Translations under genes and position numbers: made by a program
Notes under the pieces: model-generated
What the model was told of the DNA's origin: nothing
Databases searched by the model: none
What the model saw: the letters and a program-made list of their open reading frames with translations, nothing else
Shown: positions 1 through 64,000 of the stretch, in pieces
How positions within the stretch are numbered: position 1 is the first letter of the stretch
Layout of the letters: each line of letters opens with the position of its first letter
NCBI GenBank assembly: GCA_919903025.1
Contig: CAKKSE010000024.1
Span: 3,175 to 67,174 of the forward strand
From: Nitrospiria bacterium
GTDB lineage: Bacteria > Nitrospirota > RBG-16-64-22
Length of the DNA: 64,000 bases
Direction of reading: 5' to 3'

Positions 1-657
1 CAAGGGGAGGGCAACGAACACCTGATCGACGTCGTACTGCCGCACGGCTTCCTTCAGGCCGCTGACCGGCCCAAGGACGGGGAGCCCCGCCACGGCCTCT
101 CCGACCTGATGATCGTCGCTCAGGAAGCCCCTCGCCCGGAGCCCGGCCCAGGCGTTCTCGCCGATTCGCTCCGCCACGCGCCGTCCGGTCTCCCCTCCTC
201 CAACGATGAGCGCATGCCGGAGGTTGTACCCGCGCCGCCGCAGGAGGCGAAGCAACTCGCGCAGAGCGCTCCGGGAAACCCAGAGGAGAAGAACGTTCAG
301 GAACCAGAAGTACACCATGACAACGCGGGAGTACGAGTAGTCCCGCACAAAGAACGTGATGAGAATCAGGATCATGGTGGAGAAGGTCGAAGCCTTAAGG
401 AGATCCCGGAATTCGTAGATGAGCGACGCCCCGCGCCGAGGAAGGTAGAGTCCCAGCGCCTTGAACACGAGGGCCCAGACAACGACGGCGTAGGGAAGAA
501 TCCGAAGATACGGTTCGAGCGGGGGGACGCCCCTTTCGATCGGGATCAGGTCCCAGTTGAACCGGATCCAGTAAGCGAGAAGCCACGACGCGGACAAGAC
601 GAGCATGTCCGAGATGAACAGGCCCGAAAGGAGAAGCTGGCTGTGTTTCCTCAGCAT
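1..657 (-). CDS. Polyprenyl glycosylphosphotransferase (WbaP/WcaJ-like initiating sugar transferase), N-terminal part; gene runs off the window start
   Basis: The reverse complement of 1-657 translates to MLRKHSQLLLSGLFISDMLVLSASWLLAYWIRF... (several TM helices). It continues to ...SDDHQVGEAVAGLPVLGPVSGLKEAVRQYDVDQVFVALPL, the typical cytoplasmic linker of bacterial sugar transferases. ATG at 657-655 sits immediately after the TGA of the upstream gene. The listed plus ORF 109..918 is the low-complexity antisense of this hydrophobic region. Confidence 0.8.
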   Translation of the reverse strand, partial: MLRKHSQLLLSGLFISDMLVLSASWLLAYWIRFNWDLIPIERGVPPLEPYLRILPYAVVVWALVFKALGLYLPRRGASLIYEFRDLLKASTFSTMILILITFFVRDYSYSRVVMVYFWFLNVLLLWVSRSALRELLRLLRRRGYNLRHALIVGGGETGRRVAERIGENAWAGLRARGFLSDDHQVGEAVAGLPVLGPVSGLKEAVRQYDVDQVFVALPL

Positions 658-1814
658 GGCATTCCCGCGGAAAGGGTCCGGTGCGCCGTTCTTGCGAGGC
701 CGATCAACTCGGCCGCGGCGGCCGCCACCTCGCGCGTTCCCACGGCCTCCATGCATGGACGTCCCGCGCAGGCGTATTCAAACCCGAGTGTCAGGCACGG
801 AGAACACGGATGGTTTCCCTTGATCGTCCGCGACCGCGGATCGCGGGGGCCCCATCGGACCGGATCCGTCGGCCCGTGGATCGCCACGACGGGCGTCCCG
901 ACCGCTTCGGCCAAGTGAACGATTCCTGTGTTTCCGCAGACGACCACGCCGGCCTCCGCGACCAGGGCGGCGAGATCGAGAAGGGAGAGCTCTCCCGCCG
1001 CGACCCACGAAGGCGCCCGGCACAGAGCGGCCGTTTCCTCGGCCAGCGCTCGCTCGCCCGCCGATCCCGTGAGGACAACCGCACACGATCCCGTGTCAGC
1101 CAAGGCGTCGATCACCGCCGCGTACCGCGCGGCCGGCCACTCCCTCTGCCATCCGTGCGCCCCGCAGCCCGGATGGATCACGACGATCGTGGCCCCCGGA
1201 CGCAGGCCAGCGGCCGCAATCCGCGCGCCGATCACCGCCCGCCGATCGAGTGGAATCGACACACGCGGAGGCCCGGCCGCCGGTTGCAGGCCGAGCGGCG
1301 CGAGAAGCCGGCCGAACATCTCTCCCTCGTGAATTCTCCCATCGTGGCTGACGGGATCGGTATACAGCCTCCCCCGCGCGAACCCCGCCGTCGCGAACCC
1401 GATCCGCCGAGGCACACCGGCCCAGGCCAGGAGAAGGGTCGTCACGTGGGTCCACTGTTCGAAGTCAACGGCCGCGTCGGCCCTCTCCCTCCGGATTTCC
1501 GACACCGCCTTCAAGGTGGCGGTTGGAGACCACTCGACGATCCGGTCCACACCCCCCCAGAGATCGAAGACGTCGCGGTTCACGCTCGACGCCAAGGCAA
1601 TCATCCGGGCCTCCGGAAAGGCTTCGCGCACGAGGCGGAGATGCGGGAGGAGGAGGATCGTATCTCCCATCGCCGCGAGCTTCGAGACTACGATCGTCCT
1701 GGGAGGACCCTCTCTCGGATCTCTCGGGCGCGGACGCGGCGTCAGCCGGCACAACAGCCCCCCCATGAGGGCGTCGACCCGCTTGAACCCCTTTCGTCCC
1801 CGAAGACCTCTCAT
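651..1814 (-). CDS. GT9-family glycosyltransferase (ADP-heptose:LPS heptosyltransferase-like) #1
   Basis: ORF 651..1952 trimmed to the ATG at 1814, which overlaps the TGA of the upstream gene (ATGA). GT9 hallmarks: N-terminal KLAAMGDTILLLP; C-terminal GVVVCGNTGIVHLAEAVGTPVVAIHGPTDP. C-terminal CSPC...C...C motif. Confidence 0.8.
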   Translation of the reverse strand: MRGLRGRKGFKRVDALMGGLLCRLTPRPRPRDPREGPPRTIVVSKLAAMGDTILLLPHLRLVREAFPEARMIALASSVNRDVFDLWGGVDRIVEWSPTATLKAVSEIRRERADAAVDFEQWTHVTTLLLAWAGVPRRIGFATAGFARGRLYTDPVSHDGRIHEGEMFGRLLAPLGLQPAAGPPRVSIPLDRRAVIGARIAAAGLRPGATIVVIHPGCGAHGWQREWPAARYAAVIDALADTGSCAVVLTGSAGERALAEETAALCRAPSWVAAGELSLLDLAALVAEAGVVVCGNTGIVHLAEAVGTPVVAIHGPTDPVRWGPRDPRSRTIKGNHPCSPCLTLGFEYACAGRPCMEAVGTREVAAAAAELIGLARTAHRTLSAGMPC

Positions 1815-2899
1815 GTGGTCTTCCCTGAAATAACCGACGGCCGGCTCATGACCTGCGCGACCTCTTCCATCACCTGGTCGGGGGTCACGAGGGCCAGACA
1901 GCGTTGATGAGAGCAGGCCGGGAACCGGCCGCGGTCGTAGCACGGGGAGCACGCCTCTCCTCGGTAGACGAGGCGCGATCTGCCGCCGGGCGGAAACTTG
2001 ATCCGGGGATCCGTTGGACCGAAAAGCGCGACAAGCGGGGCCCCGACGGCCGCGGCGAGGTGCAACAGGCCCGAATCGTGTGTAACCACAGCCGCCGCCT
2101 TTTTCATCACGCCGGCCGACTCGCCAAGACGAAGGCGGCCGGTCAGGTCCAGGACGCGCCCGTCCATGCCGGCGATCCGCCGCGCGATCGGCGCGTCGCC
2201 CGTCCCCCCGAGAATGACCACTCTCTCCCCTTCAGCTAAAAGACGCCGCGCCAGCTCCGCGTAGTGCGAGACGGGCCAGCGCCGCGTCGGCATCTCCTCG
2301 CCCGGGTTCGACGCGCCCCCGGGACAGAGGACGACCGGGCGCTCGGCGCCATTTTCCTCCAGGATCCGTTCCGCCGAGAGAGAATCCGCGTCCGGGACGA
2401 AGAACTCCATCTCCTCCCCCGCGTCCGGGATCCCAAGAACCGACAGAACGTTGAGATAGCGGCGAATCTCGTGGCCGCTTGTCTCGGGCCCCTCGTACGC
2501 CTGGCGCGTCAGGAACGGCCCCCGGCCCTTCCACCCGATGCCGGCCCGCACCGGAACGCCGCACGCCGCGATCATCGCGTTGACCCGGACGGCCCGGTGG
2601 AGAATGACCGCGGCGTCGTACCGGCGGCTGCGAAGCCGGCGGACGAACCGCCAGATCCCGCCGATTCCCTGGGACCTCAACTCTGCGTCATCGAAGACGA
2701 CCGCTTCGTCGATGTTCGGGTTGCCCGCCACAGCCGCGGCCGACCATTGTCCGACGACCAAGTCGATCCGGCATCCGGGCAAGGCGCGGCGCAAGGCCCG
2801 GAAGACGGGCGTCGCGTTGAGCACGTCTCCCATGGCGAACATCTTGACCACGAGCACACGCCTCCACGAGGCGGGATCAATGGCGCTCATTGTAGACAT
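1811..2899 (-). CDS. GT9-family glycosyltransferase (heptosyltransferase-like) #2
   Basis: ORF 1811..3334 trimmed to MSTMSAIDPASWRRVLVVKMFAMGDVLNATP (ATG at 2899). AVVTHDSGLLHLAAAVGAPLVALFGPTDP; C-terminal CSPCYDRGRFPACSHQRC. Confidence 0.8.
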   Translation of the reverse strand: MSTMSAIDPASWRRVLVVKMFAMGDVLNATPVFRALRRALPGCRIDLVVGQWSAAAVAGNPNIDEAVVFDDAELRSQGIGGIWRFVRRLRSRRYDAAVILHRAVRVNAMIAACGVPVRAGIGWKGRGPFLTRQAYEGPETSGHEIRRYLNVLSVLGIPDAGEEMEFFVPDADSLSAERILEENGAERPVVLCPGGASNPGEEMPTRRWPVSHYAELARRLLAEGERVVILGGTGDAPIARRIAGMDGRVLDLTGRLRLGESAGVMKKAAAVVTHDSGLLHLAAAVGAPLVALFGPTDPRIKFPPGGRSRLVYRGEACSPCYDRGRFPACSHQRCLALVTPDQVMEEVAQVMSRPSVISGKTT

Positions 2900-4013
2900 C
2901 CCGGTAGAGTGCGAGAGTCTCCCGCGCCGCCCGGTCCCACGAAAACGTCCGGCTCCGGAGAATTCCTTCCCGGCGAAGCGTCGACTGGAGCGATGGATCG
3001 GACACGACGGCGAGGATACCGCTCGCGATAGATTCCTCGTCGTACGGATCGACGAGGACGGCCGCCCGGCCGGCGACCTCCGGCATGGAGGAGATGTTCG
3101 ACGTGACCACCGGCGTCCCGCACGCCATCGCCTCCAGAACCGGAAGGCCGAACCCTTCGTAGATCGAAGGGAAAACAAAGCAGGACGCCCCCGCGTAGAT
3201 GGCCGCCATTTCGTCCCTCGGCACGTACCCCAGGAACCGGATGGCGTTCGCCGAGACGGCGTTCGCCGTCCTGAAGATCTCGTCGTACAGCCACCCCTTC
3301 TTTCCCGCGATGACGAGGGAGAGGTCTGCACCACCCGGCATCCGCTTGACCCGGTCGAACGCCCGGATCACGCGGGGCAGATTTTTCTTGGGCTCCAGGT
3401 TGCCGACGTGTAGAAGGTACCGGCCGTTAATATTATACCGATTCAGCACGGATTCAACCCGTTCCGGCCCGGGCGGCCCGAATTCCGGACCGGCCGCCTC
3501 GGGAATCACCACGATCCGGGAAGAGTCCACGCCGAGGATGTTCATCAGGTCCAACCGGGTGCATTCCGAAACGGCAATGATCCGGTCGGCGCGCCTGACG
3601 GCCATCCGGACGAGCCATTTCATATAGAGAGAGTACCGCCGGGGAACGGTTTCCGGATGGAGAAAGACCACCAGGTCGTGTACCGTCACCACCGTCCGGA
3701 ACGTCGGGGAACGGAACGGGATCAGGAAGGCCGGCCCGTGGAAGATGTCCGCCCCGGCCTTCCTCAAGCGATAGGGAAGGACCGCGTGTTCCCAGAAATC
3801 GCCGAAAAGGTGGTTCTCGTGAGAAAAGGGCGTCCGGATAAGGTCCACGCTCTTGCCGGGGAGAAGCTGGCCCCGGCATTGGGCCTGGTTGCAGACGTAC
3901 GAATAGCGGTTCTCCTTGTCGATCTCGCGCAGAGAACCAAGGAGGTTCGAGACGTAGAATCCCACGCCCGAGTGCGTCGGGTTGATCGTCCGGACGTCAA
4001 TCGCGATGTGCAT
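2877..4013 (-). CDS. GT4-family glycosyltransferase (mannosyltransferase-like)
   Basis: MHIAIDVRT...; C-terminal FVFPSIYEGFGLPVLEAMACGTPVVTSN (E-X7-E-like GT4 signature). ATG at 4013; a TTG at 4025 is the alternative start. Confidence 0.8.
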   Translation of the reverse strand: MHIAIDVRTINPTHSGVGFYVSNLLGSLREIDKENRYSYVCNQAQCRGQLLPGKSVDLIRTPFSHENHLFGDFWEHAVLPYRLRKAGADIFHGPAFLIPFRSPTFRTVVTVHDLVVFLHPETVPRRYSLYMKWLVRMAVRRADRIIAVSECTRLDLMNILGVDSSRIVVIPEAAGPEFGPPGPERVESVLNRYNINGRYLLHVGNLEPKKNLPRVIRAFDRVKRMPGGADLSLVIAGKKGWLYDEIFRTANAVSANAIRFLGYVPRDEMAAIYAGASCFVFPSIYEGFGLPVLEAMACGTPVVTSNISSMPEVAGRAAVLVDPYDEESIASGILAVVSDPSLQSTLRREGILRSRTFSWDRAARETLALYRDVYNERH

Positions 4014-5149
4014 GGTCCCGTCCAAGGCACTCGCCCAGAAATGCGGCCGTCTGGGCGGCCCACACCGGCCAGGCGTAACTCTTCTCGGCCCGCTCCCGCC
4101 CTCGCGCGCTCATTCTTGCCCGCCTTGATGGGTCCGCCAGGAGATCGGCGACTGTCCGCGCGAGCGCGCGGACATCCCCCTCCGGGAACACGGCCCCGGC
4201 GTCACCCAGAACCTCCGGAATGGCTCCCGAAGAGGACCCCAAGACCGGAACACCCGAGGCCATCGCCTCGACAAGCACCCGGCCGAACTGCTCTTTCCAG
4301 GTCGGCGTTGTGCGAGAGGGGAGCACGAGGAGATCCATTCCTCGATATGCCTCGGGAATCGACTTCTTCGGAATGTTTCGGATCCATTCCACCCGCCCTC
4401 TCGACAGCCTCCACCCCGCCGCCTCGCCTGCCAGGGGACCGTCTCCCACGATCCGTAAGACGACGGGAAATCGCAGTTCCTCGACTGCCCGTCGGAGATC
4501 CTCGATCCCCTTCTCGCGGACCAGCCGGCCGACATAGCCGATCACGGGCGGATCCGGCAGCTTCTCCCGCGCGGGAACAAACGCGAACCGCCCGACGTCC
4601 GATCCCCAGGGAATATGAGCAATCGGTCCGGCAAACCCGCGGCCGCGCAGAACGCCGACGGCCTCATGGTTCCGCGCCGCCGCGCCCGCGGCGAATGAGA
4701 ATACCTCCCGCTCCAGCCGGGTGTCCAGCCGGTAGAGCCAATGCCACGGCTGAGGATAGCAGGCATCCGACATCGGGACGTTCTGCCATGTATGGAACAC
4801 CAATCGCGGGCGGGGCCTGAGGCGGCGCGCCATGCGATCGACCTGTGTCGTCAGCCAGAAGTTTTCGTCCGTAAGAACGTGGATGACGTCCGGAACCGGA
4901 TCCAACGCCTCCTTCAGCCTCGAAAGAAACACGACCCTGTTCGGCGACTTCCCCGCGAGACGGCCGACGACAGTTCGATAACCTTCATCCACGTCTCTCG
5001 CCCCGGCCCGGCGAACCCAGCTCCCTTCTCGAAAAGCATGCGGGCGGAGAAGCGTCAGATCCACGCCGGAAACGGCCGCCAAGGCCCGCGCTTTCCCACG
5101 CTCGTCTTCCGAAACCGAATTGAGATCTATGAGGAGAATCTTCAGGATG
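3997..5149 (-). CDS. GT4-family glycosyltransferase; start codon uncertain
   Basis: ILKILLIDLNSVSEDERGKARALAAVSGVD... LVLPSRTTPTWKEQFGRVLVEAMASGVPVLGSSSGAIPEV. The conserved N-terminus begins right after the flippase TGA (5142-5144). No ATG/GTG/TTG is available there, only ATC/CTG/ATT, unless a roughly 225-nt overlap is accepted. Confidence 0.65.
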
Positions 5150-6545
5150 TCTCTCGGATCCGGCCGAGACGGGCGATGAGATTCTTCCGGGAGTAGTGCA
5201 CGACGGCCGCGGCGAATGGAATGCTCGCCGCGAGAGCCCCCCAGAGAGTCCACCCGATGATAGATACTACAATCACACCGGGAATAAAGGCAGCCGGACC
5301 CATCCACCAGTCTGCCGGCATCGAGCGCCCTGCTTCGGCTCGGATGAAGACCGAGAACACCAACCACCGAACCACCTCGGCCGCAACGAGCACCAACGCG
5401 AGATCGACGGGGGAACGGACCAGCAGGATCCCTCCGACGACGACTCCCGCTCCTGCCGCCTGGGCGAGGACGGCGTTCCCCTGCCGCCCCACGGCCCCCA
5501 GCGCCTGCGACGCCGTGTGATTGAGGAAGAACGCCGGAGATCCCAAAGCAAGGGTCATGAGCACGGGGCCAGCGCCCCGGTAGCCCGCCCCAAACAGAAG
5601 ACCGACCAAGGGGTCCGACAGAACGGCCAGGACAAACCCCGCCCAGATTCCGACCAGCAGAAGGAGACCGTTCCCTTGATGGAACCAGCGCCAGGTCTCA
5701 GACGGCGACGGCCCAACCTTCGCCGCCATGTGCGGGAACGCAACCGAACCGACTGCCCCCGGGATCACGCCCAAGGCGAGAAAGAGCTTCGAGGCCGCTT
5801 GAAATTCCCCGGCGGCCGACAGACCCATCCCGAGGGAAACAGCGACGGTAGGGAGGTTCAACGGAACGGCGCCAAGAACGTTTCCGGCCGCGAAGGGAAT
5901 CCCCTCTCGCAGGACTTGCCCCAAAGCACCCCCTGGCCCAACCGCCGCCCCGGCATGGGTATGCCGGCGGACGCGCATGCCCATCCAACCGGCGTACAGG
6001 AGTCCGACGGCAATCGAGCCGTATAGAAGAACGGGAACGGACGTAACCCCGGCCGCAAGGAAGGCGGCAAGAACCGCAAGGTTCACAGCCCGATACGCGA
6101 CGAGGAAAGCCGACCTCTCCCCGAAGCGCTGAATACCGGCTAGAACCGCCGCGTATGTCTCGCCGATCGAGAAGAGGCCCAGACTCCCGACCGCCAAGGC
6201 CGACGCGATCGGCAGGTCGGGATGGTCGGCCCAGATCGAAATTGTTCCGCCGACGATCCCCGCACACGCAACGATCAGAATCCCTTTCAGTAGGACAACC
6301 TTCGAGAGCCACAGGCGGACCATCGAGGGGTCTTGAGCGGAGCGGCGCGTCACGACCGGTCCAAGCCCCATTTCCAGCACGTATTCGAGCAACCCCGCGG
6401 TTGAAAGAGCCGTTGCGTACAGCCCGAACCCTTCCGACCCAAGCCCCCTCGCCAGGACCAGAACGAGGACGAAGTTCACCACCCGTTCCGCCGCAAGAGC
6501 CGTCCCGATCGCCTGCACTTGTAAGAGAAACCTAGAGAGGCTCAC
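5142..6545 (-). CDS. Wzx-like polysaccharide flippase (MOP/MATE-like exporter superfamily)
   Basis: 467 aa, roughly 12-14 predicted TM helices, polysaccharide-biosynthesis-protein-like N-terminus (VVNFVLVLVLARGLGSEGFGLYATALS). Positioned between glycosyltransferase genes. Confidence 0.75.
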   Translation of the reverse strand: MSLSRFLLQVQAIGTALAAERVVNFVLVLVLARGLGSEGFGLYATALSTAGLLEYVLEMGLGPVVTRRSAQDPSMVRLWLSKVVLLKGILIVACAGIVGGTISIWADHPDLPIASALAVGSLGLFSIGETYAAVLAGIQRFGERSAFLVAYRAVNLAVLAAFLAAGVTSVPVLLYGSIAVGLLYAGWMGMRVRRHTHAGAAVGPGGALGQVLREGIPFAAGNVLGAVPLNLPTVAVSLGMGLSAAGEFQAASKLFLALGVIPGAVGSVAFPHMAAKVGPSPSETWRWFHQGNGLLLLVGIWAGFVLAVLSDPLVGLLFGAGYRGAGPVLMTLALGSPAFFLNHTASQALGAVGRQGNAVLAQAAGAGVVVGGILLVRSPVDLALVLVAAEVVRWLVFSVFIRAEAGRSMPADWWMGPAAFIPGVIVVSIIGWTLWGALAASIPFAAAVVHYSRKNLIARLGRIRETS

Positions 6546-7728
6546 CCGCGGCTTCCTCGTAAACCCGAACCGTCATCTCCGCCGCACGCCGCCAGTCGAA
6601 AAAGGCAATTCGTTCCTTTCCTCTCGCCAACAGGAGTCCCCTCAGACCCACTTCAGACGCCAATCGTCCCAGCGCGTCCACAATCGGCCCCTCTTCCGGC
6701 TCGACGAGAAGCGCCGCGTCCCCCGCGACCTCCGGAATCGCCCCTCGATTGGACGCCACCACTGGCGCTCCAGCGGCCATCGCCTCGAGAACGGGGAGCC
6801 CGAATCCTTCGAAGAGCGATGGTTCCACAAGAGCCCACGCCCCCGCATAGAGGGCCGAAAGGTCGGCATCCGGCACGTACCCGAGGAACCGGACATTCTT
6901 CTCCACACCCGCAGCCCGGACGGCCCCCGCCAGCGAAGGGAACTCGGGCTCCTTCTCTATCCGCCCGGCGAAAACGAGGTCGAGGTCTAGCCCGCCGGCT
7001 CGCGCGCGCCTGAGGACCTCCGGAAGGAGATTGACGTTCTTCCGCCGGTCGATCCCGCCGACGTGCAGAAGATAGGAACGCATCAGCCCGTTCGTGGCCT
7101 TCAACCTCTCGACATCGAATCGCGCGGGCTCGTCGAACCGATCCACGCCGTTCGGGATGACGGTGATCTTTGCCGGTGAGACGCCCAGCGTCCCCACCAG
7201 ATCCTTCTTCGTCGCTTCCGAGACGGCAATGATCCTGTCTGCCTTCTCGAGAACGCGCACGTTCAGCGCCGTGCCGAAACGCGACCGCAGGTTGCGGATC
7301 GGGTTCCAGCCGGCGTATTCCTTCCGGAAGACGACGGGTATGATGTCGTGCGCCGTGACGACAAGCCGGGTCCCGCCGAGCCGGCCGAGGGGGGCGTCCG
7401 TGTGGGAAAGGAAGTGTGCGACCCGAACGTCCAGAACCCTGACGGCGGATGACAGTCCGGCCAAGCGGAAGGCCGTCTCCCGGCCCGCGGGAACCCTCTC
7501 AATCCAGCGCGGCCACAGGAGGAATTCGACTGGGACCGATTCGCCGTCCAGATCGGGCTCCGGGCCAGGAGACGCGAAGAACTTGATCCGGCCCTTCGGA
7601 ACGATATCCGCGAGAGCCCGAACGAGGCCGCGGGCGTGACGCCCGATCCCGCGTTCAAGATGCGCCTTGTAGCCGGCCTGCAGAGGCCGCAGATCGACGG
7701 CGACAAGCGGTCCCTTTGAGCCCCTCAT
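6532..7728 (-). CDS. GT4-family glycosyltransferase
   Basis: LVEPSLFEGFGLPVLEAMAAGAPVVASNRGAIPEVAGDAALLVEP; ATGA overlap with the downstream gene at 7725-7728. Confidence 0.85.
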   Translation of the reverse strand: MRGSKGPLVAVDLRPLQAGYKAHLERGIGRHARGLVRALADIVPKGRIKFFASPGPEPDLDGESVPVEFLLWPRWIERVPAGRETAFRLAGLSSAVRVLDVRVAHFLSHTDAPLGRLGGTRLVVTAHDIIPVVFRKEYAGWNPIRNLRSRFGTALNVRVLEKADRIIAVSEATKKDLVGTLGVSPAKITVIPNGVDRFDEPARFDVERLKATNGLMRSYLLHVGGIDRRKNVNLLPEVLRRARAGGLDLDLVFAGRIEKEPEFPSLAGAVRAAGVEKNVRFLGYVPDADLSALYAGAWALVEPSLFEGFGLPVLEAMAAGAPVVASNRGAIPEVAGDAALLVEPEEGPIVDALGRLASEVGLRGLLLARGKERIAFFDWRRAAEMTVRVYEEAAGEPL

Positions 7729-8765
7729 CCGATCGGTCTGCCCCCTTCCGCCGTCTCCCCGGCGGAACCGCCTCCGTCGAAGCCGGCGATCTCCTTGACC
7801 ACATAGATCGCCTTCTTCTGAGACTCGTGGTAGGTTCTCGAGATCATCTCGGCCAGGAGACCGATCGTCACGAACTGAAATCCCGTCGTCACAAGGAGAA
7901 CGGCAAAGAGCAGGAGCGGGCGATTCGCAATCGATTCCAGGAACACCAGCCGCATGATCGAGAGATAGATCCCCGTTCCGGCTCCGATCCCGAGCGAAAT
8001 CAGGCCGATCAGGCCGAAGATCTGGATCGGCCGCGTCGCATACGAAAGCAGGAACTTGACCGTTAGAAGGTCAAGGATGACCCGGACAGTCCGGGACAGG
8101 CCGTACTTCGATCGGCCGGCCGTCCTGGGACGGTGGTTGACGGGAAGCTCAGCCACGGATACACCGATCCACGAAGCGATCGCGGGAATGAACCGATGCA
8201 TTTCGCCGTACAACCGGATCTGCCGGATCACATCGCCCCGAAAGATCTTGAGAGAACAGCCGTAGTCGTGCAGGCGGACTCCCGTGATGAGAGAGATCAA
8301 GCCGTTCGCAATCCGGGATGGAATACGCCGCGTGAGCCATGGATCTTTCCGATGGACTCTCCAGCCGCTTACGATGTCGTAGCCTTCCTGTAGTTTGTCG
8401 AGAAGCCTGGGAATATCAGCCGGATCGTTCTGCCGGTCGCCGTCCATCGTCACGATCAGATCGCCCCGGGCATAATCGAACCCTGCCGACAATGCAGCCG
8501 TCTGGCCAAAGTTCTTCCGGAGGCGGACAACAACCAGCGCCGGATCGGATCGCGTGCGTTCCTTGAGCCGGTCGGCGGTTCCGTCCGTAGATCCGTCATC
8601 GACAAACACGGCCTCGTATCTCAAGCCGGTACGCCGAAGGACGTCGTGGATCTCGTCCAGGAGACGTTCTACGTTCTCAGCCTCATTGAAGACCGGAACA
8701 ATTACCGAGAGGTTCGGCCGATCGGGTGGTCCCGGTGTCTGAATCGTCGACTCCCAAGCACTCAC
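7725..8765 (-). CDS. GT2 polyprenyl-phosphate glycosyltransferase (GtrB/ArnC/DPM1-like) with C-terminal TM helices
   Basis: LSVIVPVFNEAENV, VFVDDGSTDGT, DGDRQNDP (DXD region). C-terminal hydrophobic segments (IQIFGLIGLISLGIGAGTGIYL, LLLFAVLLVTTGFQFVTIGLL) typical of Und-P-sugar synthases. Confidence 0.85.
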   Translation of the reverse strand: MSAWESTIQTPGPPDRPNLSVIVPVFNEAENVERLLDEIHDVLRRTGLRYEAVFVDDGSTDGTADRLKERTRSDPALVVVRLRKNFGQTAALSAGFDYARGDLIVTMDGDRQNDPADIPRLLDKLQEGYDIVSGWRVHRKDPWLTRRIPSRIANGLISLITGVRLHDYGCSLKIFRGDVIRQIRLYGEMHRFIPAIASWIGVSVAELPVNHRPRTAGRSKYGLSRTVRVILDLLTVKFLLSYATRPIQIFGLIGLISLGIGAGTGIYLSIMRLVFLESIANRPLLLFAVLLVTTGFQFVTIGLLAEMISRTYHESQKKAIYVVKEIAGFDGGGSAGETAEGGRPIG

Positions 8766-8774
8766 GGTCTTCTC

Positions 8775-9466
8775 CTATTTCTTACAGCTCGCCACGCAAT
8801 AGAGGCTGAGGTCCAACGGCACAAACGCTGGAAACCAGCGGATTGAGACTTCCGCAAACGAGCGCCGTAGCGCCGCAAGAATGTCCGTGTGGCTCGACGG
8901 ATGTCGTTCGTCAACCGTGGTCGAGAGATTCATTCCAAGCATTCCTATGGCGGCGGTCGTGAGAATGTTCTTCACCGGGAAACCGATGACGGCGCGGCCG
9001 CTGCTTTTCAGCACCCGGCTGACTTCTCCGGCCGCGCTCCCAACTTCCTTGATGTGCTCCAGAACGCTCACGCTCACGAGAGTGTCAAACGAACCCGTGA
9101 CAAAAGGAATCTCAAGGGCCGATCCCTGAACCAGGAACGCAGACACCCCCGACGATTCCAGAAGCCGTCGAACGTCTTGGACTTTCTCGTGCACGTCAAC
9201 CCCGTAGACCGAGTCTGCAAGCCGGCTCACTGAAGGCAGCAATACCCCGCTTCCGAATCCCACATCCAGCAGGCGCCCGACGCGCGACGACATCAGTTCC
9301 GCTACCACCATCTCAAAGCGCTTCACGTAGAAATATCGCACCCCCGGGATGTAATAGAATTTCAGCGGATCGGCCTCGTCCGTCTCGACAAGGAATTTCC
9401 GCTCCGGAATCTCGACAGTCGTCGATTTCAACTTTGACTCCCTGGCGGCTCCCCGAAGGAACCACA
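8775..9466 (-). CDS. Class I SAM-dependent methyltransferase
   Basis: ORF 8775..9686 trimmed to MWFLRGAAR... (ATG 9466, preceded by GGGAGAGGG). Motif I LLDVGFGSGVL; LVSVSVLEHI. Confidence 0.7.
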
Positions 9467-9519
9467 TCCCTCTCCCGCCGCCGGATACCAACGGCAAGGA
9501 CCCCCCATTTCGCCGGTTC

Positions 9520-11589
9520 CTAAGTTCGCCCGACGCTCTCCGGGCGAACCCGCTTCGGCCCGAAAATTCGCAATTCCGCGATCGACCAATCGTAGGTGCC
9601 GTGATGTCCCAAGTTCTCGATCCGGACGTACCGCGCGCTTCTCGGTTGAAAACGCAGTTGGACGCCCCCCTCCCGGCCAAAAACAAATCTTCCCTCGCTC
9701 CAACCTACGAATGGGAAAACGTTCCGCGCTCGGACGATTGTCTCCCAGCGAATGCCGTCCGGCGAAACGTGAATCGCGACCCCCCGCGGGAAATCCTGGA
9801 CGTAGCCGCCGACAAGAAGATCCGCGCCGGCGATCTCCCGGCCTGGCGGAAGTTCCAGAGCGATTTCCATACCCGGCCGTTGCGGTCTTCCGGATCCCCA
9901 CCGCGTCCCCAGGTTCCCGTCCGTCATGTTGCCGAGCTGGACGGAGTTATGCGTGGCCGTGAGTCCTCGCCACTCGGCGGGGGGAACGAACTCCCCTCTT
10001 GCAACCGTCTCCCTCAGTCCGTGAAAAACCACATACTGCCCGAAGGAATGGCTCCGAGTATACCCGATCCCCGCTGCGCCCAGCGTCTCGGCAAAGGAAG
10101 CCGCCGACCCACGGTCCACGATGACAGCCGGATGGGATGAGTTCCGGACCTCCCGCAGATGCCCCTCGTAGCGGACTGGAAACCCGCCGTAATCAAACGG
10201 TTGGGAGCAGATCACCGATTCGCCGCTCTCAAAGGAAAGCCGCGTGCTCAGCCAGTAGTCCGCGTAACACTCCTTGATCCCATGGGCCGCAAAATAATCC
10301 CGAACACCTGAAAGATCCCACGTCTGCCAAGGAACAGCGCTCCCTCTGGGGGACCAGACCGCCATCACGTTCGCCACGTTGACATACGCGTTCGCCGATA
10401 TCGCAAGAAAGAACACCGCGCCCGCCAGAAGCCGGACCCGGCGCCGCAGGGCAGTCACCACGAGAGCCGTGCACACCGGAAACGCCGAGTAGAGCGGCAG
10501 GAGGTACCGTTCGGTTTCAATGCCGGCGCCCGACGCCGCGTAGCGGCGGAACGGAGTCAATGTGAATACGAGAAGCACCGAAAAGATCAGGAGCCCGAGA
10601 ACCAACGCGCCGTCCGAAGAGCCTGCCCACTCCCTCCCTTTCCGGAAGAACGCCGCTGCGGCCAGAATGAAGACGAACCCCAGCGACCCCGCGTTAAGCA
10701 GAATCAGAAGTGCCGCCATCCCGACCGGAAGAGACACTCCGTCCAGATGGTAGCCTGTCGGAATATCGAACGGGGGGACACCCCACATCGGCGGAAGCTG
10801 ATCCACCACGAGACGGCGGGCGCTGTCCAGAACCATCCAGACATCAGGAAGCCCAAAGTCCATCCGCATCGTCGAGGCGAGTTTCCCGGCGGCAAACGAG
10901 CCGCCGCCCGTCGCCAGATTGTATCCCAAAAACGGAAGTGCCCCGACGATAAATCCGCAGGCCGCGAAACCGAGTCCCCGCCCGTCCCGCCAACGATTCG
11001 TCAAGCCCAGAATGCCGGCCGGGATCAGGTAGTCAACGAACAGGAAGTTCGTCCACCAACCCAACCCTCCGACGAACCCGAGCACGACAAAGCGCGTCAG
11101 CCGGACCGACGGACGCCCCTCCCTCCCTGCCGCCAGGAAGACCGCCAAGAAGAGCGTGCCCAGAATGAGCGTTTCGACGTACCCTCCACGGGCCGTGTTT
11201 CCCCAAACAATGAGAAACACCGGCGCGACCAACGTCAGGGCCGCAGCCAGCCTCCCGACGCCCGGATCCCCCACACGGGTCCCCAATTGGTAAACCGCCC
11301 ATACAAGAACGCCCGACAGCGCCATTGGAACGATCTTGACCAACCATGGGCTGTTTGCCGTGAACCAAGAAATGGGCGCAATCAAAAACGCCTCAAGACT
11401 CCCGAGATAGGTCTGCCCCCAATAGAAGACGGGGAACTCTCCCAGCAAGATGTGCCCCGCCATCAGGCCGACCGTCGCTTCGTCGGCGTGGGTCATCCCT
11501 CCCACGGGCCAGATCCACGCCATGCGAAGGGCCGCGCCCGTCAGGACGAGAACCGCGAAGAAACCGGGAAATCCCCAGATCCCACTCAC
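9520..11589 (-). CDS. GT-C-fold membrane glycosyltransferase-like protein (PMT/GT39-like N-domain) with C-terminal F5/8 type C (discoidin) domain, paralog A
   Basis: HADEATVGLMAGHILLGEFPVFYWGQTYLGS (DE loop motif) plus at least 10 TM helices. C-terminus: DGNLGTRWGSGRPQRPGMEIALEL...FPRGVAIHVSPDGIRWETIV...RYVRIENLGHHGTYDWSIAELRIFG. GTG at 11589 overlaps the TGA of the upstream gene (GTGA). Confidence 0.75.
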   Translation of the reverse strand: MSGIWGFPGFFAVLVLTGAALRMAWIWPVGGMTHADEATVGLMAGHILLGEFPVFYWGQTYLGSLEAFLIAPISWFTANSPWLVKIVPMALSGVLVWAVYQLGTRVGDPGVGRLAAALTLVAPVFLIVWGNTARGGYVETLILGTLFLAVFLAAGREGRPSVRLTRFVVLGFVGGLGWWTNFLFVDYLIPAGILGLTNRWRDGRGLGFAACGFIVGALPFLGYNLATGGGSFAAGKLASTMRMDFGLPDVWMVLDSARRLVVDQLPPMWGVPPFDIPTGYHLDGVSLPVGMAALLILLNAGSLGFVFILAAAAFFRKGREWAGSSDGALVLGLLIFSVLLVFTLTPFRRYAASGAGIETERYLLPLYSAFPVCTALVVTALRRRVRLLAGAVFFLAISANAYVNVANVMAVWSPRGSAVPWQTWDLSGVRDYFAAHGIKECYADYWLSTRLSFESGESVICSQPFDYGGFPVRYEGHLREVRNSSHPAVIVDRGSAASFAETLGAAGIGYTRSHSFGQYVVFHGLRETVARGEFVPPAEWRGLTATHNSVQLGNMTDGNLGTRWGSGRPQRPGMEIALELPPGREIAGADLLVGGYVQDFPRGVAIHVSPDGIRWETIVRARNVFPFVGWSEGRFVFGREGGVQLRFQPRSARYVRIENLGHHGTYDWSIAELRIFGPKRVRPESVGRT

Positions 11590-13673
11590 GGAACGACCTT
11601 GACTCCGACCGCCCGGCTGTCGCCGAACCACGCGACACCTTCTTTCACCAACCGCCACTCGGTCGCGTAGTATCCCGGCCTATTCGGAGCCGTGTACGTG
11701 ATGCGGATCGATCGAGTATCGCCGGAACGGACAACGCTCCCATCGGGCAGCGGGATTCGCCGCGGACCGAGCGGATTCGAATCGGTCGCGGCGCCCAGAA
11801 AGATCCCACCCGATGTGGACCACTCCTCACGCCCGGTGTTCCTCACGCGAATCCATGCCTCCGCCGAAGATCCCGCCTTCATCTCGGACGGAAACTCTCC
11901 TTGCACAATGGCCGCGTCCAACACGCCCCCCCGATCCTTCCGAAGCTTGTTGAAAATCCCCTTGTCGTCTGGATTCATGCTGAACATATAGAAGTCCGAC
12001 TGCCAGAGACGCAGGACCCGGATGAGGTGGGCCTTTTCCATCCATGTTGGAAACTTCTGCCAATACCAGGAAACCTCCCCGTTATAGACCGCGAGGACCA
12101 TATGCGAGATCGGGTACCGGCCGAAAGGATCGTCGAAATTGAACCAGGGCTCCCACGCATACAAGGTTTTCGCCCGGTTCTCCAGGCAGAGCGCGGGCGC
12201 CGCGAGACCCGCGACTGTTCCTTCGCCCACGACGCCGGCGAGCTCGCGGGAAGTCTGAACCATTGTATACTGCCGGCCCTTGGCCCAGACAGCATACTGG
12301 CGCCCGTCGATGAGAACCGAGGCCACGAGCAGGATCCCGACGGCCGCCGGCCGCCAGATCCTCGTCCATTCCATCTTCGGCCGCCGAGACAAGTTGATCA
12401 GGATGAACACGAGACCCGCCGCCAGGACAGCGGCAAGCGCCCATTGGATCCACCGCGGTCCCAAAGACCCGATCCTCCATCCCACGACCACGGGAACAAG
12501 CACCATGTAGCGAATTGCCACGGCCGCCCAGAGCCAGCCGATGATCCAAGCCAGGAAAGCCCAGGAGCGGGCCGCGCTTCCTTCGGGATCGGCGGCGCGT
12601 GTCGCCAGTGCTCGTCCCGCCATCAGGGCAACCGCGGGAATCAACGGCACGTAGTACCGGTCCGGCCGGTAACTAAGGACCCCGAGTCCCAGAACTCCCG
12701 CGGCCAGCCAAAGGACAACGAGCCATTCCGCCGCATCGAACCGCCGCCACCGGGCGAGGGTCGCCGCAACGACCGCGCCGGCTCCGGCGAACCCCGTCGC
12801 GAGCGCGACGGGCGACCGCAGAAAATATGAGAAGAACGGGTTGTCGTGCAGGTTGTTGAACAACTGAGCGGCCGACCTTGGCATGCTGACCCTTTTCCAG
12901 GCCTCCCCGATCCGGAGAATGTCCTCCCGGTTTGGGGAAAAGAACAGCAAGTACCACAAACCCATCACGACCGCCATCCCCAAGAAAACCGCCGCCATTC
13001 CCTGGACGGCCCGACGGCGGTCCGCGCCCCGCGCCATCAGAACGTCCACGATCAGGACCGCCGTAAACGCGGCGACAAAGTACAGGGCCAGTGACTTGCT
13101 CACGTACACGCATGCGCCGCTGACTCCCGCCGCGACGGAATACATCCAGTGCTTGTTCCGCCCGCGGTTCCAAAGAAACGCCGTCAGCACCATTAGGAAC
13201 GTGTAAGGCGTCTCCAGGAGCCCCAGACGGCTGTACATGACCGCGTAGAAGCTTGTCCCCAGGAAGAGCGCCGAATACAGGCCCGCTTCCCGGCTCCACG
13301 CCTCGGACGCAAACCGATAGATCAGAAAGACGGAAGCCGACCCCAGTACAATCGGAATCAGCCGCTCCTGGAGAAACCCAACGCCAAGCAGATGAAAAAC
13401 GAGGACCTGGACGAAATGGAGAAGCGGACTGTAGTAGTAGCTGTTGAACTCGTCCAGCCGCCACTGGCCGAACAGAACGGTGTTGCGGGCGTTGTGGACC
13501 AGCGCCCCTTCGTCGAAGAAGAGCCCACCGCTTCCGCTCAAATGCGCCGGAGGGTCGGCATAGGGGAAAAGAACGCGAAGGAGAACGGAAACCAGAAGGA
13601 CCGCGCCGATGCCTATACCGTGGAGCAAGCTAAGCGCCTTTCCCGCATTCGCTCCCCACTTCGGCGACGGCAT
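11586..13673 (-). CDS. GT-C-fold (PMT/ArnT-like) membrane glycosyltransferase with C-terminal NBR1-like Ig domain
   Basis: LFFDEGALVHNARN (FDE motif), many TM helices. C-terminus: AWIRVRNTGREEWS...YTAPNRPGYYATEWRLVKEGVAWFGDSRAVGVKVV. Start is ATG 13673 (44-nt overlap) or a TTG immediately after the upstream TAG. Confidence 0.7.
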   Translation of the reverse strand: MPSPKWGANAGKALSLLHGIGIGAVLLVSVLLRVLFPYADPPAHLSGSGGLFFDEGALVHNARNTVLFGQWRLDEFNSYYYSPLLHFVQVLVFHLLGVGFLQERLIPIVLGSASVFLIYRFASEAWSREAGLYSALFLGTSFYAVMYSRLGLLETPYTFLMVLTAFLWNRGRNKHWMYSVAAGVSGACVYVSKSLALYFVAAFTAVLIVDVLMARGADRRRAVQGMAAVFLGMAVVMGLWYLLFFSPNREDILRIGEAWKRVSMPRSAAQLFNNLHDNPFFSYFLRSPVALATGFAGAGAVVAATLARWRRFDAAEWLVVLWLAAGVLGLGVLSYRPDRYYVPLIPAVALMAGRALATRAADPEGSAARSWAFLAWIIGWLWAAVAIRYMVLVPVVVGWRIGSLGPRWIQWALAAVLAAGLVFILINLSRRPKMEWTRIWRPAAVGILLVASVLIDGRQYAVWAKGRQYTMVQTSRELAGVVGEGTVAGLAAPALCLENRAKTLYAWEPWFNFDDPFGRYPISHMVLAVYNGEVSWYWQKFPTWMEKAHLIRVLRLWQSDFYMFSMNPDDKGIFNKLRKDRGGVLDAAIVQGEFPSEMKAGSSAEAWIRVRNTGREEWSTSGGIFLGAATDSNPLGPRRIPLPDGSVVRSGDTRSIRITYTAPNRPGYYATEWRLVKEGVAWFGDSRAVGVKVVP

Positions 13674-14739
13674 CTTCCGTCTTCTCGGTTCTTGCCGGAG
13701 AGGGTCTGAAGATGAGGTTCCCGAGGATCGTCTGATACGCCTCGCAGGGAGTCCAACACTGAGCGCAGTGTCCTTTCTCGATGTTCTCCCGGACCCTCAC
13801 AACGTGCGGCAGATTCCAAATGCGCCGGAGGTCGTAGTCGTGGTCCCGCAGATTGGCGAGAGGAAGATTGTCCATGCTGCACGGGTACACAACACCGGTC
13901 GGATCGATGAAGCACGAGGCGGACAAGGCTTTGCAGGGCATGGGCGTCCTTCCAGTCGCGAGGAACCCTCCGATCCGTGATTGATAGACCCGCTCCACGA
14001 AGGCAACCGGATGCAGACGGCGCCGCCGGTGCGCCCGGTACCAGTGGAGCGATTCCTCTATGTCCCGCTGGGACAAACTGGCCATCCCCGTGTTCTCATA
14101 ATAGTGCTCGGACTGGTGCGCGACATTGACGTGAAGCTCATCCGCGGTAATGTTCGGAATCCGGCCGCGGACAGCCTCCAGCGTCTCTTGAATCTTGTCG
14201 AAGTTCCTGGGAGTCAATGTCATGCCGAGGTATGCCTCGAACCGGCCAGATCTCATTTCGCGCAGCCGCGCAAACGTCCGAACCGATTTCTCCCAACTTC
14301 CCTTCACCCCCCGCAGGTGCTCGTGGACCGCCTCGTCTCCGTCCAGACTTACGGTGACGATCAGTTTCTTCGGGTGTCTCGCCAGGATCTGTTCCACCCC
14401 GTCCACGATCAGGTCGGTCATGACCCCGTTTGTCGGGAAATCCAGGACGTACAGCGCTTTGCATCGGTCCATGATGACGTCGACGATGCGTGTGAAGTCC
14501 CCCCGAAGGAAGACCTCGCCACCGCTCAGGTTGATCCAGGAGAAATCGGCGTTCCGGCTGAAGAAGCGGTCGTATTCCTCAAGAGACAACTCATCCCGCG
14601 CTTCCCGCTGCCAGATATTGCACATCTGGCAGCGCAGGTTGCACCGGTACGTCAAGATCAGCGTAAGCTTATAGGGAAAGGCAAGCCGCCGGACGTTCGA
14701 CGCCAGGATCGCCGTTGCCAGCTTAAGCGTTTTGCGCAC
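13630..14739 (-). CDS. Radical SAM protein with SPASM domain #1
   Basis: CNLRCQMC (CX3CX2C) near the N-terminus; C-terminal Cys cluster CKALSASCFIDPTGVVYPCSMD...CAQCWTPCEAY. Confidence 0.8.
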   Translation of the reverse strand: MRKTLKLATAILASNVRRLAFPYKLTLILTYRCNLRCQMCNIWQREARDELSLEEYDRFFSRNADFSWINLSGGEVFLRGDFTRIVDVIMDRCKALYVLDFPTNGVMTDLIVDGVEQILARHPKKLIVTVSLDGDEAVHEHLRGVKGSWEKSVRTFARLREMRSGRFEAYLGMTLTPRNFDKIQETLEAVRGRIPNITADELHVNVAHQSEHYYENTGMASLSQRDIEESLHWYRAHRRRRLHPVAFVERVYQSRIGGFLATGRTPMPCKALSASCFIDPTGVVYPCSMDNLPLANLRDHDYDLRRIWNLPHVVRVRENIEKGHCAQCWTPCEAYQTILGNLIFRPSPARTEKTEDAVAEVGSECGKGA

Positions 14740-15934
14740 CAGCGTACTCCGTGTTCTTCCCCCGGTCGGGTGTCTGCGCGAACATGCGCACCACCTCCCG
14801 CATGACCTCGTCGACCGTGATGCGCTTCATGCAAACCGGGTCGTTGCAGTTGCTGCTCTTCGCGTTGAAGTTCGTGATGCACGGACTGCACGGAAGAGCC
14901 TTGTAAAAAACGTGGCAGGGACCCAACCGGGGCCCATACAAAACCGGCGTATTGGGTCCGTAGAAACCCATGCAAGGAGTTCCCATCGCAGCCGCCAGGT
15001 GAATCGGGGCCGTATCGTTCGAGAGAAAGATCGCGCAACGCCTCATCAGGGCCGCAAGCTGGGAAAGCGTCAGGGTTCCGCTCGCGTCAACGGCTGATCC
15101 AGCGGGCATGCGGCCCAGCGCATCCGCGATCAGCCCCCGTTCTGCGGGCGTCCCCGTGAAAACGATCCGGGCGCCGTACTCCCGATGGAGCCTCGCTCCC
15201 ACCTCCGCGAACCGATCGATCGGCCACCTCCGTTGGGGAAAGTTCTCTCCGGACCCGGGATGAATCCCCACGATCGGATCTCCCTCCCCCACTCCGCAAT
15301 CCGCCAGAAACTGTTGCACTCGCTCATCATCCCCCGGAGCGAGATGCATCGGAACGGCGGCCGCGTCCCGGCAATCCACGCCGATCATCCGCGCCACGTC
15401 ATTGAAAGTATGGTACGAGTGCTGGTGGTCGTTGTATGGAATCCGGTGCGTATAGACGAACCCCCGGCCCTGGCCCGCCGTATCCAGGCCGGCTCTCCTG
15501 CGGCCGCCGCTCAACCACGCCAGAAGCGCGGTCGTCCTCGAGAATTGGTCGAAATCCAGGACCCAGTCGAAGGACAGCCCCCGAATCCGGCGAATCGTCC
15601 GCACCGAGCTCGCGAAGAACCGCAACACCCCGGACACGTCGAGGTAGACGGCCTCGTCAACGTCCGGATTCCTGTCGAGAGCCCCCCGGTTGGGGGAAAG
15701 CGTCAGGAACACGATCCGGGCACTTGGATACCTCTCGCGGATGCCGCGGACTACCGGCTGAAGGATGATCAGGTTCCCAATTCCCCACGACTTGATGAGG
15801 AGGATTCGTTCGATCTCGCGCTCGTCCCCGGACCAGACGATCCTGGACCACAGCCGGCCCGCGGTCCCAAGGAGGAAGCAGAGCGGAATCCCGACGAAGT
15901 AGTCGAGCTTCTTCATGAACCACAGCCGGATCAT
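14723..15934 (-). CDS. GT9-family glycosyltransferase (heptosyltransferase-like) #3
   Basis: ILLIKSWGIGNLIILQP; AIFLSNDTAPIHLAAAMGTPCMGFYGPNTP; C-terminal CSPCITNFNAKSSNCNDPVC. Confidence 0.8.
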   Translation of the reverse strand: MIRLWFMKKLDYFVGIPLCFLLGTAGRLWSRIVWSGDEREIERILLIKSWGIGNLIILQPVVRGIRERYPSARIVFLTLSPNRGALDRNPDVDEAVYLDVSGVLRFFASSVRTIRRIRGLSFDWVLDFDQFSRTTALLAWLSGGRRRAGLDTAGQGRGFVYTHRIPYNDHQHSYHTFNDVARMIGVDCRDAAAVPMHLAPGDDERVQQFLADCGVGEGDPIVGIHPGSGENFPQRRWPIDRFAEVGARLHREYGARIVFTGTPAERGLIADALGRMPAGSAVDASGTLTLSQLAALMRRCAIFLSNDTAPIHLAAAMGTPCMGFYGPNTPVLYGPRLGPCHVFYKALPCSPCITNFNAKSSNCNDPVCMKRITVDEVMREVVRMFAQTPDRGKNTEYAGAQNA

Positions 15935-16000
15935 TCCGTTAGACTGCGCTCCTCAGCAGGGCCGTTCCTGCATGCATCCACCCCGCGCTCATCGCGATGA

Positions 16001-17545
16001 CTAGATCGCCACTTTCCGCGAGAGGCTAAGCTCGTCCGATCCTCGGCCCGTTGCCCTCCTCTTCGCGCCGATGCCGACCAACCCGCCCGCCTTGAATCTG
16101 ATGAGAGTGAGGAAGAGAATGAAATATCGCCAGACGTCTCCGAAGGACCGGATGCTTCCCAATACTTTCGGAATCTTCCGCGTCCATCGGATCGACTTCT
16201 TGGCGACCGAAAAGCGGACCATGATCTCGCACAGTTGTCCCCATGTCAACCGGTCCAAATAGAGCGGCGCGTGCCCCTGCGCGGCCGGAAGGACGATGGC
16301 CCGGCGGTCGTTCTCGATCGACCAGGAGAAATCCTTCGGGATATTACCCTCCGCCCGCGCGCGCTCCTCCAGCGGGGTCCCCGGGTAGACGTGGAGGATC
16401 GCGACGCTCGTTTCGCACTTACCCTCCAGATCCTCGATGATCGACATCGTCTCCCTGGCCTCGTTCCAAGTTTCCGTAGGGTGGCTGAAGATGAAGAAGG
16501 GATTGGCGTTGACGCCGAACTCTCCGCACCATTCGATCACGTCGTAGGCCTGGCCCAGCGTGGCTTTCTTTGTGATTATGTCGCGGCAGATTCGCTCCGA
16601 TCCGGACTCGATCCCGAATCCGACGTGGTAGAGCCCCGCCTCCACCATCTTGGCAAACAGAGACTTGTTCAGAATATCAACGCGGACCTCGCAAAACCAC
16701 TTGATTCCAAGCCGCCGCTCGATGATGAGATCGCAGATGGCGGCGGTCCGCGCCCGGCTGAAGTTGAACGTGTCGTCGTAGAACCAGATGACGCGGCTCC
16801 CATACCGGTCCGCGAGGTGTTCGACCTCCGCCACGACCTTCTCCGGGCTGAGAGACCGGACTTTCGTTCCCCAGTTCGACGGTGTCGCGCAGAACTTGCA
16901 CGTAAACGGGCACCCGCGGCTCGTCATCATGTTTCCGGCTGGAAGGAGACCGTGCCCCGGAACTTCCATGCTAAAATTGTACCGCCCCCATGGCTCCAGG
17001 TGCCGGGCGGGAAGGGGAAGGCTGTTCAGGTCGGCGATGAGGGGGCGCGGGGAGTTCTCCTGAATCGTTCCATCCGGCCGCCGGAAGGAAAGGCCGGCGA
17101 CCCGGCCGAGATCGCCCACCGCTCCGAGACAGCGGACGAGATCCCGCATCGTCTCCTCCCCCTCCCCCGAGATCACGGCATCCACCGCCGGAACGTGCGC
17201 CAAGGTATCGCGCGCCGTGTTCTTGAGATGAGGTCCGCCAAGGACGGTCAGGGCCGGCGGAAACGCCGCCTTGGCGGTTTCCGCCACCCTGAAGCTCAGG
17301 AACCTGTTCTCCGTCGTCGTGGTGATTCCTACCACGTCGGGGCGGTCCGTTTCGATCTTCCGGGCCAGCTCTTGCCACGAAAGGTCCAGGACGTGAGAGG
17401 GAACGATCTCTACATCAATGCCGTCCGTCTCCAGAACGGCCGCGATATACTGAATCCCCAGAGCGGGCATCATCGATCCGCCCGACCAACGCTCCGCGAA
17501 GTACCCCCCGGGGGGAACAATAAGCATGACCCTCGGAATCTTCAC
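16001..17545 (-). CDS. B12-binding (class B) radical SAM enzyme
   Basis: N-terminal B12-binding-like Rossmann region (MLIVPPGG...GITTTTEN...VLGGPHL) followed by TSRGCPFTCKFC (CX3CX2C). 514 aa. GTG start at 17545 after AGGAG. Confidence 0.8.
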   Translation of the reverse strand: MKIPRVMLIVPPGGYFAERWSGGSMMPALGIQYIAAVLETDGIDVEIVPSHVLDLSWQELARKIETDRPDVVGITTTTENRFLSFRVAETAKAAFPPALTVLGGPHLKNTARDTLAHVPAVDAVISGEGEETMRDLVRCLGAVGDLGRVAGLSFRRPDGTIQENSPRPLIADLNSLPLPARHLEPWGRYNFSMEVPGHGLLPAGNMMTSRGCPFTCKFCATPSNWGTKVRSLSPEKVVAEVEHLADRYGSRVIWFYDDTFNFSRARTAAICDLIIERRLGIKWFCEVRVDILNKSLFAKMVEAGLYHVGFGIESGSERICRDIITKKATLGQAYDVIEWCGEFGVNANPFFIFSHPTETWNEARETMSIIEDLEGKCETSVAILHVYPGTPLEERARAEGNIPKDFSWSIENDRRAIVLPAAQGHAPLYLDRLTWGQLCEIMVRFSVAKKSIRWTRKIPKVLGSIRSFGDVWRYFILFLTLIRFKAGGLVGIGAKRRATGRGSDELSLSRKVAI

Positions 17546-17560
17546 GGAACGCTCCTAGGC

Positions 17561-17602
17561 AATCAAATAGAAAGACCCCGAGTTGGCAGATACCTCGGGG
17601 TC
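17561..17602 (-). terminator. Rho-independent terminator/attenuator hairpin between the lipoprotein gene and the B12-rSAM gene
   Basis: GACCCCGAG (17574-17582), an 11-nt loop, then CTCGGGGTC (17594-17602). On the minus strand this is followed by TTTCTATTTGATT. Confidence 0.5.
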
Positions 17603-17696
17603 TCTCCTGCCCAGACTGCTGGGCCTAATCAGAATAGAGCCACGATCAGGTTGGCGCAACCGCTGTCACGAATAACCGAGTTGATCCTCTTCGGCT

Positions 17697-18326
17697 CTAC
17701 AGTGCGCTTCCCGGACAGCCTTTTGGCCGGCACGATGCGACATTCCTTCCGTCGCAGACAGCCGTTGCCACCGGGTTGCACGCGGAATCTCTGCACCGAT
17801 CGCACGGAACCCCCGGATTGCAGGCGTCGTCCAACCCGACGGTGCAGTCCCAACCCCTCTCCCCTTTCTTGCCGCCGCCACCCCCGCTCGTACCGGGCTT
17901 CGAGAGGCCAATTCTGTTCCGCATGACTCCGCCGGATGACGCCGTGAACTGTTCCGCAGCCGTATCGTATCCCGATTTGCTCACCGCGATGGTGTGGGTT
18001 CCCGGATCAACGACTACCTCGTAGTACCCGTTGCTGTTTGTCGTCGTTGTCACGGGGTCGCTGGTCACGGTCACCGTCGCACCCGCGATCCCCGCCGAGG
18101 GAGACCCCTCATAGACGGTTCCATACAGAACGAACTTCCCGGCAACCGCTGGCGGAGCCGATGCGTCGGACGTATTGCTGCTCGTGGCTGTTGTGCCCGT
18201 GGGGCTGTTGCTTTCTTGCACATCCACTTTCCCGCAACCTTCAACCAGTACCAGCAGAATCAACGCCAGAAGAACCAGCGTTTTCCCCAAAACGCCTTCC
18301 CGTAATCCTTTGGTGCCGGAAGCCAT
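17697..18326 (-). CDS. Secreted/lipoprotein with carboxypeptidase-regulatory-like beta domain and Cys-rich C-terminus
   Basis: MASGTKGLREGVLGKTLVLLALILLVLVEGCGK signal. GTVYEGSPSAGIAGATVTVTSD...NSNGYYEV (CarboxypepD_reg-like). C-terminal 48 aa contain 8 Cys, including a repeated ACNP. Confidence 0.6.
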   Translation of the reverse strand: MASGTKGLREGVLGKTLVLLALILLVLVEGCGKVDVQESNSPTGTTATSSNTSDASAPPAVAGKFVLYGTVYEGSPSAGIAGATVTVTSDPVTTTTNSNGYYEVVVDPGTHTIAVSKSGYDTAAEQFTASSGGVMRNRIGLSKPGTSGGGGGKKGERGWDCTVGLDDACNPGVPCDRCRDSACNPVATAVCDGRNVASCRPKGCPGSAL

Positions 18327-18365
18327 ATCCCTACCCCCCAAATGTGGGCCGAATTTTCGTAATGG

Positions 18366-18395
18366 ATATTCGCATCACGACGGGCCAGAAGTCAA
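18366..18395 (-). promoter_or_regulatory. Candidate sigma70-like promoter for the minus-strand lipoprotein gene
   Basis: On the minus strand TTGACT-N18-GAATAT sits within an AT-richer islet upstream of the ATG at 18326. Confidence 0.25.
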
Positions 18396-18592
18396 TAAAT
18401 TTCTTGGCATTTTTGCCCCTCCGGTTATTCCATCCATCAGCGGTCGCGTCGGCTCCTCGGCCACACGCTCCAATCCAACCCCGAACATCTCAGGCGGGTT
18501 CGGATCTGGCACGGTCCTCCAAACCGGGCACCCTGACCGGAAACGGGTTCAAGGCAAAGACCCCGCCTATCGAGTCAAACACAGAAAGTCCT

Positions 18593-18622
18593 GTTGACCC
18601 AACCAGCGTTTGCATGCTATAA
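18593..18622 (+). promoter_or_regulatory. Candidate sigma70-like promoter for the plus-strand lipoprotein gene
   Basis: TTGACC (18593-18598), an 18-nt spacer, then TATAAG (18617-18622), about 60 nt upstream of GGAGG-N10-ATG (18685). Confidence 0.35.
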
Positions 18623-18684
18623 GGACAACCCTTTTCGATTAGCATCCTCGTCCACGACTTGCAAACAATTGGAGGATCTCTATC

Positions 18685-19170
18685 ATGCACCACGCTTCCC
18701 GCACTCTTGCGTCCCTTGCGCTGGCATCCCTCGTCGCTCTCTTTGGCTGCAATAAATCCGAGAACAGTCCGACATCGGACACAGCGTCTGACAGTTCAAG
18801 TTCCACAACAACGGGAGCAACCTACACGAGCGTCGAGAACTGCAAAGGAACGGAGTTCGACACGAGTGTCGGCGGCACGGAGCTTTACGACACCCATGTT
18901 TTCGCCTACAACGGACCCTACATTCGCCTCAAGCTCACGGGCATCGGCGGCACGCCTCGAATTCAAATCCTTAACGCCGATTTCACATCCACGAAGCTTT
19001 CCTCGGCCCAAGTCGAAGAGGAACTGAAAACGAGGCTCGTGTGGGAAAAACGAGTGAGCAGCAGCGGGGACATCTACCCGAAGGGCGTCGCACCCGGAAC
19101 GTACTACATCAACCTCTACGAGGGAGCCGGGGCCGTTTTCATTTACGACTGCTCTGGTCCGGCAACCTAG
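18685..19170 (+). CDS. Putative lipoprotein, unknown function
   Basis: MHHASRTLASLALASLVALFGCNK (signal plus lipobox-like LFGC). Strong SD TTGGAGG 10 nt upstream. Ser/Thr-rich linker followed by a roughly 110-aa domain. Confidence 0.65.
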   Translation: MHHASRTLASLALASLVALFGCNKSENSPTSDTASDSSSSTTTGATYTSVENCKGTEFDTSVGGTELYDTHVFAYNGPYIRLKLTGIGGTPRIQILNADFTSTKLSSAQVEEELKTRLVWEKRVSSSGDIYPKGVAPGTYYINLYEGAGAVFIYDCSGPAT

Positions 19171-19186
19171 GCGCCAAAACTTCCGA

Positions 19187-19229
19187 CAAGCCCGGACAGG
19201 CAGCGAACACTGCCGGCCCGTCCGGGCTT
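19187..19229. terminator. Bidirectional terminator hairpin between convergent genes
   Basis: AAGCCCGGAC (19188-19197) pairs with GTCCGGGCTT (19220-19229). It lies between the TAG at 19170 and the minus-gene stop at 19243. Confidence 0.45.
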
Positions 19230-19242
19230 GCATTTCCAGCGG

Positions 19243-20148
19243 CTAGGCGCCTGCCTCTCTCCCCTTCACCGCCGCGATCATCAGAGCGTAGCCGCTCGTG
19301 AAGGCGAGAAGGGAATCGAGTCGGGATATCCCCCAAAGAACCGGGTAAACGAACGAATAGATCTTCATCATCCCGCCTATCGCCTTGAAATCCGCCTCCG
19401 ACCCGGGCGAGATCCCACCGTCGCGCGGCCGGGAGGATTCCTGTCGTCGGGCTTTCCGCGCGTAGTAAGCGTTCATCGCCATCTCCAGGACCTCGGTGAA
19501 AAACCGCGAATACGTGGACTCGTGGGATACGACGAATCCCAGGGCTCGGAGCCGTCCGGCGAGATCAAAGAGTGTATAACCCTCTCGAACGTGACCGTAG
19601 TCCTCCAGGGTCAGGCCCGCCAAGCGCCTGAGCCGGTTCGCCAGGTACATCTTCCCCGTCCCTGGAGTCGAAAGAACCAAGGTCCCTCCCGGCTTCAGGA
19701 TCCGCCGGAACTCCTGAAGGCAGAGATCGTCCTCTTGAACGTGCTCCAGGAAGTCGAGGGAGACGATCATGTCCATTGATTGATCGGCAAAGGGGAACGT
19801 CCGGTAATCCAAACGGCAGACACTCGGACCGACGAGCGCCTTTGCGGCCTCAAGGTTTGGAAAATCGAGGTCGGCGCTGACCCACGTTCCTCCCCGGGCC
19901 TTGAGAAGGTAGCTGAACGTCCCCTTCGCGCATCCGAGATCGAGGCACCGGATTTGCCCGTTCAGGCCTGATGGCAACAGCCCTTCCAGGATCCCCCACT
20001 TGATCCTTTTCTTGAGCGACTTTCTGAACAGTTGGATCTGCCACGGAACGTTTTCCTGACTCACGATCACACCCTCTTCGACGGGCAGGGTTCCTGCCCG
20101 GGCAGCGTCCCTCTCAGGGATCATAAGCGTTGAGAGCTTCAACCGCAT
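19243..20148 (-). CDS. Class I SAM-dependent methyltransferase (Methyltransf_11-like)
   Basis: RCLDLGCAKGTFS (motif I); ILKPGGTLVLSTP. Confidence 0.75.
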   Translation of the reverse strand: MRLKLSTLMIPERDAARAGTLPVEEGVIVSQENVPWQIQLFRKSLKKRIKWGILEGLLPSGLNGQIRCLDLGCAKGTFSYLLKARGGTWVSADLDFPNLEAAKALVGPSVCRLDYRTFPFADQSMDMIVSLDFLEHVQEDDLCLQEFRRILKPGGTLVLSTPGTGKMYLANRLRRLAGLTLEDYGHVREGYTLFDLAGRLRALGFVVSHESTYSRFFTEVLEMAMNAYYARKARRQESSRPRDGGISPGSEADFKAIGGMMKIYSFVYPVLWGISRLDSLLAFTSGYALMIAAVKGREAGA

Positions 20149-20743
20149 CGATGTCCGCCCCGGCCGTAAAGTAGCACTCGCAATTGTCTCCAGGACGTGT
20201 GCAGTTGTAGTCGTAGTCCTTGTCCACGATCCGGACGTACCTTACCGAAGCGATACCGGCCCCCGACAGGTCGAAATCGCACGACTCGGGGCAGTACTTG
20301 ATCCCCAGGCTCTTCCACGGCCCCTCCGGCGAGAGAGCGGCGAAAGCCTCGATCGGTTCATCCCCCACGGCCTGATAGATTCTCAGATCGGCCCCCGGTC
20401 CGTCCCGAACTTCGGTCCCCATCTCGACGACGATCTCGCCTCCGTATCCGAGAGACAGGAATCCGGTGTAGTAGTCGGGGTTAGATTTGGGATCCGTGCT
20501 CGGCGAGACGGCCGGAACTCGCCGATTGACGGTGTACCACGGCGGCCCGACGATTTCCTGGATATCGGTTTCGACATTGACCCCCGCGCATCCCAGCTTG
20601 GCCGAAACCGCGCGCCGGGCAAACCGATCCCCTTCCGCCGGCGTATCGACGGGAGACGAGCGGGAGCACGCCGGGCCCGCGATGCCGACGAGCCCGACAA
20701 GAACCACCGAAACGAGTCTTCCGGATGCTTCTCCGCGTATCAC
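20114..20743 (-). CDS. Secreted protein of unknown function (signal peptide, Cys-containing)
   Basis: GTG start at 20743 overlaps the upstream TGA (GTGA) and follows GGAGGGGG. N-terminus IRGEASGRLVSVVLVGLVGIAGPACS. C-terminus has 6 Cys (CPESCDFD...YNCTRPGDNCECYF). Confidence 0.5.
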   Translation of the reverse strand: MIRGEASGRLVSVVLVGLVGIAGPACSRSSPVDTPAEGDRFARRAVSAKLGCAGVNVETDIQEIVGPPWYTVNRRVPAVSPSTDPKSNPDYYTGFLSLGYGGEIVVEMGTEVRDGPGADLRIYQAVGDEPIEAFAALSPEGPWKSLGIKYCPESCDFDLSGAGIASVRYVRIVDKDYDYNCTRPGDNCECYFTAGADIDAVEALNAYDP

Positions 20744-21693
20744 GTTCGCGCCCCCTCCAGTCCGGCGCTCCGTCGATGAAACACGTACACGACGCCGCCC
20801 GCCGCCCCCCAGCCGAGTTGGATCGCATAGTCCACCCATGCGAGCGCCACAACCTCCGGCGCTCCAACTCCAAGGGGAACGAGAAGGGCGAGTAGCCCGT
20901 TTTCACGGAGGCCGATCCCGTTGATCGAAACCGGAATCAGCAGGACGAGCGCCAAAGCCGGAACGACGAGGAAGAAGCTCTCTATCGGGAGGTCGATCTC
21001 GAGAGCCCTGGCCAGAACGCCCCAGCACAGAATCACGTTCACTTGCAACAGGATAGTTGCCAACATAGCACGGCCGATGACCCGGCCCTGTCCCCGATAG
21101 GTCCGAAGGGCTTCGACGAAGCGTCGGAGCATATCGCCAATGCGGCCGATACCTTCCGATTTCCGTTCCCCTCGTTCCCCGATGGGAAGCCGGGTTGCGC
21201 CCCAGAACGCCGCGAGAGATCCGAACGCGAGGATCAAGAACGGAATCCGCAGGACTTCCGAAACGGCGTTCTCCGTTGCCAGAGCCGCGACGCTTCCGAC
21301 GACCAGGAGGGTGATCAGGCCGATCGACCGCTCGACGAAGACCACTCCAACGGCCGAAATGCGCTCGCCCTTGTCGGAAGGCGTCTGGTAGGCGCGAAGA
21401 GCGTCGCCCCCGATCGTCGAGGGCAGAAACTGGTTGAAGAAGAGACCGCTCAGAAGCGATCGGACCAGATAGCCGTATCCATACCCCTGGTGAAAAACGG
21501 ACAGGAGAGACCTCCACCGGTGGGCGCTCAGGCCGAGGCCTACGACATGGAGACCGATCGCCGCCGCGATCCATTCCGGATGCGCGCGACACGCCGCCTC
21601 CCGGACCGAGGCGAGATCGACGCGCGAAAAGAGGTATAAGATCAGCGCCCCGCTGACGGCCGCTTTGAGCGCCAGGGCCAGCCCCCGGCTCAC
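20740..21693 (-). CDS. Lysylphosphatidylglycerol-synthase-TM-domain / flippase-like membrane protein (UPF0104 family)
   Basis: Roughly 8 TM helices; ILYLFSRVDLASV..., FNQFLPSTIGGDALRAY characteristic of the flippase-like domain family. ATGA overlap with the gene upstream. Confidence 0.65.
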   Translation of the reverse strand: MSRGLALALKAAVSGALILYLFSRVDLASVREAACRAHPEWIAAAIGLHVVGLGLSAHRWRSLLSVFHQGYGYGYLVRSLLSGLFFNQFLPSTIGGDALRAYQTPSDKGERISAVGVVFVERSIGLITLLVVGSVAALATENAVSEVLRIPFLILAFGSLAAFWGATRLPIGERGERKSEGIGRIGDMLRRFVEALRTYRGQGRVIGRAMLATILLQVNVILCWGVLARALEIDLPIESFFLVVPALALVLLIPVSINGIGLRENGLLALLVPLGVGAPEVVALAWVDYAIQLGWGAAGGVVYVFHRRSAGLEGART

Positions 21694-22476
21694 GGGCCCG
21701 GTTCCTCCTCGCGCATCCGGATGATCCGCGCGGGAACCCCTGCCGCAATCGCGAAGTCCGGGACGGACTCCCGCACAACCGCCCCGGCGCCGATCACCGC
21801 GCCCCGTCCAATTGTGACGCCGTCCAGCACGGTAACTCCCGCCCCCAGCCAGGCTTCCTCTCCGATCGCAACGCCCCCCTTAAGGTAAGATTCCTGTTCG
21901 GAGATAGGAAGATCCATCCGGTCGAACCTGTGGTTCCCGCCGGCCAGAATATAGCAATACGCGGACACCAGCGCCCCCGCGCCGATTTCCACCCGGCTCT
22001 CCGAATGGATCAGGCAGTTGATTCCGATTTTCGCCGAAGGACCGATCCGGACATCTCCCTCCTTACAGCTGACAATCGAGTTCCGGCTCACAAGAACGTT
22101 GTCTTCAAGAACGATACCGTGGTTTTCCGAACCTTTCGCGTCGAGAACCACGTTGTCATCCAGCACGACGTTCGAACCCAGTGCAATCTTTTTTGGATGT
22201 CGCAGGGTCAAGTTCCGGCCGAAGATCGTCCCCCGCCCCTGGGAGCCGAGGAGCGGGCGATAGCAGACCCTGCGGGCCGCGAATCCTGCCGCCCCTGGAA
22301 GTCCCCCCGCCAGCGTGAGGATCTCGTAAAGAAACAGGAAACCGAGTCCCCGCTCTCCGACGACGAACCTCCGGTATTTCTCCACCATTCCGCCCGCCCG
22401 GCCTTCGTCCTCGGCGACAAGGTTGTGGAAAGCCTCCGCTCGGCTCTTAGGATAATCGGGATGTTTCTGGGTCATA
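21690..22476 (-). CDS. Hexapeptide-repeat (left-handed beta-helix) acyltransferase, probable sugar O-acetyltransferase
   Basis: Repeated [LIV]G-X4 hexads: IALGSNVVLDDNVVLDAKGSENHGIVLEDNVLVSRNSIV...IGAGALVSAYCYIL...VAIGEEAWLGAGVTVLDGVTIGRGAVIGAGAVV. ATG at 22476 overlaps the upstream TGA (ATGA). Confidence 0.8.
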
Positions 22477-22924
22477 GGCCAAAAAAGGAACTGTCCGTGA
22501 TCAGCCACTGACCATCCTTCTTCCTGTAGTCCAATCGCCATCTCCCCTTGCCGGAACTGCCGAACGTCGACCGGCCGTACTCCCGGACCTGAAACTCGCT
22601 CACAATCTCCAGCCGGCCGAAGTCTCCATCGATCCTTCGGTAGGAATCTTCGTAAAGAAGAACGCGTATCTCCTCGAAATCAGCGTAATCGGCCTGGAGC
22701 TCATCATATTCCTCGAAGTATCCGCCGCTCGTCTTGTCCCAGTACGAAAAAGCAAGGCTCTTCTGCCGAATCTCCTCGGCGAAAGCATAAAACTCCTCGC
22801 GCAGGATCTCCTCATCGGTCTTGACAACCTCGGGTTCCGCCGGGTTGGATCCACCGCACCCGGCCAGCGCACCCCAGAGCAGAATCGCCGAAACAATCCG
22901 ACCCGATCCCAGAAACCTGATCAT
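22472..22924 (-). CDS. Small lipoprotein of unknown function
   Basis: ORF 22472..24259 trimmed to MIRFLGSGRIVSAILLWGALAGCGG (lipobox LAGC). GGAGGAGG upstream; ATG 22924 overlaps the TGA of the rSAM gene (ATGA). Confidence 0.65.
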   Translation of the reverse strand: MIRFLGSGRIVSAILLWGALAGCGGSNPAEPEVVKTDEEILREEFYAFAEEIRQKSLAFSYWDKTSGGYFEEYDELQADYADFEEIRVLLYEDSYRRIDGDFGRLEIVSEFQVREYGRSTFGSSGKGRWRLDYRKKDGQWLITDSSFFGL

Positions 22925-23973
22925 GCCTCCTCCACGATCTTGAGCCCGCGGCTCCTCCCGGTCCCAAACCCCCGACGTCTCCGCCCGTATCCCAGGATCT
23001 GGTCGGTCAGGAACCGCCGCAGGTTGGGAGTCGGAACGCCCGCGAACGTCGGACGGTAGATTACGTCGCAAGCAGAACACGCCGAGTAGTGTTCCACACG
23101 CCGTGCCAGCATGTCTTCCCTCAGCCGACGGAGCGCGTCCCCGCGCCAGATCTCCATGAGCGACGCATCCCGGACGTTCCCCAGGGGATATGCCCCGAAG
23201 AAGTCCTGCGGACAAGTCACGGCCGTGCCGTCCCAGAAGATCACCAGAGCGAACCACGGAAACGTGCACGGAACGAAGCGCCGTTTCGAGGGTACCTTGC
23301 TCGCGTCGTAGCTCCCGGCCCAGTTGTGGGGGGCCTTGATCCTGAGCTCGTCGAGCGGCAGATCCCGGAAACGCTCGACGAACAGCCTCCGCGCGTCCGG
23401 ATCGACGTTCCCCATCGACGGAAAATCGATGACCTCGATGACGGTGTACGGCTTCCGGCTTCCCAGCGATTTCTTGACCCGCAGGAACTCCACGATGTTT
23501 CCGAGCGTCTTCTCGAACGAACCCCGGACCCGGATTCTCTCGTACGCCTCCTTCTCGAACCCGTCGAACGAGAAGGAAAGGTAATCGAGGCCCGAACGGA
23601 CGACCGCCTCCGCCTTCTCGGCGTCGATCGCAGCCCCGTTGGTGTGCAGTTTCGTCCGAATCCCTTTCCGAGCGGCATACGCAAGCAGGGGAGCAAACTC
23701 CGGATGGAGGGTCGACTCCCCCCGGTGATGAACAGCCATGTCGTACGCAAAAGCGGACGCCTCGTCCACGATCTTTCGAAACAGATCGGGCTCCATCATT
23801 CCGGGCTTCGGGGCCGACGGAAGGCTCGTCGGGCACATGACGCACTTGAGATTGCAGGCGTTCGTCATCTCGACCCAGAGCCGGACCGGGGAATAGGGAA
23901 CTCGCGCGCTCCGGACGACGGCGTACCGCCAGTACATTCGCGCGAGATGGAGAAGATGTCCGGGCGTTCCCAT
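22921..23973 (-). CDS. Radical SAM protein with SPASM domain #2
   Basis: EMTNACNLKCVMCP (CX3CX2C); C-terminal CTFPWFALVIFWDGTAVTCPQD...YSACSACD. Confidence 0.8.
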   Translation of the reverse strand: MGTPGHLLHLARMYWRYAVVRSARVPYSPVRLWVEMTNACNLKCVMCPTSLPSAPKPGMMEPDLFRKIVDEASAFAYDMAVHHRGESTLHPEFAPLLAYAARKGIRTKLHTNGAAIDAEKAEAVVRSGLDYLSFSFDGFEKEAYERIRVRGSFEKTLGNIVEFLRVKKSLGSRKPYTVIEVIDFPSMGNVDPDARRLFVERFRDLPLDELRIKAPHNWAGSYDASKVPSKRRFVPCTFPWFALVIFWDGTAVTCPQDFFGAYPLGNVRDASLMEIWRGDALRRLREDMLARRVEHYSACSACDVIYRPTFAGVPTPNLRRFLTDQILGYGRRRRGFGTGRSRGLKIVEEA

Positions 23974-23982
23974 TATGCAATC

Positions 23983-24987
23983 CTACGCGAGGTCCCCCGC
24001 GGCGCGGTACCAGGCCACCGTCCGCGGGATCCCCTCCCCCAGCGGGACCCGCGCCGTGAAGCCGATCAGCCGCGCGGCCTTGGACACATCGTACGCGCGG
24101 GGCTTGAAGAAGAAATCCACCTTCGCTCTCGTAAGGGGCGCTTCCGATCCAAAAATCCGAAATGCGTCCTCCAGCAAACCGGCGGCGAACCGCAGGGGTT
24201 GGCGGGGAACATGGATACGGCGGAGGCGGACCCCCAGGGAGTCGGCAATGACCTCGCAAAGCTCACGAATAGGCACGATCTGTGCGCCTCCCAGCGTCAG
24301 GATCTCTCCCGCCTTCAGGCCGGCCGTCAGGCATCGGCCCATCCCTTCAACCAAGTCCTCGACGAAGATCGGATGCTCGATGGTCCTTCCGTCGCCCACG
24401 AAAAAGAAATACCTCTTCTGAATCGCCCGCATCAGTTTGAGCGTCCGGCGGTCGCCCGGGCCGTAGACCCAGGTCGGGCGGACGATGACGACCGGATCCC
24501 CCTCCGCCGCGAAGCGCCTGGCGATCTCCTCGCCTTGCTGTTTCGACAACTCGTAAATGTCCTCCGGATGGTATGGCGCATCCTCGCCAGCCGGCGGACC
24601 CTGGATCGACCCCAGAACGCCCACACTGCTCACATGGACGAACCGACGGACGCCCGCCCGCCGCGCCGCGCTCAGGACGTTTTCCGTCCCGCGGGCATTG
24701 ACTTCCAGAAAGCGGCCGCGGTCCACCGGCGCGGCTCCCAGCAGACTGGCGAGGTGAAAGACCCCCTGGACCCCCTCCATTGCGCGAAGAACCGACTCTC
24801 GGTCGCCGACATCGCCTGGAACGATCTCGACACCCGCGTCGCCCCGCCCCATCGCCGCGGACCGCCTGGACAGGACTCGAACGGAATACCCGTTCTCCGT
24901 CAGCCGACGGCAAAGATGCCGGCCGATGAATCCGGTCCCGCCCGTGACAAGAATTCCATCCGGCGGCCGCAACGCTTCGCTCGGCAT
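23983..24987 (-). CDS. NAD-dependent epimerase/dehydratase (SDR family)
   Basis: ORF 23983..25218 trimmed to MPSEALRPPDGILVTGGTGFIGRHL (ATG 24987, TGATG overlap). YELSK catalytic Y-X3-K. Confidence 0.8.
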   Translation of the reverse strand: MPSEALRPPDGILVTGGTGFIGRHLCRRLTENGYSVRVLSRRSAAMGRGDAGVEIVPGDVGDRESVLRAMEGVQGVFHLASLLGAAPVDRGRFLEVNARGTENVLSAARRAGVRRFVHVSSVGVLGSIQGPPAGEDAPYHPEDIYELSKQQGEEIARRFAAEGDPVVIVRPTWVYGPGDRRTLKLMRAIQKRYFFFVGDGRTIEHPIFVEDLVEGMGRCLTAGLKAGEILTLGGAQIVPIRELCEVIADSLGVRLRRIHVPRQPLRFAAGLLEDAFRIFGSEAPLTRAKVDFFFKPRAYDVSKAARLIGFTARVPLGEGIPRTVAWYRAAGDLA

Positions 24988-26142
24988 CAAGTATACGCTT
25001 CCGCGACCCTGTTCCGATAAACCGCGTACGAATAACGCTCCCGGGCGAGACAGGCCGCCCTTGTTCCGAGCGAGAGACGCTTCTCCGCGTTCTCGACGAC
25101 GTCGAGGATGGCGCGAGCCAATCCTTCCCGGGTCGGCGCGGCCATCACCGCCACGGTCTCGTCCAACACCTGTCGATGAGTCTCCAGGTCCGTCGCGACG
25201 ATCGCCTTGCCGGCCCACAGGTACGAGTAGATCTTGAGTGGCGTGTTCGTGCCCGTCGTCCGCGGAGACAGAAGAACATCCGCGAGGGCCAGGTACAACG
25301 GCATCTCCTCGGGAGGCCGCTTCCCGACGATCCGAATGTTTTCCCCCACGCCCGCCCGGTCGGCCATGGACCGGTAACGGGCCTGCTGGTCCGGATCTCC
25401 CCCGACCAGAACGAACACGACGTCCGGCCGCCGGCCGACGATCCAGGGGATCCCTTCGATCAAAAGGTCGAGCCCTTGATTCACCTCGAACGTTCCTGTG
25501 TAGACAGCCGCCAGCTTTCCGTCGAGGCCGAGAGACTCCTTCAGGCGGCCCACGTCTTCCATTGACGGTTGGCGTTCCGCCGCCACGGGTTGGTTCTCAA
25601 TGAGGAGCACCCTCTTGTCCGGCGAGAGAGCGTTGACACACCTGACGAGCTCCGGGCAGACGGCGATAACCACGTCGGACCGCCTTACGACCCAGCGTTC
25701 GAACCACCGCATCAGGGAAATCACAGGCTCCAACCGCGTCCATCCGTAGTTCCTGAGCTGTTCGGGAAGGCTCGAGTGCATGTCGTACACATGACGATAG
25801 GAAAAAAACCGCCGGAGAAGGGCCCCGATGCCGCCCGCCTCTTCGTGCGTGTGGACCACGTCGTATCGGCTCTTCATCAGGCGTCGAAGCGTGGTCGCCA
25901 AAACGAGGATGTCGAGGGGAAACTTGATCCAGGACGGCCCGATGGGGATGGATCTTAGGAACGGAAGATTCGCGGTCCGGTAGATCCGAAGACCCGGAAT
26001 CTGCACATCCTCTCCCAAGGGGTAAGTGACAAGGTCAACCTCGTGACCGAGATCTGTCAGCGCCCGAACCCGGGCGAGAACGCTGAACGGCGTCCCCCGT
26101 GGCTGGAAAAAGGGCTGAGGCGCGATCATCAGAATCCTCACC
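24987..26142 (-). CDS. GT4-family glycosyltransferase
   Basis: Large ORF trimmed to GTG 26142 (GGAGAG-N6-GTG; MRILMIAPQPFF). The GTG overlaps the TGA of the upstream MTase (GTGA). LLSPRTTGTNTPLKIYSYLWAGKAIVATD. Confidence 0.75.
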
Positions 26143-26908
26143 GATCGCTCTCCTCGGCTTGCCGCCCGCAGAGGATCGTTGCCGGAGCGCCGAACCGTCG
26201 GGCGAGACCCAGCCGGGTCATGATACCCTCCACCCCCTCGGAGAGCCGACGGCTCCCGATCAGCCGGTGCACAGCGAGTGGAACGACGAATTCCCGGTGA
26301 ACTTCCAGCACGCGGAATCCTTCTGCGCCGAGTTCTTCGGTAAGTCTCGAAAGGCGGAAAGTCCTGTAGGCCTGAACGTCCCTCAAACCAAGCCGTTCCA
26401 TCGCGCGGCGAAAAGGAGGCGCCAGGGCGGCCAGGCTCGCACTCGGCGGAACATCCAGAATCACGCGCCGCCGGGCCACGCGGCAGATCTCGCCGAGGGC
26501 CTTCCTCCAGTCGGGCACGTGCATAAGCACGCGGAAGCAGACGACCGTATCGAACGAACGGGCGGAAAAAGGGAGGGCCTGCGCATCGGCGGTCTCGAAC
26601 GACATGGCGAAACCAAGCGAGGCGGCTTTCTCCCTCGCGACATCCATCATGGCCGGCGAAGCGTCCGACGCCGTGACCATCCCACCCTCGCGCGCAAGCG
26701 CGAGGGAGGCGCGGCCCGTGCCCGCCCCCACATCGAGAAACGTCTTCCCCGCAATCTCCGTCCCCAGCATCCGCAAGAGAACGGTCTCCTGGCGCTCGGC
26801 GACCATAACGCCGATGGGACCCCCAAAGCGGTCCGTATCGAATCCCTGCGCCACGTCCGGCCTCGCGTACAGGGAGTAACTGTAATGGGCCCGTGTCGAG
26901 GCCTTCAC
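26138..26908 (-). CDS. Class I SAM-dependent methyltransferase
   Basis: Trimmed to GTG 26908 (GGGAGG-N4-GTG), overlapping the TGA of the upstream hydrolase. FLDVGAGTGRASLALA motif I; VVCFRVLMHVPD. Confidence 0.75.
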   Translation of the reverse strand: MKASTRAHYSYSLYARPDVAQGFDTDRFGGPIGVMVAERQETVLLRMLGTEIAGKTFLDVGAGTGRASLALAREGGMVTASDASPAMMDVAREKAASLGFAMSFETADAQALPFSARSFDTVVCFRVLMHVPDWRKALGEICRVARRRVILDVPPSASLAALAPPFRRAMERLGLRDVQAYRTFRLSRLTEELGAEGFRVLEVHREFVVPLAVHRLIGSRRLSEGVEGIMTRLGLARRFGAPATILCGRQAEESDR

Positions 26909-27477
26909 ACCCAGCCTCCCAGCTTCGCGCGGGACACACCCTTCAGTCGCCCGCTCTTCCAGAGCCATACAGCTCCGATCAACGGGAGAAAGATGCCCGC
27001 TTCCAGCCCGAATTCGACAAGGTTGTGGGGATCCCAAAGATCCGCCAAGGATCCCTTCTTGACGCCAGGGAAGAGGCTTACGGGTGAAAGAAACCGTTCG
27101 CTGGAAAAGGGCCAGAGGAGCATGACGCCGATCGGGGGAAAGGTATCGTCGCCGAGGCTGTCGAGCAGGACATGGGCGTACGTCAAGGCGGCAAAAAAAG
27201 GCCACCCGAGGGAAAGGGGGATTCCGCGCTTTCTGAAAAAGAAACCGAAGGCTAGCCCCGCCGTGGCGGCGAACCCGATCGAGTGGGTGATCCCCTGGTG
27301 AAACGGGGAGACCGCCTCGAGGCCCACTACGACGGCCGGCAGAAGATCGAGGTCCGGCAAGTTCCCCGCGATCAATGCGGCGATCCAGAACACAGGCTCA
27401 TTCTTGGAGTGGATTTTCCGGCCTGCGATCGACGCCAGTAACCAGCTCGCCAGCGTATGACCAATCGGTGACGGCAT
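26905..27477 (-). CDS. Membrane-bound metal-dependent hydrolase (YdjM/DUF457-like)
   Basis: MPSPIGHTLASW...GNLPDLDLL...GITHS; 4-5 TM helices. Confidence 0.6.
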   Translation of the reverse strand: MPSPIGHTLASWLLASIAGRKIHSKNEPVFWIAALIAGNLPDLDLLPAVVVGLEAVSPFHQGITHSIGFAATAGLAFGFFFRKRGIPLSLGWPFFAALTYAHVLLDSLGDDTFPPIGVMLLWPFSSERFLSPVSLFPGVKKGSLADLWDPHNLVEFGLEAGIFLPLIGAVWLWKSGRLKGVSRAKLGGWV

Positions 27478-27492
27478 TTCTCCCCTACACCC

Positions 27493-28290
27493 TTATTCCG
27501 GAACCAGCAAGTAATACGACCCCGTCACGACGAGCTCTCGCAGACCTGGCAGGCGCCCAAGCAGACCCGCGCGGACAACCGGAAGGCCGTGTTTGAACCC
27601 CAGGGAAGGCCGAATCACGTAGTGCTCGCGTTCCCGGACCTTCCAGCCGCTCTCTCGAACTTCCCTCTCAAACCGGCTGATCGTCATCCGATTGAGCGAG
27701 CGAACCTCGGCCCGATACTCGGGAATATCGGGAAGCCAGCGCTCGTACAGCCGGCCCGGAAGAATCTGAACCCACGGGATGTACTTTGTCCGCGACTGCG
27801 GATGGTGCTGGTGCCCCCCGTAAGGAGAGTAGTACGGGGGAAACGAGACGAACATCCATCCGCTCCCGCGGATGCTTCCCCTGAGCCTGCTCAGCATGCC
27901 GCCGGAGTCCGCCACATGCTCCACAACGTCACGCAGAACTATTCCGTCGAAATCCCGATACCCATCCAGGCTTGAGCTGGCAGCCGCGTCCGCGCAGACA
28001 TATTGGGCGGAAACTCCCGACTTTTCGGCAAAACGGCGGGCGGCCTCCACTCTCTCGGAGTCAATTTCAAGGCCCAAAACCCGTGCCCCGCGGGCCGCAA
28101 GGGCAACCGTCACGCCTCCCATCCCGCATCCTGCATCCAGGATGGCGGCTCCGCCGATCGCGATGCCCCAGCGCCCGAGCATCGGAACCACGGTCTCGCA
28201 CGCAAGCGCCTGTTCGTACTCCGCGTAGGCTTCGGGCGACGATACCCTCCGCAAGCTCAGGCCGCGCCCGTTCGTGCCGCCCATCGTCAC
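27493..28290 (-). CDS. Class I SAM-dependent methyltransferase
   Basis: ILDAGCGMGGVTVALA (motif I), LEIDSERV, IVLRDVVEHV. Confidence 0.75.
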   Translation of the reverse strand: MTMGGTNGRGLSLRRVSSPEAYAEYEQALACETVVPMLGRWGIAIGGAAILDAGCGMGGVTVALAARGARVLGLEIDSERVEAARRFAEKSGVSAQYVCADAAASSSLDGYRDFDGIVLRDVVEHVADSGGMLSRLRGSIRGSGWMFVSFPPYYSPYGGHQHHPQSRTKYIPWVQILPGRLYERWLPDIPEYRAEVRSLNRMTISRFEREVRESGWKVREREHYVIRPSLGFKHGLPVVRAGLLGRLPGLRELVVTGSYYLLVPE

Positions 28291-31200
28291 GACCCCGGCT
28301 TCTCACGCGGCACGATCTCCACGGAGTCCACCCAGAGCGACCCGGAACCAAGGTACTTGACGCGTAAATCTATTGGGGTTGTATCCCCGAGATCGAACGG
28401 GACATTCACATCCTGATAGCCCATTTTCTTCGTGAAATCGAGGGGATATACTACAGCCTCTCCGAGCAATTTTCTACCGAAATCTGTGGCCGCTTCCAAG
28501 ACCGCGATCTTCCCCCCCCCGGATGATCCCTCCCACCTGAGCCGGAAGCGCGCGTTGTAGCGGCCCGCAGAAACGAGACGGTACGGTCCGTACATCACGT
28601 AGATCGGCGGGTTGAGCTCGGAGGCTGCATGGACGGCCCTACCGCCGCCGGCCTCCGCCTCGGAAACAACCCTCCCCGTCTGCCTAAAGAGATCCTCGGC
28701 CTCGAACCTCCACGGCCTGTCGGGAACATCCGCGAAACTCACGATGACAGCGTCGATCCGGATTTTTCCAGTCCCAGCGTAGTGTGTCCTGAACTCAAGC
28801 GGCGTAGGTCCATCCACGCGAACGCGGAGTTCGATCGGATCATACCCACTTCCATTCCCGCCGCCCTCGATGTCCCTTTGCGCAAGAATCCTTTTCCCCT
28901 GATCGGTAGAGACCTCCACCTTCCCGACCGGCCCCGGCTGTCCTCCCGCGCCTCCCCGGGCGAGGAAACGAACCCGATACTCTCCAGTTGGATAGACCTG
29001 TTCCGGTCCGAAAGTGAGAAACCCCGGCGGATCGCCGCTTTCGGCCTGCACCGCCCTGCCCCCTGATGCCTTCGGATCCTCGATGACTGTTCCAACCTTC
29101 CGGGGGAGGCGCTCGGCTTCGTACAGCTTCGCCACCGGCGAGGCCTCCTTGAATTCCTGCAGAATCGACGGCTTCTCGTCTTTAACGCGGTAGAGAGACG
29201 CGTTGCCATCCGAAGTCAGAAACTCGAGATACGGGGAGCGGGCAAGGCGCGCGTTCGTTAGGGACGGAGGAAACGGAGAGATTTTCTCCGGAAACGCCTC
29301 TTCGTGCATCACCACGAACCGGATGCCGTTCCTCCGCATGAACTCGTACTGCGGCTCCCGCACTTCCCCAAAGTCCATGGGGTACAAAGGCTTAAAAACC
29401 TTCTCTACGTATTCCCTCGACGTGGCCGGCGAGTAACCGTTCACCATCCGGTAGCGGTATCGGGTCACGTAGTATTGGTAGATCGACGACCAGGCCGTCA
29501 CCCCGGGCCAGATCGGAAGCTCGAGAACAACGTCAGACGGGGTCATTTCCCTGGCCAGCCGGTCGTACACCGCACTGCGGTCCGGAAGCGCCGTAATCCC
29601 CATGGCGTTCCGGGGGGCATAATCCGCGACGATCAAGACCGCCGCCCCGACCGCCAGAACGCTTCTTGACCACCCCTTGGCAAGCCTGGCGCGGAGGATC
29701 TCCACTCCGAAGGCAACCAAGAACCCCAGGGCAAGTGACGCCAAAAGGATGTACCGGCCCGCAACACGCGGGTAATTGAAGAAGGGCAAGACCTTGAACA
29801 GTCCATGGTAGAGGGGAAACGCGTCCAGATGCGGACCCACGGCGAGCAGAACGGCCAGCGCGAACACGACCGCGAAAAAGAAGACGCGGCCGCGCCATTC
29901 CTCGTTTTCATGCTTCCGGCCCAGAAAAAGACCCAGGCAGGCAAGGAGCACAGCAACCGTGCCCACGTACACGAATCTTTCCGCGTTTTCGTGAGTGGAC
30001 GCGAACAGGTCGCTCACACGGGGAGAGAAGAGCCTCACCTCGGCCATGCCCCGGCCGCCGCCCGCCACCGAAGGCCCGAATACCCACTTCTTGATGCCGA
30101 TGAGAAAACCGAACGTCAGTCCGTAGAACAGGACTTGAAGGCCCAAAGGCCCCAATCGAGATGCTGCGTTCGCTTTCCAGTCCTCTCGAAGCCTAAGGGA
30201 TCGGAAGAGATCCAAAACCGAAAAGACGAGAAGTCCCGCCGCACCCACCGCCGCCGCGATGCCGAGATTGCGTCCCCAGGCCGGCAGTCCGGCCCACTGT
30301 CCCACCGGATAGAGCGACAAGATGACCAGAGGAGCAATCGGGAGCGCCATACGCCGGACAAAGCGGGCTGGATCGGCCGACGTATGGGGAAGGAGTGCCC
30401 GGACCACGAGGCGCCAGGATCCCCAAATGAGAAGGCCTCCCAGGAAGGAGGCCAGAAACCAGTTCCCGATACTCACAGTCGCCATCATGGATCTGAGCCC
30501 GCCGAAAATCGTCATGGCCGCGCTCGCGCCTGCCGCAAAGACGACCGCGTCGGCCGCGCCGATCGGCGGCGGAAAGCGTTCATCCGCAGGGCGGACCGGG
30601 GCCAGCCATGCGGACAAAGGCCGAAGAAGGCGGAAGGGAAGGTAGATCCCCATGAGGAGCGTCAGGTAGTAGACAAGGTGGAACTCCATGGCTCCAGTCA
30701 TGAAAAAAGTAACACCCGCCGCGAGACCGTAGGCCAGCCACCGCTCCCCACGGATGGATCGTTCGAACAGATAGAGGTAGAGCGGAATCAGAAAAAAAAG
30801 AAACCCGTTGGCGTGGCCGGCCAACTGAGCCACACGGTAAGGAAAAAGACCAACCACGAGACATCCAAGGAAAGCGGCCCACCGGTCCGCGGTGTCCAGC
30901 CGGAACAGCAGGTAGGCAGAAAGCCCGCTCAAGATAAACGAGAGTATGGTGAGCATATTGTACGCCGCCACGTCTCCCGCGATCGAAAGGACGGCGAACA
31001 AAACGGGAAGCAAGGAGATCTGAAAAAGAAACTCCCGATGGCCGCCGTACTGGAACTGATAGGGATCAATGAAGATAGACCGGCCGCTCAGGACGCTGTC
31101 CTTGAAAAGCCACAAGTGATAGAAGAGATGCAGGTGATCTCCCTGCTCCAGCGGAACCCGCTCGTACCCTTCGATGGGGTGATGAGTGTAGAGAATATCG

Positions 31201-31304
31201 GTGGAGAAGTGTCTGGCCAGGGGGTACGTGAAGGCGATCCCCGCGACGAGCATGATGGCCGCGACAACCGCGATTTCCCTGGCGCGAACCGTCTGTATCT
31301 TCAT
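28287..31304 (-). CDS. Large polytopic membrane protein (GT-C-like) with two tandem C-terminal beta-domain repeats
   Basis: About 600 aa with many TM helices (EQGDHLHLFYHLWLF...). C-terminal twin repeats of about 120 aa: GGRAVQAESGDPPGFLTFGPEQVYPTGEYRVRFLARG... and GGRAVHAASELNPPIYVMYGPYRLVSAGRYNARFRLRW.... ATGA overlaps at both ends. Confidence 0.65.
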   Translation of the reverse strand: MKIQTVRAREIAVVAAIMLVAGIAFTYPLARHFSTDILYTHHPIEGYERVPLEQGDHLHLFYHLWLFKDSVLSGRSIFIDPYQFQYGGHREFLFQISLLPVLFAVLSIAGDVAAYNMLTILSFILSGLSAYLLFRLDTADRWAAFLGCLVVGLFPYRVAQLAGHANGFLFFLIPLYLYLFERSIRGERWLAYGLAAGVTFFMTGAMEFHLVYYLTLLMGIYLPFRLLRPLSAWLAPVRPADERFPPPIGAADAVVFAAGASAAMTIFGGLRSMMATVSIGNWFLASFLGGLLIWGSWRLVVRALLPHTSADPARFVRRMALPIAPLVILSLYPVGQWAGLPAWGRNLGIAAAVGAAGLLVFSVLDLFRSLRLREDWKANAASRLGPLGLQVLFYGLTFGFLIGIKKWVFGPSVAGGGRGMAEVRLFSPRVSDLFASTHENAERFVYVGTVAVLLACLGLFLGRKHENEEWRGRVFFFAVVFALAVLLAVGPHLDAFPLYHGLFKVLPFFNYPRVAGRYILLASLALGFLVAFGVEILRARLAKGWSRSVLAVGAAVLIVADYAPRNAMGITALPDRSAVYDRLAREMTPSDVVLELPIWPGVTAWSSIYQYYVTRYRYRMVNGYSPATSREYVEKVFKPLYPMDFGEVREPQYEFMRRNGIRFVVMHEEAFPEKISPFPPSLTNARLARSPYLEFLTSDGNASLYRVKDEKPSILQEFKEASPVAKLYEAERLPRKVGTVIEDPKASGGRAVQAESGDPPGFLTFGPEQVYPTGEYRVRFLARGGAGGQPGPVGKVEVSTDQGKRILAQRDIEGGGNGSGYDPIELRVRVDGPTPLEFRTHYAGTGKIRIDAVIVSFADVPDRPWRFEAEDLFRQTGRVVSEAEAGGGRAVHAASELNPPIYVMYGPYRLVSAGRYNARFRLRWEGSSGGGKIAVLEAATDFGRKLLGEAVVYPLDFTKKMGYQDVNVPFDLGDTTPIDLRVKYLGSGSLWVDSVEIVPREKPGS

Positions 31305-34300
31305 GGCTTCGGAGAGACAACCTCCAGAAACCCGATCTGGACCGCTCGATCACGGACTGGAAGTGTGGTCCTAGACACCTCCTCCCGAACACCGCCCCCT
31401 CGCGGATCCCAAATCCCGAGGTAGACCGCATGCCTTCCCATGGCCGCGCCTGGCGGAATGCGAACGATCCGATCGTATCGGACGACTTCTCCCTTCATCC
31501 AGGCTCCGGTCCCGACATCTTCACGGCGCGGTCTGTGATCGTCCTGAAACCCGCCGCCCGGCGACTCGAAGTGAACGAACACGTCCGCATCCCGCACGAG
31601 CGGCTCGATGCATTTCCAATAGTATGCAACCTTGACGTCCTCACCAGGCCGGGCGCTGGACGGGGAAACCGTCCACCCCAGAAACTGCAGCCGTCCGCCG
31701 AAAACAGCCTCTGCCATGCGCTGTGGACTGATCTCCTCCTTACGGCGAAGAAGGCGGTCCCGCGCCGCCGTAGAAACCCCCGAAAAACCGAGTCCCTCGA
31801 TCCTGGAGATCGCCTCTCCGTGGTAAGGAATTAGATCAAGGAGTCTCAGATACTCCCCCACGGCCTCGCTCTTCTTCCCGGTTGCTTCGTACAAACGGGC
31901 AAGTTCCAGGAGCCAATCCGAGCCCCCCCCCAACGGAGGAGAGATCTCATTGAGGGCCGCCAATGCCTCGCCCAGGCGTCCTTGCCGGAAGAGAACGCGG
32001 CTTCGCTCGATCTGGACTTCAGCCAAGTAAGCCGCAATCGACGGGCCGAGTTGCGGCTCGATTTCGATTCCCTCGACCCAGACATGGGCAGGGCGAAGTA
32101 CCTTCACACGGAACTCCAGCGGGCGGTCTGTGCGGTCGTTGAAGAAATCAAGTGAAACGCGTTGCGGTCCCCCCGACTCTTCGGCACTGACCTCTCGTTG
32201 GACCAGAACCCGCCCGTTGTAGACGTCGAGACGGAGGACCGGGTTGTCCGCCTCCCTCGCCGATCCGGAGGCTTTCGTGGTCTGAAGACGGAAAACGGCG
32301 CGATACGCCCCGCGAGGATAGTAGTCGTACGGCCCAAAGAGGAGAAACCCTGGTTTGTCCCGAACGGGGTCGAAACGGCGGACGGACCCGAGGACTTCAC
32401 CGGACCCCTCCAAGCTGTGCAGGTCCGCCGCACGGTATCGGACGGTCCTCGTCGCCAGGAAGAGGTCCGGATCAACTCCCCAAGTCGACGCGAAGGCCGA
32501 CTTCCATATTTCCGATCCATCTCCCGCCTGGACGATCCTCCGATAGGCCGCGCCCGCTTCTCCCGCCCACATCGGAACGGCGTCAAACAACCTCGCCGCC
32601 TTCTCCGACTCGCCAGCCCGGCTGTAGGCAACGGCGAGGAGCCATTTCGCTTCCGGATGCCTTCGCGCCCCGACTGCATCAAGAAATGGAATTGCGTCGC
32701 GGGCCAAACCGCCCTCAAGAAGACGAGACCCAATCTCGAACGCGTCAGCCGCCAGTTCGACCGAGACTTCCGCATGCGCGACAATCCGCACGCGGGAGAC
32801 GAATCGCTCATACGGCTCCTTTGCCGGCTTCCGCAGAAACTCGGCCGACAAGAGATCGTCATCTCTGAGAGACCCCCAGACGGGAAGCGGCCGCCGGGGC
32901 CTCACGAGAAAGTGCCGAATTTCGCCCGATCGGAGGACAAGCCGGTCGCGGGCCAGCCCGGACTCGATTCGGACGGAGTTCGGGCGTTCGCCGTTCCGCA
33001 GGATGACCAGTACGGACTCGATCGGACCACGGGACACGAGCACCCTTTCGAACGGGCGATCCGGGCCTGCGTGCCCCCCCAGGCTCGATGTCTCGTAAAT
33101 CGATCCGTCCAGGAACACGACGTCAGAAGCGTTTTGGGGACCGGCCGACGGCCTGGGAATCCATGGACCACGCCCCGGGACCGCTCCCTTGGAGTTCCGC
33201 AAAGCGTAGATCTGGATCTTCGGGTTCGTCCATCCAGTTGCCGGCAGGTCGAAGGTTTTGAGAAGAACAGCCTTGCTCTCAAGGTCCCGGTAGAACCGGG
33301 ACTCCGGATGGTGTTCCGGAGCGAACAAATAGCGCATGTACCAGAAACTGCTCGTAACGTAATACTCAGCCCGCTTCCGGGCCTCGTCGAGCCCCACATC
33401 CGCGAGATTTTTTTCGATCCCGTAGAGTTCGCCGGTCACCGGCGGATTGTATCGATCGAACCCGATCGTCGCCCCGATCGGCAGGTTCCGCCGAATCCAG
33501 TCAGCGGCCACCTGCCTGTTGTCGCGTTGCCAGAAGAGATAGTCCATCAGGAGAGTCGGGCGGCCGAGCTCGAAAACGGCGACCATTAGGAGTATCCCAT
33601 ACGCCGCCCATCCGATCCTCCCCCGCCGGGCCAGCGTTCCCGCCCCCGCCCCCGCCGCCAGCGCCACGAATGGAAGGAGCGGCAGGGTATCGCGGATCCG
33701 GAAGTGCCGAACGGCCACGGCCACGATAACGAAATAAACGGGCACAAACGAAAGGATCGCCGAAAGACGCCGGTTTCTCGTCCAGAGGATCCAGACGACA
33801 CCGATGGCTCCGGCGACAATCCCCGTCCACCCCAAGGCCGCCAGCGTGCTCTCGAACCCCGCCCTCCAGTTCTCCGGGTTCACGTAGGTCAGCTCGACCG
33901 TCTCCGCGCTCTCTCGCAGCGAACCCCGCATCAGGACGGAGGGAACCGTCAGCATGATCGGACCGAGCCGGCGCCACTCCAGAAAGAGGTAGGGCGATCC
34001 CGCGAACAGGCCCGCCGCCAATCCCGCGTGCAGAAAGAGGAGCCTCCGGTCCCAGAGAAACCGGCGGATCGGCAGACCCTCCCCGCGCGCCGCGGCCGCG
34101 TGCGCCGCCCACGCGACAACGTACAGAAAGACGGCGTTGTACTTCGTCTGCGTCGCGAGTCCGAGGAAGAATCCCATCAGGGCGTACGACCCGCCCGACC
34201 TCTTTTCCATTGCCGCGGCGGCCGCGAGCACGAACAGGGCCGACCAAAAAACCATGGTCGTGTCCGGCATGGCAAAGTGCGAATCGCGAACGTGGAGGGG

Positions 34301-34756
34301 ACTGAGCGCCAGGAGGATGGCTGCGGCGGCCGCGCCCGCCCGGTCCATGAGTCTTCGGCCCAGTCGGTACACGATCACAACGGTGCCCGCGCCGGCAACG
34401 GCCGACGTCGCGCGAGCCAAAAGCAAATATGTTTCGTGGCCGAATACCGGCACGGTCGAGGGACGAACCGGTCCCAGAATCGCGCTCACCCCCCCGGCGA
34501 TTCTCTCCGCCAGGAAAAAGACGAGTCCGAGGATGTACTGGAAAAAAGGCGGGTAGATCCCCTCCGGCCTCAGCGCGCCGCGGCTGAAGTCCGCGGCCAT
34601 CATCATCGTGTAGGCCTCGTCCTGATGGTACCCTTCCGGGAGACCGAATCCGATCCCCCAGAGCCGCAGGATCAGCGCAACGGCGCCGACCGCCGCTATC
34701 TCCCAGACTCCGTCGGACGGCTTGCGTGAAAGTAAAATCGGAGGGGATTCCGCCAT
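31301..34756 (-). CDS. GT39/ArnT-like GT-C glycosyltransferase fused to TPR repeats and C-terminal beta domains
   Basis: N-terminal PMT_2/ArnT-like region (EGYHQDEAYTMMMAADFSRG; FLGLATQTKYNAVF). Central TPR-like helices (ELARLYEATGKKSEAVGEYLRLLDLIPYHGEA). C-terminus has the same FGPYDYYPRGAYRAVFRLQ domain as the neighbouring gene. Confidence 0.7.
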   Translation of the reverse strand: MAESPPILLSRKPSDGVWEIAAVGAVALILRLWGIGFGLPEGYHQDEAYTMMMAADFSRGALRPEGIYPPFFQYILGLVFFLAERIAGGVSAILGPVRPSTVPVFGHETYLLLARATSAVAGAGTVVIVYRLGRRLMDRAGAAAAAILLALSPLHVRDSHFAMPDTTMVFWSALFVLAAAAAMEKRSGGSYALMGFFLGLATQTKYNAVFLYVVAWAAHAAAARGEGLPIRRFLWDRRLLFLHAGLAAGLFAGSPYLFLEWRRLGPIMLTVPSVLMRGSLRESAETVELTYVNPENWRAGFESTLAALGWTGIVAGAIGVVWILWTRNRRLSAILSFVPVYFVIVAVAVRHFRIRDTLPLLPFVALAAGAGAGTLARRGRIGWAAYGILLMVAVFELGRPTLLMDYLFWQRDNRQVAADWIRRNLPIGATIGFDRYNPPVTGELYGIEKNLADVGLDEARKRAEYYVTSSFWYMRYLFAPEHHPESRFYRDLESKAVLLKTFDLPATGWTNPKIQIYALRNSKGAVPGRGPWIPRPSAGPQNASDVVFLDGSIYETSSLGGHAGPDRPFERVLVSRGPIESVLVILRNGERPNSVRIESGLARDRLVLRSGEIRHFLVRPRRPLPVWGSLRDDDLLSAEFLRKPAKEPYERFVSRVRIVAHAEVSVELAADAFEIGSRLLEGGLARDAIPFLDAVGARRHPEAKWLLAVAYSRAGESEKAARLFDAVPMWAGEAGAAYRRIVQAGDGSEIWKSAFASTWGVDPDLFLATRTVRYRAADLHSLEGSGEVLGSVRRFDPVRDKPGFLLFGPYDYYPRGAYRAVFRLQTTKASGSAREADNPVLRLDVYNGRVLVQREVSAEESGGPQRVSLDFFNDRTDRPLEFRVKVLRPAHVWVEGIEIEPQLGPSIAAYLAEVQIERSRVLFRQGRLGEALAALNEISPPLGGGSDWLLELARLYEATGKKSEAVGEYLRLLDLIPYHGEAISRIEGLGFSGVSTAARDRLLRRKEEISPQRMAEAVFGGRLQFLGWTVSPSSARPGEDVKVAYYWKCIEPLVRDADVFVHFESPGGGFQDDHRPRREDVGTGAWMKGEVVRYDRIVRIPPGAAMGRHAVYLGIWDPRGGGVREEVSRTTLPVRDRAVQIGFLEVVSPKP

Positions 34757-34759
34757 GTG

Positions 34760-35155
34760 TCAGGAGTTCGAGGACAAGCTGTCCGGCCGGTCTCCCGGGA
34801 CGGCGGATTGGGCGCGGAACCGGCTCACTTCCTCGGAGAGAAGGGCAGACTCCTGCGCAAGGTCCTTGACCTGATCGGTCAGGCGGGAGATCTTGATCGA
34901 GAAGTGGAGGCTGATCAAGACAAGAAAGATGAGACCAAAGAGAAACAACGTGGTCGCCGGCCACACAACCCCGAGCAGCGACGTGAGCCTTTCGAGAAGC
35001 GGAAACCACAGCGCAAGAACAAGTATCCCGATCCCGGTCGCAAACCACAGCACGGAATACTCCTCGCGGAGTTTCCTCTTTCGAATCAGCTCGAGGATCG
35101 CAACGAGGATTCCCAGTCCGATCACCACAGCCAGGACTTGAACGCGAATATTCAC
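34760..35155 (-). CDS. DUF2304-family small membrane protein
   Basis: 131 aa, 3 TM helices, ELIRKRKLREEYSVLWF motif. Immediately downstream of a soluble GT2, a conserved pairing. Confidence 0.65.
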   Translation of the reverse strand: MNIRVQVLAVVIGLGILVAILELIRKRKLREEYSVLWFATGIGILVLALWFPLLERLTSLLGVVWPATTLFLFGLIFLVLISLHFSIKISRLTDQVKDLAQESALLSEEVSRFRAQSAVPGDRPDSLSSNS

Positions 35156-35158
35156 GGC

Positions 35159-35872
35159 TTATTCCCTCCTCGGCCGGGGGGCCTCCCGCAGGAGCGTTAC
35201 GAGTATGGAGAGGCTCACCTTGAAGACGTAGTATGCGGGCACGATCCCGTTGATGAACGAGCGGCCTCCCAGCCGCGGCCGCATCGAAACGGGAACCTCA
35301 CGAACGCGAAATCCCGCCCGCTTCATCAGAACGCGCAGGTCGGCGTCCTGGAAGTCCGTCGGATAGTCCATCTCCGCGAAGAACTTGAAAACGGGTCGCT
35401 TGAGGGCTCGAAAGCAGGACGTCGAGTCCGTCACGCGCTGCCCGGTCAGGATCGTCGCCAGTCCGTTGAAGAACAACATCCCGATGCTCCGCATCCTCGT
35501 CGGACGGTAGCCGCGGTCCTCCAGAAACCTCGATCCAATCGCCGCGTCAACGCCCTCATCCCCGAGGACCTGAAGGAGCGCAGGAACATCCCGCGGATCG
35601 TGCTGACCGTCCGCGTCGATCTGGATGACGACGTCATATCCGCGGCGGACTGCGTACCGGAATCCCGTCTGGGCCGCGGCGCCGGCCCCCAAGTTGACGG
35701 GATGGGAAACAACCCCCGCCCCGGCGGCGCGGGCCGTCTCCGCGGTTCGATCCCTCGATCCGTCGTTGATGACAAGGCAATCCACGCCCCCCGCGTAGTC
35801 CGACATCTCCCGGAGAACGACCGGCAGGTTCGCCTCTTCGTTGTAGGCCGGGATAATGGCCAGGACTTTCAT
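35159..35872 (-). CDS. GT2-family glycosyltransferase (polyprenyl-phosphate sugar synthase-like, DUF2304 partner)
   Basis: MKVLAIIPAYNEEANL, CLVINDGSRDRT, IQIDADGQHDP. Confidence 0.8.
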   Translation of the reverse strand: MKVLAIIPAYNEEANLPVVLREMSDYAGGVDCLVINDGSRDRTAETARAAGAGVVSHPVNLGAGAAAQTGFRYAVRRGYDVVIQIDADGQHDPRDVPALLQVLGDEGVDAAIGSRFLEDRGYRPTRMRSIGMLFFNGLATILTGQRVTDSTSCFRALKRPVFKFFAEMDYPTDFQDADLRVLMKRAGFRVREVPVSMRPRLGGRSFINGIVPAYYVFKVSLSILVTLLREAPRPRRE

Positions 35873-35897
35873 CGATCCCCCCCGCCCCTTCGGTCCG

Positions 35898-37013
35898 TCA
35901 TTCGCGGATTCGAACCACCCGGCAGCGCAAGCAGATGTTTTCTTCCGTCCGGGAATTCATCAGCGGCAAGGCGGCCCGACGCCCCTGGTTCGTCAACCTC
36001 CTCGAGAAGACGAAGGATTCGTTGTTCCAGACATCGGAAAACCCGGCCCTCGGACCCATGACCCCGAAATAGCTTCGGATATCCTCGTTATAGTAGCAGC
36101 AGGGCGATACGCTTCCGTCCCAGTTGATCACCCCCGCCCGGTACAACCATGCGCATCGACGCGGCTTCTTTTTGTGCTTTTCCTGCCTTGTCCGGTAGTC
36201 GTACATGCTGTAGCGTTCGTCCGCCGGGAGCCATTTTTCGAACTGCTCGTCGCTCGATGGATCGATCCCGACCGCTGTAAACCGAAACACGTCGACCCCC
36301 CATTCGGCCGCGAGCCGCCGCGCCTCCGCCATCTCGCGCTCGTTGTGCCGCATCACGATGAACTGCCACTCGATGACGGGCCGGCGCCGATTGAGCTTCC
36401 TCCGCGCTTCGATCACGGCCCTGAGGTTCTCCGTTGCGCGCGCGAAATCGCCCCCCACGCGGTACACGGCGTACGTCTCCGGCGTCGTTCCGTCGATCGA
36501 GACCGTCAGGTGTTCCAGCCCGGACTCCACGATCCGTTCGGCGTCTCCAGGCTTGAGGACCGTCAGGTTGCTGGTCACCGAGACCCCGACCCCTTTCTCC
36601 GCCGCGTACGAGATCATACCGTAAATCCCCGGAAGGAGAAACGGCTCGCCCCATCCGTACAGGAGGACCTGAAAACAATACGGCCCCAGTTCATCGATGA
36701 CTTGGCGAAACAGCCCCTCGTCCATCGCCCCCGACGGGTTGTCCCCCGCCGCCAGGCCGACCTTCCACATTCTGGTTCCGGATCCCGTGTGGCAGAGCGG
36801 ACATCGCAGATTGCACTTGTTCGTCGGGTAGACCTTCAATACGTAAGGATAACCCCGAACCACCTCACGGCCGATCAACCGATCGAACTCGACGCGAATG
36901 AGATTGCCCAGCCTTCGAACGGTCAGATGACGGAGGAAGGCCCGCAAGAAATTGAGAAGCCTTCGCGACTCCCCGACGATCCCGAAACGAAACGCGAACC
37001 CCGATACTGCCAT
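35898..37013 (-). CDS. Radical SAM protein with SPASM domain #3
   Basis: YPTNKCNLRCPLCHTG (CX3CX2C); C-terminal CAWLYRAGVINWDGSVSPCCYYNE...CLRCRV. Confidence 0.8.
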   Translation of the reverse strand: MAVSGFAFRFGIVGESRRLLNFLRAFLRHLTVRRLGNLIRVEFDRLIGREVVRGYPYVLKVYPTNKCNLRCPLCHTGSGTRMWKVGLAAGDNPSGAMDEGLFRQVIDELGPYCFQVLLYGWGEPFLLPGIYGMISYAAEKGVGVSVTSNLTVLKPGDAERIVESGLEHLTVSIDGTTPETYAVYRVGGDFARATENLRAVIEARRKLNRRRPVIEWQFIVMRHNEREMAEARRLAAEWGVDVFRFTAVGIDPSSDEQFEKWLPADERYSMYDYRTRQEKHKKKPRRCAWLYRAGVINWDGSVSPCCYYNEDIRSYFGVMGPRAGFSDVWNNESFVFSRRLTNQGRRAALPLMNSRTEENICLRCRVVRIRE

Positions 37014-37049
37014 TTTTATTGACCGCCTTCCGAAGGCATGAACATTCGC

Positions 37050-38078
37050 TCAGTCGCGGAATGTAAGGGCCGTGAGCGGAATCCGGAACCGGCAAAACCA
37101 TTCTCCGATGGTCGTCCATCCGGCCGCCCGCCGGTCCCAAACGTCCCTGCGGTCTCGGATCAGCATGGAGACCGCCACCCCAAGACCCGCGCCGTAGGCT
37201 CTCACGACAGCCGCGACGAGCCGCCAGGACGAAGAGGATTCAACGAACCGCGCTCCCGCCCCGCGGCCCAGGGCGATTCCCAGCATGTGGAAGAAATATC
37301 GAAGCAGCGTCGATGCGGGACTCGCGAGGAGAAGCGGCCATGGAAGGATCTTGCAGGCCAGCCAAAAGCGATTCCGTTCGACAAGGAAAACCTTACGAGC
37401 CGTGTAGGCTCCCGTCGTTCCCGAATAGTGATGATACACGACGCCGGCCGGGGAATAAAGGCATCTCCAGCCGCGAAGGCGGGCTCGCAGACCGAGATCG
37501 GCGTCCTCGCAGTAGGCAAAAAACCTTTCGTCGAACAGGCCGACGTCTTCCAGCATATGCCGGCTATAGAGAGCGGCGCACGCACTCGGGAACAGGACTT
37601 CTTCGGCGCGTTCGTACTGTCCGGCGTCCTCTTCGAGCCGCCCTCGACCCCGGGATGATCCGTCCAGGAATATCTGGTGTCCGACTGAGTCGATAAACCT
37701 GGAATCTTCCATGACGAGGATCTTCGAGGCGACCATTCCGACCCGCTGATCCGTCTCGGCCGTGGCGACAAGACCCTCGATCCACCCCGGATCGGTCCTC
37801 GTGTCGTTGTTGAGCGTGGCGACGAACCGGCCCTTCGTCGCGCGAATCCCCTGGTTGTTCGCGGCCGCGAACCCCGTGTTCTCCCGGTTGAAGATGACCC
37901 GGCGGCTCGGCCCTTCCCATTGCCGAAGGAACTCCACGGACCCGTCCGACGAGCCGTTGTCGACCACGACGACCTCGAAGTCTCCGTATCGCTGGCGATC
38001 GAGACTTTCAAGGCATGTGTCGAGAAACGCCAGACCGTTCCAGTTCACGACGATCACGGCGACCGCAGGGGGCCTCAT
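37050..38078 (-). CDS. GT2-family glycosyltransferase
   Basis: Trimmed to MRPPAVAVIVVNWNG. VVVVDNGSSDGS; FFAYCEDADLGLR (ED/DXD); C-terminal TM. Confidence 0.8.
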   Translation of the reverse strand: MRPPAVAVIVVNWNGLAFLDTCLESLDRQRYGDFEVVVVDNGSSDGSVEFLRQWEGPSRRVIFNRENTGFAAANNQGIRATKGRFVATLNNDTRTDPGWIEGLVATAETDQRVGMVASKILVMEDSRFIDSVGHQIFLDGSSRGRGRLEEDAGQYERAEEVLFPSACAALYSRHMLEDVGLFDERFFAYCEDADLGLRARLRGWRCLYSPAGVVYHHYSGTTGAYTARKVFLVERNRFWLACKILPWPLLLASPASTLLRYFFHMLGIALGRGAGARFVESSSSWRLVAAVVRAYGAGLGVAVSMLIRDRRDVWDRRAAGWTTIGEWFCRFRIPLTALTFRD

Positions 38079-38995
38079 CGATCCGCTTTCCCGCCTGCTT
38101 GCAATGGAACGGTCCCTTCCTTCCGCGCCATGAAGACAAGCTTGTTCTCCATCCCGAGAAGCTGCCCGGCCTTGAGTAAGGTCCATGACCCCCATTTGAG
38201 CAGGCGAGTTTCGAACGTCACCCGCCCCACGTACGTCGAATCCTGGCCGATTTCGAGAATCCCGAATCCTGCGTCCCGAAGAAGACGCGAGAGAGACCGG
38301 ACGCTGAAGTAGAAAAGGTGATGAAGATTATACAGCGCCGAAACGGGCTTCCTCCACCCCAGACGGTAGGCAACGCCCGCCGCGCGGTCCAGCAGTCCCT
38401 CCTGGTTGGGAACCTCCAGGACCAGGATCCCGCCGTCGCGGAGCCGGTTCCGGATCTTCCGGACGGCCTCGACCGGATCCCGCAGATGTTCCAGGACGTC
38501 GAACATCGTCACGACATCATACACTTCTCCCTCTCCCGACCAGCTTTCAATGCTTGCTTCGATCACGTTCAAACCGAAAACATCGCGCGCGTACCGGGCC
38601 GCGGTCGGCGAAACCTCGATCCCCCGTCCCCGCCAGCCCTTTTTCCGGACCATGTCCAAGAACGCGCCGCCCCCGCATCCCACGTCCAGGAGGTCCGGCG
38701 AGCTTCCCACGCGCATGGCGATCCGGTCGAGCTTTCGCTCGAGCTGGCGCGCCTCGGCGCTCCCCTCGTACCCATCCCGGCACCGCCGGAAATACGACTC
38801 CCTTTCCCCCGCGGCATCATATCGCGCATAGAACTCGCGGATCGTTGCCTCGCCGGGAACAGGCGAAAACTGGACCAGGGAACAGTCCGGGCATCGCGCA
38901 ATTCGATAGGAGTCCCCGAGCGGTTTTGCCGGCTCATACAAGGGCCGGACCTCGTCCGACCCGCAGAGGTAACACCGGGAACCTGCCTCGCTCAC
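38075..38995 (-). CDS. SAM-dependent methyltransferase with N-terminal zinc-ribbon (TylCIII-like sugar C-methyltransferase architecture)
   Basis: CYLCGS...CPDCSLVQ zinc ribbon followed by LLDVGCGGGAFLDMV motif I. Start chosen at the GTG after GGAGG (38995) to leave a divergent promoter region; the longest ORF reaches 39097. Confidence 0.65.
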   Translation of the reverse strand: MSEAGSRCYLCGSDEVRPLYEPAKPLGDSYRIARCPDCSLVQFSPVPGEATIREFYARYDAAGERESYFRRCRDGYEGSAEARQLERKLDRIAMRVGSSPDLLDVGCGGGAFLDMVRKKGWRGRGIEVSPTAARYARDVFGLNVIEASIESWSGEGEVYDVVTMFDVLEHLRDPVEAVRKIRNRLRDGGILVLEVPNQEGLLDRAAGVAYRLGWRKPVSALYNLHHLFYFSVRSLSRLLRDAGFGILEIGQDSTYVGRVTFETRLLKWGSWTLLKAGQLLGMENKLVFMARKEGTVPLQAGGKADR

Positions 38996-39149
38996 CACTA
39001 ACCTCCGGACCTCTTCGCCCTGGACAGCATCACCTGGCTTATGGAAAAGGAGACCTCGGCATGCCGTTTGCAACTCTTTCCGCGCGGTTCTTTCCACTTT
39101 GGAGAAGACCCGCGATCATATTTGCAAATCTTGGAAGGAGGAACGAAAA

Positions 39150-39821
39150 ATGGCATCCGTCGCGCCCATCAACCCGGCAGGCCCGATCCACTCTCCCGGC
39201 AATTGTTGCCCATCGACCCCCGCCTCCAGCTCTTCCGCGGGGTCTTTCCTCTCGGTCCTCACCGAGAAGGTCCGCCGCTTGGACTCGGGTTCAGCCGCCC
39301 AGCCCGAAGGGGGAACGCACCCGTCTCGGGAGATCCTGCACCTCGCCCATACGCTCCTCTCCCTTTACCGGATCTACGAAGAGACGCGAGCCGAGTTCCA
39401 GACACCGTCGGAGCCCGCATCCAGCGCCGCCCCCGTCGTCGCGAATCAGGCGCCGAAAACCTCCTCCAAACCGGTCGTTCGCGACCTCGACCGCTCGGAT
39501 CCCCGCTTGGCCCGGATCTGGGGGGGTGAAGAGCTGGGAGACAACACCAGCAACGCCGGCCAGCTCTATGACACACATTCCTACAACGGGACGACTGTTC
39601 ATGTCTTCAACGTCCGTGGTCCCGTTCGCGTGCAGTTTCTCCGCGAGGACTACTCCGGAACCAATCTGACGCTCCCGCAACTCGAATCCGAAGCGCGGCA
39701 AAGGAACCTGGTGATGTGGGAAACGACGGTCGATCGGGACTCAACCATCACCCTTCCGAGCCAGTACGGGAATGGATATATAAACCTCCTGGGAGGGAGC
39801 GCGGTCGCTTACGTGGTCTGA
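39150..39821 (+). CDS. Hypothetical protein, plus strand
   Basis: Perfect SD GGAAGGAGG 8 nt before ATG 39150. 223 aa: Pro/Ser-rich N-terminus (PINPAGPIHSPGNCCPSTPASSSS), then a roughly 110-aa C-terminal region. No recognisable family. Confidence 0.5.
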   Translation: MASVAPINPAGPIHSPGNCCPSTPASSSSAGSFLSVLTEKVRRLDSGSAAQPEGGTHPSREILHLAHTLLSLYRIYEETRAEFQTPSEPASSAAPVVANQAPKTSSKPVVRDLDRSDPRLARIWGGEELGDNTSNAGQLYDTHSYNGTTVHVFNVRGPVRVQFLREDYSGTNLTLPQLESEARQRNLVMWETTVDRDSTITLPSQYGNGYINLLGGSAVAYVV

Positions 39822-39833
39822 CCCTTTCCGCGG

Positions 39834-40958
39834 TCAGGCCGCGGACTCCAGTTGTTCGAGCGTCTGTCTCGCGGTCTCTTTCCAGGAGAAGCCGGCGGCG
39901 TGGGCGCGGCCTCGCGCCCTCAATTCCCCTTGGAGGGCTGGGTCGCCGATTACCCGGCGGATCTGCGCAGCCATTTCCGCCGTGTCAAACGGATCAAAAA
40001 GAAGCCCGGCATCGCCCACGACCTCCGGCAGAGAGGCGGCCCTCGACGCGATCACGGGCGTTCCGCACGCCATCGCCTCCAGGACCGGAAGACCGAACCC
40101 CTCGAATGTGGAAGGATAGACCATCGCGTCGGCGCCGGCGTACAGAAGCGGAAGATCGCTTGTCGAAACCCATCCCAGGTTGCGAATCGACGAGCGGCGC
40201 GGGGACGCCTCGATGCGACCCGCAATCCGCTCGGCGGCAAACCCCTTGACCCCGACCAGGACAAGTTCGTAGGGGATATGTCCTTCGTCCGCCACGATCT
40301 CGAAAGCATCGATCAGGCGCTCGATGTTCTTGTGGGGATGAGACGTGGAGACACACAGGAGATACGGCCGCGACAATCCATGCCGCATTTTGGCCCCCTC
40401 GACTTCCTCCCGCGTGTAATGCGGATTGAAGACGGCGTCGGCCGCCAGCGGAGTCACGATGACCTTCGAAGCCTCGATCCCGTAGGTCTCAATGATGTCG
40501 CGGCGCGAATGCTCGGAGAGGGTCAGGACCTTCGCCGCGCGCCGCGCGGACAGTCCGACCATGAGGTTCCAGAAAATCAGGTGAGACCGGTAGAAGTGCT
40601 CGGGGTGCCGGACGTGCTGAAGGTCGTAGATTGTCACGACGGATGGGCACGGACAGACCAACGGCGACGTAAATCCCGGCGAAAGAAGGACGTCCAGCTT
40701 CTGCCGAAGCGCTTGGATCGGGAGGCATGTCTGTTCCCAGAGAATCCTCGCCGGCCGAAAAGTCGCCCGGATAGGACACAAGACTCGCACGAGGTTGTCC
40801 CCATCCGCGAACGTTTCATGATTCTCCCTGTTCGTAAACAGAACGTACGCGTGGTCCGGTCCGACCTCGCGCATGTTCGCCACCAGACTGCGAAGATACG
40901 TTTCGCTTCCCCCCACCCGCGAAGGAATGAGATACAAGCCGTTAATTCCGATTCGCAT
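39834..40958 (-). CDS. GT4-family glycosyltransferase (mannosyltransferase-like)
   Basis: MRIGINGLYLIPSRVGG...; MVYPSTFEGFGLPVLEAMACGTPVIASRAASLPEV. Confidence 0.85.
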   Translation of the reverse strand: MRIGINGLYLIPSRVGGSETYLRSLVANMREVGPDHAYVLFTNRENHETFADGDNLVRVLCPIRATFRPARILWEQTCLPIQALRQKLDVLLSPGFTSPLVCPCPSVVTIYDLQHVRHPEHFYRSHLIFWNLMVGLSARRAAKVLTLSEHSRRDIIETYGIEASKVIVTPLAADAVFNPHYTREEVEGAKMRHGLSRPYLLCVSTSHPHKNIERLIDAFEIVADEGHIPYELVLVGVKGFAAERIAGRIEASPRRSSIRNLGWVSTSDLPLLYAGADAMVYPSTFEGFGLPVLEAMACGTPVIASRAASLPEVVGDAGLLFDPFDTAEMAAQIRRVIGDPALQGELRARGRAHAAGFSWKETARQTLEQLESAA

Positions 40959-43491
40959 CAGATTCCGCCGAAACCGCTCCGCGGCGGTCCCGATTTCGCC
41001 GGAAAGCCAGTCCCACCCACGCCGCCGCGAACGCCACAGCTCCTCCGCTGATCCAAAGACCGGCCCGAAAGCTTGGCGGATCGTAACGGAACTCCACCAC
41101 GTGGGCGCCGGCAGGCAGGTGGACGCCCCGGAAAGCGAGGTTCGTTTTCAGAATCTCCCCCGGCAGGCCGTCAACCGCCACCGTCCATCCGGGATACCAT
41201 GCGTCACTTACAACCAGCAAGCCCTCCCGATCCAACGAAGCATCGATCCGGACAGACTCCGGCGCATACTCCGCGATCCGAACCCGCGCTTCCAGGCCCT
41301 TCTGACCGATCAGCCGCGGCCCCCGTGTCACAAGCGCCGTCCTTCCGGGATCGAAATCCAGGTCTCGAAGGCGGGCGGCGACCGCGGCGGAGTCCACCAG
41401 AACCTCCGTCTCGTGGACCACGAACGCGCGCGGCATGGCCGATCGGTTCCGATAGACGAACGAATCCCCGGACCGAACAAGAGAGACCTTCGGATGGTCC
41501 AAGGCCCGGCCGCTGATGATGTACTCGACGTTCAGAAAATCCGCCAGCCTTGACTCGTACCGAGAGAAGTAGAGCGTCCGGAAGTGCCGATGCGGAACGG
41601 GATACTCGCCCGCCGCCGAAAGAAAGGCAAGGTATTCCGGAGATTCCAGAGCGTTGTACCCCCGGATGTCCGAGATGCCGTACACGATATTTGTCTCCGG
41701 CGGAAACCCTCCGTCAAGCGTCAGGACCCGAAACAGCCCTGGCTGATTCTTCACGAAGTCGATCGCTTCGTGCGACTGGTAGTGCAGATCGTGGGGGATC
41801 GACGGGTTGTAGTTTCGCCCGAAACTGAAGAGATCGAGCAACAGAACGCCTGGAAGCACCCACGCCTTCCTCTGAGCACCGCTCCTTGATCGGAACGCAT
41901 AGCCGACAGCCAGGCCGGAGAGCAACAGCAGAACCCCGCGTCCGATTCCCTCGCGAACGATGAGGTTCGTCAACCGGTCGTACGACTGCGGAAGGAGGGC
42001 GACGTACGGTTCCGGATCCTGGTGGAGGCTTTCCGATCTTTCAACTATGATCCGCTTTGCGATGTCCAGGATCGGCTCACGGAACGCAACGACCGACAGC
42101 AATGCGCCCCCCGCCACGGCGCCGATCACGACGGGGCCGGCCACCGCGGCGATGCGCACTTTCCTCAGGAAGCGGCCCGATTGTTCGGAGACGGTTGCGG
42201 CAAGGAGATCGACGCCGCGCCCCGCCAGGACAGCGGCGGAGAAGGCCCACAGCAGGAGCATCCGATGATTTCCGGCTACGTTGAACAGCGGAAGTCCGCT
42301 CACCGCCTGGGCAATAGGAGGAACGGAGAACGCGACGCAAAGGGAAATGACCCCGAGGGTGCCGAAAAACGCTTCCGGGCCCCGCCGGTCACCCAGGCGT
42401 ATCGCGGCCGCCGTCAGCACAAGCGGGATCAGGCCCACGTATCCCCCGCTCAACTCGTTGAAGTTCCCAATCCCCAGCAGTGCGCCGATCGGGATGTCCC
42501 CTCTCATACTGCTCCCCATGCAGTACGGGCAGACCAGCGACACGGCCGCCGCAAGTCTCTTCCACGAGGGAATCCACGGGACTTCTGGACCGCCCAGTCG
42601 ATCCGCAAGGGCGGCGCTGTGAAGGATGTATTCTCCCAAGGGAAGAAGCTGGACAGCCGCGCCAGCCGTTCCCAGAATGATCGTGCCCGCGAAGACGACG
42701 GACCTGCGGACGCCGATCTCCCGGGATCTTTCATCCCGCCAAAGCCTGACGATCCTCCAGACGCCGTACGCCGCCGCTCCCGACAGGATGTGAAGCGAGG
42801 TCTCCGGATGTCCTCCCAGAAACTGAACGCAAACAACGCAGGCCAGCAGGCTCCCTCGCGCAGCGGTCGGCCTTCGAATCACCAGTTCCGTTGCGAGAAA
42901 CAGGGCAGGAAGCCAGACGGCGACATTCGCGTGCGGCCAGTGAAGCCAGACAACCAGGAACCCGCAGAATGTAAACGCCCAGGCCGTGACCGCGCTTCCC
43001 AGCGGGGTGAGGCCGATCATCCGGGCGAACGCAAACGATGACACCGCGGCGATAAGCAGACGAACGATGTCCCAGCACACAATCGCGACCGGCTCCCGAA
43101 GAACCAAGAACAGGAGGTTGAGCGGATACAGGACGGCCGATTGTCCGTTGGCCAGGAACGGAGCGCCGGCGTAGTTGTATGGATTCCAAAGAGGGATCCG
43201 CCCCTCCTTGAGCGAGGCGACCGTGTAGGCCCGCCAGGGCCTGAACTGGTAGGCATCGTCCGTCGCAATCGCGTTTGCCGGCTCGAGATCGCTCGTCGTC
43301 CATCCCCACGGAACGGACCCTTGAAGAATGTCGGCGGGTGAAAGGATCTCGCCTTTCAGAACCGGGTCCAGGAAGAACAAGATGAGCAGCAGTGCCGTAG
43401 CGAGGGCAAAGAGCCCGATTTCTTTCGCGTCGGGCAGTCGCCCGGGCAACATTCCAGCGGCTTCCCGGTTCCCGCTGAGCGCTTGATTCAC
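40942..43491 (-). CDS. YfhO-like GT-C-fold membrane protein
   Basis: 849 aa polytopic protein. N-terminal FRPWRAYTVASLKEGRIPLWNPYNYAGAPFLANGQSAVLYPLN resembles YfhO-family proteins. GTG 43491 overlaps the upstream TGA. Confidence 0.6.
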   Translation of the reverse strand: MNQALSGNREAAGMLPGRLPDAKEIGLFALATALLLILFFLDPVLKGEILSPADILQGSVPWGWTTSDLEPANAIATDDAYQFRPWRAYTVASLKEGRIPLWNPYNYAGAPFLANGQSAVLYPLNLLFLVLREPVAIVCWDIVRLLIAAVSSFAFARMIGLTPLGSAVTAWAFTFCGFLVVWLHWPHANVAVWLPALFLATELVIRRPTAARGSLLACVVCVQFLGGHPETSLHILSGAAAYGVWRIVRLWRDERSREIGVRRSVVFAGTIILGTAGAAVQLLPLGEYILHSAALADRLGGPEVPWIPSWKRLAAAVSLVCPYCMGSSMRGDIPIGALLGIGNFNELSGGYVGLIPLVLTAAAIRLGDRRGPEAFFGTLGVISLCVAFSVPPIAQAVSGLPLFNVAGNHRMLLLWAFSAAVLAGRGVDLLAATVSEQSGRFLRKVRIAAVAGPVVIGAVAGGALLSVVAFREPILDIAKRIIVERSESLHQDPEPYVALLPQSYDRLTNLIVREGIGRGVLLLLSGLAVGYAFRSRSGAQRKAWVLPGVLLLDLFSFGRNYNPSIPHDLHYQSHEAIDFVKNQPGLFRVLTLDGGFPPETNIVYGISDIRGYNALESPEYLAFLSAAGEYPVPHRHFRTLYFSRYESRLADFLNVEYIISGRALDHPKVSLVRSGDSFVYRNRSAMPRAFVVHETEVLVDSAAVAARLRDLDFDPGRTALVTRGPRLIGQKGLEARVRIAEYAPESVRIDASLDREGLLVVSDAWYPGWTVAVDGLPGEILKTNLAFRGVHLPAGAHVVEFRYDPPSFRAGLWISGGAVAFAAAWVGLAFRRNRDRRGAVSAESDANRN

Positions 43492-44030
43492 GATTTCCGG
43501 ACTCGCAAGCGAATTTCGATCTCGGAGGCGGTGACGATGAACGCCAGTGTCTTCTCATAGAACCATGGGAACCGGTTCGCGAACCACTCGACCCCGATCC
43601 AGCGATGCGGGACAAATCGCCGTCCCTGAGCTTGGGGAGAAAAGCAAATCCTGCGAGATACCAACTCGAATGTCTTTTGCGTGTAGAAGTCGTACAGCGA
43701 CTCATCCGTAAAGTAGTCGAAGGAGAACGCCCCGAAAAAATGTCGATGTGTCGGGTCATTGAACGACGCCGGACTGGAATAGTGTGGAGAGCGAACGTGA
43801 ACAAGAGCGCCTGGAGCGCTTATCCGATGAATCTCTTCCATGACTCCGACGATGTCTTCAAGATGTTCAAGGGCGTGGAAGGCGGTGACTTCCGTAAAAA
43901 CGTCGTCTTTGAACGGGTAGGGAAAATGGTCCAGGTCCGCAATGACGTCTGCCGCCGTTCCCCCCCGGCGATCTATCCCGATACTGCCCGCCTGCTTTCT
44001 TTTTCCGCATCCCAGATCCAGCCGGCGCAC
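43488..44030 (-). CDS. Class I SAM-dependent methyltransferase
   Basis: RRLDLGCGKRKQAGSIGID (motif I); FTEVTAFHALEHL. Confidence 0.7.
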   Translation of the reverse strand: MRRLDLGCGKRKQAGSIGIDRRGGTAADVIADLDHFPYPFKDDVFTEVTAFHALEHLEDIVGVMEEIHRISAPGALVHVRSPHYSSPASFNDPTHRHFFGAFSFDYFTDESLYDFYTQKTFELVSRRICFSPQAQGRRFVPHRWIGVEWFANRFPWFYEKTLAFIVTASEIEIRLRVRKS

Positions 44031-44040
44031 GCGACGTCTC

Positions 44041-46215
44041 CTACTTCATCCCACCGAGGACGGTCTGGAGACGGTGGGCCGGCTCGAACTCGGGATCCGC
44101 CGCAACGGCTCTCTCGGCCCGCCGCGCGCTTTCGCCCGTGGCACCCTTCTCCCTCGCCTCTTCGGCCATGGCCGAAAACCATACAGCCTCTCGCCGACCT
44201 GAAGAACGGTCCGGCGGGGCGTTCCGTTCGATGAAGATCTCCCCGATCGACCAGTCCCATTTCGGGTCCGCGCCCAGGTGCTCCAAACGAACGAACCGGG
44301 CAAGCGCGCCCCCCACAAACACTTCCACACTGCCGCTCAGATCGCGCCGCGGGTGGCTCCCGTACCAACGCAGGCCGGACAGCAGATACCCCGTCTCCGC
44401 GACCGTCGTCCAGCTCCGCCCGTCCGCCGACACCTTGACCCAGAGCCCCGTGGGAGCGTCCCACCGGTTGCCCCCCGGCAGAAGCACGATCCTTTGCACG
44501 GCCAGACGGGACCCCAAATCGATCTCGAACCAGTCCCCTTCTCGCCGCGGCCGCCCTGTCGTCCACCGCGACGATGCGCTCCGGTCGAACGCAAGCCGGG
44601 CGTCGCTTTCCGGATTCGACGAAGAGACCCGCCAGCCCGACGGGCGAAGACTTCTGCCCCGCCCGGGAGGATGAAAACCGTGGAAGATCGTGTACGGCCC
44701 CCGGACGTCCTTCCGGTAACCGCCGCCCAGGAGCTTGATGTTCTCTTCGAACGCCTCAGGCGTCGCCAGATGGTCGGACCGGCCCTGGAAAACGAACGCC
44801 GCGTCCTCGGCCAGATCAACCATTGATCGGTACTTCGCGTACGGCTCGTAGACAGGCTCGGCCACGACAATACGCTCACGGCTTGCGAACGTCGTCCGGA
44901 TTGAAATGTGATGGTTCGCATACGCCCGTGTCACACCCACCCCTTCAAGGAATTCGATGAGGGGCCTGACGGAGGGATATTTTGCCTCCCAGCTCTCCCG
45001 GTCGGACAAGGCTTGGTATCCAAGAACGAGACCCACGAGATTCCCCAACAGAACCGCGCATCCGATCAGGGCACCGGCCGTGCGCGACCGGTTCCACACC
45101 ATCGCTGTGCCGGCTCCAAAGACGAGCGCCGCCGCGACATAGAAACCGAAGTAGTACCTGGGCGACCCCGTGTAGCCGAACCGATTCAGAGCGTAGGCGC
45201 CCAGCGAGACGGTGATGAGAAACGCGATCAACGCCGCGGACCGTCTGTCACTCGTTCTCGTTTCTCCTCCCCGGGTCGTTCCCCAGACGGCCCCGGCAAT
45301 CCAGGCAACGAACAGGACCAGAGCCGAAACGGCCATGACTGTCCCCGGCCAGCCCAGCCATGTCTCCGTCGAAATGTGCCGGAACCCCAAGAGATAAGGG
45401 ATCCGCTCCGCGAACCGCTGGGCCGCAAGCTGTTTGAGCGAGCCCTCGCCGAACCCGACGACGGCGAAGGACCAAAACTCGTTCTGGAGGTTGGAGATCC
45501 AGAACGGGAAACCCCCGACGAGAACGCCTCCGGCAAGCATGAGCCCGGGCCAGCCGAGCAAGGACCGAAATCCCGAGGCGGCCGCGAGCGAGACGGCGAC
45601 CACCAAAAAGGGAGCGATTAGGAAGTTTGTCCACACGGAGAGCCCCGCGACGACTCCGAAAGCCGCGTATCGTCCCGCGGCATGCATCCCGCGGCGCGCG
45701 TCTTCCCGGATCTTCAGGGCCAGAAGGAGGAGGAGAGACCCGAGGACCAGCGTCTCGATGTACCCGAGACGCGGCGAGAGACCGTAAGCCGCGAGAAACG
45801 CCGGAGGCGCGGCGGCGTAGGCCCCGGTCCATACGGCCGCCGTCTCCCCGTAGAGCGCCTGCGCCAGCCGAACGGCAAGGACGACGAACAGCACCGAAAG
45901 AATGAACGGAGCCACGAGGAGAACCTTCGCCGACGCGCCGAAAAGGAAGAACAGGGCGGCCGTCGGATAAGCCTCCCCCGATCCCATGTACGCCTGGCCG
46001 TGAAAGAAGACGGGGAAATCACCCTGGAGAACATGGCGGGCCATGAGACCCGTCATGGCCTCGTCGGCGTCGAGGCGGTGCGGAAGCGTTCGAACATAGG
46101 CGATTCGGATACCGACGGCGGCCGTGATGCCGGAAGCGATGAGGAGAAAGCGGGATACTGTCAGATTCGCCCCTCTCGCCGCGCAAGTACGACCCCGATG
46201 TGGGCGGATTCGCAC
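44041..46215 (-). CDS. PMT-like GT-C protein with discoidin domain, paralog B (start uncertain)
   Basis: LDADEAMTGLMARHVLQGDFPVFFHGQAYMGS. C-terminus SSRWTTGRPRREGDWFEIDLG...VKVSADGRSWTTV...RFVRLEHLGADPKWDWSIGEIFI. The GTG at 46215 overlaps the upstream gene by 55 nt; CTGA right at the upstream stop, after GAGGGG, is an alternative start. Confidence 0.7.
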   Translation of the reverse strand: MRIRPHRGRTCAARGANLTVSRFLLIASGITAAVGIRIAYVRTLPHRLDADEAMTGLMARHVLQGDFPVFFHGQAYMGSGEAYPTAALFFLFGASAKVLLVAPFILSVLFVVLAVRLAQALYGETAAVWTGAYAAAPPAFLAAYGLSPRLGYIETLVLGSLLLLLALKIREDARRGMHAAGRYAAFGVVAGLSVWTNFLIAPFLVVAVSLAAASGFRSLLGWPGLMLAGGVLVGGFPFWISNLQNEFWSFAVVGFGEGSLKQLAAQRFAERIPYLLGFRHISTETWLGWPGTVMAVSALVLFVAWIAGAVWGTTRGGETRTSDRRSAALIAFLITVSLGAYALNRFGYTGSPRYYFGFYVAAALVFGAGTAMVWNRSRTAGALIGCAVLLGNLVGLVLGYQALSDRESWEAKYPSVRPLIEFLEGVGVTRAYANHHISIRTTFASRERIVVAEPVYEPYAKYRSMVDLAEDAAFVFQGRSDHLATPEAFEENIKLLGGGYRKDVRGPYTIFHGFHPPGRGRSLRPSGWRVSSSNPESDARLAFDRSASSRWTTGRPRREGDWFEIDLGSRLAVQRIVLLPGGNRWDAPTGLWVKVSADGRSWTTVAETGYLLSGLRWYGSHPRRDLSGSVEVFVGGALARFVRLEHLGADPKWDWSIGEIFIERNAPPDRSSGRREAVWFSAMAEEAREKGATGESARRAERAVAADPEFEPAHRLQTVLGGMK

Positions 46216-48281
46216 TCAGGATCTTCGGCCAGCACCCTTCTGAACAAGGATTCACCGTCCCGGTTCACCCTTGCCAGAGAGATCGACCCGTCGATGCATG
46301 GATCGAGGATGCCGTCGCTTCTTTCGTCCACCGCCCTCTCCGAATAGACGAATATCTCGCCGATCGACCAATCGAGAATGCGGTGGGCACCTAAGTGGGA
46401 AATGCGAATAAAGCGCGACATGACCGGCGGCCAACGGAGATGCGCCCGCCCGCTCCCATTCACATGGGGACGACCCTGGAGCGATCCCATCCCGGGAATA
46501 ACGCGATCGAGACGCCCGACCTCGCGCCACGACATCCCGTCGGGGGACACCTCAACCCTGAGACCGATCGGCGCGTCGAGCGAGTTCAGACCCGGCAGGA
46601 TCGTGACCGCGGCCACCGGCGAGACCTTTCCGAGATCCACGGCGAACCACATCCCGTCCCTCTTCGGCCGGCCGCTGGCCCACCGGGTCTCCGGGCGGCG
46701 GTCGAACGCTTTCCAGACCTCTCCTTCGGGATCGGAAGCGGCGCGCCATCCATCGGCCGGGATCGGCGCCAGAGAGGGCCGTTCGTTCCGGAACGAGTGA
46801 AAGACCGTCGCTCCCGCCGCCGCCTCCATCTTGGCCGTCCATCCCTGCGCCGCAAGGTTCCAGGCAAACGATTCCGGATCGCCGAAGTGGTCTGAAGGGC
46901 CGAAGAAGACGTAGGCCGCGCGTTCCGAGGCGCTGACGGCCCTCTCCAGAGGCTTGTACCGTTCGTGGATGGGTTCCGCCGCCAAGATGCGTCCTTCCGA
47001 TTCGAACGTGAGCCGAACGGAATGATCGTAATTGGCGTAGACGTGCTCGATTCTCCTGCTTTGCAGTTCCTCGACGAGAGGCCGTGTGGGCGGGGCTTTC
47101 GCGTCCCAAGCCCCCGGCCTCGCAAACGCCTTGTAGGTACCCGCGGCCATGAACAGGTTTCCAGCCAGAATGATAATGCCCGCGGAGATCCCGATCCTCC
47201 GGACAACGGTCGAGCGGGCACCGGCGATCGCCGACGCAATCAGCAGAGGGATGGGGATGTAAAGCGGAAGGAGATACCTCGGAGATCCCATCAGCCCGAA
47301 CCGGCTCAGAACGAAGCTCGCCGCGGCGAACGAAATGAGAAGCAGGATCCATGCTTCCGGCCGTTCCCTCCATCTCTTTGCCCCCTCGTCCCGGACTCCC
47401 ACCGCCCTCGCCGCGAAAAGAACAACCAGAACGGCATAGGCGGCGCCAAGCACGGGCGTGAGAATGGAGACGGATTTGAGCGTTACCATGTCCTTCAATC
47501 CAAGGATGTACGGAGCCCCTTCCCGGAAGAACCTCCCGAGAGCAATCTCGATGCGTCCGACGTCCCCTCCCCTCGTCAGGACGAACGTGGCGAATCCGTT
47601 CCCGGCGTTCCACAACCAAAACGGAGCTCCGCCGATCAGAACGCCCACGAGAAAGAACCCGCCGGATTTCCCGATCAACACGCTCGGATTCCTGAGAACG
47701 ACGACGGCGCCGCACGCCGCTAGAATGGGGAGGATTAGAAGATTCGTCCACACGGCAAGTCCCGTTATGAACCCAAGAACCAGGAACAGGCGCGCTTCTC
47801 CGGCCGGCCCTTTCGTGCCGGCAAGAACACGCTGAATCCCCAGGATAAGGAACGTCCCGAATACAAGCGTCTCGATGTATCCCAAGCGGGGAGATAGACC
47901 GTAGGCCAGGAGATAGGGCGGACCCATGGCGGCCCAGGCGAGCGCCGCCAACCCGCCGGTCCTCCCGAACCACCTCCGCGCAGCGAGCCCGATTCCGGCC
48001 GCGAATAGGAGCGAGAAGGCCAGTGGAACCACGAGAAGGATGTGCGGAGAGGACCCGGCCGCGGAAAAGACCGCCGCGCTGAGGTACGTCTCGAACGATC
48101 CCATGTACGCCTGACCGAAGAAAAAGACCGGGAAATCGCCGGCCAGGATGCGCTGGGCCATGAACCCAGCCATTGCCTCGTCGGCATCCAGGCGGCTCGC
48201 ATGGTTCGCCAGGAAAGGAAGCCGCAACGCCGCCGCCAGCGCGAGCAGCCACGCCCACGCAATCCTCTCGCCGCGACTCAA
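46161..48281 (-). CDS. PMT-like GT-C protein with discoidin domain, paralog C
   Basis: LDADEAMAGFMAQRILAGDFPVFFFGQAYMGS; C-terminus RRPETRWASGRPKRDGMWFAVDLG...RVEVSPDGMSWREV...RFIRISHLGAHRILDWSIGEIFV. Confidence 0.75.
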   Translation of the reverse strand: MSRGERIAWAWLLALAAALRLPFLANHASRLDADEAMAGFMAQRILAGDFPVFFFGQAYMGSFETYLSAAVFSAAGSSPHILLVVPLAFSLLFAAGIGLAARRWFGRTGGLAALAWAAMGPPYLLAYGLSPRLGYIETLVFGTFLILGIQRVLAGTKGPAGEARLFLVLGFITGLAVWTNLLILPILAACGAVVVLRNPSVLIGKSGGFFLVGVLIGGAPFWLWNAGNGFATFVLTRGGDVGRIEIALGRFFREGAPYILGLKDMVTLKSVSILTPVLGAAYAVLVVLFAARAVGVRDEGAKRWRERPEAWILLLISFAAASFVLSRFGLMGSPRYLLPLYIPIPLLIASAIAGARSTVVRRIGISAGIIILAGNLFMAAGTYKAFARPGAWDAKAPPTRPLVEELQSRRIEHVYANYDHSVRLTFESEGRILAAEPIHERYKPLERAVSASERAAYVFFGPSDHFGDPESFAWNLAAQGWTAKMEAAAGATVFHSFRNERPSLAPIPADGWRAASDPEGEVWKAFDRRPETRWASGRPKRDGMWFAVDLGKVSPVAAVTILPGLNSLDAPIGLRVEVSPDGMSWREVGRLDRVIPGMGSLQGRPHVNGSGRAHLRWPPVMSRFIRISHLGAHRILDWSIGEIFVYSERAVDERSDGILDPCIDGSISLARVNRDGESLFRRVLAEDPECESAHIGVVLARREGRI

Positions 48282-50440
48282 GAACGTCCCTCCGCGCCGA
48301 AGACGGTAATTTCCGCGATGGACCAGTCGTACCGGCCGGCCGGCCGCGTGAGCTCAACCCGCATGTATCGGCCCTCCGACGGCGGAAAAGGGGCAAACGT
48401 CCCGCCATCCAGGGCGTACGTGGGCTTCCCCCCTTTCCACTCGAAGTGCCCCGGGTACGCGGAAAGACGGAACACCTCCTTCCAGCGCGAGCCGTCGGAC
48501 GACAACAGGACTCTGTACCCGCGCGGAAAATCCCTGCGGAACTCGCCCGCATCGAGCTTCACCCCGCTCAAGACGCGTTCCCGCCCCAGATCGATCTGGT
48601 ACCAGTCGCCGGCCGCCTGCGGCCCGCCCGTTCCCCACCGCGTCCGGAGATCCCCATCCAACGCGTTCCCGGCATCCTCACGCCGGGCCGACGCCGTCGC
48701 TTTCCATCCTGATCGATCTCCGATGCGAACGACCGGCCACCCCGGCCTCTGAAAGTCGTAGATGATGCCGGTTTCCCCGATTGTCTTCCGCCGATAGCCA
48801 GCGGATATCGATTCGAGCCCGCGCTGGAAGTCCTCTTCCCGGACTTTTCCGCCCGGCCGGAACACATAGGCGATGTTGGATGCGCGATCAAGAAAGGCCG
48901 CATGCGGCGGGTACTTTCCAGGTTCCGCGATCGGCAAGACGACGATCTCCTCTCCCGCGTGAAACGTCAAGTGGTAGGACACCCAGTAATCCGCGTAGGC
49001 GCCCTGGATCCCGCGGGACCGCATATAGGCGATCGCTTCATCCGTCTCGCGGCGGCTCGTCTCTCCCGCCCCGCCCGCGTAATGCGTCCGGATCGCCGAC
49101 AGGTTCAAGGCGAGGTGAAACACGAGGATGACGCCAACCCATAGGGGAAGAAAACCCGGCCATCGCCGCTCGACCGGCGGGGTCCAGAGAATGAGCGCAA
49201 GGGGAAGGACCGAATAGATCGGGAGGATGTACCTCGTCCCCATCGCTGGCTGGCCGTACCGGCTCGTCGCGAGAATTGCCGCCATCGAAACGAGGAAGAG
49301 CGCCGAGAGAACCCGGAGGCGCTTTCGGGAATCGTCCGCGTCGCGCGCGACGAATCCCCAAAGGCCGGAGACGACGAAAACAGCCAGGAGAACGAACCAC
49401 ACGAAAAGGAGACCGGTTGAGACGCCCTTCCAACCCGCGTCAGCCAGATAGTTAAGGCTCAAAACGAATGACATCCGATCGCCCGCGAGGAAGGAGAGAT
49501 TCTTCCATACTCCGGACGTCTCTTCCGTCCTGACGAGCGCGAACGACGCCCAGGAATGCGCCGCGTTGTAGATCCAGAATGGAAGGCTTCCCCCCGCGAA
49601 ACCCGCGACGGCCGCGAGCCCTTCCCTCCATCGCATTCGCGCCCATCCGAGCCACAGGAGCGCGAGAACAGCCGGAACCAGATAGTAGACGATCAGAATA
49701 TGGGTCCACCACGCGAACCCCGCAAGAAACCCAAGCGCCAGACTCCGGCTTTGCCGGCGAACCGGATGCTCCTCTCCCAGGAGACGAACCGTCCCGAGGA
49801 AGACCAAGGTCCCCAGGAGGAGCGTCTCGTTGTGGTTCGCCTTGGCCGAAATGCTGTGAAGAAGGAGAAAGGGAGGGGCCAACGAAAAGAAAGCGGCCGC
49901 CCCCAGAGCGAGGCGGCGGTCTCCCGTCATTCGGGCGAACCCATAGACGGCCAGAATCTCGGCAATCCCCACGGCAAGCGGCTTGATTCTCAATGTCACG
50001 GGACCGGCCCCGGCCGTCTGAAAAACAACGGCATGGAGATACGCCTCGGCGGATCCCATGTACGCCTGCCCCCAGAAGAAGACGGGGAATTCGCCCCGGA
50101 GAACGTGCATGCCCATCAGTCCCCCCACGGCCTCGTCGGAGTCGACGCTCAGCGCCCCCCACGGCCCGTAGAAGACCCGAAAAGCCAGGCCCGCGACAAT
50201 TGCCAGGAGAAACGCGAGGCCGACGAGATCCCGCCGGCCTACCTCGTTCCGGCCGATGCCGTTCCCTCCTTTCGGAGGAGGAAGACTTTCGCCCGCTCCC
50301 GGTCTCCAGCCTCCTCCAGTTCCGCCGCGGCCGCTCGATAGAACGATTCCGAGCTGTCCGCGCCCTTTGCGGCGTAGTGCTTTTGGATTTCGTAAGCGAT
50401 CCCGCCCCGGTCCAAGTCCCGGTCCCATTCGGCGAACCAT
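48278..50440 (-). CDS. PMT-like GT-C protein with discoidin domain, paralog D (start uncertain)
   Basis: VDSDEAVGGLMGMHVLRGEFPVFFWGQAYMGS; C-terminus DGDLRTRWGTGGPQAAGDWYQIDLG...YRVLLSSDGSRWKEV...RYMRVELTRPAGRYDWSIAEITVFG. No canonical start near the upstream stop (50239); AAAGGAGGG-N6-ATC at 50257 is the best-placed candidate. Confidence 0.7.
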   Translation of the reverse strand: MVRRMGPGLGPGRDRLRNPKALRRKGRGQLGIVLSSGRGGTGGGWRPGAGESLPPPKGGNGIGRNEVGRRDLVGLAFLLAIVAGLAFRVFYGPWGALSVDSDEAVGGLMGMHVLRGEFPVFFWGQAYMGSAEAYLHAVVFQTAGAGPVTLRIKPLAVGIAEILAVYGFARMTGDRRLALGAAAFFSLAPPFLLLHSISAKANHNETLLLGTLVFLGTVRLLGEEHPVRRQSRSLALGFLAGFAWWTHILIVYYLVPAVLALLWLGWARMRWREGLAAVAGFAGGSLPFWIYNAAHSWASFALVRTEETSGVWKNLSFLAGDRMSFVLSLNYLADAGWKGVSTGLLFVWFVLLAVFVVSGLWGFVARDADDSRKRLRVLSALFLVSMAAILATSRYGQPAMGTRYILPIYSVLPLALILWTPPVERRWPGFLPLWVGVILVFHLALNLSAIRTHYAGGAGETSRRETDEAIAYMRSRGIQGAYADYWVSYHLTFHAGEEIVVLPIAEPGKYPPHAAFLDRASNIAYVFRPGGKVREEDFQRGLESISAGYRRKTIGETGIIYDFQRPGWPVVRIGDRSGWKATASARREDAGNALDGDLRTRWGTGGPQAAGDWYQIDLGRERVLSGVKLDAGEFRRDFPRGYRVLLSSDGSRWKEVFRLSAYPGHFEWKGGKPTYALDGGTFAPFPPSEGRYMRVELTRPAGRYDWSIAEITVFGAEGRS

Positions 50441-52422
50441 CCCCCCGGCGGTCCCTTTGGGACGAAACTCCTTTCCGGCGCCGTCGAAGGAGCGTAGACG
50501 AACAATTCGGCGATCGACCAGTTGTAGACCTGCTCATGACCCGTCTGAGCGATGCGAATCCACCGCGCTTCCGCTGGCGAGAAGCGCCAAACCATCCGAC
50601 CGGATCCTTCCAGTCGAAGGGCCTCCCCTTGAGCGACGAAACTGCCGAAAACGCGGCGCGCGAGACCGACGACGCGCCAGGTCTTTCCGTCGATCGATGT
50701 CTCGATCCGGAGGCCCCTTGGATAATCCTGACTGGAAAAACCGGGGAGAAACTCAATCCGGCTCACCTCAATCGGACGCCCCAGATCCAGCTCGAACCAT
50801 TGGCCGGGTCTCTGGGCCTCACCTGTCCGCCAGGCCGTTCCCAGGTCGCGATCGAAAGCAAGCGCGGAGTCATCCGGACGGCCGCTCGCTCGCGCCGTCC
50901 ATCCACGGGACGGAATCGGGGCGTCGAACGACGGATTCTCCCGGAACCGGTGATAGACCTCGTACGGACCGAGCCCGACTTTCTCGTAGGAGACGCCCAA
51001 GCCCGCCAAGGCCTCCTCGAACAACTCCCCCATTCCACGCCAGACCCACGCGCTCTTCTCCTGACGGTCGGCCGAGTCGGTGTAGGCCGGAAACTTGTTT
51101 ATCCCGGCCGGCCGATCCGGCATCGCAAAGACCACCCGTTCAGCCGCGTCAAACGTGAGACGGAAGGCGTCCCAATATCCGGGCATGTAGACCGCGCTGT
51201 GCCCCCGCCCCTCAAGCCACGAAACCAGCCCGTCCACCTCGCGCCGATACGACGCATAGTCCCGAATCCATTTCCCCTCGCTCAAGCCGATGCTCGACGC
51301 ATTCCCCGCCAACTGGACTCCGATGACGAGCGAGAGCAGTCCGGCCGCCAGATACCGGACACGCGGCCGAATGGCGTCCAGGCCCGCCGCCAGGAGGACA
51401 GGCAGACCCGTGTAGAGGGGAACCAAATACCTTGCATGCGTCCCCTGGTTGTAGCGCATGATGACGATCGCCCCCAGGACGGCGATGAACAAGGGAATGA
51501 GGAGCATCCGCGCCCGAAGAGGCCGCGGGGCGTCTCGGCCCAGGACCACCCGGCCGATCCGCGCCATTCCGAGCAGAATGCAAGCACCCACCACCACAGC
51601 GCTGAGCAGGCCAAGCCACCGGACACCAACGCCGAACGGTCCTGGCGACGTCCCCAGAAGAGCGGGAACCTTTTCGAAGAAAAACGCGTAGAGCGACGCC
51701 CCCAATCGAGTCCTCCGCGAGAATCCCTGAGCCGCGGCGAAGGACGCGAACGGGTTCGCGACGTTGAACGCCAGGAAAGGAAGCGCCCCCGCGGCGAATC
51801 CGGCCGCGAGACGCCCGGCCCCCGACCAGACGAACCGGGGCGCGCCGAGGAGAAGCGCCCCGCCCGCGGCCAGCAGGTAGTGGATGGACTGCATGCTTAC
51901 GTACCAGGCAAACCCCGCGACGAACCCGATGGAGACGGCCCGGGACAGGCCCCGGCCGCCGCTCTCGAGCTGACGCACAACCATGAGAAGGAGGCTCGTC
52001 CCCAGAAACAGGTTCTCGACGTAGTTCCCGCGAGCCAAAACGGACGTCCAGGAAAGATACGCGGGAGACAACGCGACAAGAGCGAGCGCCGCCCGCCCGG
52101 CCCAGACTCCGAAGAGCCTCTTGGCGAGGAGATAGAGGACGGCGTTGAACGCGGCCGAAAAGAGAAGAGGGGAGAGGTTGAGCACGGCGCGGGAAGGCCC
52201 GAGGAAGAACATGAGGACGGCGGCGAGATACGACTCGATCGGCCCGCAGTAGGGCTCCCCCCAATAAAAGATCGGATACTCCCCGCGCAGGATGTGCATG
52301 GCCATGAGCCCCATAACGGCCATGTCGGAGTCCAGCCCCGGCCCGAGCAGGTAAAGTCCTCGGAGACCGGTCCCCGCCCCGAGGAGGAGCCAGAATATCT
52401 GGCGATCAATCCGATTCGACAT
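50239..52422 (-). CDS. PMT-like GT-C protein with discoidin domain, paralog E
   Basis: LDSDMAVMGLMAMHILRGEYPIFYWGEPYCGP; C-terminus DRDLGTAWRTGEAQRPGQWFELDLG...LRIETSIDGKTWRVV...RWIRIAQTGHEQVYNWSIAELFVYA. Confidence 0.75.
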   Translation of the reverse strand: MSNRIDRQIFWLLLGAGTGLRGLYLLGPGLDSDMAVMGLMAMHILRGEYPIFYWGEPYCGPIESYLAAVLMFFLGPSRAVLNLSPLLFSAAFNAVLYLLAKRLFGVWAGRAALALVALSPAYLSWTSVLARGNYVENLFLGTSLLLMVVRQLESGGRGLSRAVSIGFVAGFAWYVSMQSIHYLLAAGGALLLGAPRFVWSGAGRLAAGFAAGALPFLAFNVANPFASFAAAQGFSRRTRLGASLYAFFFEKVPALLGTSPGPFGVGVRWLGLLSAVVVGACILLGMARIGRVVLGRDAPRPLRARMLLIPLFIAVLGAIVIMRYNQGTHARYLVPLYTGLPVLLAAGLDAIRPRVRYLAAGLLSLVIGVQLAGNASSIGLSEGKWIRDYASYRREVDGLVSWLEGRGHSAVYMPGYWDAFRLTFDAAERVVFAMPDRPAGINKFPAYTDSADRQEKSAWVWRGMGELFEEALAGLGVSYEKVGLGPYEVYHRFRENPSFDAPIPSRGWTARASGRPDDSALAFDRDLGTAWRTGEAQRPGQWFELDLGRPIEVSRIEFLPGFSSQDYPRGLRIETSIDGKTWRVVGLARRVFGSFVAQGEALRLEGSGRMVWRFSPAEARWIRIAQTGHEQVYNWSIAELFVYAPSTAPERSFVPKGPPGGWFAEWDRDLDRGGIAYEIQKHYAAKGADSSESFYRAAAAELEEAGDRERAKVFLLRKEGTASAGTR

Positions 52423-52446
52423 TCCTGATCCCGATCGCCTTTCCCC

Positions 52447-54417
52447 TCACCCGCTCCCCGGCTCCCCATCAACGCCCGCGACCCGATAGATCCGGAGCAT
52501 CGAGACCCTCCAATGGAACGGCTTTGGGGCCGTGAGCCGGATCTCGAGAAATCGGGCCGCAACGGATGGAAGGACGACCCGCACGATCATCTGCTCGTCG
52601 ACCAGGAGATTCCCCCCTTCCCACCTCAACGGAAGAACAAAGGGATGGGAAGGGACGGCAACATCCCACGCCGTCCCGTCGGGCGAAACGCGCACCTCGA
52701 ACCGGGCCGGGACGTCCTCCGGCACCGGACCGGGCTCGACGACGAGCATGCCCAGCGTCTCGATGCGGCCGAGATCGACTTGGATCGCCCACCCCGCCAT
52801 CTGCGGCGCCCCGCTGTCCCAGTGCGTCTCGGGATTCCCGTCGAGCATCCACTGGACCCCCTCCGGCGCCGCGGGCGTCTCGACCCTCCATCCCGTTGGA
52901 GAGATCTCCTCAAAACCGCCGACGCTCGGCCTTAACGCTGAGACGAGCCGGTACGGGCCGGCCCTTTCCTCCGTGTACCCGGCCCCCACGCCTCGGAGTG
53001 CCGCACGGAAGCTCCCCGCGCCGCTGTGCCAGATGTACGGAACGGCGTTGAGGGACAAGGCAAAGCGCGTATACATCGGATACTTGTTCCCGCTGTGATT
53101 CAAGACGGGGATCGCGAAGACCGGGTCTTCTCCGCTTGTGAAGTTCGACCGGAAGAACTCCCAGTACTCGGTCGCAAAAACAGCCTCGAGGCCGCGGGCT
53201 CGCAGACCGGCAATCATCTCGCCTTCGGCAATGACTCGCCCCCGATGGGCATCCCGGCGGTCCGGCCACAGCGCATCCGCCCCCGCGACGGTTCCCCAGA
53301 CATTCACGCTGATTAACAGGAGGGCCGCCCCTTGCGCGAGGCGTGGTTGCTGTCCGCCGATCTTGACAAGGATGAGGGCGAGGAAGAGCGGGAACACGGC
53401 GTAAAAGACGAGGAAGTACCGCGTGACCCCCCCGCTGTTGTAGCGGGCGATGATAATCGCGGAGGCGATTGCCGTGAACGAAAGAAGGAGCCCCAGCCCG
53501 AGCGCCTCCCCCGTCCGCCGTCTGTTTGCAGTCAACATCAACCGAAACAACATCCCGGCAGCCATAATCATCGCCCCTGAGTACAGGAGGGTCCCAAGGA
53601 CATTGACGGTCGGCGAGTACGATCGGGCCATCTCGGCCATCGGCATCCCCAGGATCGAAGGAAGCTTCACAAGAAGAAATACCTTGAGCGAGGAATCCAA
53701 CGGGAGCGGCGTCATGTAGCGTCCTGTCTCCGCAAGCGAGGCGAAGTCGTGCCGTACGTTGTATATCCAGAACAGAAGGCTCCCCAACAGCGCAAACCCG
53801 ACCGCCGCCAGAGCGCGCCGGTCCAGGAGGGACCGGCCCAGCCCCGCGAGGAGCACGAGTCCGCCGGCCAGAAGGAAGTGAACCGACTGGAAGCTCACCC
53901 ACCATGCCGCGCCCGCCAGGAACGCGAAGATGCAGAGGCCGCGCCACCGAGCCGCCTCGCTCCCCGCCCGGAGAATTCTCACGACCAGCGCCATGAGGAC
54001 CACGCCGAAGAAGAGATTCTCGATGTAGTTCCCGCGCGCGAGCACCGAGTGCCAGACAAGGAAGGGCGGCCCAAGGGCGAGAAGAAGAAGGCTGACCAGC
54101 CCCGTCTCCCTTCCGAAGGCAATTCTGGCGAATCGATACGCCGCAAAGAGGAAGAGGAGGGAAAAGACCGCCGGCGCGAGGTTGAGGGCGAGTGGCGACG
54201 GGCCGAAGAAGGAGAAGAAAAGGGCCGCCAGGTACGACTCCAACGGCCCGCAATAGGGCTCTCCCCAGTAGAAGATCGGGTATTCGCCCCGGAGGATGTG
54301 GATCGCCATGAGCCCCACGACCGCCTCGTCGGAATCGAGGCTTGGCGTAAGGAGATACACCCCGCGGATGAAAGCGGCCGCGAACAGCAACGCGGCCACG
54401 AGCAGCCTATCCTTCAC
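52447..54417 (-). CDS. PMT-like GT-C protein with discoidin domain, paralog F
   Basis: LDSDEAVVGLMAIHILRGEYPIFYWGEPYCGP; C-terminus LDGNPETHWDSGAPQMAGWAIQVDLG...FEVRVSPDGTAWDV...RFLEIRLTAPKPFHWRVSMLRIYR. GTG start at 54417. Confidence 0.75.
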   Translation of the reverse strand: MKDRLLVAALLFAAAFIRGVYLLTPSLDSDEAVVGLMAIHILRGEYPIFYWGEPYCGPLESYLAALFFSFFGPSPLALNLAPAVFSLLFLFAAYRFARIAFGRETGLVSLLLLALGPPFLVWHSVLARGNYIENLFFGVVLMALVVRILRAGSEAARWRGLCIFAFLAGAAWWVSFQSVHFLLAGGLVLLAGLGRSLLDRRALAAVGFALLGSLLFWIYNVRHDFASLAETGRYMTPLPLDSSLKVFLLVKLPSILGMPMAEMARSYSPTVNVLGTLLYSGAMIMAAGMLFRLMLTANRRRTGEALGLGLLLSFTAIASAIIIARYNSGGVTRYFLVFYAVFPLFLALILVKIGGQQPRLAQGAALLLISVNVWGTVAGADALWPDRRDAHRGRVIAEGEMIAGLRARGLEAVFATEYWEFFRSNFTSGEDPVFAIPVLNHSGNKYPMYTRFALSLNAVPYIWHSGAGSFRAALRGVGAGYTEERAGPYRLVSALRPSVGGFEEISPTGWRVETPAAPEGVQWMLDGNPETHWDSGAPQMAGWAIQVDLGRIETLGMLVVEPGPVPEDVPARFEVRVSPDGTAWDVAVPSHPFVLPLRWEGGNLLVDEQMIVRVVLPSVAARFLEIRLTAPKPFHWRVSMLRIYRVAGVDGEPGSG

Positions 54418-54516
54418 TTGAGTCCGAACCCCTCCCCTTCAGGTACTGCGAATGTCCATCGGGAGAGATCGTGGACCAGGTCTTCTTCGATCTATCAGCG
54501 ACGGAAACGAGCCGGT

Positions 54517-55251
54517 TTATGTCCTCCGGGCGATGAGGGCCACAGACGAGCCGATCGGAATCCGGCCTCGGCGGAGCAGGGCCGCCTCAAGGGAGAGGAT
54601 GCGGCCGAGAACATCGTTCAGCGTTCGCGGGACCCGCTTGAGATCAGACGCCTCTCCACCGCCGGCCGCGCGGCGGCCCAACCGAACCGCCAGGACAAGA
54701 GGCAGAAGAAGAAAGTTCCAGTAGGTGACCCTCAAGACCTGGAAACCGGCGTCGCGGACCCTCGACGCAAGCGTCTGGGCCGTGTACCTCTCGCGGGCGT
54801 GGACGGCTTCGTCGTGCGGCCCCGTCAGGCACGGCAGGGCGGAGTCGGAGACGTAGAGGATCCCTCCGAGAGCGAGAACCCGCCTCCACTCCCGGATCGC
54901 CGCCGGTTCGTCCACGTCCCGGTGGTAGAGAACGTCGAACGCCGTCACGAAGTCCATCGAACCTGAGCGAACCGGAAGGGCCTCTGCCCTCCCACGGACA
55001 ACAGCGCCTTGGGGTCCCAACCGCTTGCAGGCGAACGCCGCCGCGATCGGGTTCAACTCGCAACCGAGGACTTTCGCGCCCGCTTCCTCCATGAAGGCCG
55101 TCGTCCCGCCGGTCCCGCACCCCACATCGAGAACGCGCGCGCCTCTCTTCCAGAAGGGGCCAAGAAGGGATCGCGCAACGGCTCGTTTTCCCTTGAACCA
55201 CCAATGCTCATCCTCGAGCAGGGCCATCGCCTCGTATTCGGCCCGCTCCAT
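54517..55251 (-). CDS. Class I SAM-dependent methyltransferase
   Basis: RVLDVGCGTGGTTAFM (motif I); ILYVSDSALP. Confidence 0.75.
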   Translation of the reverse strand: MERAEYEAMALLEDEHWWFKGKRAVARSLLGPFWKRGARVLDVGCGTGGTTAFMEEAGAKVLGCELNPIAAAFACKRLGPQGAVVRGRAEALPVRSGSMDFVTAFDVLYHRDVDEPAAIREWRRVLALGGILYVSDSALPCLTGPHDEAVHARERYTAQTLASRVRDAGFQVLRVTYWNFLLLPLVLAVRLGRRAAGGGEASDLKRVPRTLNDVLGRILSLEAALLRRGRIPIGSSVALIARRT

Positions 55252-55260
55252 CCTGTTCGG

Positions 55261-56514
55261 CTATCCCTTCGCCCGGGCGTGAATATCACGGATCGCCTCG
55301 ACGACAAGATCGACATCCGATGCCGTGAGCGATGACGCCGATGGCAGGTACATCCCCCGCCGGCAGAGATCCTCGGCCACGGGGTATGCCCCGCTAGCGG
55401 CGTTAAAAAAGATCGGCTGGAGATGCATTGGGATGAAGAACGTCCGCGTCTCGATCCCCCGCTCGGCAAGTTCCCGGCGAAGCCCGTCCCGGTCAAGCCC
55501 GAACACCTTCTCATCGAGCCTGATTCCGTACATCCAGAAGACGTTCCTAAAGCCTGGCTTCTCGATCGGCGTCGTCAGGCCGGGCAGTCCCGCGAGACCC
55601 GCCGTGTACCGCGCGGCGTTCCGGCGCCTCGCCTCCACGAACGAATCGATCCGTTCCATCTGAGCGACGCCGACGGCCGCCTGGAGGTTCGTCATCCGGT
55701 AATTGTACCCCGTGAACTTGTGCCAGAAATGGCGCTCCTCGGAGAACGCGTGGTCCCGGAGGTTCCGGGCGATCCGGGCCATGTCGGGATTGTCGGTCAC
55801 GAGCATCCCCCCCTCGCCGGTCGTGATAATCTTGTTCGCGTAGAACGAGAAGCACCCGACGTCGCCGATCGATCCAGCCCGCCGGCCCTTCCATTCGGCC
55901 CCGTGCGCCTCGGCGGCATCCTCGACCAAGTACAACCCGTGCTTGTCGCAGATCGCGAGCAGGCGCTCCATGTCCGCGGGATGACCATAAGTGTGGATCG
56001 GCACGACCGCCTTCGTGCGAGGGGTGATTGCCAACTCCACCTGGCCAGGATCGAGATTCCCCGTCTCCGGCTCGGAATCGACAAAGACGGGCGTCCCTTC
56101 CGCGTACCGGACGGCGTTTGCCGTCGCAATCATCGTGAACGTCGGGACGATGACTTCGTCCCCCGGCCCGATCCCCAGCGTGGCGAACGCCAGGTGGAGC
56201 GCCGTCGTTCCGCTCGTGCAGGCGACGGCGTACTTCGTCCCGCAGAACGCGGCGAACCTCTCCTCGAACTCCGGGATGAACTTGCCGGCAGAAGAGATCC
56301 AGCCGCTCGAGACCGCGCGGGCCACGTAGGCGGCCTCGTTGCCGTCGAGGACCGGCTCGCAGACCGGGATGATCCGGCCCGCGGCTCCTTCGCTCACCGG
56401 AATTCTCGGTATGGAAAGCTTGAGCTCAGGCTCCCGCCCCGGGATCATTCCCGGATGGCTGACCGAAAGGTCCAGGTCCCTCGGCTCAACGAGCCGGCCG
56501 CGCTTCTCGCCCAT
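55261..56514 (-). CDS. DegT/DnrJ/EryC1/StrS-family PLP-dependent sugar aminotransferase
   Basis: IIPVCEPVLDGNEAAYV, ACTSGTTALHLA, DVGCFSFYANKIITTGEGGM (PLP-lysine region). ATG 56514 after GGAGGGG; alternative ATG at 56448. Confidence 0.85.
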   Translation of the reverse strand: MGEKRGRLVEPRDLDLSVSHPGMIPGREPELKLSIPRIPVSEGAAGRIIPVCEPVLDGNEAAYVARAVSSGWISSAGKFIPEFEERFAAFCGTKYAVACTSGTTALHLAFATLGIGPGDEVIVPTFTMIATANAVRYAEGTPVFVDSEPETGNLDPGQVELAITPRTKAVVPIHTYGHPADMERLLAICDKHGLYLVEDAAEAHGAEWKGRRAGSIGDVGCFSFYANKIITTGEGGMLVTDNPDMARIARNLRDHAFSEERHFWHKFTGYNYRMTNLQAAVGVAQMERIDSFVEARRRNAARYTAGLAGLPGLTTPIEKPGFRNVFWMYGIRLDEKVFGLDRDGLRRELAERGIETRTFFIPMHLQPIFFNAASGAYPVAEDLCRRGMYLPSASSLTASDVDLVVEAIRDIHARAKG

Positions 56515-57223
56515 CACCCCTCCACGTTTGAACGATCGTCCTGATGTAAGGCCAGCCCCGGCGGAGGTACCCGGACCAGCTCGTCGCCGTCTTCGATTCG
56601 CCCGCGGCCCGCGGGACACACTCGTACGGAATCTCCGCCACCCGGTACCCCGCCCGCTCCGCCCGCGCCAGGAGGTCGATACAGTACTCGCCGTACCCGT
56701 CCCTGATGCCGAGACGCGTCACGGCGTCCTTCCGGGCCGCGATAAAGCCGGATGTGAAATCGGTCACGGTCCCTCCCAGGAGCCTCCGCGCAAACCCGTT
56801 GATCAACCGGCTCCCGAGGACGGCCCGCCGGTCGTCCCGGCGGTCGGCCGCCGCGCCAACATACCTTGAGCCCACCACGATGTCCACCGAATCGAGCGCC
56901 TTCCGCATCGCGGGGAGAGCGGCCGGGGGCATGGAAAAATCGCAGTCCATCCAGGCCACCAAATCGCCCCGCGCCGCCTCGACGCCGTCCCTGATGGCGG
57001 ACGCCAGCCCGAGCCCCCGCCGCCGCCGGACAAGCCGGACGCGGGGATCGCCCTCGCAGATCGCCGCCGCGACGTCTCCCGTCCCGTCGGGGGAATCGTC
57101 ATCGACGACAACAACCTCGACGTTCTCTCGGAGCGCCCCCAGGACCGCGCCGATCAACGGGCCGATGTTCTGGCGCTCGTTGAACGTGGGGAGGATGACG
57201 GAGAACAGGGCGCCTTCGGGCAT
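56486..57223 (-). CDS. GT2-family polyprenyl-phosphate sugar synthase-like glycosyltransferase (DPM1-like, soluble)
   Basis: Trimmed to MPEGALFSVILPTFNERQNI (ATG 57223, TGATG overlap). VVVVDDDSPDGT; WMDCDFSMPP. Confidence 0.8.
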   Translation of the reverse strand: MPEGALFSVILPTFNERQNIGPLIGAVLGALRENVEVVVVDDDSPDGTGDVAAAICEGDPRVRLVRRRRGLGLASAIRDGVEAARGDLVAWMDCDFSMPPAALPAMRKALDSVDIVVGSRYVGAAADRRDDRRAVLGSRLINGFARRLLGGTVTDFTSGFIAARKDAVTRLGIRDGYGEYCIDLLARAERAGYRVAEIPYECVPRAAGESKTATSWSGYLRRGWPYIRTIVQTWRGDGREARPAR

Positions 57224-57906
57224 CAATCGACGAACCGGTGCTTGACGAGCGTCCAAAGGGCCGGGAACCCGTCCTTCCACGAGATCTTTTTCCCCTCGTG
57301 CTTCTCGCGCCCCGCGTACGAGATCGGCACTTCGTAGATGCGAACGCCCCGCTTCAGGACCTTGGCCGTCAGTTCCGGCTCGATCGTAAAGCGGTCGGAG
57401 ACAAGCCGGATGGACTTGAGGAGGGGTGTGGGGAACAGCTTGTAACCGGTCTCCATGTCCGAGAGCGTCGTGTTGTACAGCGCATTCGTGACGAAGCTCA
57501 GAAACTTGTTTCCGACCCAGTTCAGGAAAAACATGTTCCGGTGCTCGCCGGTGAAGCGCGACCCGTAGACCACCTCCGCCTTTCCCTTGAGGACCGGCGC
57601 CAAGAGCTTGCGGATGTCCTCCGGATCGTATTCGAGATCCGCGTCCTGGATCACGAGATAGTCCCCCCTCGCTTCTTCGATCCCCCTCCGGACCGCGGCC
57701 CCTTTTCCCCGGTTCTCCGGCAGAAGGAACACTCTCGCCAACTCGGGAGGCAATCCCGACAGGACATCCCTCGTTCCATCCGTCGAGCCGTCGTCCACGA
57801 CGACAATCTCCTTCTCCACGCCGAGATCAACCTCCCGCACCCGGTCGATCACGATCCGGATCGTCCCTGCCTCGTTGTAAACGGGAATCAAGACGGTCAG
57901 ATTCAC
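57223..57906 (-). CDS. GT2-family polyprenyl-phosphate sugar synthase-like glycosyltransferase (DPM1-like, soluble)
   Basis: GTG 57906 (GGAGG-N7-GTG) overlaps the upstream TGA. LTVLIPVYNEAGTI; IVVVDDGSTDGT; LVIQDADLEYDP. Confidence 0.8.
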   Translation of the reverse strand: MNLTVLIPVYNEAGTIRIVIDRVREVDLGVEKEIVVVDDGSTDGTRDVLSGLPPELARVFLLPENRGKGAAVRRGIEEARGDYLVIQDADLEYDPEDIRKLLAPVLKGKAEVVYGSRFTGEHRNMFFLNWVGNKFLSFVTNALYNTTLSDMETGYKLFPTPLLKSIRLVSDRFTIEPELTAKVLKRGVRIYEVPISYAGREKHEGKKISWKDGFPALWTLVKHRFVD

Positions 57907-58976
57907 TCTGAAACCTCCGCAAGATGACGACGCAGGCAAACGCGCAGGGCGTCCAGGGAGAATGCGTTCGCCCGTTTCCGGCCCATAAGAACAAGCCTTT
58001 CTCTGAGCGGCCGGTCTCTTATGACCAGATCCAGAAGCTCGGCAATCTCAGGAAACTTCTTCTTTCGGACGAGGACCCCGCCGTCGCCCAATGTCTCCGG
58101 GACCCCGCCGGCCGCGTAGGCCACTACCGGAACGTTGCGCATCATGGCTTCGACGATCGGCACGCAAAATCCCTCGTGCTCGCTCATCCCGACATACACG
58201 TGGGCCCGACGATAGCAGGCCGCGAGCTCCGCATCGGACACATGCCCCAGGAAGAGGACGTTCTGCAAATGAAGGGCCGCCGCCATCTCCCGCAGGGCGA
58301 ATCCGTACGATTCGGTGTCGCACTCCGTCCCCGCGAGGATGAGGCGGCTCAGCGGCCGGACTTTGGCGAAAAAATAATGGATCTTCAAGAGATCTTCGAT
58401 CTTCTTGTTCGGCGCGATCCGCCCCACGTGGAGGACGTTCACGAACCCGTCGTCGAACTGCCTGAGACGCGAGGGATCCGCTCTCCCATCCGCCCGCCCT
58501 CCCTCCACGGCGATGGGGAGAATCCCGGTCTTCTTGAAGCCGGCGCTTTCGAGATCCTTTCGGTTGTACTCCGAGACGCCCAGCGCGAGATCCGCGACCT
58601 CCGCGAGGCGCTCCAGCGCCTCCCGCCCCTCCCGGCATTGCCGGGCCACGCGGCTGTTCACGCCGTCGAAGTATTCCGCGGGCGTAATGTTGTGATAGAC
58701 GAGGACGCGACGCCCGGGAAACGCGGCGAACGCGTCGATCGCCTCGCGACCCAGCGAGAAGTGAAAGAGCAGGACGTCCCTCTCGCCCACCGATCCCGGA
58801 AGATCCCGGATCGGTCTGCAGAGGGACCTCAGCGACTCGTGCGCCGCTCCGGCGAAGACCGTCGAGCCGTATCCGTCCCCCGCCAAGGCCTTCCGGATCG
58901 CGAGCGCATGATTACCGATCGCATCCCCGACGCTGAAGGAGGGAATGAGCTGGTGAATGGAGATCGTTTTCGTCAA
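57903..58976 (-). CDS. GT4-family glycosyltransferase; TTG start fused to the heptamer repeat array
   Basis: TKTISIHQLIPSFSVGDAIGNHALAIRKAL...; C-terminal VYVGMSEHEGFCVPIVEAMMRNVPVVAYAAGGVPE. No ATG/GTG; the TTG at 58976 is the last unit of the 7-bp repeat. Confidence 0.7.
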   Translation of the reverse strand: MTKTISIHQLIPSFSVGDAIGNHALAIRKALAGDGYGSTVFAGAAHESLRSLCRPIRDLPGSVGERDVLLFHFSLGREAIDAFAAFPGRRVLVYHNITPAEYFDGVNSRVARQCREGREALERLAEVADLALGVSEYNRKDLESAGFKKTGILPIAVEGGRADGRADPSRLRQFDDGFVNVLHVGRIAPNKKIEDLLKIHYFFAKVRPLSRLILAGTECDTESYGFALREMAAALHLQNVLFLGHVSDAELAACYRRAHVYVGMSEHEGFCVPIVEAMMRNVPVVAYAAGGVPETLGDGGVLVRKKKFPEIAELLDLVIRDRPLRERLVLMGRKRANAFSLDALRVCLRRHLAEVSE

Positions 58977-59036
58977 TGGTTAATGGTTAATGGTCAATGG
59001 TTATTGGTCAATTGTCAATGGTTGATGGACAAGGGT
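58974..59036. repeat. 7-bp tandem repeat array, about 9 units (plus strand YAATGGT; minus strand ACCATTR)
   Basis: caatggt taatggt taatggt caatggt tattggt caattgt caatggt tgatgga caagggt. It fills the whole spacer between the TGA of the 59036..60280 gene and the TTG of the 57903..58976 gene. AT-rich, in a high-GC context. Confidence 0.85.
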
Positions 59037-60280
59037 CAGTCACTGGCTCGCTGTTGCCGATTGACGAATGACCGATGACGAATGACGATCGGCGGGTAAC
59101 CGGCAAGAAAGGCGTTTGCCCGTTCGATCACGGTGTCCCACGCGTATCGCTCCCTCACGTAGGTTCGGCCCGCCTCGCCCATCGCCGCCGCCCCAGCGGA
59201 GTTCTTCCGCATCCACGACACGGCTTCGATGAACTCTGCCGCGTTCCGCGCCCAGAGGCCGCCGCCGGACCGTTCGCAGTGTTCCAGCGTGACGGGGCAG
59301 TCCGCGTGGACGATCATGGGCCGCCCCTGAAGCCAGCTTTCCATGAGTACGATTGAGAACGACTCCTTCCGGGAGAGCTGGCAGACGGCCAGCGCACCGG
59401 CCACCGCATCCCTCTTGTCCTCCGGATCGAGGAACCCGAGGTCGAGAACGGACCCGGCCGCTTCGGCCGGGAGATGAATCTCTCCGTCTCCCGCCAGAAC
59501 GAGGCGCATCTCTTCCTGTCCGCTCCTCCTCAGCCGGCTGAACCATTCGAGCAGAAGGGGCACGCCCTTCCCGCCCTCCTTGCGCCCGAAGTAGAGGAGG
59601 TAATCCCCGGAGACGCCGAACTTCGTCCGAAAACGGTCCCCGTCACCCGGCGGGTCCCGGTCGAAGCCCATCCCCACAACGGCGCGAGGCCGGTCGCCGA
59701 TCCCGTACAGTAGGTCCGCAAGGCGCGCCTCAGCCTCGGTGTTGAACCAGAACCCGCCGACGCCCTCGAAAAGGAGGCGGAAAACCGGCAGTTTCGCAAA
59801 CGGTTCGTCGTGAAGGCACGGGATGAGGACCGCCTTCGGCCCCGCGACGCGGGCCCCGAAGAATGTCGTCCCGAAGAGGTACGGGAGGAGAAAGACGGCG
59901 TCGAACCGGTCGACCTCGCCCGCCAGGGCGTCGAGCAGGCCATCGCTGTTCACGCTCTCGGCGAGCCAGCGGATCTGCTCGTCGACGGTGGTCCGAATCC
60001 CTTCGACGATCCTGGCCTGGATGGAGTGGAACGCCGCCAGGTTCCGCGGGTTCGTGAGAAAACGGCGGACGAGAACGCCCGATTCCATACTCTCGCCTTG
60101 AGGAAGCGCGTTCTCCCACGTGAAGTGACTCTGGGCGCACGTCGTGAAGACGCACACGTCGGCCCCCTCAGCCGCGAGACGCTCCGCCATCTTGCGGGCC
60201 AGGGTCTCCGCGCCCCCCACGATGTTCGATCCGTACCGGGGAACAACGAACGCAAGGCGAAAATCCGCGAACCGGGTCAC
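59036..60280 (-). CDS. GT4-family glycosyltransferase
   Basis: MTRFADFRLAFVVPRYGSNIVGGAETLARKM...; SIVLMESWLQGRPMIVHAD. The C-terminal tail IVIRHRSFVNRQ is encoded by a 10-bp direct repeat. Confidence 0.75.
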   Translation of the reverse strand: MTRFADFRLAFVVPRYGSNIVGGAETLARKMAERLAAEGADVCVFTTCAQSHFTWENALPQGESMESGVLVRRFLTNPRNLAAFHSIQARIVEGIRTTVDEQIRWLAESVNSDGLLDALAGEVDRFDAVFLLPYLFGTTFFGARVAGPKAVLIPCLHDEPFAKLPVFRLLFEGVGGFWFNTEAEARLADLLYGIGDRPRAVVGMGFDRDPPGDGDRFRTKFGVSGDYLLYFGRKEGGKGVPLLLEWFSRLRRSGQEEMRLVLAGDGEIHLPAEAAGSVLDLGFLDPEDKRDAVAGALAVCQLSRKESFSIVLMESWLQGRPMIVHADCPVTLEHCERSGGGLWARNAAEFIEAVSWMRKNSAGAAAMGEAGRTYVRERYAWDTVIERANAFLAGYPPIVIRHRSFVNRQQRASD

Positions 60281-60768
60281 GCGCCCCCTCCGGAGGCGCC
60301 GCGCGCCCCCTTCCCGATCCGTTCCTTGAGCGCCTCCAGCTCCCTGCGGAGCGTTTCGACCTCGCCGACGAGCCGTTGTTGCGCTGAGACGGAAGCCCGG
60401 TTAAAATCCGTCTGCTTCTCGAAGCTCGGCTGGACATAGAAACGGACGAGGCGGCGCAGAATGCGCTTCCCCAGCGCCGCGAGACTCCCGACAAAGGGAC
60501 GTCCGCCCGACACCGAGGCCGAAGGCCGAACCTCCCAGTTCTGGTAGAGACCGACCATGGAGCCGATCGAACTCTGGCTCTCTCTCCCCATATCGACGTA
60601 GACGACGGGACGCGCGCCCGCCACTCCCTGCTCCTCGTCCTCCGACCACAGACCCTCCTCCCGCCGCCGCTTCACGGCCGCAGCGACCTCCGCCTCGATT
60701 CGGGCGGCATCCGCCGCCGGAAAAGGGAACCGGAACACAGCCTGATCTTCGGGCAAATCGCCGGACAT
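60277..60768 (-). CDS. Hypothetical coiled-coil protein
   Basis: Trimmed to ATG 60768 (GGAGGA-N5-ATG). The C-terminal half is heptad-like (QRLVGEVETLRRELEALKERIG). Confidence 0.5.
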   Translation of the reverse strand: MSGDLPEDQAVFRFPFPAADAARIEAEVAAAVKRRREEGLWSEDEEQGVAGARPVVYVDMGRESQSSIGSMVGLYQNWEVRPSASVSGGRPFVGSLAALGKRILRRLVRFYVQPSFEKQTDFNRASVSAQQRLVGEVETLRRELEALKERIGKGARGASGGGA

Positions 60769-60779
60769 CTTTTCCTCCA

Positions 60780-61907
60780 CTACGCCTTGCGGGCGATCAC
60801 CGCGTAGTCCTGATGACCGTATAGGAGCTCGTTCAGACGCTCTATGTTGTTGTTGACGACGTCGAGGAACGCGTCCGAAAATTTCTCGAGGCGATGGAAC
60901 CGGTCCACGGGCTGGAGCTTCGCCTCGGGCGCGTACGGCGAGGCATAGGCAAGCCGGACCTCGCGGAATCCGGCGGCCTCGCAGAGAAACGCCAACAGAT
61001 GCGGATGGACCGGCTTCGTGTGCGTCGGATCGAGGTAGAATGCCCCCGAAAAAACGGTCAGGCAGAGCGGGTTGACCGTCTCGACGACAAAGACGCCCCC
61101 GGGGCCGAGCGCGCGATGCGCCTCGCGAACGAAGGACGCGAGTGTCGGAAAGGAGAGATGCTCCACGACCTGCGCCGAGAAGACCCCTCCCAGCGAGGCC
61201 GCCCCTTCCTTCTGAAGCGCCTCCATGATGTCCCCCTGTTCCGCCGCGAGCCCCTTCTCGCGGCAACGCGCCGCCATGGCTGGGCTCGCATCGACTCCCT
61301 TGGCTAAAATACCGCGGGCCTTGAGGAGCTCCAGGAACTCTCCCCGGCCGCACCCGGCGTCGAGAACATTGGCAAGCCCCTCGAACAAGGGAACGTACGC
61401 CTCGAGCTTCCGGCGGACATCTTCCTCGCTTCCGCGGAATCGTTCTTCAAACGCAACGTAGAAATCGGCTGAGAGATCCCCTCCGCGGGCCGGCGGAGGC
61501 TGGAGAGCGCGGACAGGAATGCCGGCTTCGGCCGCTCCGAACCCGGCGCTTTTCTCTATCCCCTCGATCCGGCGGGAGAGGCGGTTCGCGGCAGTCTCCG
61601 CCTCGACCCCCTTGACGCCGGCCTCCTCGTACTTGCGGAGCAGTTCCTCCGTGGTCCCCACCAGCTCGCCGAGAAGCCGGACCAGCCGATCGTTGAAGGA
61701 GGTCTGCCGGGAGAGCTGAATCCGCGTGACGGGAAGGAGGGCTCTCTGGAGAGCCTGTTTCGCCCGAACTATCCACGCCCCCGCAGACGGCCGGTGGGAT
61801 GAAATCGGGCCCGGAGCCGCCGCATCGACACCCTCCCGGAGATCTTCCAGAAAAGCCCGGGCCTCCTGAAGACGGCGATAGGTTTCCGGACCTCGTCCGT
61901 CGCTCAT
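60780..61907 (-). CDS. SAM-dependent methyltransferase with N-terminal coiled-coil region
   Basis: ATG 61907 overlaps the upstream TGA (ATGA). N-terminal about 150 aa are helical/coiled. Then VLDAGCGRGEFLELL (motif I) and VFVVETVNP. Confidence 0.7.
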   Translation of the reverse strand: MSDGRGPETYRRLQEARAFLEDLREGVDAAAPGPISSHRPSAGAWIVRAKQALQRALLPVTRIQLSRQTSFNDRLVRLLGELVGTTEELLRKYEEAGVKGVEAETAANRLSRRIEGIEKSAGFGAAEAGIPVRALQPPPARGGDLSADFYVAFEERFRGSEEDVRRKLEAYVPLFEGLANVLDAGCGRGEFLELLKARGILAKGVDASPAMAARCREKGLAAEQGDIMEALQKEGAASLGGVFSAQVVEHLSFPTLASFVREAHRALGPGGVFVVETVNPLCLTVFSGAFYLDPTHTKPVHPHLLAFLCEAAGFREVRLAYASPYAPEAKLQPVDRFHRLEKFSDAFLDVVNNNIERLNELLYGHQDYAVIARKA

Positions 61908-63115
61908 GTCTTTGCCGCCCCTTCGGCCGGACTCGCGCACTCGGAGCTCACGCCCGGCAGGGCCTCATAACGGTCGAGCACCGTCGGCCACGCGAAATTC
62001 CGGCGGACAAAGTCGGAGCCCTGCCGTCCCAGGGCTTTTCGCAGGTCCGCATCCCCCTCCAGCCGCCGGAGGGCGATCTCGAACGTCGGGTAATCGTCGT
62101 ACCAGAGCCCCCCGTCGGACTTCTCGACAAACTCCTTCGTAACGGCACATCGGCCATTGACCAGGACCGGCGTCCCGCAGACCCAGGATTCCATCACCGC
62201 GAGGGAGAACGACTCGTGGACCGACGGCTGGACAAGGACGTCCGCGGCCGCCAGGGCGTCAACGAGGTGCGCGCGGGGGCGAAAGCCCAGATCCCGGACC
62301 CAGGGCCGAAGTGAAGGCGGAACCGGGACCCAGCCGGACCCGATCAGAACGAGGCGCAGGAGCGAATCCGGGAACCGGCCGCGGTAGCGTTCGAAGTACC
62401 GAAGGAGCTCGGGCGTGTTCTTTCCGCTGTCCTTCCGTCCGACGGCCAGCAGGAACGACGGGCCCGGCGCGTAGAGATGATGAAATCGGTCCTTTTCCGG
62501 AGCCAGGTCCGTGTCCACGCCCTCCCCGAGCATGAAAATCTTCTCGTCCGGAACCCGGTGCAGTTCCTGGACAAGCCGCCGTTCCGCGTCCGAGTGGAGA
62601 ATGAGCCCCGCGATTTCGTTGAAGACGGTTGTATACGTCCCCAAGCGGGCGTACCCCTCGTCATGAAGGCAGGGGATCATGAATGTCCGCTCCGGGCGGA
62701 TGCGGGCCGCGGCGACGCTGAGACCGAAGCAGTACGGGATCACGATCGTGATCCCTTCATACGGCTCCTCGGCCAGCGCGGAGCAGAGCTTTCGGCTGTT
62801 CGCCGAATGGGCCAGGAACTGCCGTTCCTCCTCCGGCGTCAGCCTCTCTCCCCGAAGAACCTTCGCGTTGAGATCGTTGAACGCGTCATGGTCGGTCACG
62901 TCGGCCCGAAACCGTCGGACCCTGACGCCGCCCAGATCCTCCGCGCCGTCCTGGTGAAACGAGATGTTCCAGTTGCTGTCGAGCTCCCGGATCGTCGTCG
63001 TCCATACCTCGACCTCGTGGCCCCGGGCCGCGAGCCCCTCCGCGGTCTTCCGGCACTCCCGCTCCGCGCCCCCAGGAATCTCTCCATACCACGGAATGAC
63101 AAAGCGGAACTTCAA
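61904..63115 (-). CDS. GT4-family glycosyltransferase
   Basis: MKFRFVIPWYGEIPGGAERE...; VLVQPSVHESFSLAVMESWVCGTPVLVNGRCAVTKEF. Confidence 0.8.
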   Translation of the reverse strand: MKFRFVIPWYGEIPGGAERECRKTAEGLAARGHEVEVWTTTIRELDSNWNISFHQDGAEDLGGVRVRRFRADVTDHDAFNDLNAKVLRGERLTPEEERQFLAHSANSRKLCSALAEEPYEGITIVIPYCFGLSVAAARIRPERTFMIPCLHDEGYARLGTYTTVFNEIAGLILHSDAERRLVQELHRVPDEKIFMLGEGVDTDLAPEKDRFHHLYAPGPSFLLAVGRKDSGKNTPELLRYFERYRGRFPDSLLRLVLIGSGWVPVPPSLRPWVRDLGFRPRAHLVDALAAADVLVQPSVHESFSLAVMESWVCGTPVLVNGRCAVTKEFVEKSDGGLWYDDYPTFEIALRRLEGDADLRKALGRQGSDFVRRNFAWPTVLDRYEALPGVSSECASPAEGAAKT

Positions 63116-63627
63116 GAAAGGAGTCCCTTCTCCTTCAGCGATCGCTCGATAGCCTCCACCCGCTTGACCAGGTCCGCGTCGCCGAGGTCGGCCAAGCGCT
63201 GTCCGAACTCCACGGCCACGCTCTCGGTATTCGCGGAGCGCCGCCGGAGCTCTTCGACAGCCTGATGCAGTTTGTTGAGAGTCCGGACGACCGCCGCGTT
63301 GTGTTTGTCCGCCTGGTCCGCCAGATAGTTCGTGTGAAACAGGATCGCTCGTCGAATCGCGCGCTTGACGAATCCCGCCGCCCGTTCGCCCGCGCTCCCT
63401 TCGGGGAATGCCTGGGCCCTATCGAGGAGAACCGTTTCGTTGGCCCGCCGCAGGTTCGCCTCCAGGTCGTCGCGCCTCTCCGGATCGTCGGCGTCCGTGT
63501 CGGCGATCTCGAACCATTCCTCGGGATACTCGTTCGCCTGGCGTTTTCGCGCCACTTCCGCCCGGATGTCCTCCATCAGCGCCTGGACGCCCACCCGCGT
63601 GTGGCCGCTCTTGTTGTTCTCAGTCAC
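63112..63627 (-). CDS. Hypothetical coiled-coil protein
   Basis: GTG 63627 after GAGGGGG-N5. 171 aa, charged and helical (MEDIRAEVARKRQANEYPEEWFE...LNKLHQAVEELRRRS). Confidence 0.45.
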   Translation of the reverse strand: MTENNKSGHTRVGVQALMEDIRAEVARKRQANEYPEEWFEIADTDADDPERRDDLEANLRRANETVLLDRAQAFPEGSAGERAAGFVKRAIRRAILFHTNYLADQADKHNAAVVRTLNKLHQAVEELRRRSANTESVAVEFGQRLADLGDADLVKRVEAIERSLKEKGLLS

Positions 63628-63637
63628 AATTGCCCCC

Positions 63638-63997
63638 TCATTGTCCTTTTGACGCGCGCTTCTCCATAAACCGGTGAACATGCTCCACATAGCGGGGGAT
63701 GTCCCGAAGCGCCTCCCCGAGGGCTTCGTAGACTTTCCGCTCGTCCACCTCGTCGTATTCGTGCACGATCCGGTTGCGGAGTCCTGCGGCTCCCGCGATC
63801 GACTTCGCGAAATCCGGCGGGAGAGCCCCGATTCTTCCCAGTTCAACGAAGGATTCATAATAGTCCTTCGGCGGCGGTTGTCCTGTTTCGGTCACGAGAT
63901 GGTAATTGATGTCGATCATCCGCCCGATGATCCGCTCCAGATACCGCTCGACAACAACCTCGTTGATCCGGTCTCCGAGATACTCCTCCAGGGACAT
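63638..63997 (-). CDS. HepT-like HEPN-domain protein (DUF86 family toxin-like)
   Basis: 119 aa; GLRNRIVHEYDEVD matches the HEPN R-X4-6-H motif of the DUF86/HepT family. Its start sits at the window edge. Confidence 0.6.
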   Translation of the reverse strand: MSLEEYLGDRINEVVVERYLERIIGRMIDINYHLVTETGQPPPKDYYESFVELGRIGALPPDFAKSIAGAAGLRNRIVHEYDEVDERKVYEALGEALRDIPRYVEHVHRFMEKRASKGQ

Positions 63998-64000
63998 CCG

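Follow-up and report, generated by a model that had tools for sequence, protein, structure and literature searches.

Which enzymes make the lipid-linked sugars used by the many GT-C glycosyltransferases of this locus, and are they the GT2 proteins encoded beside them? The window, by which we mean the whole 64-kb stretch of DNA analysed, is a glycan-assembly locus from an uncultured groundwater Nitrospirota genome, with all genes on the same (minus) strand. Ten of its about 48 genes encode GT-C enzymes and about 26 encode glycosyltransferases of any kind, including eight GT4 and three GT9 proteins found in an ORF profile scan; chance is excluded as an explanation for this density. We read the locus, with a probability of about 0.7, as three joined 'three-component' extracytoplasmic (periplasmic) glycosylation modules of GT2 donor synthases and GT-C enzymes. 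Sequence and structure tools gave the family and fold assignments, the conserved motifs, the order of genes with their overlaps, and the degree of conservation in related loci.

Four GT2 proteins class with polyprenyl-phosphate glycosyltransferases

A first-pass annotation of this DNA had listed four GT2 genes of the polyprenyl-phosphate sugar synthase type. All four ORFs exist where it placed them, and their products match Pfam Glycos_transf_2 (E 6e-24 to 5e-34):

7725..8765, minus strand: GT2_1, 346 aa, ArnC/GtrB-like polyprenyl-phosphate glycosyltransferase with two C-terminal TM helices (249-267, 274-292); motifs NE, DGD, GWR, PRTAGRSK
35159..35872, minus strand: GT2_2, 237 aa, GacI/PpgS-like polyprenyl-phosphate HexNAc-synthase type with one C-terminal TM helix; motifs NE, DADGQH, GSR, PRLGGRSF
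56486..57223/57280, minus strand: GT2_3, 245-264 aa, soluble, DPM1/DPMS-like, 3′ end overlapping the start of a DegT aminotransferase gene; motifs NE, DDDSPDG, DCD, GSR, PRAAGESK
57223..57906/57939, minus strand: GT2_4, 227-238 aa, soluble, AglJ/DPMS-like, stop codon overlapping the GT2_3 start (TGATG); motifs NE, DADLEY, GSR, GREKHEGK

The nearest solved relatives of all four proteins are ArnC, GtrB or DPMS, and these matches span the whole catalytic domain. In a PDB sequence search, GT2_1 matched ArnC (9hwj, E 2e-59) and GtrB (5ekp, E 8e-40), each across residues 18-329, GT2_2 matched DPMS (5mlz, E 5e-13) and ArnC (E 4e-12), GT2_3 matched DPMS (5mlz, E 4e-27, residues 24-240) and GT2_4 matched DPMS (E 2e-17) and ArnC (E 3e-14) over residues 13-217. 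The top NCBIfam models across the four were those of ArnC, PpgS, Dol-P-hexose transferase and AglJ. GT2_1 scored 216 bits against the ArnC model (cut-off 529) and 166 bits against PgfS, GT2_2 scored 105 bits against its top model PpgS (E 3e-30, cut-off 370) and GT2_4 scored 141 bits against AglJ (E 4e-41, cut-off 325). None of the four reached an equivalog cut-off, so none is orthologous to a characterised synthase and no sugar can be assigned from these models.

To map active-site positions, we used the PfDPMS residues involved in lipid-phosphate binding and acceptor-loop closure (PMC5526996). Glu12, the DXD motif and Arg117 (GSR) are retained in all four GT2 proteins. The acceptor-loop motif R-x-x-G-x-S-K is complete in three and partial in GT2_2, which has no equivalent of Lys208; in GT2_3, a Ser occupies the position of Gln93, a metal ligand in PfDPMS. 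TM prediction gave no helix in GT2_3 or GT2_4, and no membrane partner was identified for either. As judged from sequence, all four class with the polyprenyl-phosphate glycosyltransferases, in line with the first-pass annotation, and neither of the two classes that it had named beforehand as contradicting this, processive synthases and transferases acting on soluble acceptors, was found.

A fifth GT2 gene (37050-38195) was rejected as a lipid-sugar synthase. Its nearest models are MftF and EpsD, it has NND at the DXD position, and Glu12, DXD, Arg117 and the acceptor-loop motif, all kept by the other four, are absent. It is of a different type, and its omission from the earlier list was correct.

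Ten GT-C enzymes with ArnT/PMT- or YfhO-like membrane domains

The earlier annotation counted eleven GT-C enzymes, although its own list sums to ten. Ten is also the number that we found, eight ArnT/PMT-like and two YfhO-like:

52447..54417, minus strand: discoidin GT-C paralogue 1, ArnT-like membrane domain plus CBM32 (PMT_2 E 5e-10; F5_F8_type_C E 1e-6)
50239..52422, minus strand: discoidin GT-C paralogue 2 (F5_F8_type_C E 5e-13; PMT_2 E 2e-5, just under the cut-off)
48278..50440, minus strand: discoidin GT-C paralogue 3, full-length paralogue (F5_F8_type_C E 9e-15; PMT_2 E 1e-4)
46161..48281, minus strand: discoidin GT-C paralogue 4 (F5_F8_type_C E 5e-9; loop-1 DADEA motif in common with its paralogues)
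44041..46215, minus strand: discoidin GT-C paralogue 5, full-length paralogue (F5_F8_type_C E 2e-9)
9520..11658, minus strand: discoidin GT-C paralogue 6, in the GT2_1 module (F5_F8_type_C E 9e-8)
11586..13673, minus strand: PMT-like GT-C with a C-terminal NBR1-type Ig domain (PMT_2 E 3e-11; PMT E 9e-11; N_BRCA1_IG E 1e-6)
31301..34756, minus strand: PMT-like GT-C with a periplasmic beta domain and TPR (PMT_2 E 8e-15; PMT E 7e-11; TPR_19 E 1e-7)
28287..31304, minus strand: YfhO/DUF6311-type GT-C with two C-terminal CBM-like beta-sandwich repeats ('twin-repeat'), assigned from a fold model
40942..43491, minus strand: YfhO-family GT-C (Pfam YfhO E 4e-12, above the cut-off, C-terminal 80 residues only)

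No eleventh GT-C was present among the other minus-strand ORFs of at least 150 aa that fit a non-overlapping gene map, or among four plus-strand gap ORFs.

The six discoidin (F5/8 type C) membrane proteins are full-length paralogues with 26-39% mutual identity. Paralogue 2 is 35% identical to paralogue 1 over its full length, paralogue 4 is 39% identical to paralogue 5 and 29% to paralogue 1, and paralogue 6 shares 28-31% with the other five. Together with the Pfam matches, this paralogy bears out the earlier naming of six discoidin, one NBR1-Ig, one GT39-TPR and one YfhO-like protein. The NBR1-Ig protein has ten TM helices and an FFDE motif after TM1, and the TPR protein has HQDEAY at the same place; an acidic motif just after TM1 is found in all ten GT-C proteins. 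The YfhO match of 40942-43491 holds for every member of an alignment of this protein with 24 homologues (25 of 25).

The twin-repeat protein (28287-31304) has no Pfam match, and its earlier assignment to the GT-C fold is backed by an AlphaFold model (pLDDT 84.5). In Foldseek searches this model matched AftD best (E 3e-9), followed by AglB and DPY19 (E up to 5e-8) and more weakly by EmbC and ArnT (E 5e-5 to 3e-4), while its tail matched a CBM22 tandem. Its repeats (residues 758-901 and 886-1003) have a homologue in residues 784-942 of the TPR protein, and its family profile aligns with that of 40942-43491 over 493 columns (hhalign probability 99.3%, E 4e-20). The model of discoidin paralogue 1 (pLDDT 84) matched ArnT (5f15, E 2e-7, TM 0.62) as well as AglB, AftD, STT3 and EmbB, and its C-terminal domain matched CBM32. 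Thus, the two confident models resemble solved GT-C structures.

GT2 and GT-C genes are linked in the window and in related loci

Each of the four GT2 genes shares a compact sub-operon with GT-C genes on the same strand. Two further proteins are encoded beside them:

34760..35155, minus strand: DUF2304 small membrane protein of the GacJ/Rv3632 family, three TM helices (Pfam DUF2304 E 1e-27)
55261..56514, minus strand: DegT/LegC/PseC/ArnB-type sugar aminotransferase (Pfam DegT_DnrJ_EryC1 E 5e-127)

GT2_2, DUF2304, the PMT-TPR GT-C and the twin-repeat GT-C are chained by stop/start overlaps or 3-nt gaps: DUF2304 starts 3 nt past the GT2_2 stop codon, the PMT-TPR gene follows directly downstream, 3 nt past the DUF2304 stop codon, and the twin-repeat gene overlaps the stop upstream of it (ATGA). 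The same kind of junction joins GT2_4 to GT2_3 and GT2_1 to the next GT4 gene, and GT2_4 itself lies directly downstream of a GT4. The DUF2304 partner proposed earlier for GT2_2 is present, and it is likely an activating partner of this GT2. Of 79 DUF2304 loci in other genomes, 63 have a GT2 gene immediately upstream, and with a stricter gap rule GT2_2 was the top-matching paralogue for 60 of 60 such GT2s. A large polytopic membrane protein is encoded within 3 kb of DUF2304 in 43 of the 79 loci. Of 34 close membrane neighbours, 33 lie no more than 350 bp away and the remaining one at up to about 730 bp; TPR repeats occur in 22 of the 34, and in other phyla most of the TPR-bearing ones are not demonstrable as GT-C by sequence. 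The DegT protein, nearest to the LegC, PseC and ArnB models of NCBIfam and below the cut-off of each, probably supplies an NDP-amino-sugar to the adjoining GT2.

In the related loci L009, L090, L091 and L092, small GT2_3- or GT2_4-like genes lie beside discoidin/PMT_2 GT-C genes, and four of the five relatives, like the window, have a GT2 gene directly adjoining a GT-C gene. The fifth, L008, has an array of four discoidin GT-C genes and no GT2 gene in the visible 10 kb upstream. Between the window and L009, identity is 94.7% for DegT (at the same position), 88% for GT2_3, 87% for GT2_4, 61-68% for the GT4 proteins and 58% for the GT-C. The number of GT-C genes varies between the window and its relatives; L009 has one extra GT2 and GT-C pair, and in both L009 and L090 such a pair is jointly gained. 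The L092 pair of GT2 and GT-C genes comes after a glycan locus with a Wzm/Wzt ABC exporter, a classic setting for side-chain modification.

The first-pass annotation had argued from the ratio of GT2 to GT-C genes that several donors are made. Several different donors are plausible, because the four GT2 proteins are only 28-35% identical to each other, but the 4:10 ratio is silent on who feeds whom. The layout, that is adjacency, start/stop overlaps and conservation in relatives, is better evidence for pairing.

Candidate flippases were nominated by family membership alone:

5142..6545, minus strand: Wzx/MOP-family flippase candidate, nine TM helices (Polysacc_synt E 1e-16)
20740..21693, minus strand: MprF-type flippase-like membrane protein (LPG_synthase_TM E 1e-39)

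The Wzx-like protein matches the NCBIfam MOP flippase model below its cut-off (E 9e-10), and a GacK-like role is possible. The MprF-type protein passes the cut-off of TIGR00374 'flippase-like domain' (57 versus 43 bits), and is a candidate lipid-sugar flippase; its homologues adjoin GT-C genes in L006 and L008. Flippases of the GtrA family or the small-multidrug-resistance (SMR, ArnE/F) type were not found among the window ORFs.

Proposed mechanism and alternatives

From these assignments we infer enzyme activities, the identity and number of donors, the feeding of GT-C enzymes by GT2 proteins, the flippases and the acceptor. Each module would have a GT2 at the cytoplasmic face that moves one sugar from a nucleotide sugar onto polyprenyl phosphate, and GT-C enzymes that pass the lipid-linked sugar to an acceptor at the periplasmic side. 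Module A would consist of GT2_1, two GT-C enzymes (9520-11658 and 11586-13673) and the Wzx-like flippase. In Module B, GT2_2 and DUF2304 would form a GacI/GacJ- or PpgS/Rv3632-type synthase, with HexNAc-P-polyprenol as probable product; its genes are translationally coupled to those of the PMT-TPR GT-C and of the YfhO-type GT-C that carries two CBM-like domains. Module C would comprise GT2_4, GT2_3 and DegT, with a probable amino-sugar donor, followed by five discoidin (CBM32) GT-C paralogues and the YfhO GT-C. The likely role of the CBM32, CBM-like and Ig domains is to bind a glycan acceptor, for which the locus itself would supply eight GT4 and three GT9 assembly enzymes; a protein may instead be bound by the TPR domain.

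It is unlikely, though the strongest of the alternatives, that some GT2 proteins, chiefly the AglJ-like GT2_4, start a polyprenyl-monophosphate-linked oligosaccharide that is extended by GT4 and GT9 enzymes, flipped by the Wzx-like protein and transferred as a block by GT-C enzymes. AglJ in Haloferax is a precedent for such a start, AglJ is the top model for GT2_4 and a GT4 gene lies directly upstream. Moreover, no WecA/WbaP-type phosphoglycosyltransferase occurs among the ORFs scanned in the window, which nonetheless has its GT4 and GT9 enzymes and a Wzx-like flippase. However, the initiating enzyme could be encoded beyond the 64 kb, the AglJ score of GT2_4 is well under the cut-off and the L092 pair sits in a side-chain-modification setting. 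The modelled GT-C proteins resemble ArnT and AftD, and the others carry PMT or YfhO domains; the characterised members of these groups take monosaccharide donors. The models matched AglB and STT3 as well, so that the fold is not decisive by itself.

Still less probable is that GT2 and GT-C genes are co-located but unmatched, with most or all GT-C enzymes using one common donor, possibly made elsewhere, and several GT2 proteins serving unrelated steps. Six discoidin paralogues with the same loop-1 motif would fit one donor and different acceptors, L008 has its GT-C array without a visible GT2 gene, and mycobacteria use many GT-C enzymes on few donors. Against this stand the direct adjacency of GT2 and GT-C genes, the joint gain of pairs in L009 and L090 and the translational coupling of GT2_2, DUF2304 and the first GT-C. 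We consider it very improbable that the four GT2 proteins are ordinary cytoplasmic glycosyltransferases acting on a growing glycan or a soluble acceptor rather than on polyprenyl phosphate. Pfam gives only the broad Glycos_transf_2 family, GT2_3 and GT2_4 are soluble, and GT2_3 scores 52-60 bits against NCBIfam lipid-sugar synthases, near the 51 bits for PgaC/MftF. Yet matches to non-lipid GT2 enzymes are confined to the N-terminal nucleotide-binding half, whereas those to DPMS, ArnC and GtrB reach through the acceptor side to residues 200-240, and the class-specific Arg117 and Arg202...Lys208 loop are conserved, and absent from the true non-lipid-type GT2 at 37050-38195.

Comparison with known systems

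Among the closest parallels to the reading as joined GT2 and GT-C modules are GacI/GacJ/GacK/GacL of Streptococcus pyogenes and PpgS/Rv3632/Rv3779 of Mycobacterium tuberculosis, where a small GT2 is likewise followed by a three-helix DUF2304 protein. GacJ, a DUF2304 member with Rv3632 as homologue, binds and stimulates GacI; GacK is a Wzx-type flippase, and a GT-C then takes HexNAc-P-polyprenol. The window shares the translationally coupled GT2_2-DUF2304-GT-C order and a Wzx-like gene. In contrast, GT2_2 stays far below the PpgS cut-off (105 versus 370 bits), two GT-C genes follow, one with TPR and one YfhO-type with twin CBM-like domains, and the host is a Gram-negative-type Nitrospirota.

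ArnB/ArnC/ArnT (Ara4N on lipid A) and GtrA/GtrB/Gtr* (O-antigen glucosylation) resemble the window in the end-to-end alignment and two C-terminal TM helices of GT2_1. DegT beside GT2_3 recalls ArnB beside ArnC, the discoidin GT-C model is nearest to ArnT, and conserved donor genes with variable GT-C genes, as in gtrAB/gtr(type), are seen in the window relatives. However, GT2_1 misses the ArnC cut-off, ArnA, ArnD, ArnE/F and GtrA were not detected in the window, and its GT-C proteins, unlike ArnT and Gtr*, bear CBM32, Ig or TPR domains. With ten GT-C enzymes compared to one, the locus is indeed far richer than GtrABC or Arn, as had been claimed.

A GT2 lipid-sugar synthase partners a YfhO-family GT-C in CsbB/GtcA/YfhO, GtlA/GtlB (lipoteichoic acid glycosylation) and PgfS/PgfM1/PgfM2. 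Here, 40942-43491 is a Pfam YfhO member, 28287-31304 is a distant homologue and GT2_1 matches PgfS, but the window has no GtcA/GtrA flippase and its YfhO proteins, one with twin CBM-like repeats, lie inside a much larger locus. In the pentofuranose three-component systems (Citrobacter youngae ORF15/ORF14/ORF12, GT136), a lipid-sugar synthase and a MOP/MATE-type flippase act with a GT-C whose C-terminal CBM binds the glycan backbone. The window has a similar set of predicted components; the pentofuranose donor, in contrast, is made from PRPP via a phosphoribosyltransferase rather than a GT2, in a single module.

Assembly of mycobacterial arabinogalactan, LAM and LM (Emb, Aft, Mpt, PimE) uses many GT-C enzymes and few lipid-linked monosaccharide donors (DPA, PPM), with carbohydrate-binding modules on Emb and AftD. 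The donor-supply logic of the window thus has a precedent, and AftD is the best structural match of 28287-31304. The mycobacterial genes are not confined to a single locus, whereas those of the window form one same-strand locus with discoidin/CBM32 modules in another phylum and envelope type. The mechanism is of a known kind; what is unusual is to find this many such enzymes in a single locus.

Gene content of the window

About 48 ORFs were scanned with Pfam and NCBIfam to determine the gene content. The window has a G+C content of about 63%, and nearly all real genes lie on its minus strand. The sequence is found on contigs from Hainich groundwater metagenomes; its nearest relative is Nitrospirae bacterium RBG_16_64_22, and Methylomirabilia/Rokubacteria are more distant. 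Among the scanned ORFs, we found eight GT4, five GT2, three GT9 and ten GT-C glycosyltransferases, one Wzx/MOP-like and one MprF-type flippase-like membrane protein, and one each of a DegT aminotransferase, an SDR epimerase/dehydratase and a hexapeptide acetyltransferase. Furthermore, they encode nine class-I methyltransferases, three radical SAM/SPASM enzymes and one B12-radical SAM enzyme. The four radical SAM-type genes (three SPASM, one B12-binding) are located at:

13630-14739
16001-17545
22921-23973
35898-37013

The presence of radical SAM and methyltransferase genes inside a glycan locus suggests that sugars are C- or O-methylated or undergo another radical modification, or that the acceptor is a modified peptide. 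Genes for B12-radical SAM, SPASM and methyltransferase proteins were seen again in two related loci of other genomes (L008 and L091). Neither a phosphoglycosyltransferase (WecA/MraY or WbaP type) nor Wzy, WaaL or an ABC exporter, by which the presumed acceptor glycan could be started and exported, was found among the scanned ORFs, although the window holds eight GT4 enzymes, three GT9 enzymes and a Wzx-like protein.

A single plus-strand gene was called, 39099-39821 (223-240 aa, without Pfam match); its minus-strand neighbours are 740 bp apart. In a second gap, of about 900 bp (18341-19243), no gene was convincing. The 595-aa ORF 22472-24259 is unlikely to be a gene, with a GC3 of 0.53 compared to about 0.75 elsewhere and no Pfam match; it overlaps real radical SAM and SDR genes. 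The ORF 24987-26939 is likewise misleading, as it consists of a GT4 gene (24987-26129) and about 270 upstream codons that span a methyltransferase gene (26138-26908) in another frame.

Four GT2 proteins assigned by sequence to the polyprenyl-phosphate glycosyltransferases

The first-pass annotation had described four GT2 genes of the polyprenyl-phosphate sugar synthase type, and all four were recovered at the same positions. For the tandem pair GT2_3 and GT2_4, its shorter coordinates (starts 57223 and 57906) fit the gene lengths on related contigs (227 and 242-250 aa).

The four GT2 genes, with DXD motif, acceptor loop, residue at the position of Gln93 in Pyrococcus DPMS (PfDPMS), transmembrane (TM) helices, and best NCBIfam model with score against equivalog cut-off
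GT2_1: 7725-8765, minus strand; DGD; PRTAGRSK; Q; two C-terminal helices; ArnC, 216 against 529 bits
GT2_2: 35159-35872, minus strand; DAD; PRLGGRSF; Q; one helix, plus a DUF2304 partner protein; PpgS, 105 against 370 bits
GT2_3: 56486-57223, minus strand; DCD; PRAAGESK; S; no helix; Dol-P-hexose transferase, 60 against 375 bits
GT2_4: 57223-57906, minus strand; DAD; GREKHEGK; E; no helix; AglJ, 141 against 325 bits

All four proteins match Glycos_transf_2 in Pfam (E 6e-24 to 5e-34), and their top PDB sequence matches were ArnC, GtrB or DPMS, with coverage to residue ~200-330. GT2_1 was aligned end to end, including its two C-terminal TM helices, with ArnC (E 2e-59) and GtrB (E 8e-40). PfDPMS was matched by GT2_3 (E 4e-27), GT2_4 (E 2e-17) and GT2_2 (E 5e-13), with ArnC as the next-best PDB match, in both cases over about 200 residues. 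Matches to chondroitin synthase, heparosan synthase and GpgS were limited to the nucleotide-binding half (approximately the first 120 residues). Neither a processive synthase nor a soluble-acceptor class emerged from the HMM and PDB classification, in line with the type originally proposed.

The residues of PfDPMS with roles in donor and lipid-phosphate binding were taken from PMC5526996 and mapped using the DPMS alignment (chain index = residue number + 22) together with an alignment of the five GT2s of the window. The equivalents of Glu12 (NE motif), the DXD motif, Arg117 and Arg202 are kept in all four proteins; the context of Arg117 is GSR, but GWR in GT2_1. Within the acceptor loop (Arg202-x-x-Gly-x-Ser-Lys208), the Lys208 equivalent is found in three of the four and is replaced by Phe in GT2_2. 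The region of Arg131/Ser135 could be aligned only approximately. GT2_3 and GT2_4 resemble eukaryotic DPM1 in having no TM helix, and no membrane partner was identified for them.

Judged from these sequence features, the four GT2s classify with polyprenyl-phosphate glycosyltransferases and are predicted to transfer sugars from nucleotide sugars to polyprenyl phosphate. As none of them reached an equivalog cut-off in NCBIfam, they are class members rather than orthologues, and sugar specificity is therefore not transferable from the models. Their pairwise identity of 28-35% indicates old paralogues, which is compatible with, though no proof of, the use of different sugars.

The fifth GT2 (37050-38195) carries NND at the DXD position, and the acceptor-loop motif was absent from it in the alignment of the five GT2s. 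Its nearest NCBIfam models are MftF (mycofactocin glycosyltransferase; 106 bits, under the cut-off) and EpsD. This protein is, as far as its motifs tell, not of the lipid-sugar synthase type and had rightly been left out before. It is flanked by a radical SAM/SPASM gene (35898-37013) and a methyltransferase gene (38075-39097).

Ten GT-C proteins

Eleven GT-C enzymes had been counted in the first-pass annotation, whose own list sums to ten, and ten is also the number that we found. No eleventh was detected among the remaining scanned ORFs; the candidates 22921-23973 and 26138-26908 turned out to be the fourth radical SAM enzyme and a methyltransferase, respectively.

GT-C proteins, by start position unless both ends are given, and matches to GT-C families of Pfam
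52447-54417: discoidin; PMT_2 or PMT, above gathering score
50239: discoidin; sub-threshold
48278: discoidin; sub-threshold
46161: discoidin; no match
44041: discoidin; no match
9520: discoidin; no match
11586: NBR1-Ig; PMT_2 or PMT, above gathering score
31301-34756: PMT-TPR; PMT_2 or PMT, above gathering score
28287-31304: twin-repeat; no match
40942: YfhO, above gathering score, at the C-terminus only

For the four proteins without such a match, the same assignment is predicted from paralogy and profile homology. GT-C membrane domains typically have 7-13 TM helices and an acidic catalytic motif in their first extracytoplasmic loop. A crude hydropathy scan gave 4-10 TM segments for the GT-C proteins, and about 11-13 helices are present in two AlphaFold models. 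An acidic motif (DE, DD, GD or D-x-D) directly follows TM1 in all ten. The six discoidin proteins are full-length paralogues with a common loop-1 motif (LDSDEA..GLMA.HIL.GEFPVF.WG), in which one Asp is invariant. The YfhO match was found in all 25 aligned sequences (the 40942 protein and 24 homologues), and the profile of this family aligned with that of the 28287 family with an hhalign probability of 99.3% over 493 columns. When the discoidin or the 28287-family profile was compared by hhalign with other GT-C proteins from the window, mostly as single sequences and in one case as a profile, the matches were weak and not decisive (probability 0.6-60%).

PDB sequence searches with the discoidin GT-C profile, with 28287-31304, and with the YfhO protein and its profile returned CBM32-type matches or nothing for the membrane domains, so that structure prediction was needed. 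Structures were compared for two of the ten proteins, 52447-54417 and 28287-31304. The model of the former (pLDDT 84) best matched ArnT (5f15; E 2e-7, TM 0.62), followed by AglB, AftD, STT3, EmbB and PglB, and its C-terminal domain matched CBM32 modules with galactose, GalNAc or chitosan as ligands. The model of 28287-31304 (pLDDT 84.5) matched AftD (E 3e-9), AglB and the C-mannosyltransferase DPY19, and more weakly EmbC and ArnT; its two C-terminal beta-sandwiches resemble tandem CBM22. This domain of ~120 aa occurs twice in 28287-31304 (aa 758-901 and 886-1003) and once in 31301-34756 (aa 784-942), with ~31% identity, which suggests that both enzymes recognise the same acceptor.

A GT2-DUF2304 pair and its neighbours

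As proposed previously, GT2_2 has a DUF2304 partner (34760-35155; E 1e-27), encoded directly downstream after a 3-nt gap. In Streptococcus pyogenes, the GT2 GacI makes GlcNAc-P-undecaprenol, GacK is Wzx-like and GacL is a GT-C enzyme that uses the donor made by GacI. Rv3632, a homologue of GacJ, is the partner of PpgS, the mycobacterial GalNAc-P-polyprenol synthase. Given this literature, the GacI/GacJ-type identity of the pair is our best-founded call, and by analogy with GacI and PpgS the product of GT2_2 is probably a HexNAc donor.

With an alignment of DUF2304 as query and one genome per species as target, 80 loci were obtained from Desulfobacterota, Nitrospirota, Acidobacteriota, Chloroflexota, Omnitrophota and other phyla. 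A same-strand GT2 lies directly upstream of DUF2304 in 63 of 79 loci, with a contig edge in four more, and GT2_2 was the best match for all 60 upstream GT2s that were scored. For GT-C calls, phmmer with the window proteins (5 loci) was too insensitive and was replaced by a TM-helix proxy combined with Pfam. In 43 of 79 loci, a protein with seven or more TM segments and a length of 380 aa or more is encoded within 3 kb of DUF2304. Among the 34 close neighbours (33 within 350 bp, the other within ~730 bp), 22 carry TPR repeats and five match PMT_2. The order GT2_2, DUF2304, PMT-TPR of the window is thereby mirrored elsewhere. The triad of GT2, DUF2304 and a polytopic protein with C-terminal TPR is widespread in Desulfobacterota (Geobacter), Nitrospirota, Acidobacteriota and Chloroflexota, and the membrane domain of its polytopic protein is mostly without a Pfam match. 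A GT-C nature of the TPR-bearing neighbours from other phyla was not found with an N-terminal HMM, which matched none of the window proteins, or with hhalign (below 4%). The aligned neighbours have the common N-terminal motifs FDD and HP.QT..V, which may resemble those of TMTC-type GT-C enzymes.

Modular organisation and related loci

The genes are arranged in three modules, with junctions of 3-nt gaps or ATGA/TGATG overlaps.

Modules in order of transcription
Module C: GT4, GT2_4, GT2_3, DegT (55261-56514), methyltransferase, five discoidin GT-C, methyltransferase, YfhO, GT4
Module B: radical SAM, GT2_2, DUF2304, PMT-TPR GT-C, YfhO-type GT-C, methyltransferase
Module A: radical SAM, NBR1-Ig GT-C, discoidin GT-C, methyltransferase, GT2_1, GT4, Wzx-like (5142-6545), GT4, GT4, GT9, GT9

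The proposed link between GT2 and GT-C enzymes rests on this layout. The ratio of their numbers, from which a match had originally been argued, is no evidence for it.

The locus is conserved in part in related genomes of Nitrospirota and Methylomirabilota/Rokubacteria. GT2 and GT-C genes are again found together in the related loci, except in L008.

Related loci in other genomes
L009 and L090: GT4, GT2, GT2, discoidin GT-C, GT2, DegT, methyltransferase, discoidin GT-C, DUF2079, PMT_2
L091: YfhO, GT2, 422-aa protein, discoidin GT-C, 999-aa protein, GT2
L092 (Rokubacteria): Wzm/Wzt ABC-exporter glycan locus, then GT2 and GT-C at its end
L008 (exception): epimerase, acetyltransferase, flippase-like protein, then four discoidin GT-C genes

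In L008, no GT2 was found in the 10 kb visible upstream of the discoidin GT-C genes. Between the window and L009, identity is 94.7% for DegT, 87.9% for GT2_3 and 87.1% for GT2_4, compared to 61-68% for the GT4s, 66% for the methyltransferase and 58% for the orthologous GT-C. An extra pair of GT2 and discoidin GT-C genes is inserted between the GT2_4 and GT2_3 orthologues (L009 4208-7275, L090 4263-7303); this GT2 has 250 aa and is 33% identical to GT2_4, and its discoidin GT-C has ~770 aa. Conserved donor genes next to variable GT-C genes are a pattern known from gtrAB and gtr(type).

No GtrA or SMR flippases were detected in scans of the window. Three proteins come into question as candidate flippases: Wzx-like 5142-6545, DUF2304 itself and 20740-21693, a flippase-like protein that scores above the cut-off of TIGR00374. 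MprF-type proteins with such a flippase-like domain are encoded directly beside GT-C genes in the window (20740-21693) and in two unrelated loci (L006 8883-9824 and L008 9061-9993). By homology, the MprF-type protein is a candidate flippase for lipid-linked sugars.

Discussion

The locus is best read as a series of three adjoining modules, each a three-component system as reviewed in PMC11127046; their activities, donors, flippases and acceptors are all inferred. Each GT2 would load one sugar onto polyprenyl phosphate at the cytoplasmic face, the lipid-linked sugar would be flipped by the Wzx-like protein, the 20740-21693 protein or possibly DUF2304, and the GT-C enzymes would pass it on extracytoplasmically to an acceptor. 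Domains of the CBM32, CBM-like and Ig types point to a glycan as this acceptor, by analogy with the CBMs of Emb, AftD and GT136; for the one enzyme with a TPR domain, a protein acceptor is also conceivable. The DegT gene next to GT2_3, along with those for the SDR and the acetyltransferase, points to an amino sugar as one of the donors; the NCBIfam models nearest to DegT are LegC, PseC and ArnB, all under cut-off.

As the main rival explanation, some GT2s, GT2_4 in particular, may start a monophosphate-linked oligosaccharide as AglJ does. The many GT4s and the lack of a phosphoglycosyltransferase among the scanned ORFs are in favour of such a start, whereas the ArnT-, PMT- and YfhO-like character of the GT-C enzymes and the context of L092 argue against it. 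It is also conceivable, as a second rival, that the GT-C paralogues share one donor and that the numerical match is incidental. That the four GT2s are ordinary non-lipid transferases is disfavoured by their motifs and by the coverage of their matches.

The three-module reading can be extended to a more speculative and rather improbable one, in which much of a complex, methylated, amino-sugar-containing envelope polymer would be built up at the periplasmic face by CBM-bearing GT-C enzymes acting serially on up to four polyprenyl-phosphate sugars. Rather than side-chain decoration, this would be a Gram-negative equivalent of the assembly of arabinogalactan/LAM in mycobacteria, with the GT2 and GT-C pair as the evolutionary unit that adds new sugars.

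If the modules work as proposed, the locus offers a compact gene set for working out how donors are paired with GT-C enzymes, and the pattern of conserved donor and variable GT-C genes becomes a usable rule for metagenome annotation. Moreover, the widespread triad of GT2, DUF2304 and TPR membrane protein (Desulfobacterota, Nitrospirota, Acidobacteriota) would qualify as a candidate glycosylation system that is as yet uncharacterised.

Much is known from pathogens about glycosylation outside the cytoplasm with lipid-linked monosaccharides as donors; such systems usually consist of a single synthase and a single GT-C enzyme (Gtr, Arn, Gac, CsbB/YfhO). Mycobacteria have many GT-C enzymes, the genes of which are not gathered in a single locus. 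The window is not an orthologue set of Gac, PpgS, Gtr, Arn, CsbB/YfhO or the mycobacterial network, because equivalog cut-offs were not reached and the Arn accessory genes and GtrA are absent. For the Arn pathway, the matches to ArnC (216 against 529 bits) and ArnB (241 against 631 bits) are both under cut-off, and neither a formyltransferase nor a deformylase nor ArnE/F turned up in Pfam scans of the window. In the literature searched, nothing relevant was found on GT-C or GT39 enzymes of Nitrospirota with discoidin domains, and no studied counterpart emerged for the ArnT-like plus CBM32 and YfhO-like plus twin CBM architectures. The concentration of four synthase-type GT2s in one locus appears to be undescribed, as do tandem arrays of CBM32-fused GT-C enzymes and the combination of twin CBM-like domains with a YfhO-type GT-C. 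In contrast to the pathogen systems, the window combines four synthase-type GT2s and ten GT-C enzymes in one operon-like stretch; its proposed working is the same as that of Gac, PpgS, Gtr, Arn and CsbB/YfhO, and its scale is like that of the mycobacterial GT-C network.

Follow-up and report, generated by a model that had tools for sequence, protein, structure and literature searches.

A Nitrospirota bacterium carries three radical SAM genes (rSAM1, rSAM2, and rSAM3) within a giant gene cluster for the assembly of cell-surface sugars, which raises the question of what radical chemistry they could contribute there. The stretch of DNA that was analyzed (64,000 nucleotides, referred to here as the window) carries all three ORFs on the minus strand, with a coding-like distribution of GC over the codon positions (GC3 0.76–0.80). 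The earlier note on this DNA had listed these three genes, all of them real, but had overlooked a fourth, B12-binding one (Table 1). All four proteins fell below every cut-off in the NCBIfam equivalog search, and the families of rSAM1, rSAM2, and rSAM3 are without any characterized enzyme. Members of the radical SAM superfamily cleave SAM reductively to yield a 5'-deoxyadenosyl radical. With moderate confidence, we read rSAM1–3 as twitch-type radical SAM tailoring enzymes that would carry a single auxiliary [4Fe-4S] cluster and help to build a complex envelope glycan.

Table 1. Features of the window considered here, in order of position (all sub-cut-off NCBIfam scores are marked as such)
Feature	Position	Strand	Evidence and remarks
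ArnC/GtrB-like polyprenyl-phosphate sugar transferase (GT2)	7725..8765	-	NCBIfam ArnC 216 bits over full length, sub-cut-off
GT-C (PMT_2/ArnT-like) membrane glycosyltransferase, Ig-like C-terminal domain	11586..13673	-	Pfam PMT_2 and PMT; directly downstream of rSAM1
rSAM1	13630..14739	-	radical SAM, 5-Cys C-terminal auxiliary domain; widespread glycosyltransferase-linked family
GT9-family glycosyltransferase	14723..15934	-	Pfam Glyco_transf_9; conserved partner of rSAM1
Fourth radical SAM gene	16001..17545	-	Pfam B12-binding and Radical_SAM; cobalamin-binding class B; immediately upstream of GT9 and rSAM1
Methyltransferase	19243..20148	-	Pfam; downstream part of rSAM2 module
ORF without assigned function	20114..20839	-	downstream part of rSAM2 module
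LPG_synthase_TM flippase-like protein	20740..21693	-	Pfam; downstream part of rSAM2 module
Hexapeptide acetyltransferase	21690..22541	-	NCBIfam WbbJ/WcaF-like; downstream part of rSAM2 module
Small lipoprotein gene, 150 aa	22472..22924	-	lipobox LAGC; no NCBIfam match
rSAM2	22921..23973	-	BtrN-like twitch radical SAM (predicted), 4 conserved auxiliary Cys
SDR epimerase/dehydratase (HpnA/LegB-like)	23983..25218	-	Pfam Epimerase; NCBIfam HpnA 172 bits, LegB 108 bits, both sub-cut-off
GT4 glycosyltransferase	24987..26939	-	Pfam; conserved rSAM2 module
GT-C, 1151 aa, TPR repeats	31301..34756	-	Pfam; three-component-like module
DUF2304	34760..35155	-	Pfam; three-component-like module
PpgS-like GT2	35159..35872	-	Pfam; NCBIfam PpgS 105 bits, sub-cut-off; directly downstream of rSAM3
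rSAM3	35898..37013	-	BtrN-like twitch radical SAM (predicted), 5 conserved auxiliary Cys including invariant CC pair; basic amphipathic N-terminal extension
GT2 glycosyltransferase	37050..38195	-	Pfam Glycos_transf_2; top NCBIfam MftF 106 bits vs. cut-off 280; upstream of rSAM3
DegT/LegC-type sugar aminotransferase	55261..56619	-	Pfam DegT_DnrJ_EryC1 425 bits; NCBIfam LegC 359 bits vs. cut-off 420

Each protein exceeded the Pfam gathering thresholds for both Radical_SAM (PF04055) and SPASM (PF13186), with 47.4 and 32.7 bits for rSAM1, 66.0 and 53.5 bits for rSAM2, and 64.3 and 30.6 bits for rSAM3. The CX3CX2C motif reads CNLRCQMC (C33/37/40), CNLKCVMC (C40/44/47), and CNLRCPLC (C67/71/74) in the respective translations, and it is invariant in the family alignments (about 117–120 members each) from which Cys conservation was scored. 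The conserved C-terminal Cys are C269, C287, C325, C328, and C332 in the rSAM1 family, C236-x17-C254-x44-C299-x2-C302 in the rSAM2 family (99–100% of 120 aligned sequences), and C287, C305, C306, C361, and C364 in the rSAM3 family. As only four to five auxiliary Cys are conserved, the full seven-Cys SPASM motif is not present; the motifs and the SPASM-type region noted earlier were thus recovered, but the latter had been overstated, and the pattern suggests a truncated, twitch-like domain that would fit one auxiliary cluster. The C-x17-C...C-x2-C pattern of rSAM2 aligns column for column with the twitch domain of BtrN, while the five conserved Cys of rSAM1 include a CX2CX3C arrangement that BtrN does not have, and the Fe-S cluster content of rSAM1 is uncertain.

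The description of the genes as three paralogs holds only in part. By sequence comparison, rSAM2 and rSAM3 are sister families (28% identity, E 2e-28; hhalign E 5.5e-59), but rSAM1 is only a distant relative, so that the three do not form one paralogous set, with about 22% identity of rSAM1 to rSAM2 (E 1e-3) and a significant match to rSAM3 only across the 22-residue CX3CX2C segment. A protein 100% identical to rSAM2 was found in a Nitrospirota MAG. BtrN, a carbohydrate-type C–H dehydrogenase, was the top PDB match of the family profiles of both rSAM2 (E 1.4e-24, twitch domain covered; followed by PqqE, SkfB, BlsE, GDGT-MAS, and DesII) and rSAM3 (E 4.3e-23, twitch domain included; followed by BlsE at 8.6e-13, PqqE, SuiB, and CteB). 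Foldseek with the confident AF2 model of rSAM3 placed the sugar-acting BlsE and DesII in the top ranks. From profiles and models, BtrN, and then BlsE and DesII, are the closest characterized relatives of these two families, with a remote likeness to BtrN for which a single-sequence search gave only E 1e-8, over the core. The structural neighbors all had TM scores of about 0.45–0.62 and include the peptide-modifying SkfB, SuiB, anSME, and CteB, so the fold alone does not discriminate. For rSAM1 (AF2 model pLDDT 94.6), the top NCBIfam match was PTO1314, at 84 bits vs. a cut-off of 306. The carbohydrate-acting relatives proposed earlier were therefore borne out in their BtrN-type form for rSAM2 and rSAM3, and none of the three proteins gave an indication of AprD4-type chemistry.

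The association of these families with glycosyltransferases, for which conservation of context in other genomes had been named as a check, is kept in distant genomes. Relatives of rSAM1, whose start is overlapped by 17 nt by the stop of the GT9 gene, were found in 547 species genomes, archaea and CPR included. In loci drawn from the 80 best matches, which may include related lineages and were counted without a formal background control, a glycosyltransferase homologue was detectable within 7 kb in 62 of 78, and a GT9 or small GT2 within 500 nt in 39 of 78 (GT9 in 20), often with further radical SAM genes. By Pfam, the upstream neighbor (62 loci) was GT9 in 15 cases, GT2 in 12, and PMT_2 in 6, while the downstream one (56 loci) was Radical_SAM in 16 and PMT_2 in 8; homologues of the B12-radical SAM gene occurred in 19/78 loci. 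The order B12-radical SAM/GT9/rSAM1 is kept in Nitrospirae RBG_16_64_22, and GT9 followed by rSAM1 was also seen in Geobacterales, Planctomycetota, Omnitrophota, Parcubacteria, Nanoarchaeota, and Woesearchaeota; the GT9 of the window shares 32–45% identity with those beside rSAM1 relatives in the first four of these groups and in DPANN archaea. rSAM1 belongs to a separate, strongly conserved family that accompanies GT9 or a small DPM1/PpgS-like GT2, often together with further radical SAM or B12-radical SAM genes.

The start of rSAM2 lies 9 nt past the stop codon of the SDR gene, and at the other end of rSAM2 the TGA shares an ATGA with the start codon of the lipoprotein gene. Homologues of the SDR (37–44% identity) adjoin rSAM2 relatives in eight loci, those of the GT4 (35–45%) were found in eight and those of the ArnC-like GT2 (51–61%) in seven, and the methyltransferase-to-acetyltransferase genes (19243..22541) recur beside rSAM2 relatives in four. 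The ArnC/GtrB-like gene is 14 kb from rSAM2 here and adjacent or near elsewhere. A module made up of these genes (ArnC-like GT2, GT4, SDR, acetyltransferase, flippase-like protein, and methyltransferase) was seen again in at least eight metagenome loci and in locus L013. rSAM3 is separated from its two GT2 neighbors by 36 nt (upstream) and 25 nt (downstream), so the translational coupling claimed for each gene applies to rSAM1 and rSAM2 but not to rSAM3. The order rSAM3/PpgS-like GT2/DUF2304/GT-C is the same in a 93%-identical relative (L005), and rSAM2-type genes adjoin a PpgS-like GT2 and DUF2304 in two other loci (L121 and L127), which places BtrN-like genes next to this pair in the window and in all three of these loci. 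The rSAM3 family occurs in glycan loci in five of six independent contexts, with a classical Wzz/Wzx/Wzy operon in L175. Some relatives have surroundings that are not glycan loci (L009, L012, and L176).

Two of the three genes belong to GT2/GT-C modules (polyprenyl-phosphate sugar synthase plus ArnT/PMT-like transferase), which makes a lipid-linked (polyprenyl-phosphate) or nucleotide-linked monosaccharide the preferred substrate. The analysis shows the domain architecture, the Cys pattern, the nearest characterized relatives, and the kept gene neighborhoods; from there we infer the substrate class, the type of reaction, and the membrane face. The most likely role is radical modification of sugars linked to a nucleotide or to polyprenyl phosphate, with oxidation or epimerization for rSAM2 and rSAM3. 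The 5'-deoxyadenosyl radical would take an H atom from a sugar carbon, and rSAM2 and rSAM3 would then most likely oxidize a secondary alcohol by two electrons to give a keto-sugar, passing the electron to the auxiliary cluster; a neighboring SDR could reduce this ketone, giving net epimerization. Alternatively, an H atom may be handed straight back to yield the epimer, for which the extra invariant Cys306 of rSAM3 is a possible donor. rSAM1 probably acts on the product or acceptor of its partner glycosyltransferase. The substrate would be held at the cytoplasmic membrane face, and the GT-C enzymes would then transfer the modified sugar in the periplasm. HpnJ is, after Cds, a second radical SAM enzyme that remodels a sugar head group linked to a lipid. 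Such remodeling by Cds has been described (PMC13459092), and in three-component systems auxiliary epimerases diversify polyprenyl-phosphate sugars, with DprE1/DprE2 epimerizing via a keto intermediate (PMC11127046).

The earlier proposal of radical oxidation, epimerization, or deoxygenation of sugar intermediates is supported in part, by the BtrN kinship and the glycosyltransferase context, but not with regard to AprD4-type chemistry or the link to DegT. The supply of keto-sugars to the DegT aminotransferase is a weak suggestion, as this gene lies in the same super-cluster but 18–40 kb from rSAM1, rSAM2, and rSAM3, and its homologues were detected in only 1/78 rSAM1 and 4/55 rSAM2 loci. The SDR beside rSAM2, with its LegB/4,6-dehydratase-like matches, could be a conventional source of keto-sugars. 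The conventional SDR enzymes of the cluster could already make such sugars, which leaves the need for a radical dehydrogenase unexplained.

It is possible, though unlikely, that the substrate is instead a lipid, i.e., that a polyprenyl carrier or a membrane/anchor lipid is modified (C–C coupling, methylation support, or desaturation) and the glycosyltransferases only decorate the same lipid. Tes/GDGT-MAS, Gms, and HpnH are radical SAM enzymes that act on lipids; GDGT-MAS is among the PDB matches of rSAM2 and rSAM3, rSAM1 has a weak HpnH match, and the SDR an HpnA-like one, but both GDGT-MAS and HpnH match much less well than BtrN, and only over the radical SAM core. Membrane contact is suggested by the basic amphipathic N-terminal helix of rSAM3 (largest hydrophobic moment of the protein at residues 17–30), B12-radical SAM genes are frequent partners, and a D. 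sulfodismutans rSAM3 relative adjoins lipid A acyltransferase-like, acyl carrier, and AMP-ligase genes. However, the steadiest neighbors are glycosyltransferases and sugar-nucleotide enzymes rather than lipid synthesis genes, and domain scans of the window found no polyprenyl synthase, squalene/hopene, or ether-lipid genes.

We consider it improbable that the three are SPASM/twitch peptide or protein maturases (sactisynthase-, anSME-, or epimerase-like) whose target, a secreted protein or a lipoprotein, would afterwards be glycosylated by the cluster. Among solved structures, SkfB is closest to rSAM1, but the match is confined to the radical SAM core; SuiB, CteB, anSME, and EpeE are structural neighbors, and GT-C/PMT_2 enzymes can be protein O-glycosyltransferases. 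rSAM2 is translationally coupled to the small lipoprotein gene, yet the product of that gene has one Cys, in the lipobox, and tblastn found no counterpart in rSAM2-family loci. C39 peptidase exporters were downstream of rSAM1 relatives in 2/56 cases. Domain scans found neither an RRE/PqqD domain nor a separate PqqD gene, and the CX3CX2C motif starts at residue 33–67, which leaves no room for an N-terminal RRE. As the earlier note had stated, the window holds no sulfatase (none among the 48 predicted proteins scanned) and no obvious precursor peptide, with no Cys- or Gly-rich short ORF near the rSAM genes. anSME matched the rSAM2 and rSAM3 profiles poorly (E 1e-6 and 7e-4), which together argues against anSME orthology and RiPP-maturase likeness.

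Very improbable is an incidental presence of cofactor or metallo-cofactor maturases (tungsten-cofactor or heme-type) in a glycan cluster, as the top NCBIfam models for rSAM2 and rSAM3 (tungsten-cofactor oxidoreductase maturase, 104–109 bits, and a Geobacter metalloenzyme maturase), like AhbC/AhbD and NirJ, all score three- to six-fold under their curated cut-offs, domain scans found no oxidoreductase, heme, or molybdopterin genes nearby, and glycan neighborhoods that recur across phyla would be unexpected for an incidental location.

That these families accompany glycosyltransferases in hundreds of bacteria and archaea points to a so far unexplored radical chemistry of envelope sugars.

Each of the three radical SAM genes, here called rSAM1, rSAM2 and rSAM3, is real and encodes a radical SAM protein, as the earlier note had proposed: all of them contain CNL[RK]CxxC and pass the gathering thresholds of PF04055 (47–66 bits vs. 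a cut-off of 29.5) and PF13186, and the CX3CX2C motif is conserved in 99–100% of the sequences in the family alignments. These alignments consisted of each protein together with 116–119 database relatives, and a C-terminal cysteine was counted when conserved in 99–100% of sequences. The SPASM subclass (two auxiliary clusters) was defined by seven cysteines (CX9-15GX4C, gap, CX2CX5CX3C, gap, C), and the twitch type (one auxiliary cluster, as in BtrN, MoaA or SkfB) by four cysteines (CX~17–18C, a gap of ~43–55 residues, CX2C). The previous assignment to SPASM was imprecise: the Pfam SPASM model nonetheless matches all three proteins and C-terminal cysteines are present, but the alignments hold only five (rSAM1), four (rSAM2) and five (rSAM3) of them, and CX2CX3C or CX2C stands in place of CX2CX5CX3C. 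As four to five cysteines are conserved per family, the count fits a single auxiliary [4Fe-4S] cluster, i.e., a predicted twitch arrangement. This architecture was established directly for rSAM2 (C236/C254/C299/C302) and rSAM3 (C287/C305/C361/C364), whose profiles align to the twitch domain of BtrN, the spacing of rSAM2 (C-x17-C, 44 residues, C-x2-C) matching it column for column. The five-cysteine pattern of rSAM1 is compatible with a twitch domain, though not decisive, and its cluster content is uncertain. A fourth radical SAM gene, absent from the earlier list, encodes a B12-binding class B enzyme (B12-rSAM) and lies directly upstream of GT9 and rSAM1.

The three genes had also been described as paralogs, which is loose: rSAM2 and rSAM3 represent sister families (28% identity, E 2e-28; profile-profile E 5.5e-59 over the full length), while rSAM1 is distant from both (profile-profile E 2.8e-15). 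The outline of the feature is correct, with "SPASM" and "paralogs" as its imprecise terms. The NCBIfam labels W-cofactor maturase, MftC, PTO1314 and HpnJ were rejected as family names, as the equivalog cut-offs were reached by none of the four radical SAM proteins; the top scores of rSAM2 and rSAM3 (W-cofactor maturase model) and of rSAM1 (PTO1314, MftC) were three- to six-fold below them.

Family profiles were further searched against all PDB sequences. BtrN was the nearest characterised relative of rSAM2 (E 1.4e-24, followed by PqqE at 8e-11, SkfB, BlsE, GDGT-MAS and DesII, with anSME at 1e-6) and of rSAM3 (4.3e-23, followed by BlsE at 8.6e-13, with anSME at 7e-4), while rSAM1 matched SkfB over the radical SAM core only (2e-17) and then BlsE, leaving it without a close characterised relative. 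The AF2 models were confident (pLDDT 94.6 for rSAM1 and 90.7 for rSAM3), and Foldseek comparison of these models with the PDB returned moderate, generic SPASM/twitch neighbours only (TM 0.45–0.62): SkfB, BlsE, SuiB and anSME for rSAM1, with BlsE and DesII ranking first for rSAM3. At the fold level, sugar-acting enzymes were therefore not separated from peptide-acting ones in the PDB.

BtrN (PDB 4M7T), the 2-deoxy-scyllo-inosamine dehydrogenase of the butirosin pathway, shares with rSAM2 and rSAM3 a radical SAM core followed by a C-terminal twitch with four cysteines for one auxiliary [4Fe-4S] cluster (predicted in rSAM2 and rSAM3), and all lack an N-terminal peptide-recognition domain. It is the best profile match, with an alignment that runs through the twitch cysteine columns, yet a remote one (single-sequence E only 1e-8); rSAM2 and rSAM3 are 80–100 residues longer, and rSAM3 has a fifth invariant cysteine that BtrN lacks. 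Orthology to BtrN as a DOIA dehydrogenase is contradicted by the gene context, which is an aminoglycoside pathway in BtrN and envelope glycan assembly here, with no 2-deoxystreptamine genes nearby: no 2-DOI synthase-type Pfam match was found in the 48 window proteins scanned, and, in place of an adjacent BtrS-type enzyme, the only DegT-family aminotransferase among them is ~18–40 kb away from the three genes. DesII and BlsE, activated-sugar enzymes that act on TDP-4-amino-4,6-dideoxyglucose and cytosylglucuronate by deamination and decarboxylation, respectively, recurred as sequence matches of all three proteins; however, TM scores were only 0.48–0.57, NCBIfam scores reached 32–39 bits vs. cut-offs of 400–450, and neither reaction is implied by any neighbouring gene.

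An AprD4-type role found a signal in the B12-rSAM gene only, far below the cut-off (119 vs. 500 bits, NCBIfam), and AprD4 was absent among the 25 best NCBIfam matches listed for each of rSAM1, rSAM2 and rSAM3. The top NCBIfam matches of B12-rSAM were ApyD, BchE and HpnJ, all far below their cut-offs, and B12-radical SAM genes occurred near relatives of rSAM1, rSAM2 and rSAM3 at numerous loci, L001 and L174 having tandem sets of four (L-numbers denote loci with such relatives in other genomes or metagenomes). A peptide-maturase role is unfavoured by the domain content, as Radical_SAM and SPASM were the sole Pfam families at E ≤ 0.01 and no PqqD/RRE domain was detected; with the cluster motif starting at residue 33 in rSAM1, 40 in rSAM2 and 67 in rSAM3, there is no room for an N-terminal RRE. 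In agreement with the earlier note, neither a sulfatase nor an evident precursor peptide was found: the gaps flanking rSAM2 and B12-rSAM contained only lipoprotein genes and no Cys-rich short ORFs, a search that very short unannotated peptides may escape, and sulfatases were absent from the Pfam matches of the 48 window proteins and from the 25 Pfam families seen most often in genes that flank rSAM1 relatives. None of the three proteins is near anSME, an enzyme with three [4Fe-4S] clusters and an adjacent or co-occurring Cys/Ser-type sulfatase, which shares with them the broad fold class, the Pfam SPASM match and the lack of an RRE, but has seven to eight cysteines for two auxiliary clusters and CX2CX5CX3C, both missing here.

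The window (G+C 58–67%, nearly all genes on the minus strand) is occupied by one continuous glycan-assembly super-cluster. Pfam scans of its 48 predicted proteins identified three GT9, about eight GT4 and six GT2 glycosyltransferases, one Wzx-type flippase, nine GT-C-type membrane proteins (PMT_2 or YfhO), about ten SAM methyltransferases, an SDR, a hexapeptide acetyltransferase, a DegT/LegC-type aminotransferase, and DUF2304 preceded by a PpgS-like GT2. A Nitrospirota MAG encodes a protein with 100% identity to rSAM2, and the nearest reference genome, Nitrospirae bacterium RBG_16_64_22, has the same gene order and an rSAM1 with 90% identity. Six of the nine GT-C-type proteins carry a C-terminal F5/8 type C (discoidin) lectin-like domain, five of them being tandem paralogs; N-terminal PMT_2-type GT-C matches were also present in three of the six, and their layout is reminiscent of GT136 periplasmic glycosyltransferases, which combine GT-C and CBM. 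A 1005-aa ORF with coding-like GC3, located between a methyltransferase and a 1151-aa GT-C/TPR protein, had no Pfam or NCBIfam match; its counterpart in L005 (a close relative of the window), also of 1005 aa, matched DUF6311 only faintly, and fragments 28–41% identical to it were present in L071, L141 and L162. Only two plus-strand genes are likely. The first, lipoprotein-like, is probably the real gene at its position instead of the overlapping minus-strand ORF, and the second has a likely counterpart at the same position in L005 (a 223-aa ORF on the opposite strand, also without a Pfam match). For both the SDR and the GT4 gene, the longest ORF overlaps the upstream neighbour, and the true start is probably further downstream.

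Coordinates of the radical SAM genes and associated features, with C-terminal cysteines conserved in 99–100% of the family alignments
Feature	Position	Strand	Remarks
ArnC-like GT2	7725-8765		
GT-C-type protein with F5/8 type C domain	9520-11658	minus	near rSAM1
rSAM1	13630-14739	minus	C269, C287, C325, C328, C332
GT9	14723-15934	minus	overlaps rSAM1 by 17 nt
B12-rSAM	16001-17545	minus	
CarboxypepD_reg-domain lipoprotein	17697-18341	minus	beside 18685-19170
Lipoprotein-like ORF	18685-19170	plus	lipobox LFGC
ORF overlapping the lipoprotein-like ORF	18796-19233	minus	
rSAM2 module genes	19243-26939		around rSAM2
Lipoprotein (150 aa)	22472-22924		ATG overlaps the TGA of rSAM2
rSAM2	22921-23973	minus	C236, C254, C299, C302; starts 9 nt after the SDR stop
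SDR	23983-25218	minus	begins ~88 codons ahead of the Pfam domain
GT4	24987-26939	minus	begins ~280 codons ahead of the Pfam domain
1005-aa ORF	28287-31304	minus	
PpgS-like GT2	35159-35872		
rSAM3	35898-37013	minus	C287, C305, C306, C361, C364; gaps of 36 and 25 nt to flanking GT2 genes
ORF without Pfam match	39099-39821	plus	
Five tandem GT-C-type proteins with F5/8 type C domain	44041-54417	minus	~660–730 aa each
DegT (LegC/PseC-like)	55261-56619	minus	ORF begins ~90 codons early
GT9-methyltransferase fusion (712 aa)	L016:4866-7004		Omnitrophota MAG

A scan of 185,579 species genomes identified relatives of rSAM1 (41–51% identity) in 547 of them, with carriers in Planctomycetota, Bacteroidota, Acidobacteriota, Geobacterales, Omnitrophota, CPR, Woese-, Nano- and Altiarchaeota and Methanosarcinales. 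Gene neighbourhoods were compared in the 80 best loci per family, which are not a random sample and may include related metagenome contigs. The same-strand upstream neighbour of rSAM1 (62 loci) was GT9 in 15, GT2 in 12 and PMT_2 in 6 cases, while the downstream neighbour (56 loci) was a radical SAM gene in 16 (9 with SPASM, 6 with a B12 domain) and PMT_2 in 8. Searches with the window's own proteins (tblastn), whose counts are lower bounds, placed a glycosyltransferase homologue within 7 kb in 62 of 78 rSAM1 loci and within 500 nt in 39, another twitch/SPASM gene in 34 and a B12-radical SAM gene in 19. Because glycosyltransferases make up an estimated few percent of genes, a rate of ~50% for adjacent genes far exceeds what chance would give, the chance level being a rough estimate and not a formal background. 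GT9 followed by rSAM1 is an order found again in lineages ranging from Geobacterales to Parcubacteria and DPANN archaea, where the GT9 proteins are 32–45% identical to that of the window; these organisms have no LPS, and the window-type GT9 is therefore unlikely to be an LPS heptosyltransferase. Three tandem radical SAM genes of Geobacter were considered as orthologues of rSAM1, rSAM2 and rSAM3, but only the first qualifies (the others are 23–27% identical). In L016 the GT9 that accompanies rSAM1 forms a single fusion protein with a SAM methyltransferase domain, which suggests that methylation is part of the same pathway, and MT4-like methyltransferases lie near GT9/rSAM1 in L059, L065, L069 and L086. 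Two of these loci (L065, L086), with GT9, SDR and methyltransferase genes, are on contigs binned to Klebsiella pneumoniae and Enterobacteriaceae MAGs, either by mis-binning or as a result of horizontal transfer into enterobacteria.

In metagenome loci, rSAM2 relatives are accompanied by an ArnC-like GT2 (51–61% identical to the window gene), GT4 (35–45%), SDR (37–44%), a hexapeptide acetyltransferase (41–54%), an LPG_synthase_TM flippase-like protein and a methyltransferase (e.g., L100, L109, L111, L116, L120, L123, L136, L142, and L013); in the window this module surrounds rSAM2, with the ArnC-like GT2 located elsewhere in the cluster. A second arrangement consists of GT9, a small GT2, one further gene (an RrnaAD-type methyltransferase in L011) and rSAM2 (L011, L094, L095, L099, L113). 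An asparagine-synthase-like amidotransferase (GATase_7 and Asn_synthase) was located beside or ≤ 4 kb from rSAM2 relatives in three unrelated genomes (L011, L012, L013) and near the rSAM3 relative of Hakubella (L003), while the Asn_synthase domain was present in none of the window proteins scanned.

Glycan loci make up five of six independent rSAM3 contexts: L001 (Desulfolutivibrio sulfodismutans; Wzx, Bac_transf, GT2, GT4 and four B12-radical SAM genes), L003 (GT4s, Wzx, DegT), L005 (neighbours in an order identical to the window), L174 (an unclassified bacterial MAG from NCBI; four B12-radical SAM genes, GT2, PMT_2) and L175 (an NCBI assembly; Wzz, Wzx, GT4, Wzy, GT2, GT4, then the rSAM3 relative). 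The sixth, L176 (SAR202), is not a glycan locus and, together with L009 and L012, shows that the glycosyltransferase association of these families is not universal. Directly after rSAM3 follow the PpgS-like GT2 (105 bits, cut-off 370), DUF2304 (96.8 bits, above cut-off) and a PMT_2 GT-C protein (above cut-off), and BtrN-like genes adjoin PpgS-like GT2 and DUF2304 in the window, L005, L121 and L127; a flippase was not identified for this module. Basic amphipathic N-terminal helices form the strongest hydrophobic moment of rSAM3 and are weakly compatible with action on a lipid-linked sugar at the membrane surface. As the earlier note had recommended checking, the context is conserved in distant genomes for all three families, and the persistent linkage, established directly, is in particular to polyprenyl-phosphate sugar synthase-type GT2 and GT-C enzymes.

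Such gene sets resemble three-component periplasmic glycosylation systems with auxiliary tailoring (ArnC/ArnD/ArnT; PpgS/Rv3632/GT-C; DprE1/DprE2; PPPRS/MATE/GT136 plus SDR epimerase of C. youngae), with which the window would share a GT2 polyprenyl-phosphate sugar synthase (putative here), a small membrane protein (DUF2304) and a GT-C transferase (predicted here), some of the latter having a C-terminal carbohydrate-binding domain. HpnJ, which forms the cyclitol ether of hopanoids and thereby remodels a lipid-attached sugar, is like B12-rSAM a B12-binding radical SAM enzyme, but the window gene scores 148 bits against the HpnJ cut-off of 578 (NCBIfam). A lipid-linked sugar is also remodelled by the radical SAM enzyme Cds, calditol synthase (PMC13459092). 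In the Cds and HpnJ systems the sugar is attached to the lipid by a glycosyltransferase and then remodelled, whereas the window has no hopanoid or tetraether genes. In three-component systems, polyprenyl-phosphate pentoses are diversified by auxiliary epimerases, the GT-C can have a carbohydrate-binding module, and the gene of the tailoring enzyme, like that of the putative one in the window, lies beside the synthase (PMC11127046). Tailoring enzymes known from these systems are of the SDR, FAD or deformylase kind, with no radical SAM enzyme among them. The papers searched in full text included none on the three families and none describing a radical SAM enzyme in such envelope glycan modules, and a Geobacter transcriptome paper covered unrelated genes only.

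The earlier proposal that the radical SAM enzymes supply keto-sugars to DegT is disfavoured by the distance of 18–40 kb and by the rarity of DegT homologues in the related loci (1 of 78 for rSAM1, 4 of 55 for rSAM2), and DegT was rejected as a conserved partner. The SDR adjoining rSAM2 resembles LegB-type 4,6-dehydratases and could produce keto-sugars conventionally. In general terms, it is reasonable to propose that sugars are oxidised or epimerised by radical chemistry, with all functional statements on these genes drawn from remote homology and gene neighbourhood. The enzymes would abstract hydrogen from a sugar C-H bond; in rSAM2 and rSAM3, as in BtrN, the auxiliary cluster would serve to oxidise the radical to a ketone, which a neighbouring SDR may reduce, so that two enzymes together would epimerise the sugar in the manner of DprE1/DprE2. 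The radical might instead be quenched directly by a cysteine, for which the extra invariant C306 of rSAM3 is a candidate.

The reading we favour is that the three families represent new variants of the twitch-type radical SAM enzymes, as yet uncharacterised, with carbohydrate-acting nearest relatives, and that they have been recruited to envelope-glycan assembly. We regard the cross-domain rSAM1/GT9 (or GT2) cassette as the lead of greatest interest. We put forward as speculative, and on balance rather unlikely, the wider proposal that rSAM1, GT9 or a small GT2, and B12- and twitch-type radical SAM genes form an unrecognised, horizontally mobile cassette of Bacteria, CPR and DPANN/methanogenic Archaea, which would remodel lipid-linked sugars by O2-independent radical chemistry (oxidation or epimerisation, ring contraction or C-methylation), with rSAM2 and rSAM3 as anaerobic counterparts of DprE1-type polyprenyl-phosphate sugar oxidases.

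To our knowledge, characterised carbohydrate-acting radical SAM enzymes are few and almost all from antibiotic pathways (BtrN, DesII, AprD4, BlsE, GenK), while here three uncharacterised families are tied to envelope-glycan glycosyltransferases by conserved gene order, one of them (rSAM1) in at least 547 species genomes of both prokaryotic domains. Since cultured carriers exist (the Geobacter sp. AOG1 assembly, Desulfolutivibrio sulfodismutans), the question is directly testable. If these enzymes tailor nucleotide- or lipid-linked sugars, they would account for the formation of unusual monosaccharides in anaerobes without oxygen or NAD-dependent routes, offer new catalysts for glycoengineering, and single out a large group of genes now labelled "hypothetical radical SAM" for annotation; if the cassette proposal is true, radical SAM chemistry would join the repertoire of primary envelope-glycan biosynthesis.

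Follow-up and report, generated by a model that had tools for sequence, protein, structure and literature searches.

Organisation of the locus

The DNA analysed here is a 64-kb stretch, called the window below. It is an envelope-glycan island of a Nitrospirota genome, with its genes mostly on the minus strand and with glycan machinery encoded throughout, as judged from Pfam and family annotation. On the minus strand, a gene for a 209-aa probable lipoprotein (17697-18326) is followed by 151 nt and then by a gene for a 514-aa radical SAM enzyme that carries a B12-binding domain (16001-17545); a hairpin lies between the two genes. An earlier reading of the DNA (the sequence-only reading) had picked out the enzyme gene, the Cys-rich lipoprotein and the hairpin, and we found each of them where it had placed them, with the small corrections given below. 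The same reading had counted four radical SAM genes in the window, which proved right: three of them encode SPASM proteins (13630-14739, 22921-23973 and 35898-37013) and the fourth is the gene at 16001-17545.

The B12-domain radical SAM gene is the first of an operon of about 13.5 kb. The rest of this operon (3997-15934, minus strand) encodes, according to Pfam, a GT9, a SPASM radical SAM protein, two GT-C-like membrane proteins (one with PMT_2 and an Ig-like domain, the other with F5/8 type C), a methyltransferase, a GT2, a GT4, a Wzx-like flippase and another GT4. From 17545 to 3997 the genes are tightly packed, with intergenic gaps of -226 to +66 nt. The gene order is the same in two related loci, L001 and L006, and three lineages have kept the operon intact. 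Its first gene has a ribosome-binding site, AGGAG (17556-17552), and a GTG start codon (17545-17543), both of which L001 and L006 share. Two observations speak for the GTG: an in-frame TAG lies just upstream (17557-17555), and every difference in L001 downstream of the GTG is synonymous.

The domain content of the enzyme was as previously described: a B12-binding domain at residues 24-136 (PF02310, 73.2 bits), a Radical_SAM domain at residues 208-368 (PF04055, 79.9 bits) and the motif CPFTCKFC. The cluster-binding cysteines of this motif, C212-x3-C216-x2-C219, were invariant in 44 orthologues. The family is large, with 1,462 homologues at E<1e-30, and identity stays at 50-70% across phyla that include Nitrospirota, Rokubacteria, Zixibacteria, KSB3, Aminicenantes, Acidobacteriota, Nitrospinota and others. 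Membership in a named family was defined as a score at or above the curated NCBIfam cut-off (ApyD, BchE, HpnJ, PhpK, HpnR, ladderane-lipid radical SAM and others), and the enzyme stayed below every one of these equivalog cut-offs; the best scores were 175 bits for ApyD (cut-off 750), 151 for BchE (481) and 148 for HpnJ (578).

An AlphaFold2 model of the enzyme (pLDDT 88) gave AprD4 as its best PDB match, and AprD4 was the closest solved structure by sequence as well as by fold. The enzyme shares with AprD4, TsrM, OxsB, CysS, TokK and MgmA (PDB entry 9ccb) an N-terminal Rossmann-type B12-binding domain, a radical SAM TIM-barrel and the CxxxCxxC motif, with Foldseek TM-scores of 0.58-0.68. However, its identity to these proteins is only 16-24%, and the family described here has a conserved C-terminal helix of its own (residues 468-491). 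AprD4 itself dehydrates sugar 1,2-diols and binds no cobalamin (PMC12931638). The gene had been called typical of C-methylating or otherwise unusual radical chemistry. C-methylation is unproven: with a cobalamin-free enzyme as the best structural match, methyl transfer cannot be taken for granted, and nor can the use of cobalamin. The family is very large, strongly conserved and uncharacterised, and structurally a sugar dehydratase stands closest to it. A literature search found no paper on this family or on the arrangement of lipoprotein, terminator and radical SAM genes.

A probable lipoprotein with a cysteine-rich tail

The sequence-only reading had taken the lipoprotein gene from 18341, where a program had called a TTG start, but every homologue starts at the ATG at 18326, which gives the protein of 209 aa. 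It matches PF13620 and PF13715, and its parts are a signal peptide, Cys31, a Ser/Thr-rich linker (residues 32-63), a CarboxypepD_reg beta-sandwich (residues 64-143 approximately; Pfam match at 67-137), a Gly-rich linker and a tail with eight cysteines. Among the four full-length homologues, the ATG start, Cys31 with the glycine on either side of it (Gly-Cys31-Gly) and all eight tail cysteines were invariant. The n-region and h-region of a lipoprotein signal are present. The lipobox, LVEGC, has a non-canonical Glu at -2, where homologues have Val, Asp or Gly, and a PROSITE-like lipobox rule did not pick it up. Given this Glu, lipidation is not certain, and cleavage by signal peptidase I after VEG would be the alternative.

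A search of 5.8 billion proteins returned only these four full-length homologues of the whole lipoprotein, which is lineage-specific and confined to one small Nitrospirota clade. Two further candidates were set aside: P0005, a seemingly tail-less homologue, came from an error-rich contig with fragmented genes, and P0006 had the CarboxypepD_reg domain alone in common. Like other bacterial lipoproteins that combine a Ser/Thr-rich tether with PF13620, it starts with a signal peptide, has a Gly after its invariant Cys and carries one PF13620 domain behind a low-complexity tether. It differs from them in the non-canonical residue at -2 (Glu, Asp, Val or Gly) and in a C-terminal eight-Cys module that has no detectable relatives.

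This module, the tail (residues 160-209; 17700-17849, minus strand), is better conserved than any other segment of the protein, being 96-98% identical to the tails of the homologues P0002 and P0003, compared with 48-82% for the other parts of the lipoprotein. Its eight cysteines, at positions 161-204, are spaced C-x7-C-x5-C-x2-C-x4-C-x7-C-x7-C-x4-C. The count of eight given previously was correct, but they fall within the last 49 residues, the last 48 containing seven. ACNP does occur twice here, as had been pointed out; it is not a conserved repeat, the first copy being GCAS or GCAP in relatives. A profile made from the four tails and run against 1.84 billion representative proteins recovered its own cluster and two spurious repeat proteins only, and the tail looks to be an exported orphan mini-domain. 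It follows a signal peptide and the invariant Cys31, the number of its invariant cysteines is even, and it is probably stabilised by four disulfides. In an AlphaFold2 model made from the four-sequence alignment, the beta-sandwich had a pLDDT of 62-80 and the tail one of 43-54, so that the model is uninformative on the disulfide topology or fold of the tail. A C-terminal sorting signal in the tail was considered and rejected from the sequence, as neither a hydrophobic helix nor a basic tail follows the motif.

The intergenic hairpin and the proposed transcription units

The putative promoter of the Cys-tail lipoprotein gene (18366-18414, minus strand) was read from the sequence as a block conserved in L001 and L003, and no other part of the 358-nt divergent intergenic region is as well conserved in the alignment with these two loci. 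It consists of an A-rich UP-like block (18414-18400), a -35 element TTGACT (18395-18390) and a -10 element GAATAT (18371-18366); the 18 nt between the last two end in TGC, which makes an extended -10. The promoter scan, which searches for sigma-70-type sites, passed over it, since its -10 element matches the consensus at 3 of 6 positions. Divergent from this gene is the sole plus-strand gene of the region (18685-19170), which encodes a second lipoprotein (161 aa; lipobox LFGC; Ser/Thr-rich linker; 86% identical in L001) and has the promoter elements TTGACC and TATAAG, 18 nt apart. In the convergent gap between this gene and a minus-strand methyltransferase gene (19243-20148) there is a strong hairpin (19187-19230; z-score -4.1; -30 to -34 kcal/mol) whose stem is conserved in L001 and whose loop is different there. 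This hairpin is a probable bidirectional terminator, which would close the upstream operon.

The hairpin between the Cys-tail lipoprotein and radical SAM genes (17564-17607, minus strand) has the features of an intrinsic terminator in fold energy, in comparison with shuffled sequences and in conservation. The core proposed earlier, GACCCCGAG/CTCGGGGTC, was confirmed at 17602-17574 (17602-17594 pairing with 17582-17574) and could be extended to a 14-bp stem with 8 G-C pairs, in which 17607-17594 pairs with 17582-17569 around an 11-nt loop (17593-17583). The T-tract was confirmed as well, as a U-rich tail, UUUCUAUUUG, at 17573-17564. The folding energy is -26 kcal/mol. The U-tract is interrupted and the loop is longer than typical; the terminator scan had missed the hairpin solely for a loop of more than 8 nt. 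In a re-scan that allowed loops of 3-12 nt and included shuffles, it was the longest terminator-like stem of the 64-kb window (17607-17569), whereas dinucleotide shuffles gave an expectation of 0.07 stems per window with at least 14 bp and a T-tract. The hairpin had been said to end 5 nt before the Shine-Dalgarno sequence of the radical SAM gene. We found instead that the gap to AGGAG is 8 nt from the end of the U-tract and 17 nt from that of the core stem (17574).

The stem is retained in L006 and in L001/L002 with a loop that differs in sequence and length, and its energy is -26 to -29 kcal/mol across the three lineages. The hairpin stays at a fixed distance from the radical SAM start; the lipoprotein stop, by contrast, is 89 nt away here and about 260 nt away in L001. 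The hairpin is thus an intergenic structure 89 nt past a stop codon, with U-rich sequence directly after a G+C-rich stem, and it is conserved in three lineages. We predict that it terminates transcription of the Cys-tail lipoprotein gene independently of Rho.

As its second proposal, the sequence-only reading had taken the Cys-rich tail for a disulfide-rich surface domain and the hairpin for a conditional terminator that tunes radical SAM expression. An extracytoplasmic domain of this kind and a terminator agree with the anatomy, which is conserved and leaves no room for a promoter downstream of the hairpin, but the conditional part is not supported: we found neither an Rfam match nor a conserved alternative pairing. 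A regulated attenuator or riboswitch-like leader would be driven by a promoter in the 89-nt spacer or by the lipoprotein promoter and would respond to, for example, cobalamin, SAM or envelope stress. The fixed distance from the hairpin to the radical SAM start and ribosome-binding site, set against the variable distance to the lipoprotein stop, would suit such a function too, and the minimum-free-energy fold prolongs the stem towards the ribosome-binding site. In addition, although the scan of 17696-17546 returned no promoter-like site, manual reading found a weak candidate upstream of the hairpin (TTGCGC, 17 nt, TATTCT; 17659-17631; 7 of 12 positions), which could make the hairpin an element of a 5'-UTR. 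This candidate is present in L006 but is not conserved in L001, and nor is the spacer ahead of the hairpin. In the leader region no Rfam family reached the gathering threshold or even E<=1; the sole match at E<=1 was a chance microRNA (0.26) on the hairpin at 19.2 kb, and it too lay below the gathering threshold. A consensus fold of the three lineages supported the terminator stem alone, the other helices having broken pairs and no convincing covariation, and thus neither Rfam nor this fold, which has the low power of three sequences, revealed a conserved aptamer or antiterminator pairing upstream of the terminator. A leader peptide and a protein-binding repeat are also absent. We consider a regulated leader unlikely.

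How the radical SAM operon is transcribed is a related question. Between the hairpin and the radical SAM gene no promoter was found, the best candidate hexamers having a 14-nt spacer. If the hairpin served solely as an efficient terminator or as a stabiliser of the mRNA 3' end, the operon would be silent or be transcribed from an unrecognised promoter of a non-sigma-70 type. Such a role would agree with the strength of the stem in three lineages, and the promoter scans covered sigma-70-type sites only. But with 8 nt from U-tract to ribosome-binding site, any promoter must overlap or precede the hairpin, and an operon that is intact and conserved in three lineages argues for expression, which makes this alternative improbable as well. 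With the upstream operon ending at about 19.2 kb and so little room in those 8 nt, the radical SAM operon most likely depends on read-through.

We therefore picture two lipoprotein genes back to back, each of which would be transcribed as a unit of its own, from a sigma-70-type promoter to a terminator hairpin on its outer side, while the upstream operon would be stopped at about 19.2 kb. Transcription of the radical SAM operon (17545 to about 3997) would most likely start at the lipoprotein promoter and depend on partial read-through, giving many lipoprotein transcripts and few enzyme transcripts. The hairpin would then act as a constitutive, attenuator-like intercistronic element, unlike a switch that senses a signal. 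Rho-independent terminators can be partial intercistronic attenuators, as between rplL and rpoB in the rplKAJL-rpoBC operon of E. coli. Like the rplL-rpoB attenuator, the hairpin has a G+C-rich stem and a U-rich tract and stands between a structural gene with a promoter and enzyme genes that lack room for one; in comparison with such partial attenuators, its stem is conserved and its loop variable. It differs from the E. coli element in its long 11-nt loop, in its interrupted U-tract and in its host, an uncultivated Nitrospirota, in which it is known from sequence. A terminator after a lipoprotein gene and before an enzyme operon is a standard means to express a structural protein above enzymes, and as described here it matters little; the arrangement is ordinary, with a few modestly interesting by-products.

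The radical SAM enzymes and their possible substrates

The Cys-rich tail had also been proposed as a substrate of one of the radical SAM enzymes, in which case a SPASM or B12-type enzyme would crosslink it, by thioethers or otherwise, before it leaves the cytoplasm; comparable examples are QhpD with QhpC and the synthases of sactipeptides and ranthipeptides. Eight cysteines in 49 residues lie beside radical SAM genes, the island holds four such genes, and SPASM enzymes such as anSME and QhpD are known to modify exported proteins before secretion. The proposal failed the co-occurrence test that came with it. Among 91 loci with an orthologue of the B12-domain enzyme (51-92% identity), the lipoprotein was found only at L086, which belongs to the same lineage, and was absent from the other 90. 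The lipoprotein at L086 was also the only credible Cys-rich ORF within 4 kb of the enzyme gene in these 91 loci. A homologue of the SPASM protein encoded at 22921-23973 occurred in 14 loci, none of which had the lipoprotein. The tail and the lipoprotein are restricted to a single small clade, whereas the B12-type enzyme and this SPASM protein are conserved jointly in distant genomes without them or any Cys-rich ORF.

The SPASM proteins themselves have only 27-61 residues before the radical SAM core (domain starts at 28, 34 and 62), and these extensions seem too short for a peptide-recognition (RRE) domain, although some protein-modifying SPASM enzymes have none. A ~50-residue Cys-dense stretch encoded near SPASM radical SAM genes is reminiscent of the crosslinking systems SCIFF/CteB and QhpD-QhpC. 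Unlike in those systems, enzyme and candidate substrate are not co-conserved, a leader peptide is missing and there is little room for an RRE. The Cys-rich stretch is here the C-terminus of a 209-aa signal-peptide protein with a folded domain, quite different from a leader-plus-core peptide, and a terminator and a separate promoter uncouple the lipoprotein from the enzymes. Nothing ties the Cys-rich tail to the radical SAM enzymes, and we regard it as extremely improbable that the tail is their substrate.

In the island, as we infer, a sugar or a lipid-linked glycan intermediate is the most likely substrate of the B12-domain enzyme, although the contexts of its relatives elsewhere (smc and polyphosphate kinase genes) are not glycan-related. 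Taken together, we hold with moderate confidence that the hairpin is a terminator with partial read-through, that the exported Cys-rich tail is not a radical SAM substrate and that the enzyme modifies sugars or lipid-linked glycans.

One feature is left unexplained by termination and read-through. In the sister clade, the radical SAM gene likewise has a lipoprotein gene and a terminator directly upstream, but this lipoprotein is not homologous. A comparison of the Nitrospirota and Rokubacteria-type lipoproteins found a match in the signal peptide alone (hhalign probability 29%), and homology was rejected. The two most closely related clades each have a different lipoprotein gene and a strong terminator directly upstream, and the enzyme family could have a conserved role in envelope biogenesis that touches lipoproteins. 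In the window's clade, the enzyme or a SPASM partner could then modify the Cys tail or the anchor of the lipoprotein before secretion. We think this very unlikely.

A different link between the lipoproteins and the island, compatible with the terminator and read-through, would be O-glycosylation of the Ser/Thr-rich linkers of both lipoproteins by PMT_2-type GT-C enzymes. Ser and Thr make up 11 of 32 and 16 of 30 residues in the two post-lipobox linkers, and large GT-C-like membrane proteins number at least eight in the island; PMT_2 matches occur in four of them and F5/8 type C domains in six. The CarboxypepD_reg part of the Cys-tail lipoprotein weakly matches an anammox S-layer protein family (30.5 bits against a cut-off of 1400); the anammox S-layer protein is O-glycosylated, and the paper gives no gene-cluster information (PMC5088730). 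This link is purely inferential, however: many lipoproteins have Ser/Thr-rich tethers, lipids too are glycosylated by PMT_2-type enzymes, and gene linkage in close relatives is trivial synteny. We rate it as possible but rather doubtful. GT-C-type membrane glycosyltransferases with lectin-like domains are unusually many in the island, which may be a protein or envelope glycosylation system of Nitrospirota.

The 91 orthologous loci also showed recurring neighbours of the B12-domain radical SAM gene, two of them of a housekeeping kind: smc lies directly upstream in 42 and a Na+/solute symporter gene directly downstream in 35. In 10-14 loci the gene belongs to a compact module with genes for a hexapeptide-repeat (Hexapep) acetyltransferase, a methyltransferase, a GT4 and a SPASM radical SAM protein, and all components of this module, which could guide the search for a substrate, are present in the window.

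The lipoprotein gene and its Cys tail

The sequence-only reading had placed a B12-type radical SAM gene next to a Cys-rich lipoprotein gene with a hairpin between the two, and this arrangement was borne out with small corrections. The lipoprotein ORF (17697-18341, minus strand) lies 151 nt upstream of the radical SAM ORF (16001-17545, minus strand, 514 aa), with the hairpin at the place described. The start of the lipoprotein gene had to be moved to the ATG at 18326, which is the start in all homologues and gives a protein of 209 aa. Eight cysteines between residues 161 and 204 mark the Cys tail, and it takes the last 49 residues, rather than 48, to include them all. The repeated ACNP motif is present in both copies here, but it is specific to this sequence, as the first copy is GCAS or GCAP in relatives.

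In the lipoprotein, a signal peptide that ends in LVEG-Cys31-Gly and a Ser/Thr-rich linker precede a CarboxypepD_reg beta-sandwich, which a Gly-rich linker joins to the Cys tail. A Glu at position -2 of the lipobox makes lipidation uncertain as judged from the sequence. The tail is the best-conserved segment, with 96-98% identity vs 48-82% in the remaining parts. Given the signal peptide ahead of it, an even number of cysteines that are all invariant, its high conservation, and the lack of a hydrophobic sorting helix within it, the simplest reading is that the tail forms a small extracytoplasmic, disulfide-stabilised module. The AlphaFold2 model was uninformative in this segment (pLDDT 43-54). 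Residues 41-142 (17898-18137) gave a weak match to the Kustd1514 S-layer glycoprotein family of anammox bacteria (30.5 bits vs a cut-off of 1400), which spans the CarboxypepD_reg-type domain only. The anammox Kustd1514 S-layer protein is heavily O-glycosylated (PMC5088730).

We then asked whether the Cys tail could be a substrate of a radical SAM enzyme, as had been proposed, a reading that would be RiPP-like. A search of 5.8 billion proteins returned four full-length homologues of the lipoprotein, all from close relatives with the same gene order, and a profile of the tail run against 1.84 billion representatives detected nothing beyond its own family. At E<1e-30 the radical SAM enzyme matched 1,462 homologues, which at 50-70% identity are spread over Rokubacteria, Zixibacteria, KSB3, Aminicenantes, Acidobacteriota, Nitrospinota and others. 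Among 91 loci carrying radical SAM orthologues of 51-92% identity, the lipoprotein was present at a single one (L086), which belongs to the same lineage as L006, a Nitrospirae RBG_16_64_22 locus; no credible Cys-rich ORF was found within 4 kb at the others. Furthermore, the three SPASM proteins encoded in the window have 27-61 residues ahead of the radical SAM core, leaving little room for a peptide-recognition domain. Lack of co-occurrence in related genomes had been named beforehand as grounds for rejecting a substrate role, and outside the window's close relatives we found none. Taken together, the rarity of the lipoprotein, the lone co-occurring locus, the lack of Cys-rich ORFs elsewhere and the short SPASM N-termini speak against the substrate proposal, which is not supported. 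One further locus, L005 (ENA contig_5740), has the same genes in fragmented and frameshifted form and looks like an error-rich assembly; its truncated lipoprotein homologue without a Cys tail (P0005) is not to be taken for a natural tail-less variant.

Promoters, terminators and the hairpin at 17.6 kb

The hairpin has the core GACCCCGAG/CTCGGGGTC within a full stem of 14 bp (17607-17569) and a loop of 11 nt (-26 kcal/mol), and is followed by UUUCUAUUUG. The end of the U-tract is 8 nt from the AGGAG ribosome-binding site of the radical SAM gene, not 5 nt as first counted. No terminator-like stem on either strand of the 64-kb window is longer, and 30 dinucleotide shuffles yielded a mean of 0.07 stems with at least 14 bp, at least 6 G-C pairs and a T-tract. 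Conservation speaks more strongly against chance than these shuffle statistics do. The hairpin was found in two further lineages, L006 (radical SAM 92% identical) and L001/L002 (90% identical), where the stem is maintained amid a divergent flanking spacer and with a loop that varies in both sequence and length. About 170 nt more separate the lipoprotein stop codon from the hairpin in L001, yet the hairpin is at an unchanged distance from the radical SAM gene's ribosome-binding site and GTG.

The 358-nt divergent region between the two lipoprotein genes contains two sigma-70-like promoters with an extended -10 (TGn), one for each gene and both conserved in L001 and L003. A TTGACT -35 and an A-rich UP-like block are further features of the promoter of the Cys-tail lipoprotein gene (18366-18414, minus strand), and the one at about 18600-18640 (plus strand) serves the second lipoprotein gene, Lipo2 (18685-19170), the sole plus-strand gene nearby. 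Where the ends of Lipo2 and of the upstream methyltransferase gene converge, a strong hairpin can form on either strand (19187-19230, -30 to -34 kcal/mol). L001 has kept its stem but not its loop, so that it is probably a bidirectional terminator. An Rfam microRNA match to this hairpin was dismissed as chance (E = 0.26). Past the 17.6-kb hairpin, the genes between 17545 and 3997 are tightly spaced, and the gaps separating them range from -226 to +66 nt. From the terminators at 19.2 and 17.6 kb, the paired promoters and the packed genes below 17545, we concluded that the two lipoprotein genes are a self-contained cassette with a terminator on each side, and that the radical SAM gene is the head of an operon of about 13.5 kb.

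How, then, is this operon transcribed? The promoter scan gave no promoter-like site in 17696-17546; when the spacer was read by eye, only one 7/12 candidate emerged, upstream of the hairpin and not conserved in L001. The upstream operon would end at 19.2 kb. Since that operon appears closed, the lipoprotein gene has a promoter of its own, the U-tract is only 8 nt from the ribosome-binding site and the spacer lacks a promoter-like site, the radical SAM operon is most likely fed by read-through: transcripts started at the lipoprotein promoter would meet a leaky terminator at 17.6 kb, and a fraction would continue into the operon. We infer the read-through itself, the termination efficiency and the start sites. 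Such a leaky terminator would constitutively set a high ratio of structural protein to enzyme. The sequence-only reading had instead suggested a conditional terminator. Its anatomy supports the terminator part of that proposal (conserved stem, U-tract, position), but there was no sign of a conditional switch, as Rfam returned no family and the three-lineage consensus fold supports the terminator helix alone.

A lipoprotein gene followed by a terminator recurs in a sister clade of Rokubacteria-type loci (L007, L008, L009, L083, L087 and L088; radical SAM 69-71% identical). In these loci an asparagine synthase gene comes first, then one for a lipoprotein of about 200 aa, and a strong, conserved terminator separates the latter from the radical SAM gene. 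The terminator, GGACCACGCATCGCC...GGTGCGTGGTCC with a T-tract, lies about 85 nt before the radical SAM gene and is unlike the window's hairpin in sequence. The lipoprotein, directly upstream of the radical SAM gene, has an IGGC or SGGC lipobox (9272-9960 in L083) and shares no homology with the Cys-tail lipoprotein past the signal peptide. At L090 (64% identical) the asparagine synthase and radical SAM genes are directly adjacent, with no lipoprotein gene between them, and at the other orthologous loci there was no adjacent lipoprotein with a convincing signal peptide. Lipobox ORFs occur at a background rate of 0.59 per 10 kb (1.1-Mb sample). Two independent insertions of this kind at the same place may be chance; that they hint at a link between the radical SAM family and the envelope is unlikely. 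The arrangement of lipoprotein, hairpin and radical SAM gene is ordinary and made of known kinds of element. What modest interest the locus holds comes from a large radical SAM family without a characterised member and from an unusual glycosylation island, not from the juxtaposition of lipoprotein and enzyme.

The B12-type radical SAM enzyme and the glycan island

In the enzyme, B12-binding (PF02310) covers residues 24-136 and radical SAM (PF04055) residues 208-368. The enzyme reached none of the NCBIfam family cut-offs, the best being ApyD with 175 bits vs a cut-off of 750. Its AlphaFold2 model was confident (pLDDT 88), and AprD4 was closest both by structure and by sequence search of solved structures (TM-score 0.68/0.76, 22% identity), followed in the structural ranking by TsrM, OxsB, CysS, MgmA and TokK. 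AprD4 is a sugar 1,2-diol dehydratase of apramycin biosynthesis with the same domain layout, yet it does not bind cobalamin (PMC12931638), so that the label of cobalamin-dependent C-methylase is unproven for the window enzyme. Its C-terminus (residues ~468-514, window 16001-16140) has a long, conserved, hydrophobic and basic helix (468-491), also seen in L012, followed by a disordered basic tail; this could be a membrane-association element.

Neighbouring genes were clustered de novo across the 91 loci. Directly upstream of the radical SAM gene, smc was found at 42 loci (median gap 5.5 nt; e.g. L159 2026-5520), and a Na+/solute symporter gene was directly downstream at 35 (e.g. L144 11785-13284). 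At two loci (L084 and L085) the gene follows PPK2, histidine phosphatase, PPK1 and a CHAD-domain gene. None of these contexts is glycan-related. At 10-14 loci the gene belongs to a compact module of hexapeptide acyltransferase, B12-type radical SAM, methyltransferase, GT4 and SPASM radical SAM genes. This module is conserved among distant genomes (L010-L014), and in L012 (8938-14704) it sits between the housekeeping genes mutS and murJ; its methyltransferase is of class I and possibly fused to GT4. All five parts have homologues dispersed in the window: acyltransferase 21690-22541, radical SAM 16001-17545, methyltransferase 26138-27205, GT4 24987-26150 and SPASM 22921-23973. The most plausible substrate in this island is a sugar or a lipid-linked glycan; the smc and polyphosphate contexts elsewhere caution against a firm call.

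The entire window, from a Nitrospirota metagenome-assembled genome, forms an envelope-glycan island on the minus strand. Large polytopic GT-C-like proteins number at least eight, of which four have PMT_2 matches and six carry F5/8 type C domains at the C-terminus. Alongside them are encoded several glycosyltransferases of the GT4, GT2 and GT9 types, numerous SAM methyltransferases, a Wzx-type flippase, a DegT aminotransferase, a hexapeptide acyltransferase, an NAD-dependent epimerase, and one B12-type and three SPASM radical SAM enzymes. The unusual concentration of GT-C-like proteins suggests that proteins or the envelope are glycosylated by an elaborate system. These membrane proteins cluster at 9520-13673, 28287-34756 and 40942-54417, several in tandem, and the F5/8 type C domains are lectin-like. 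The island also encodes a PMT_2 and TPR protein of 1151 aa, a 1005-aa protein without a Pfam match, and a YfhO protein. Two small exported proteins are encoded on the minus strand as well: one of 241 aa without family matches (20114-20839), which has a signal-peptide-like N-terminus and several C-terminal cysteines, and a lipoprotein of 150 aa (22472-22924) whose LAGC lipobox is canonical, between the SPASM gene at 22921-23973 and the acetyltransferase gene.
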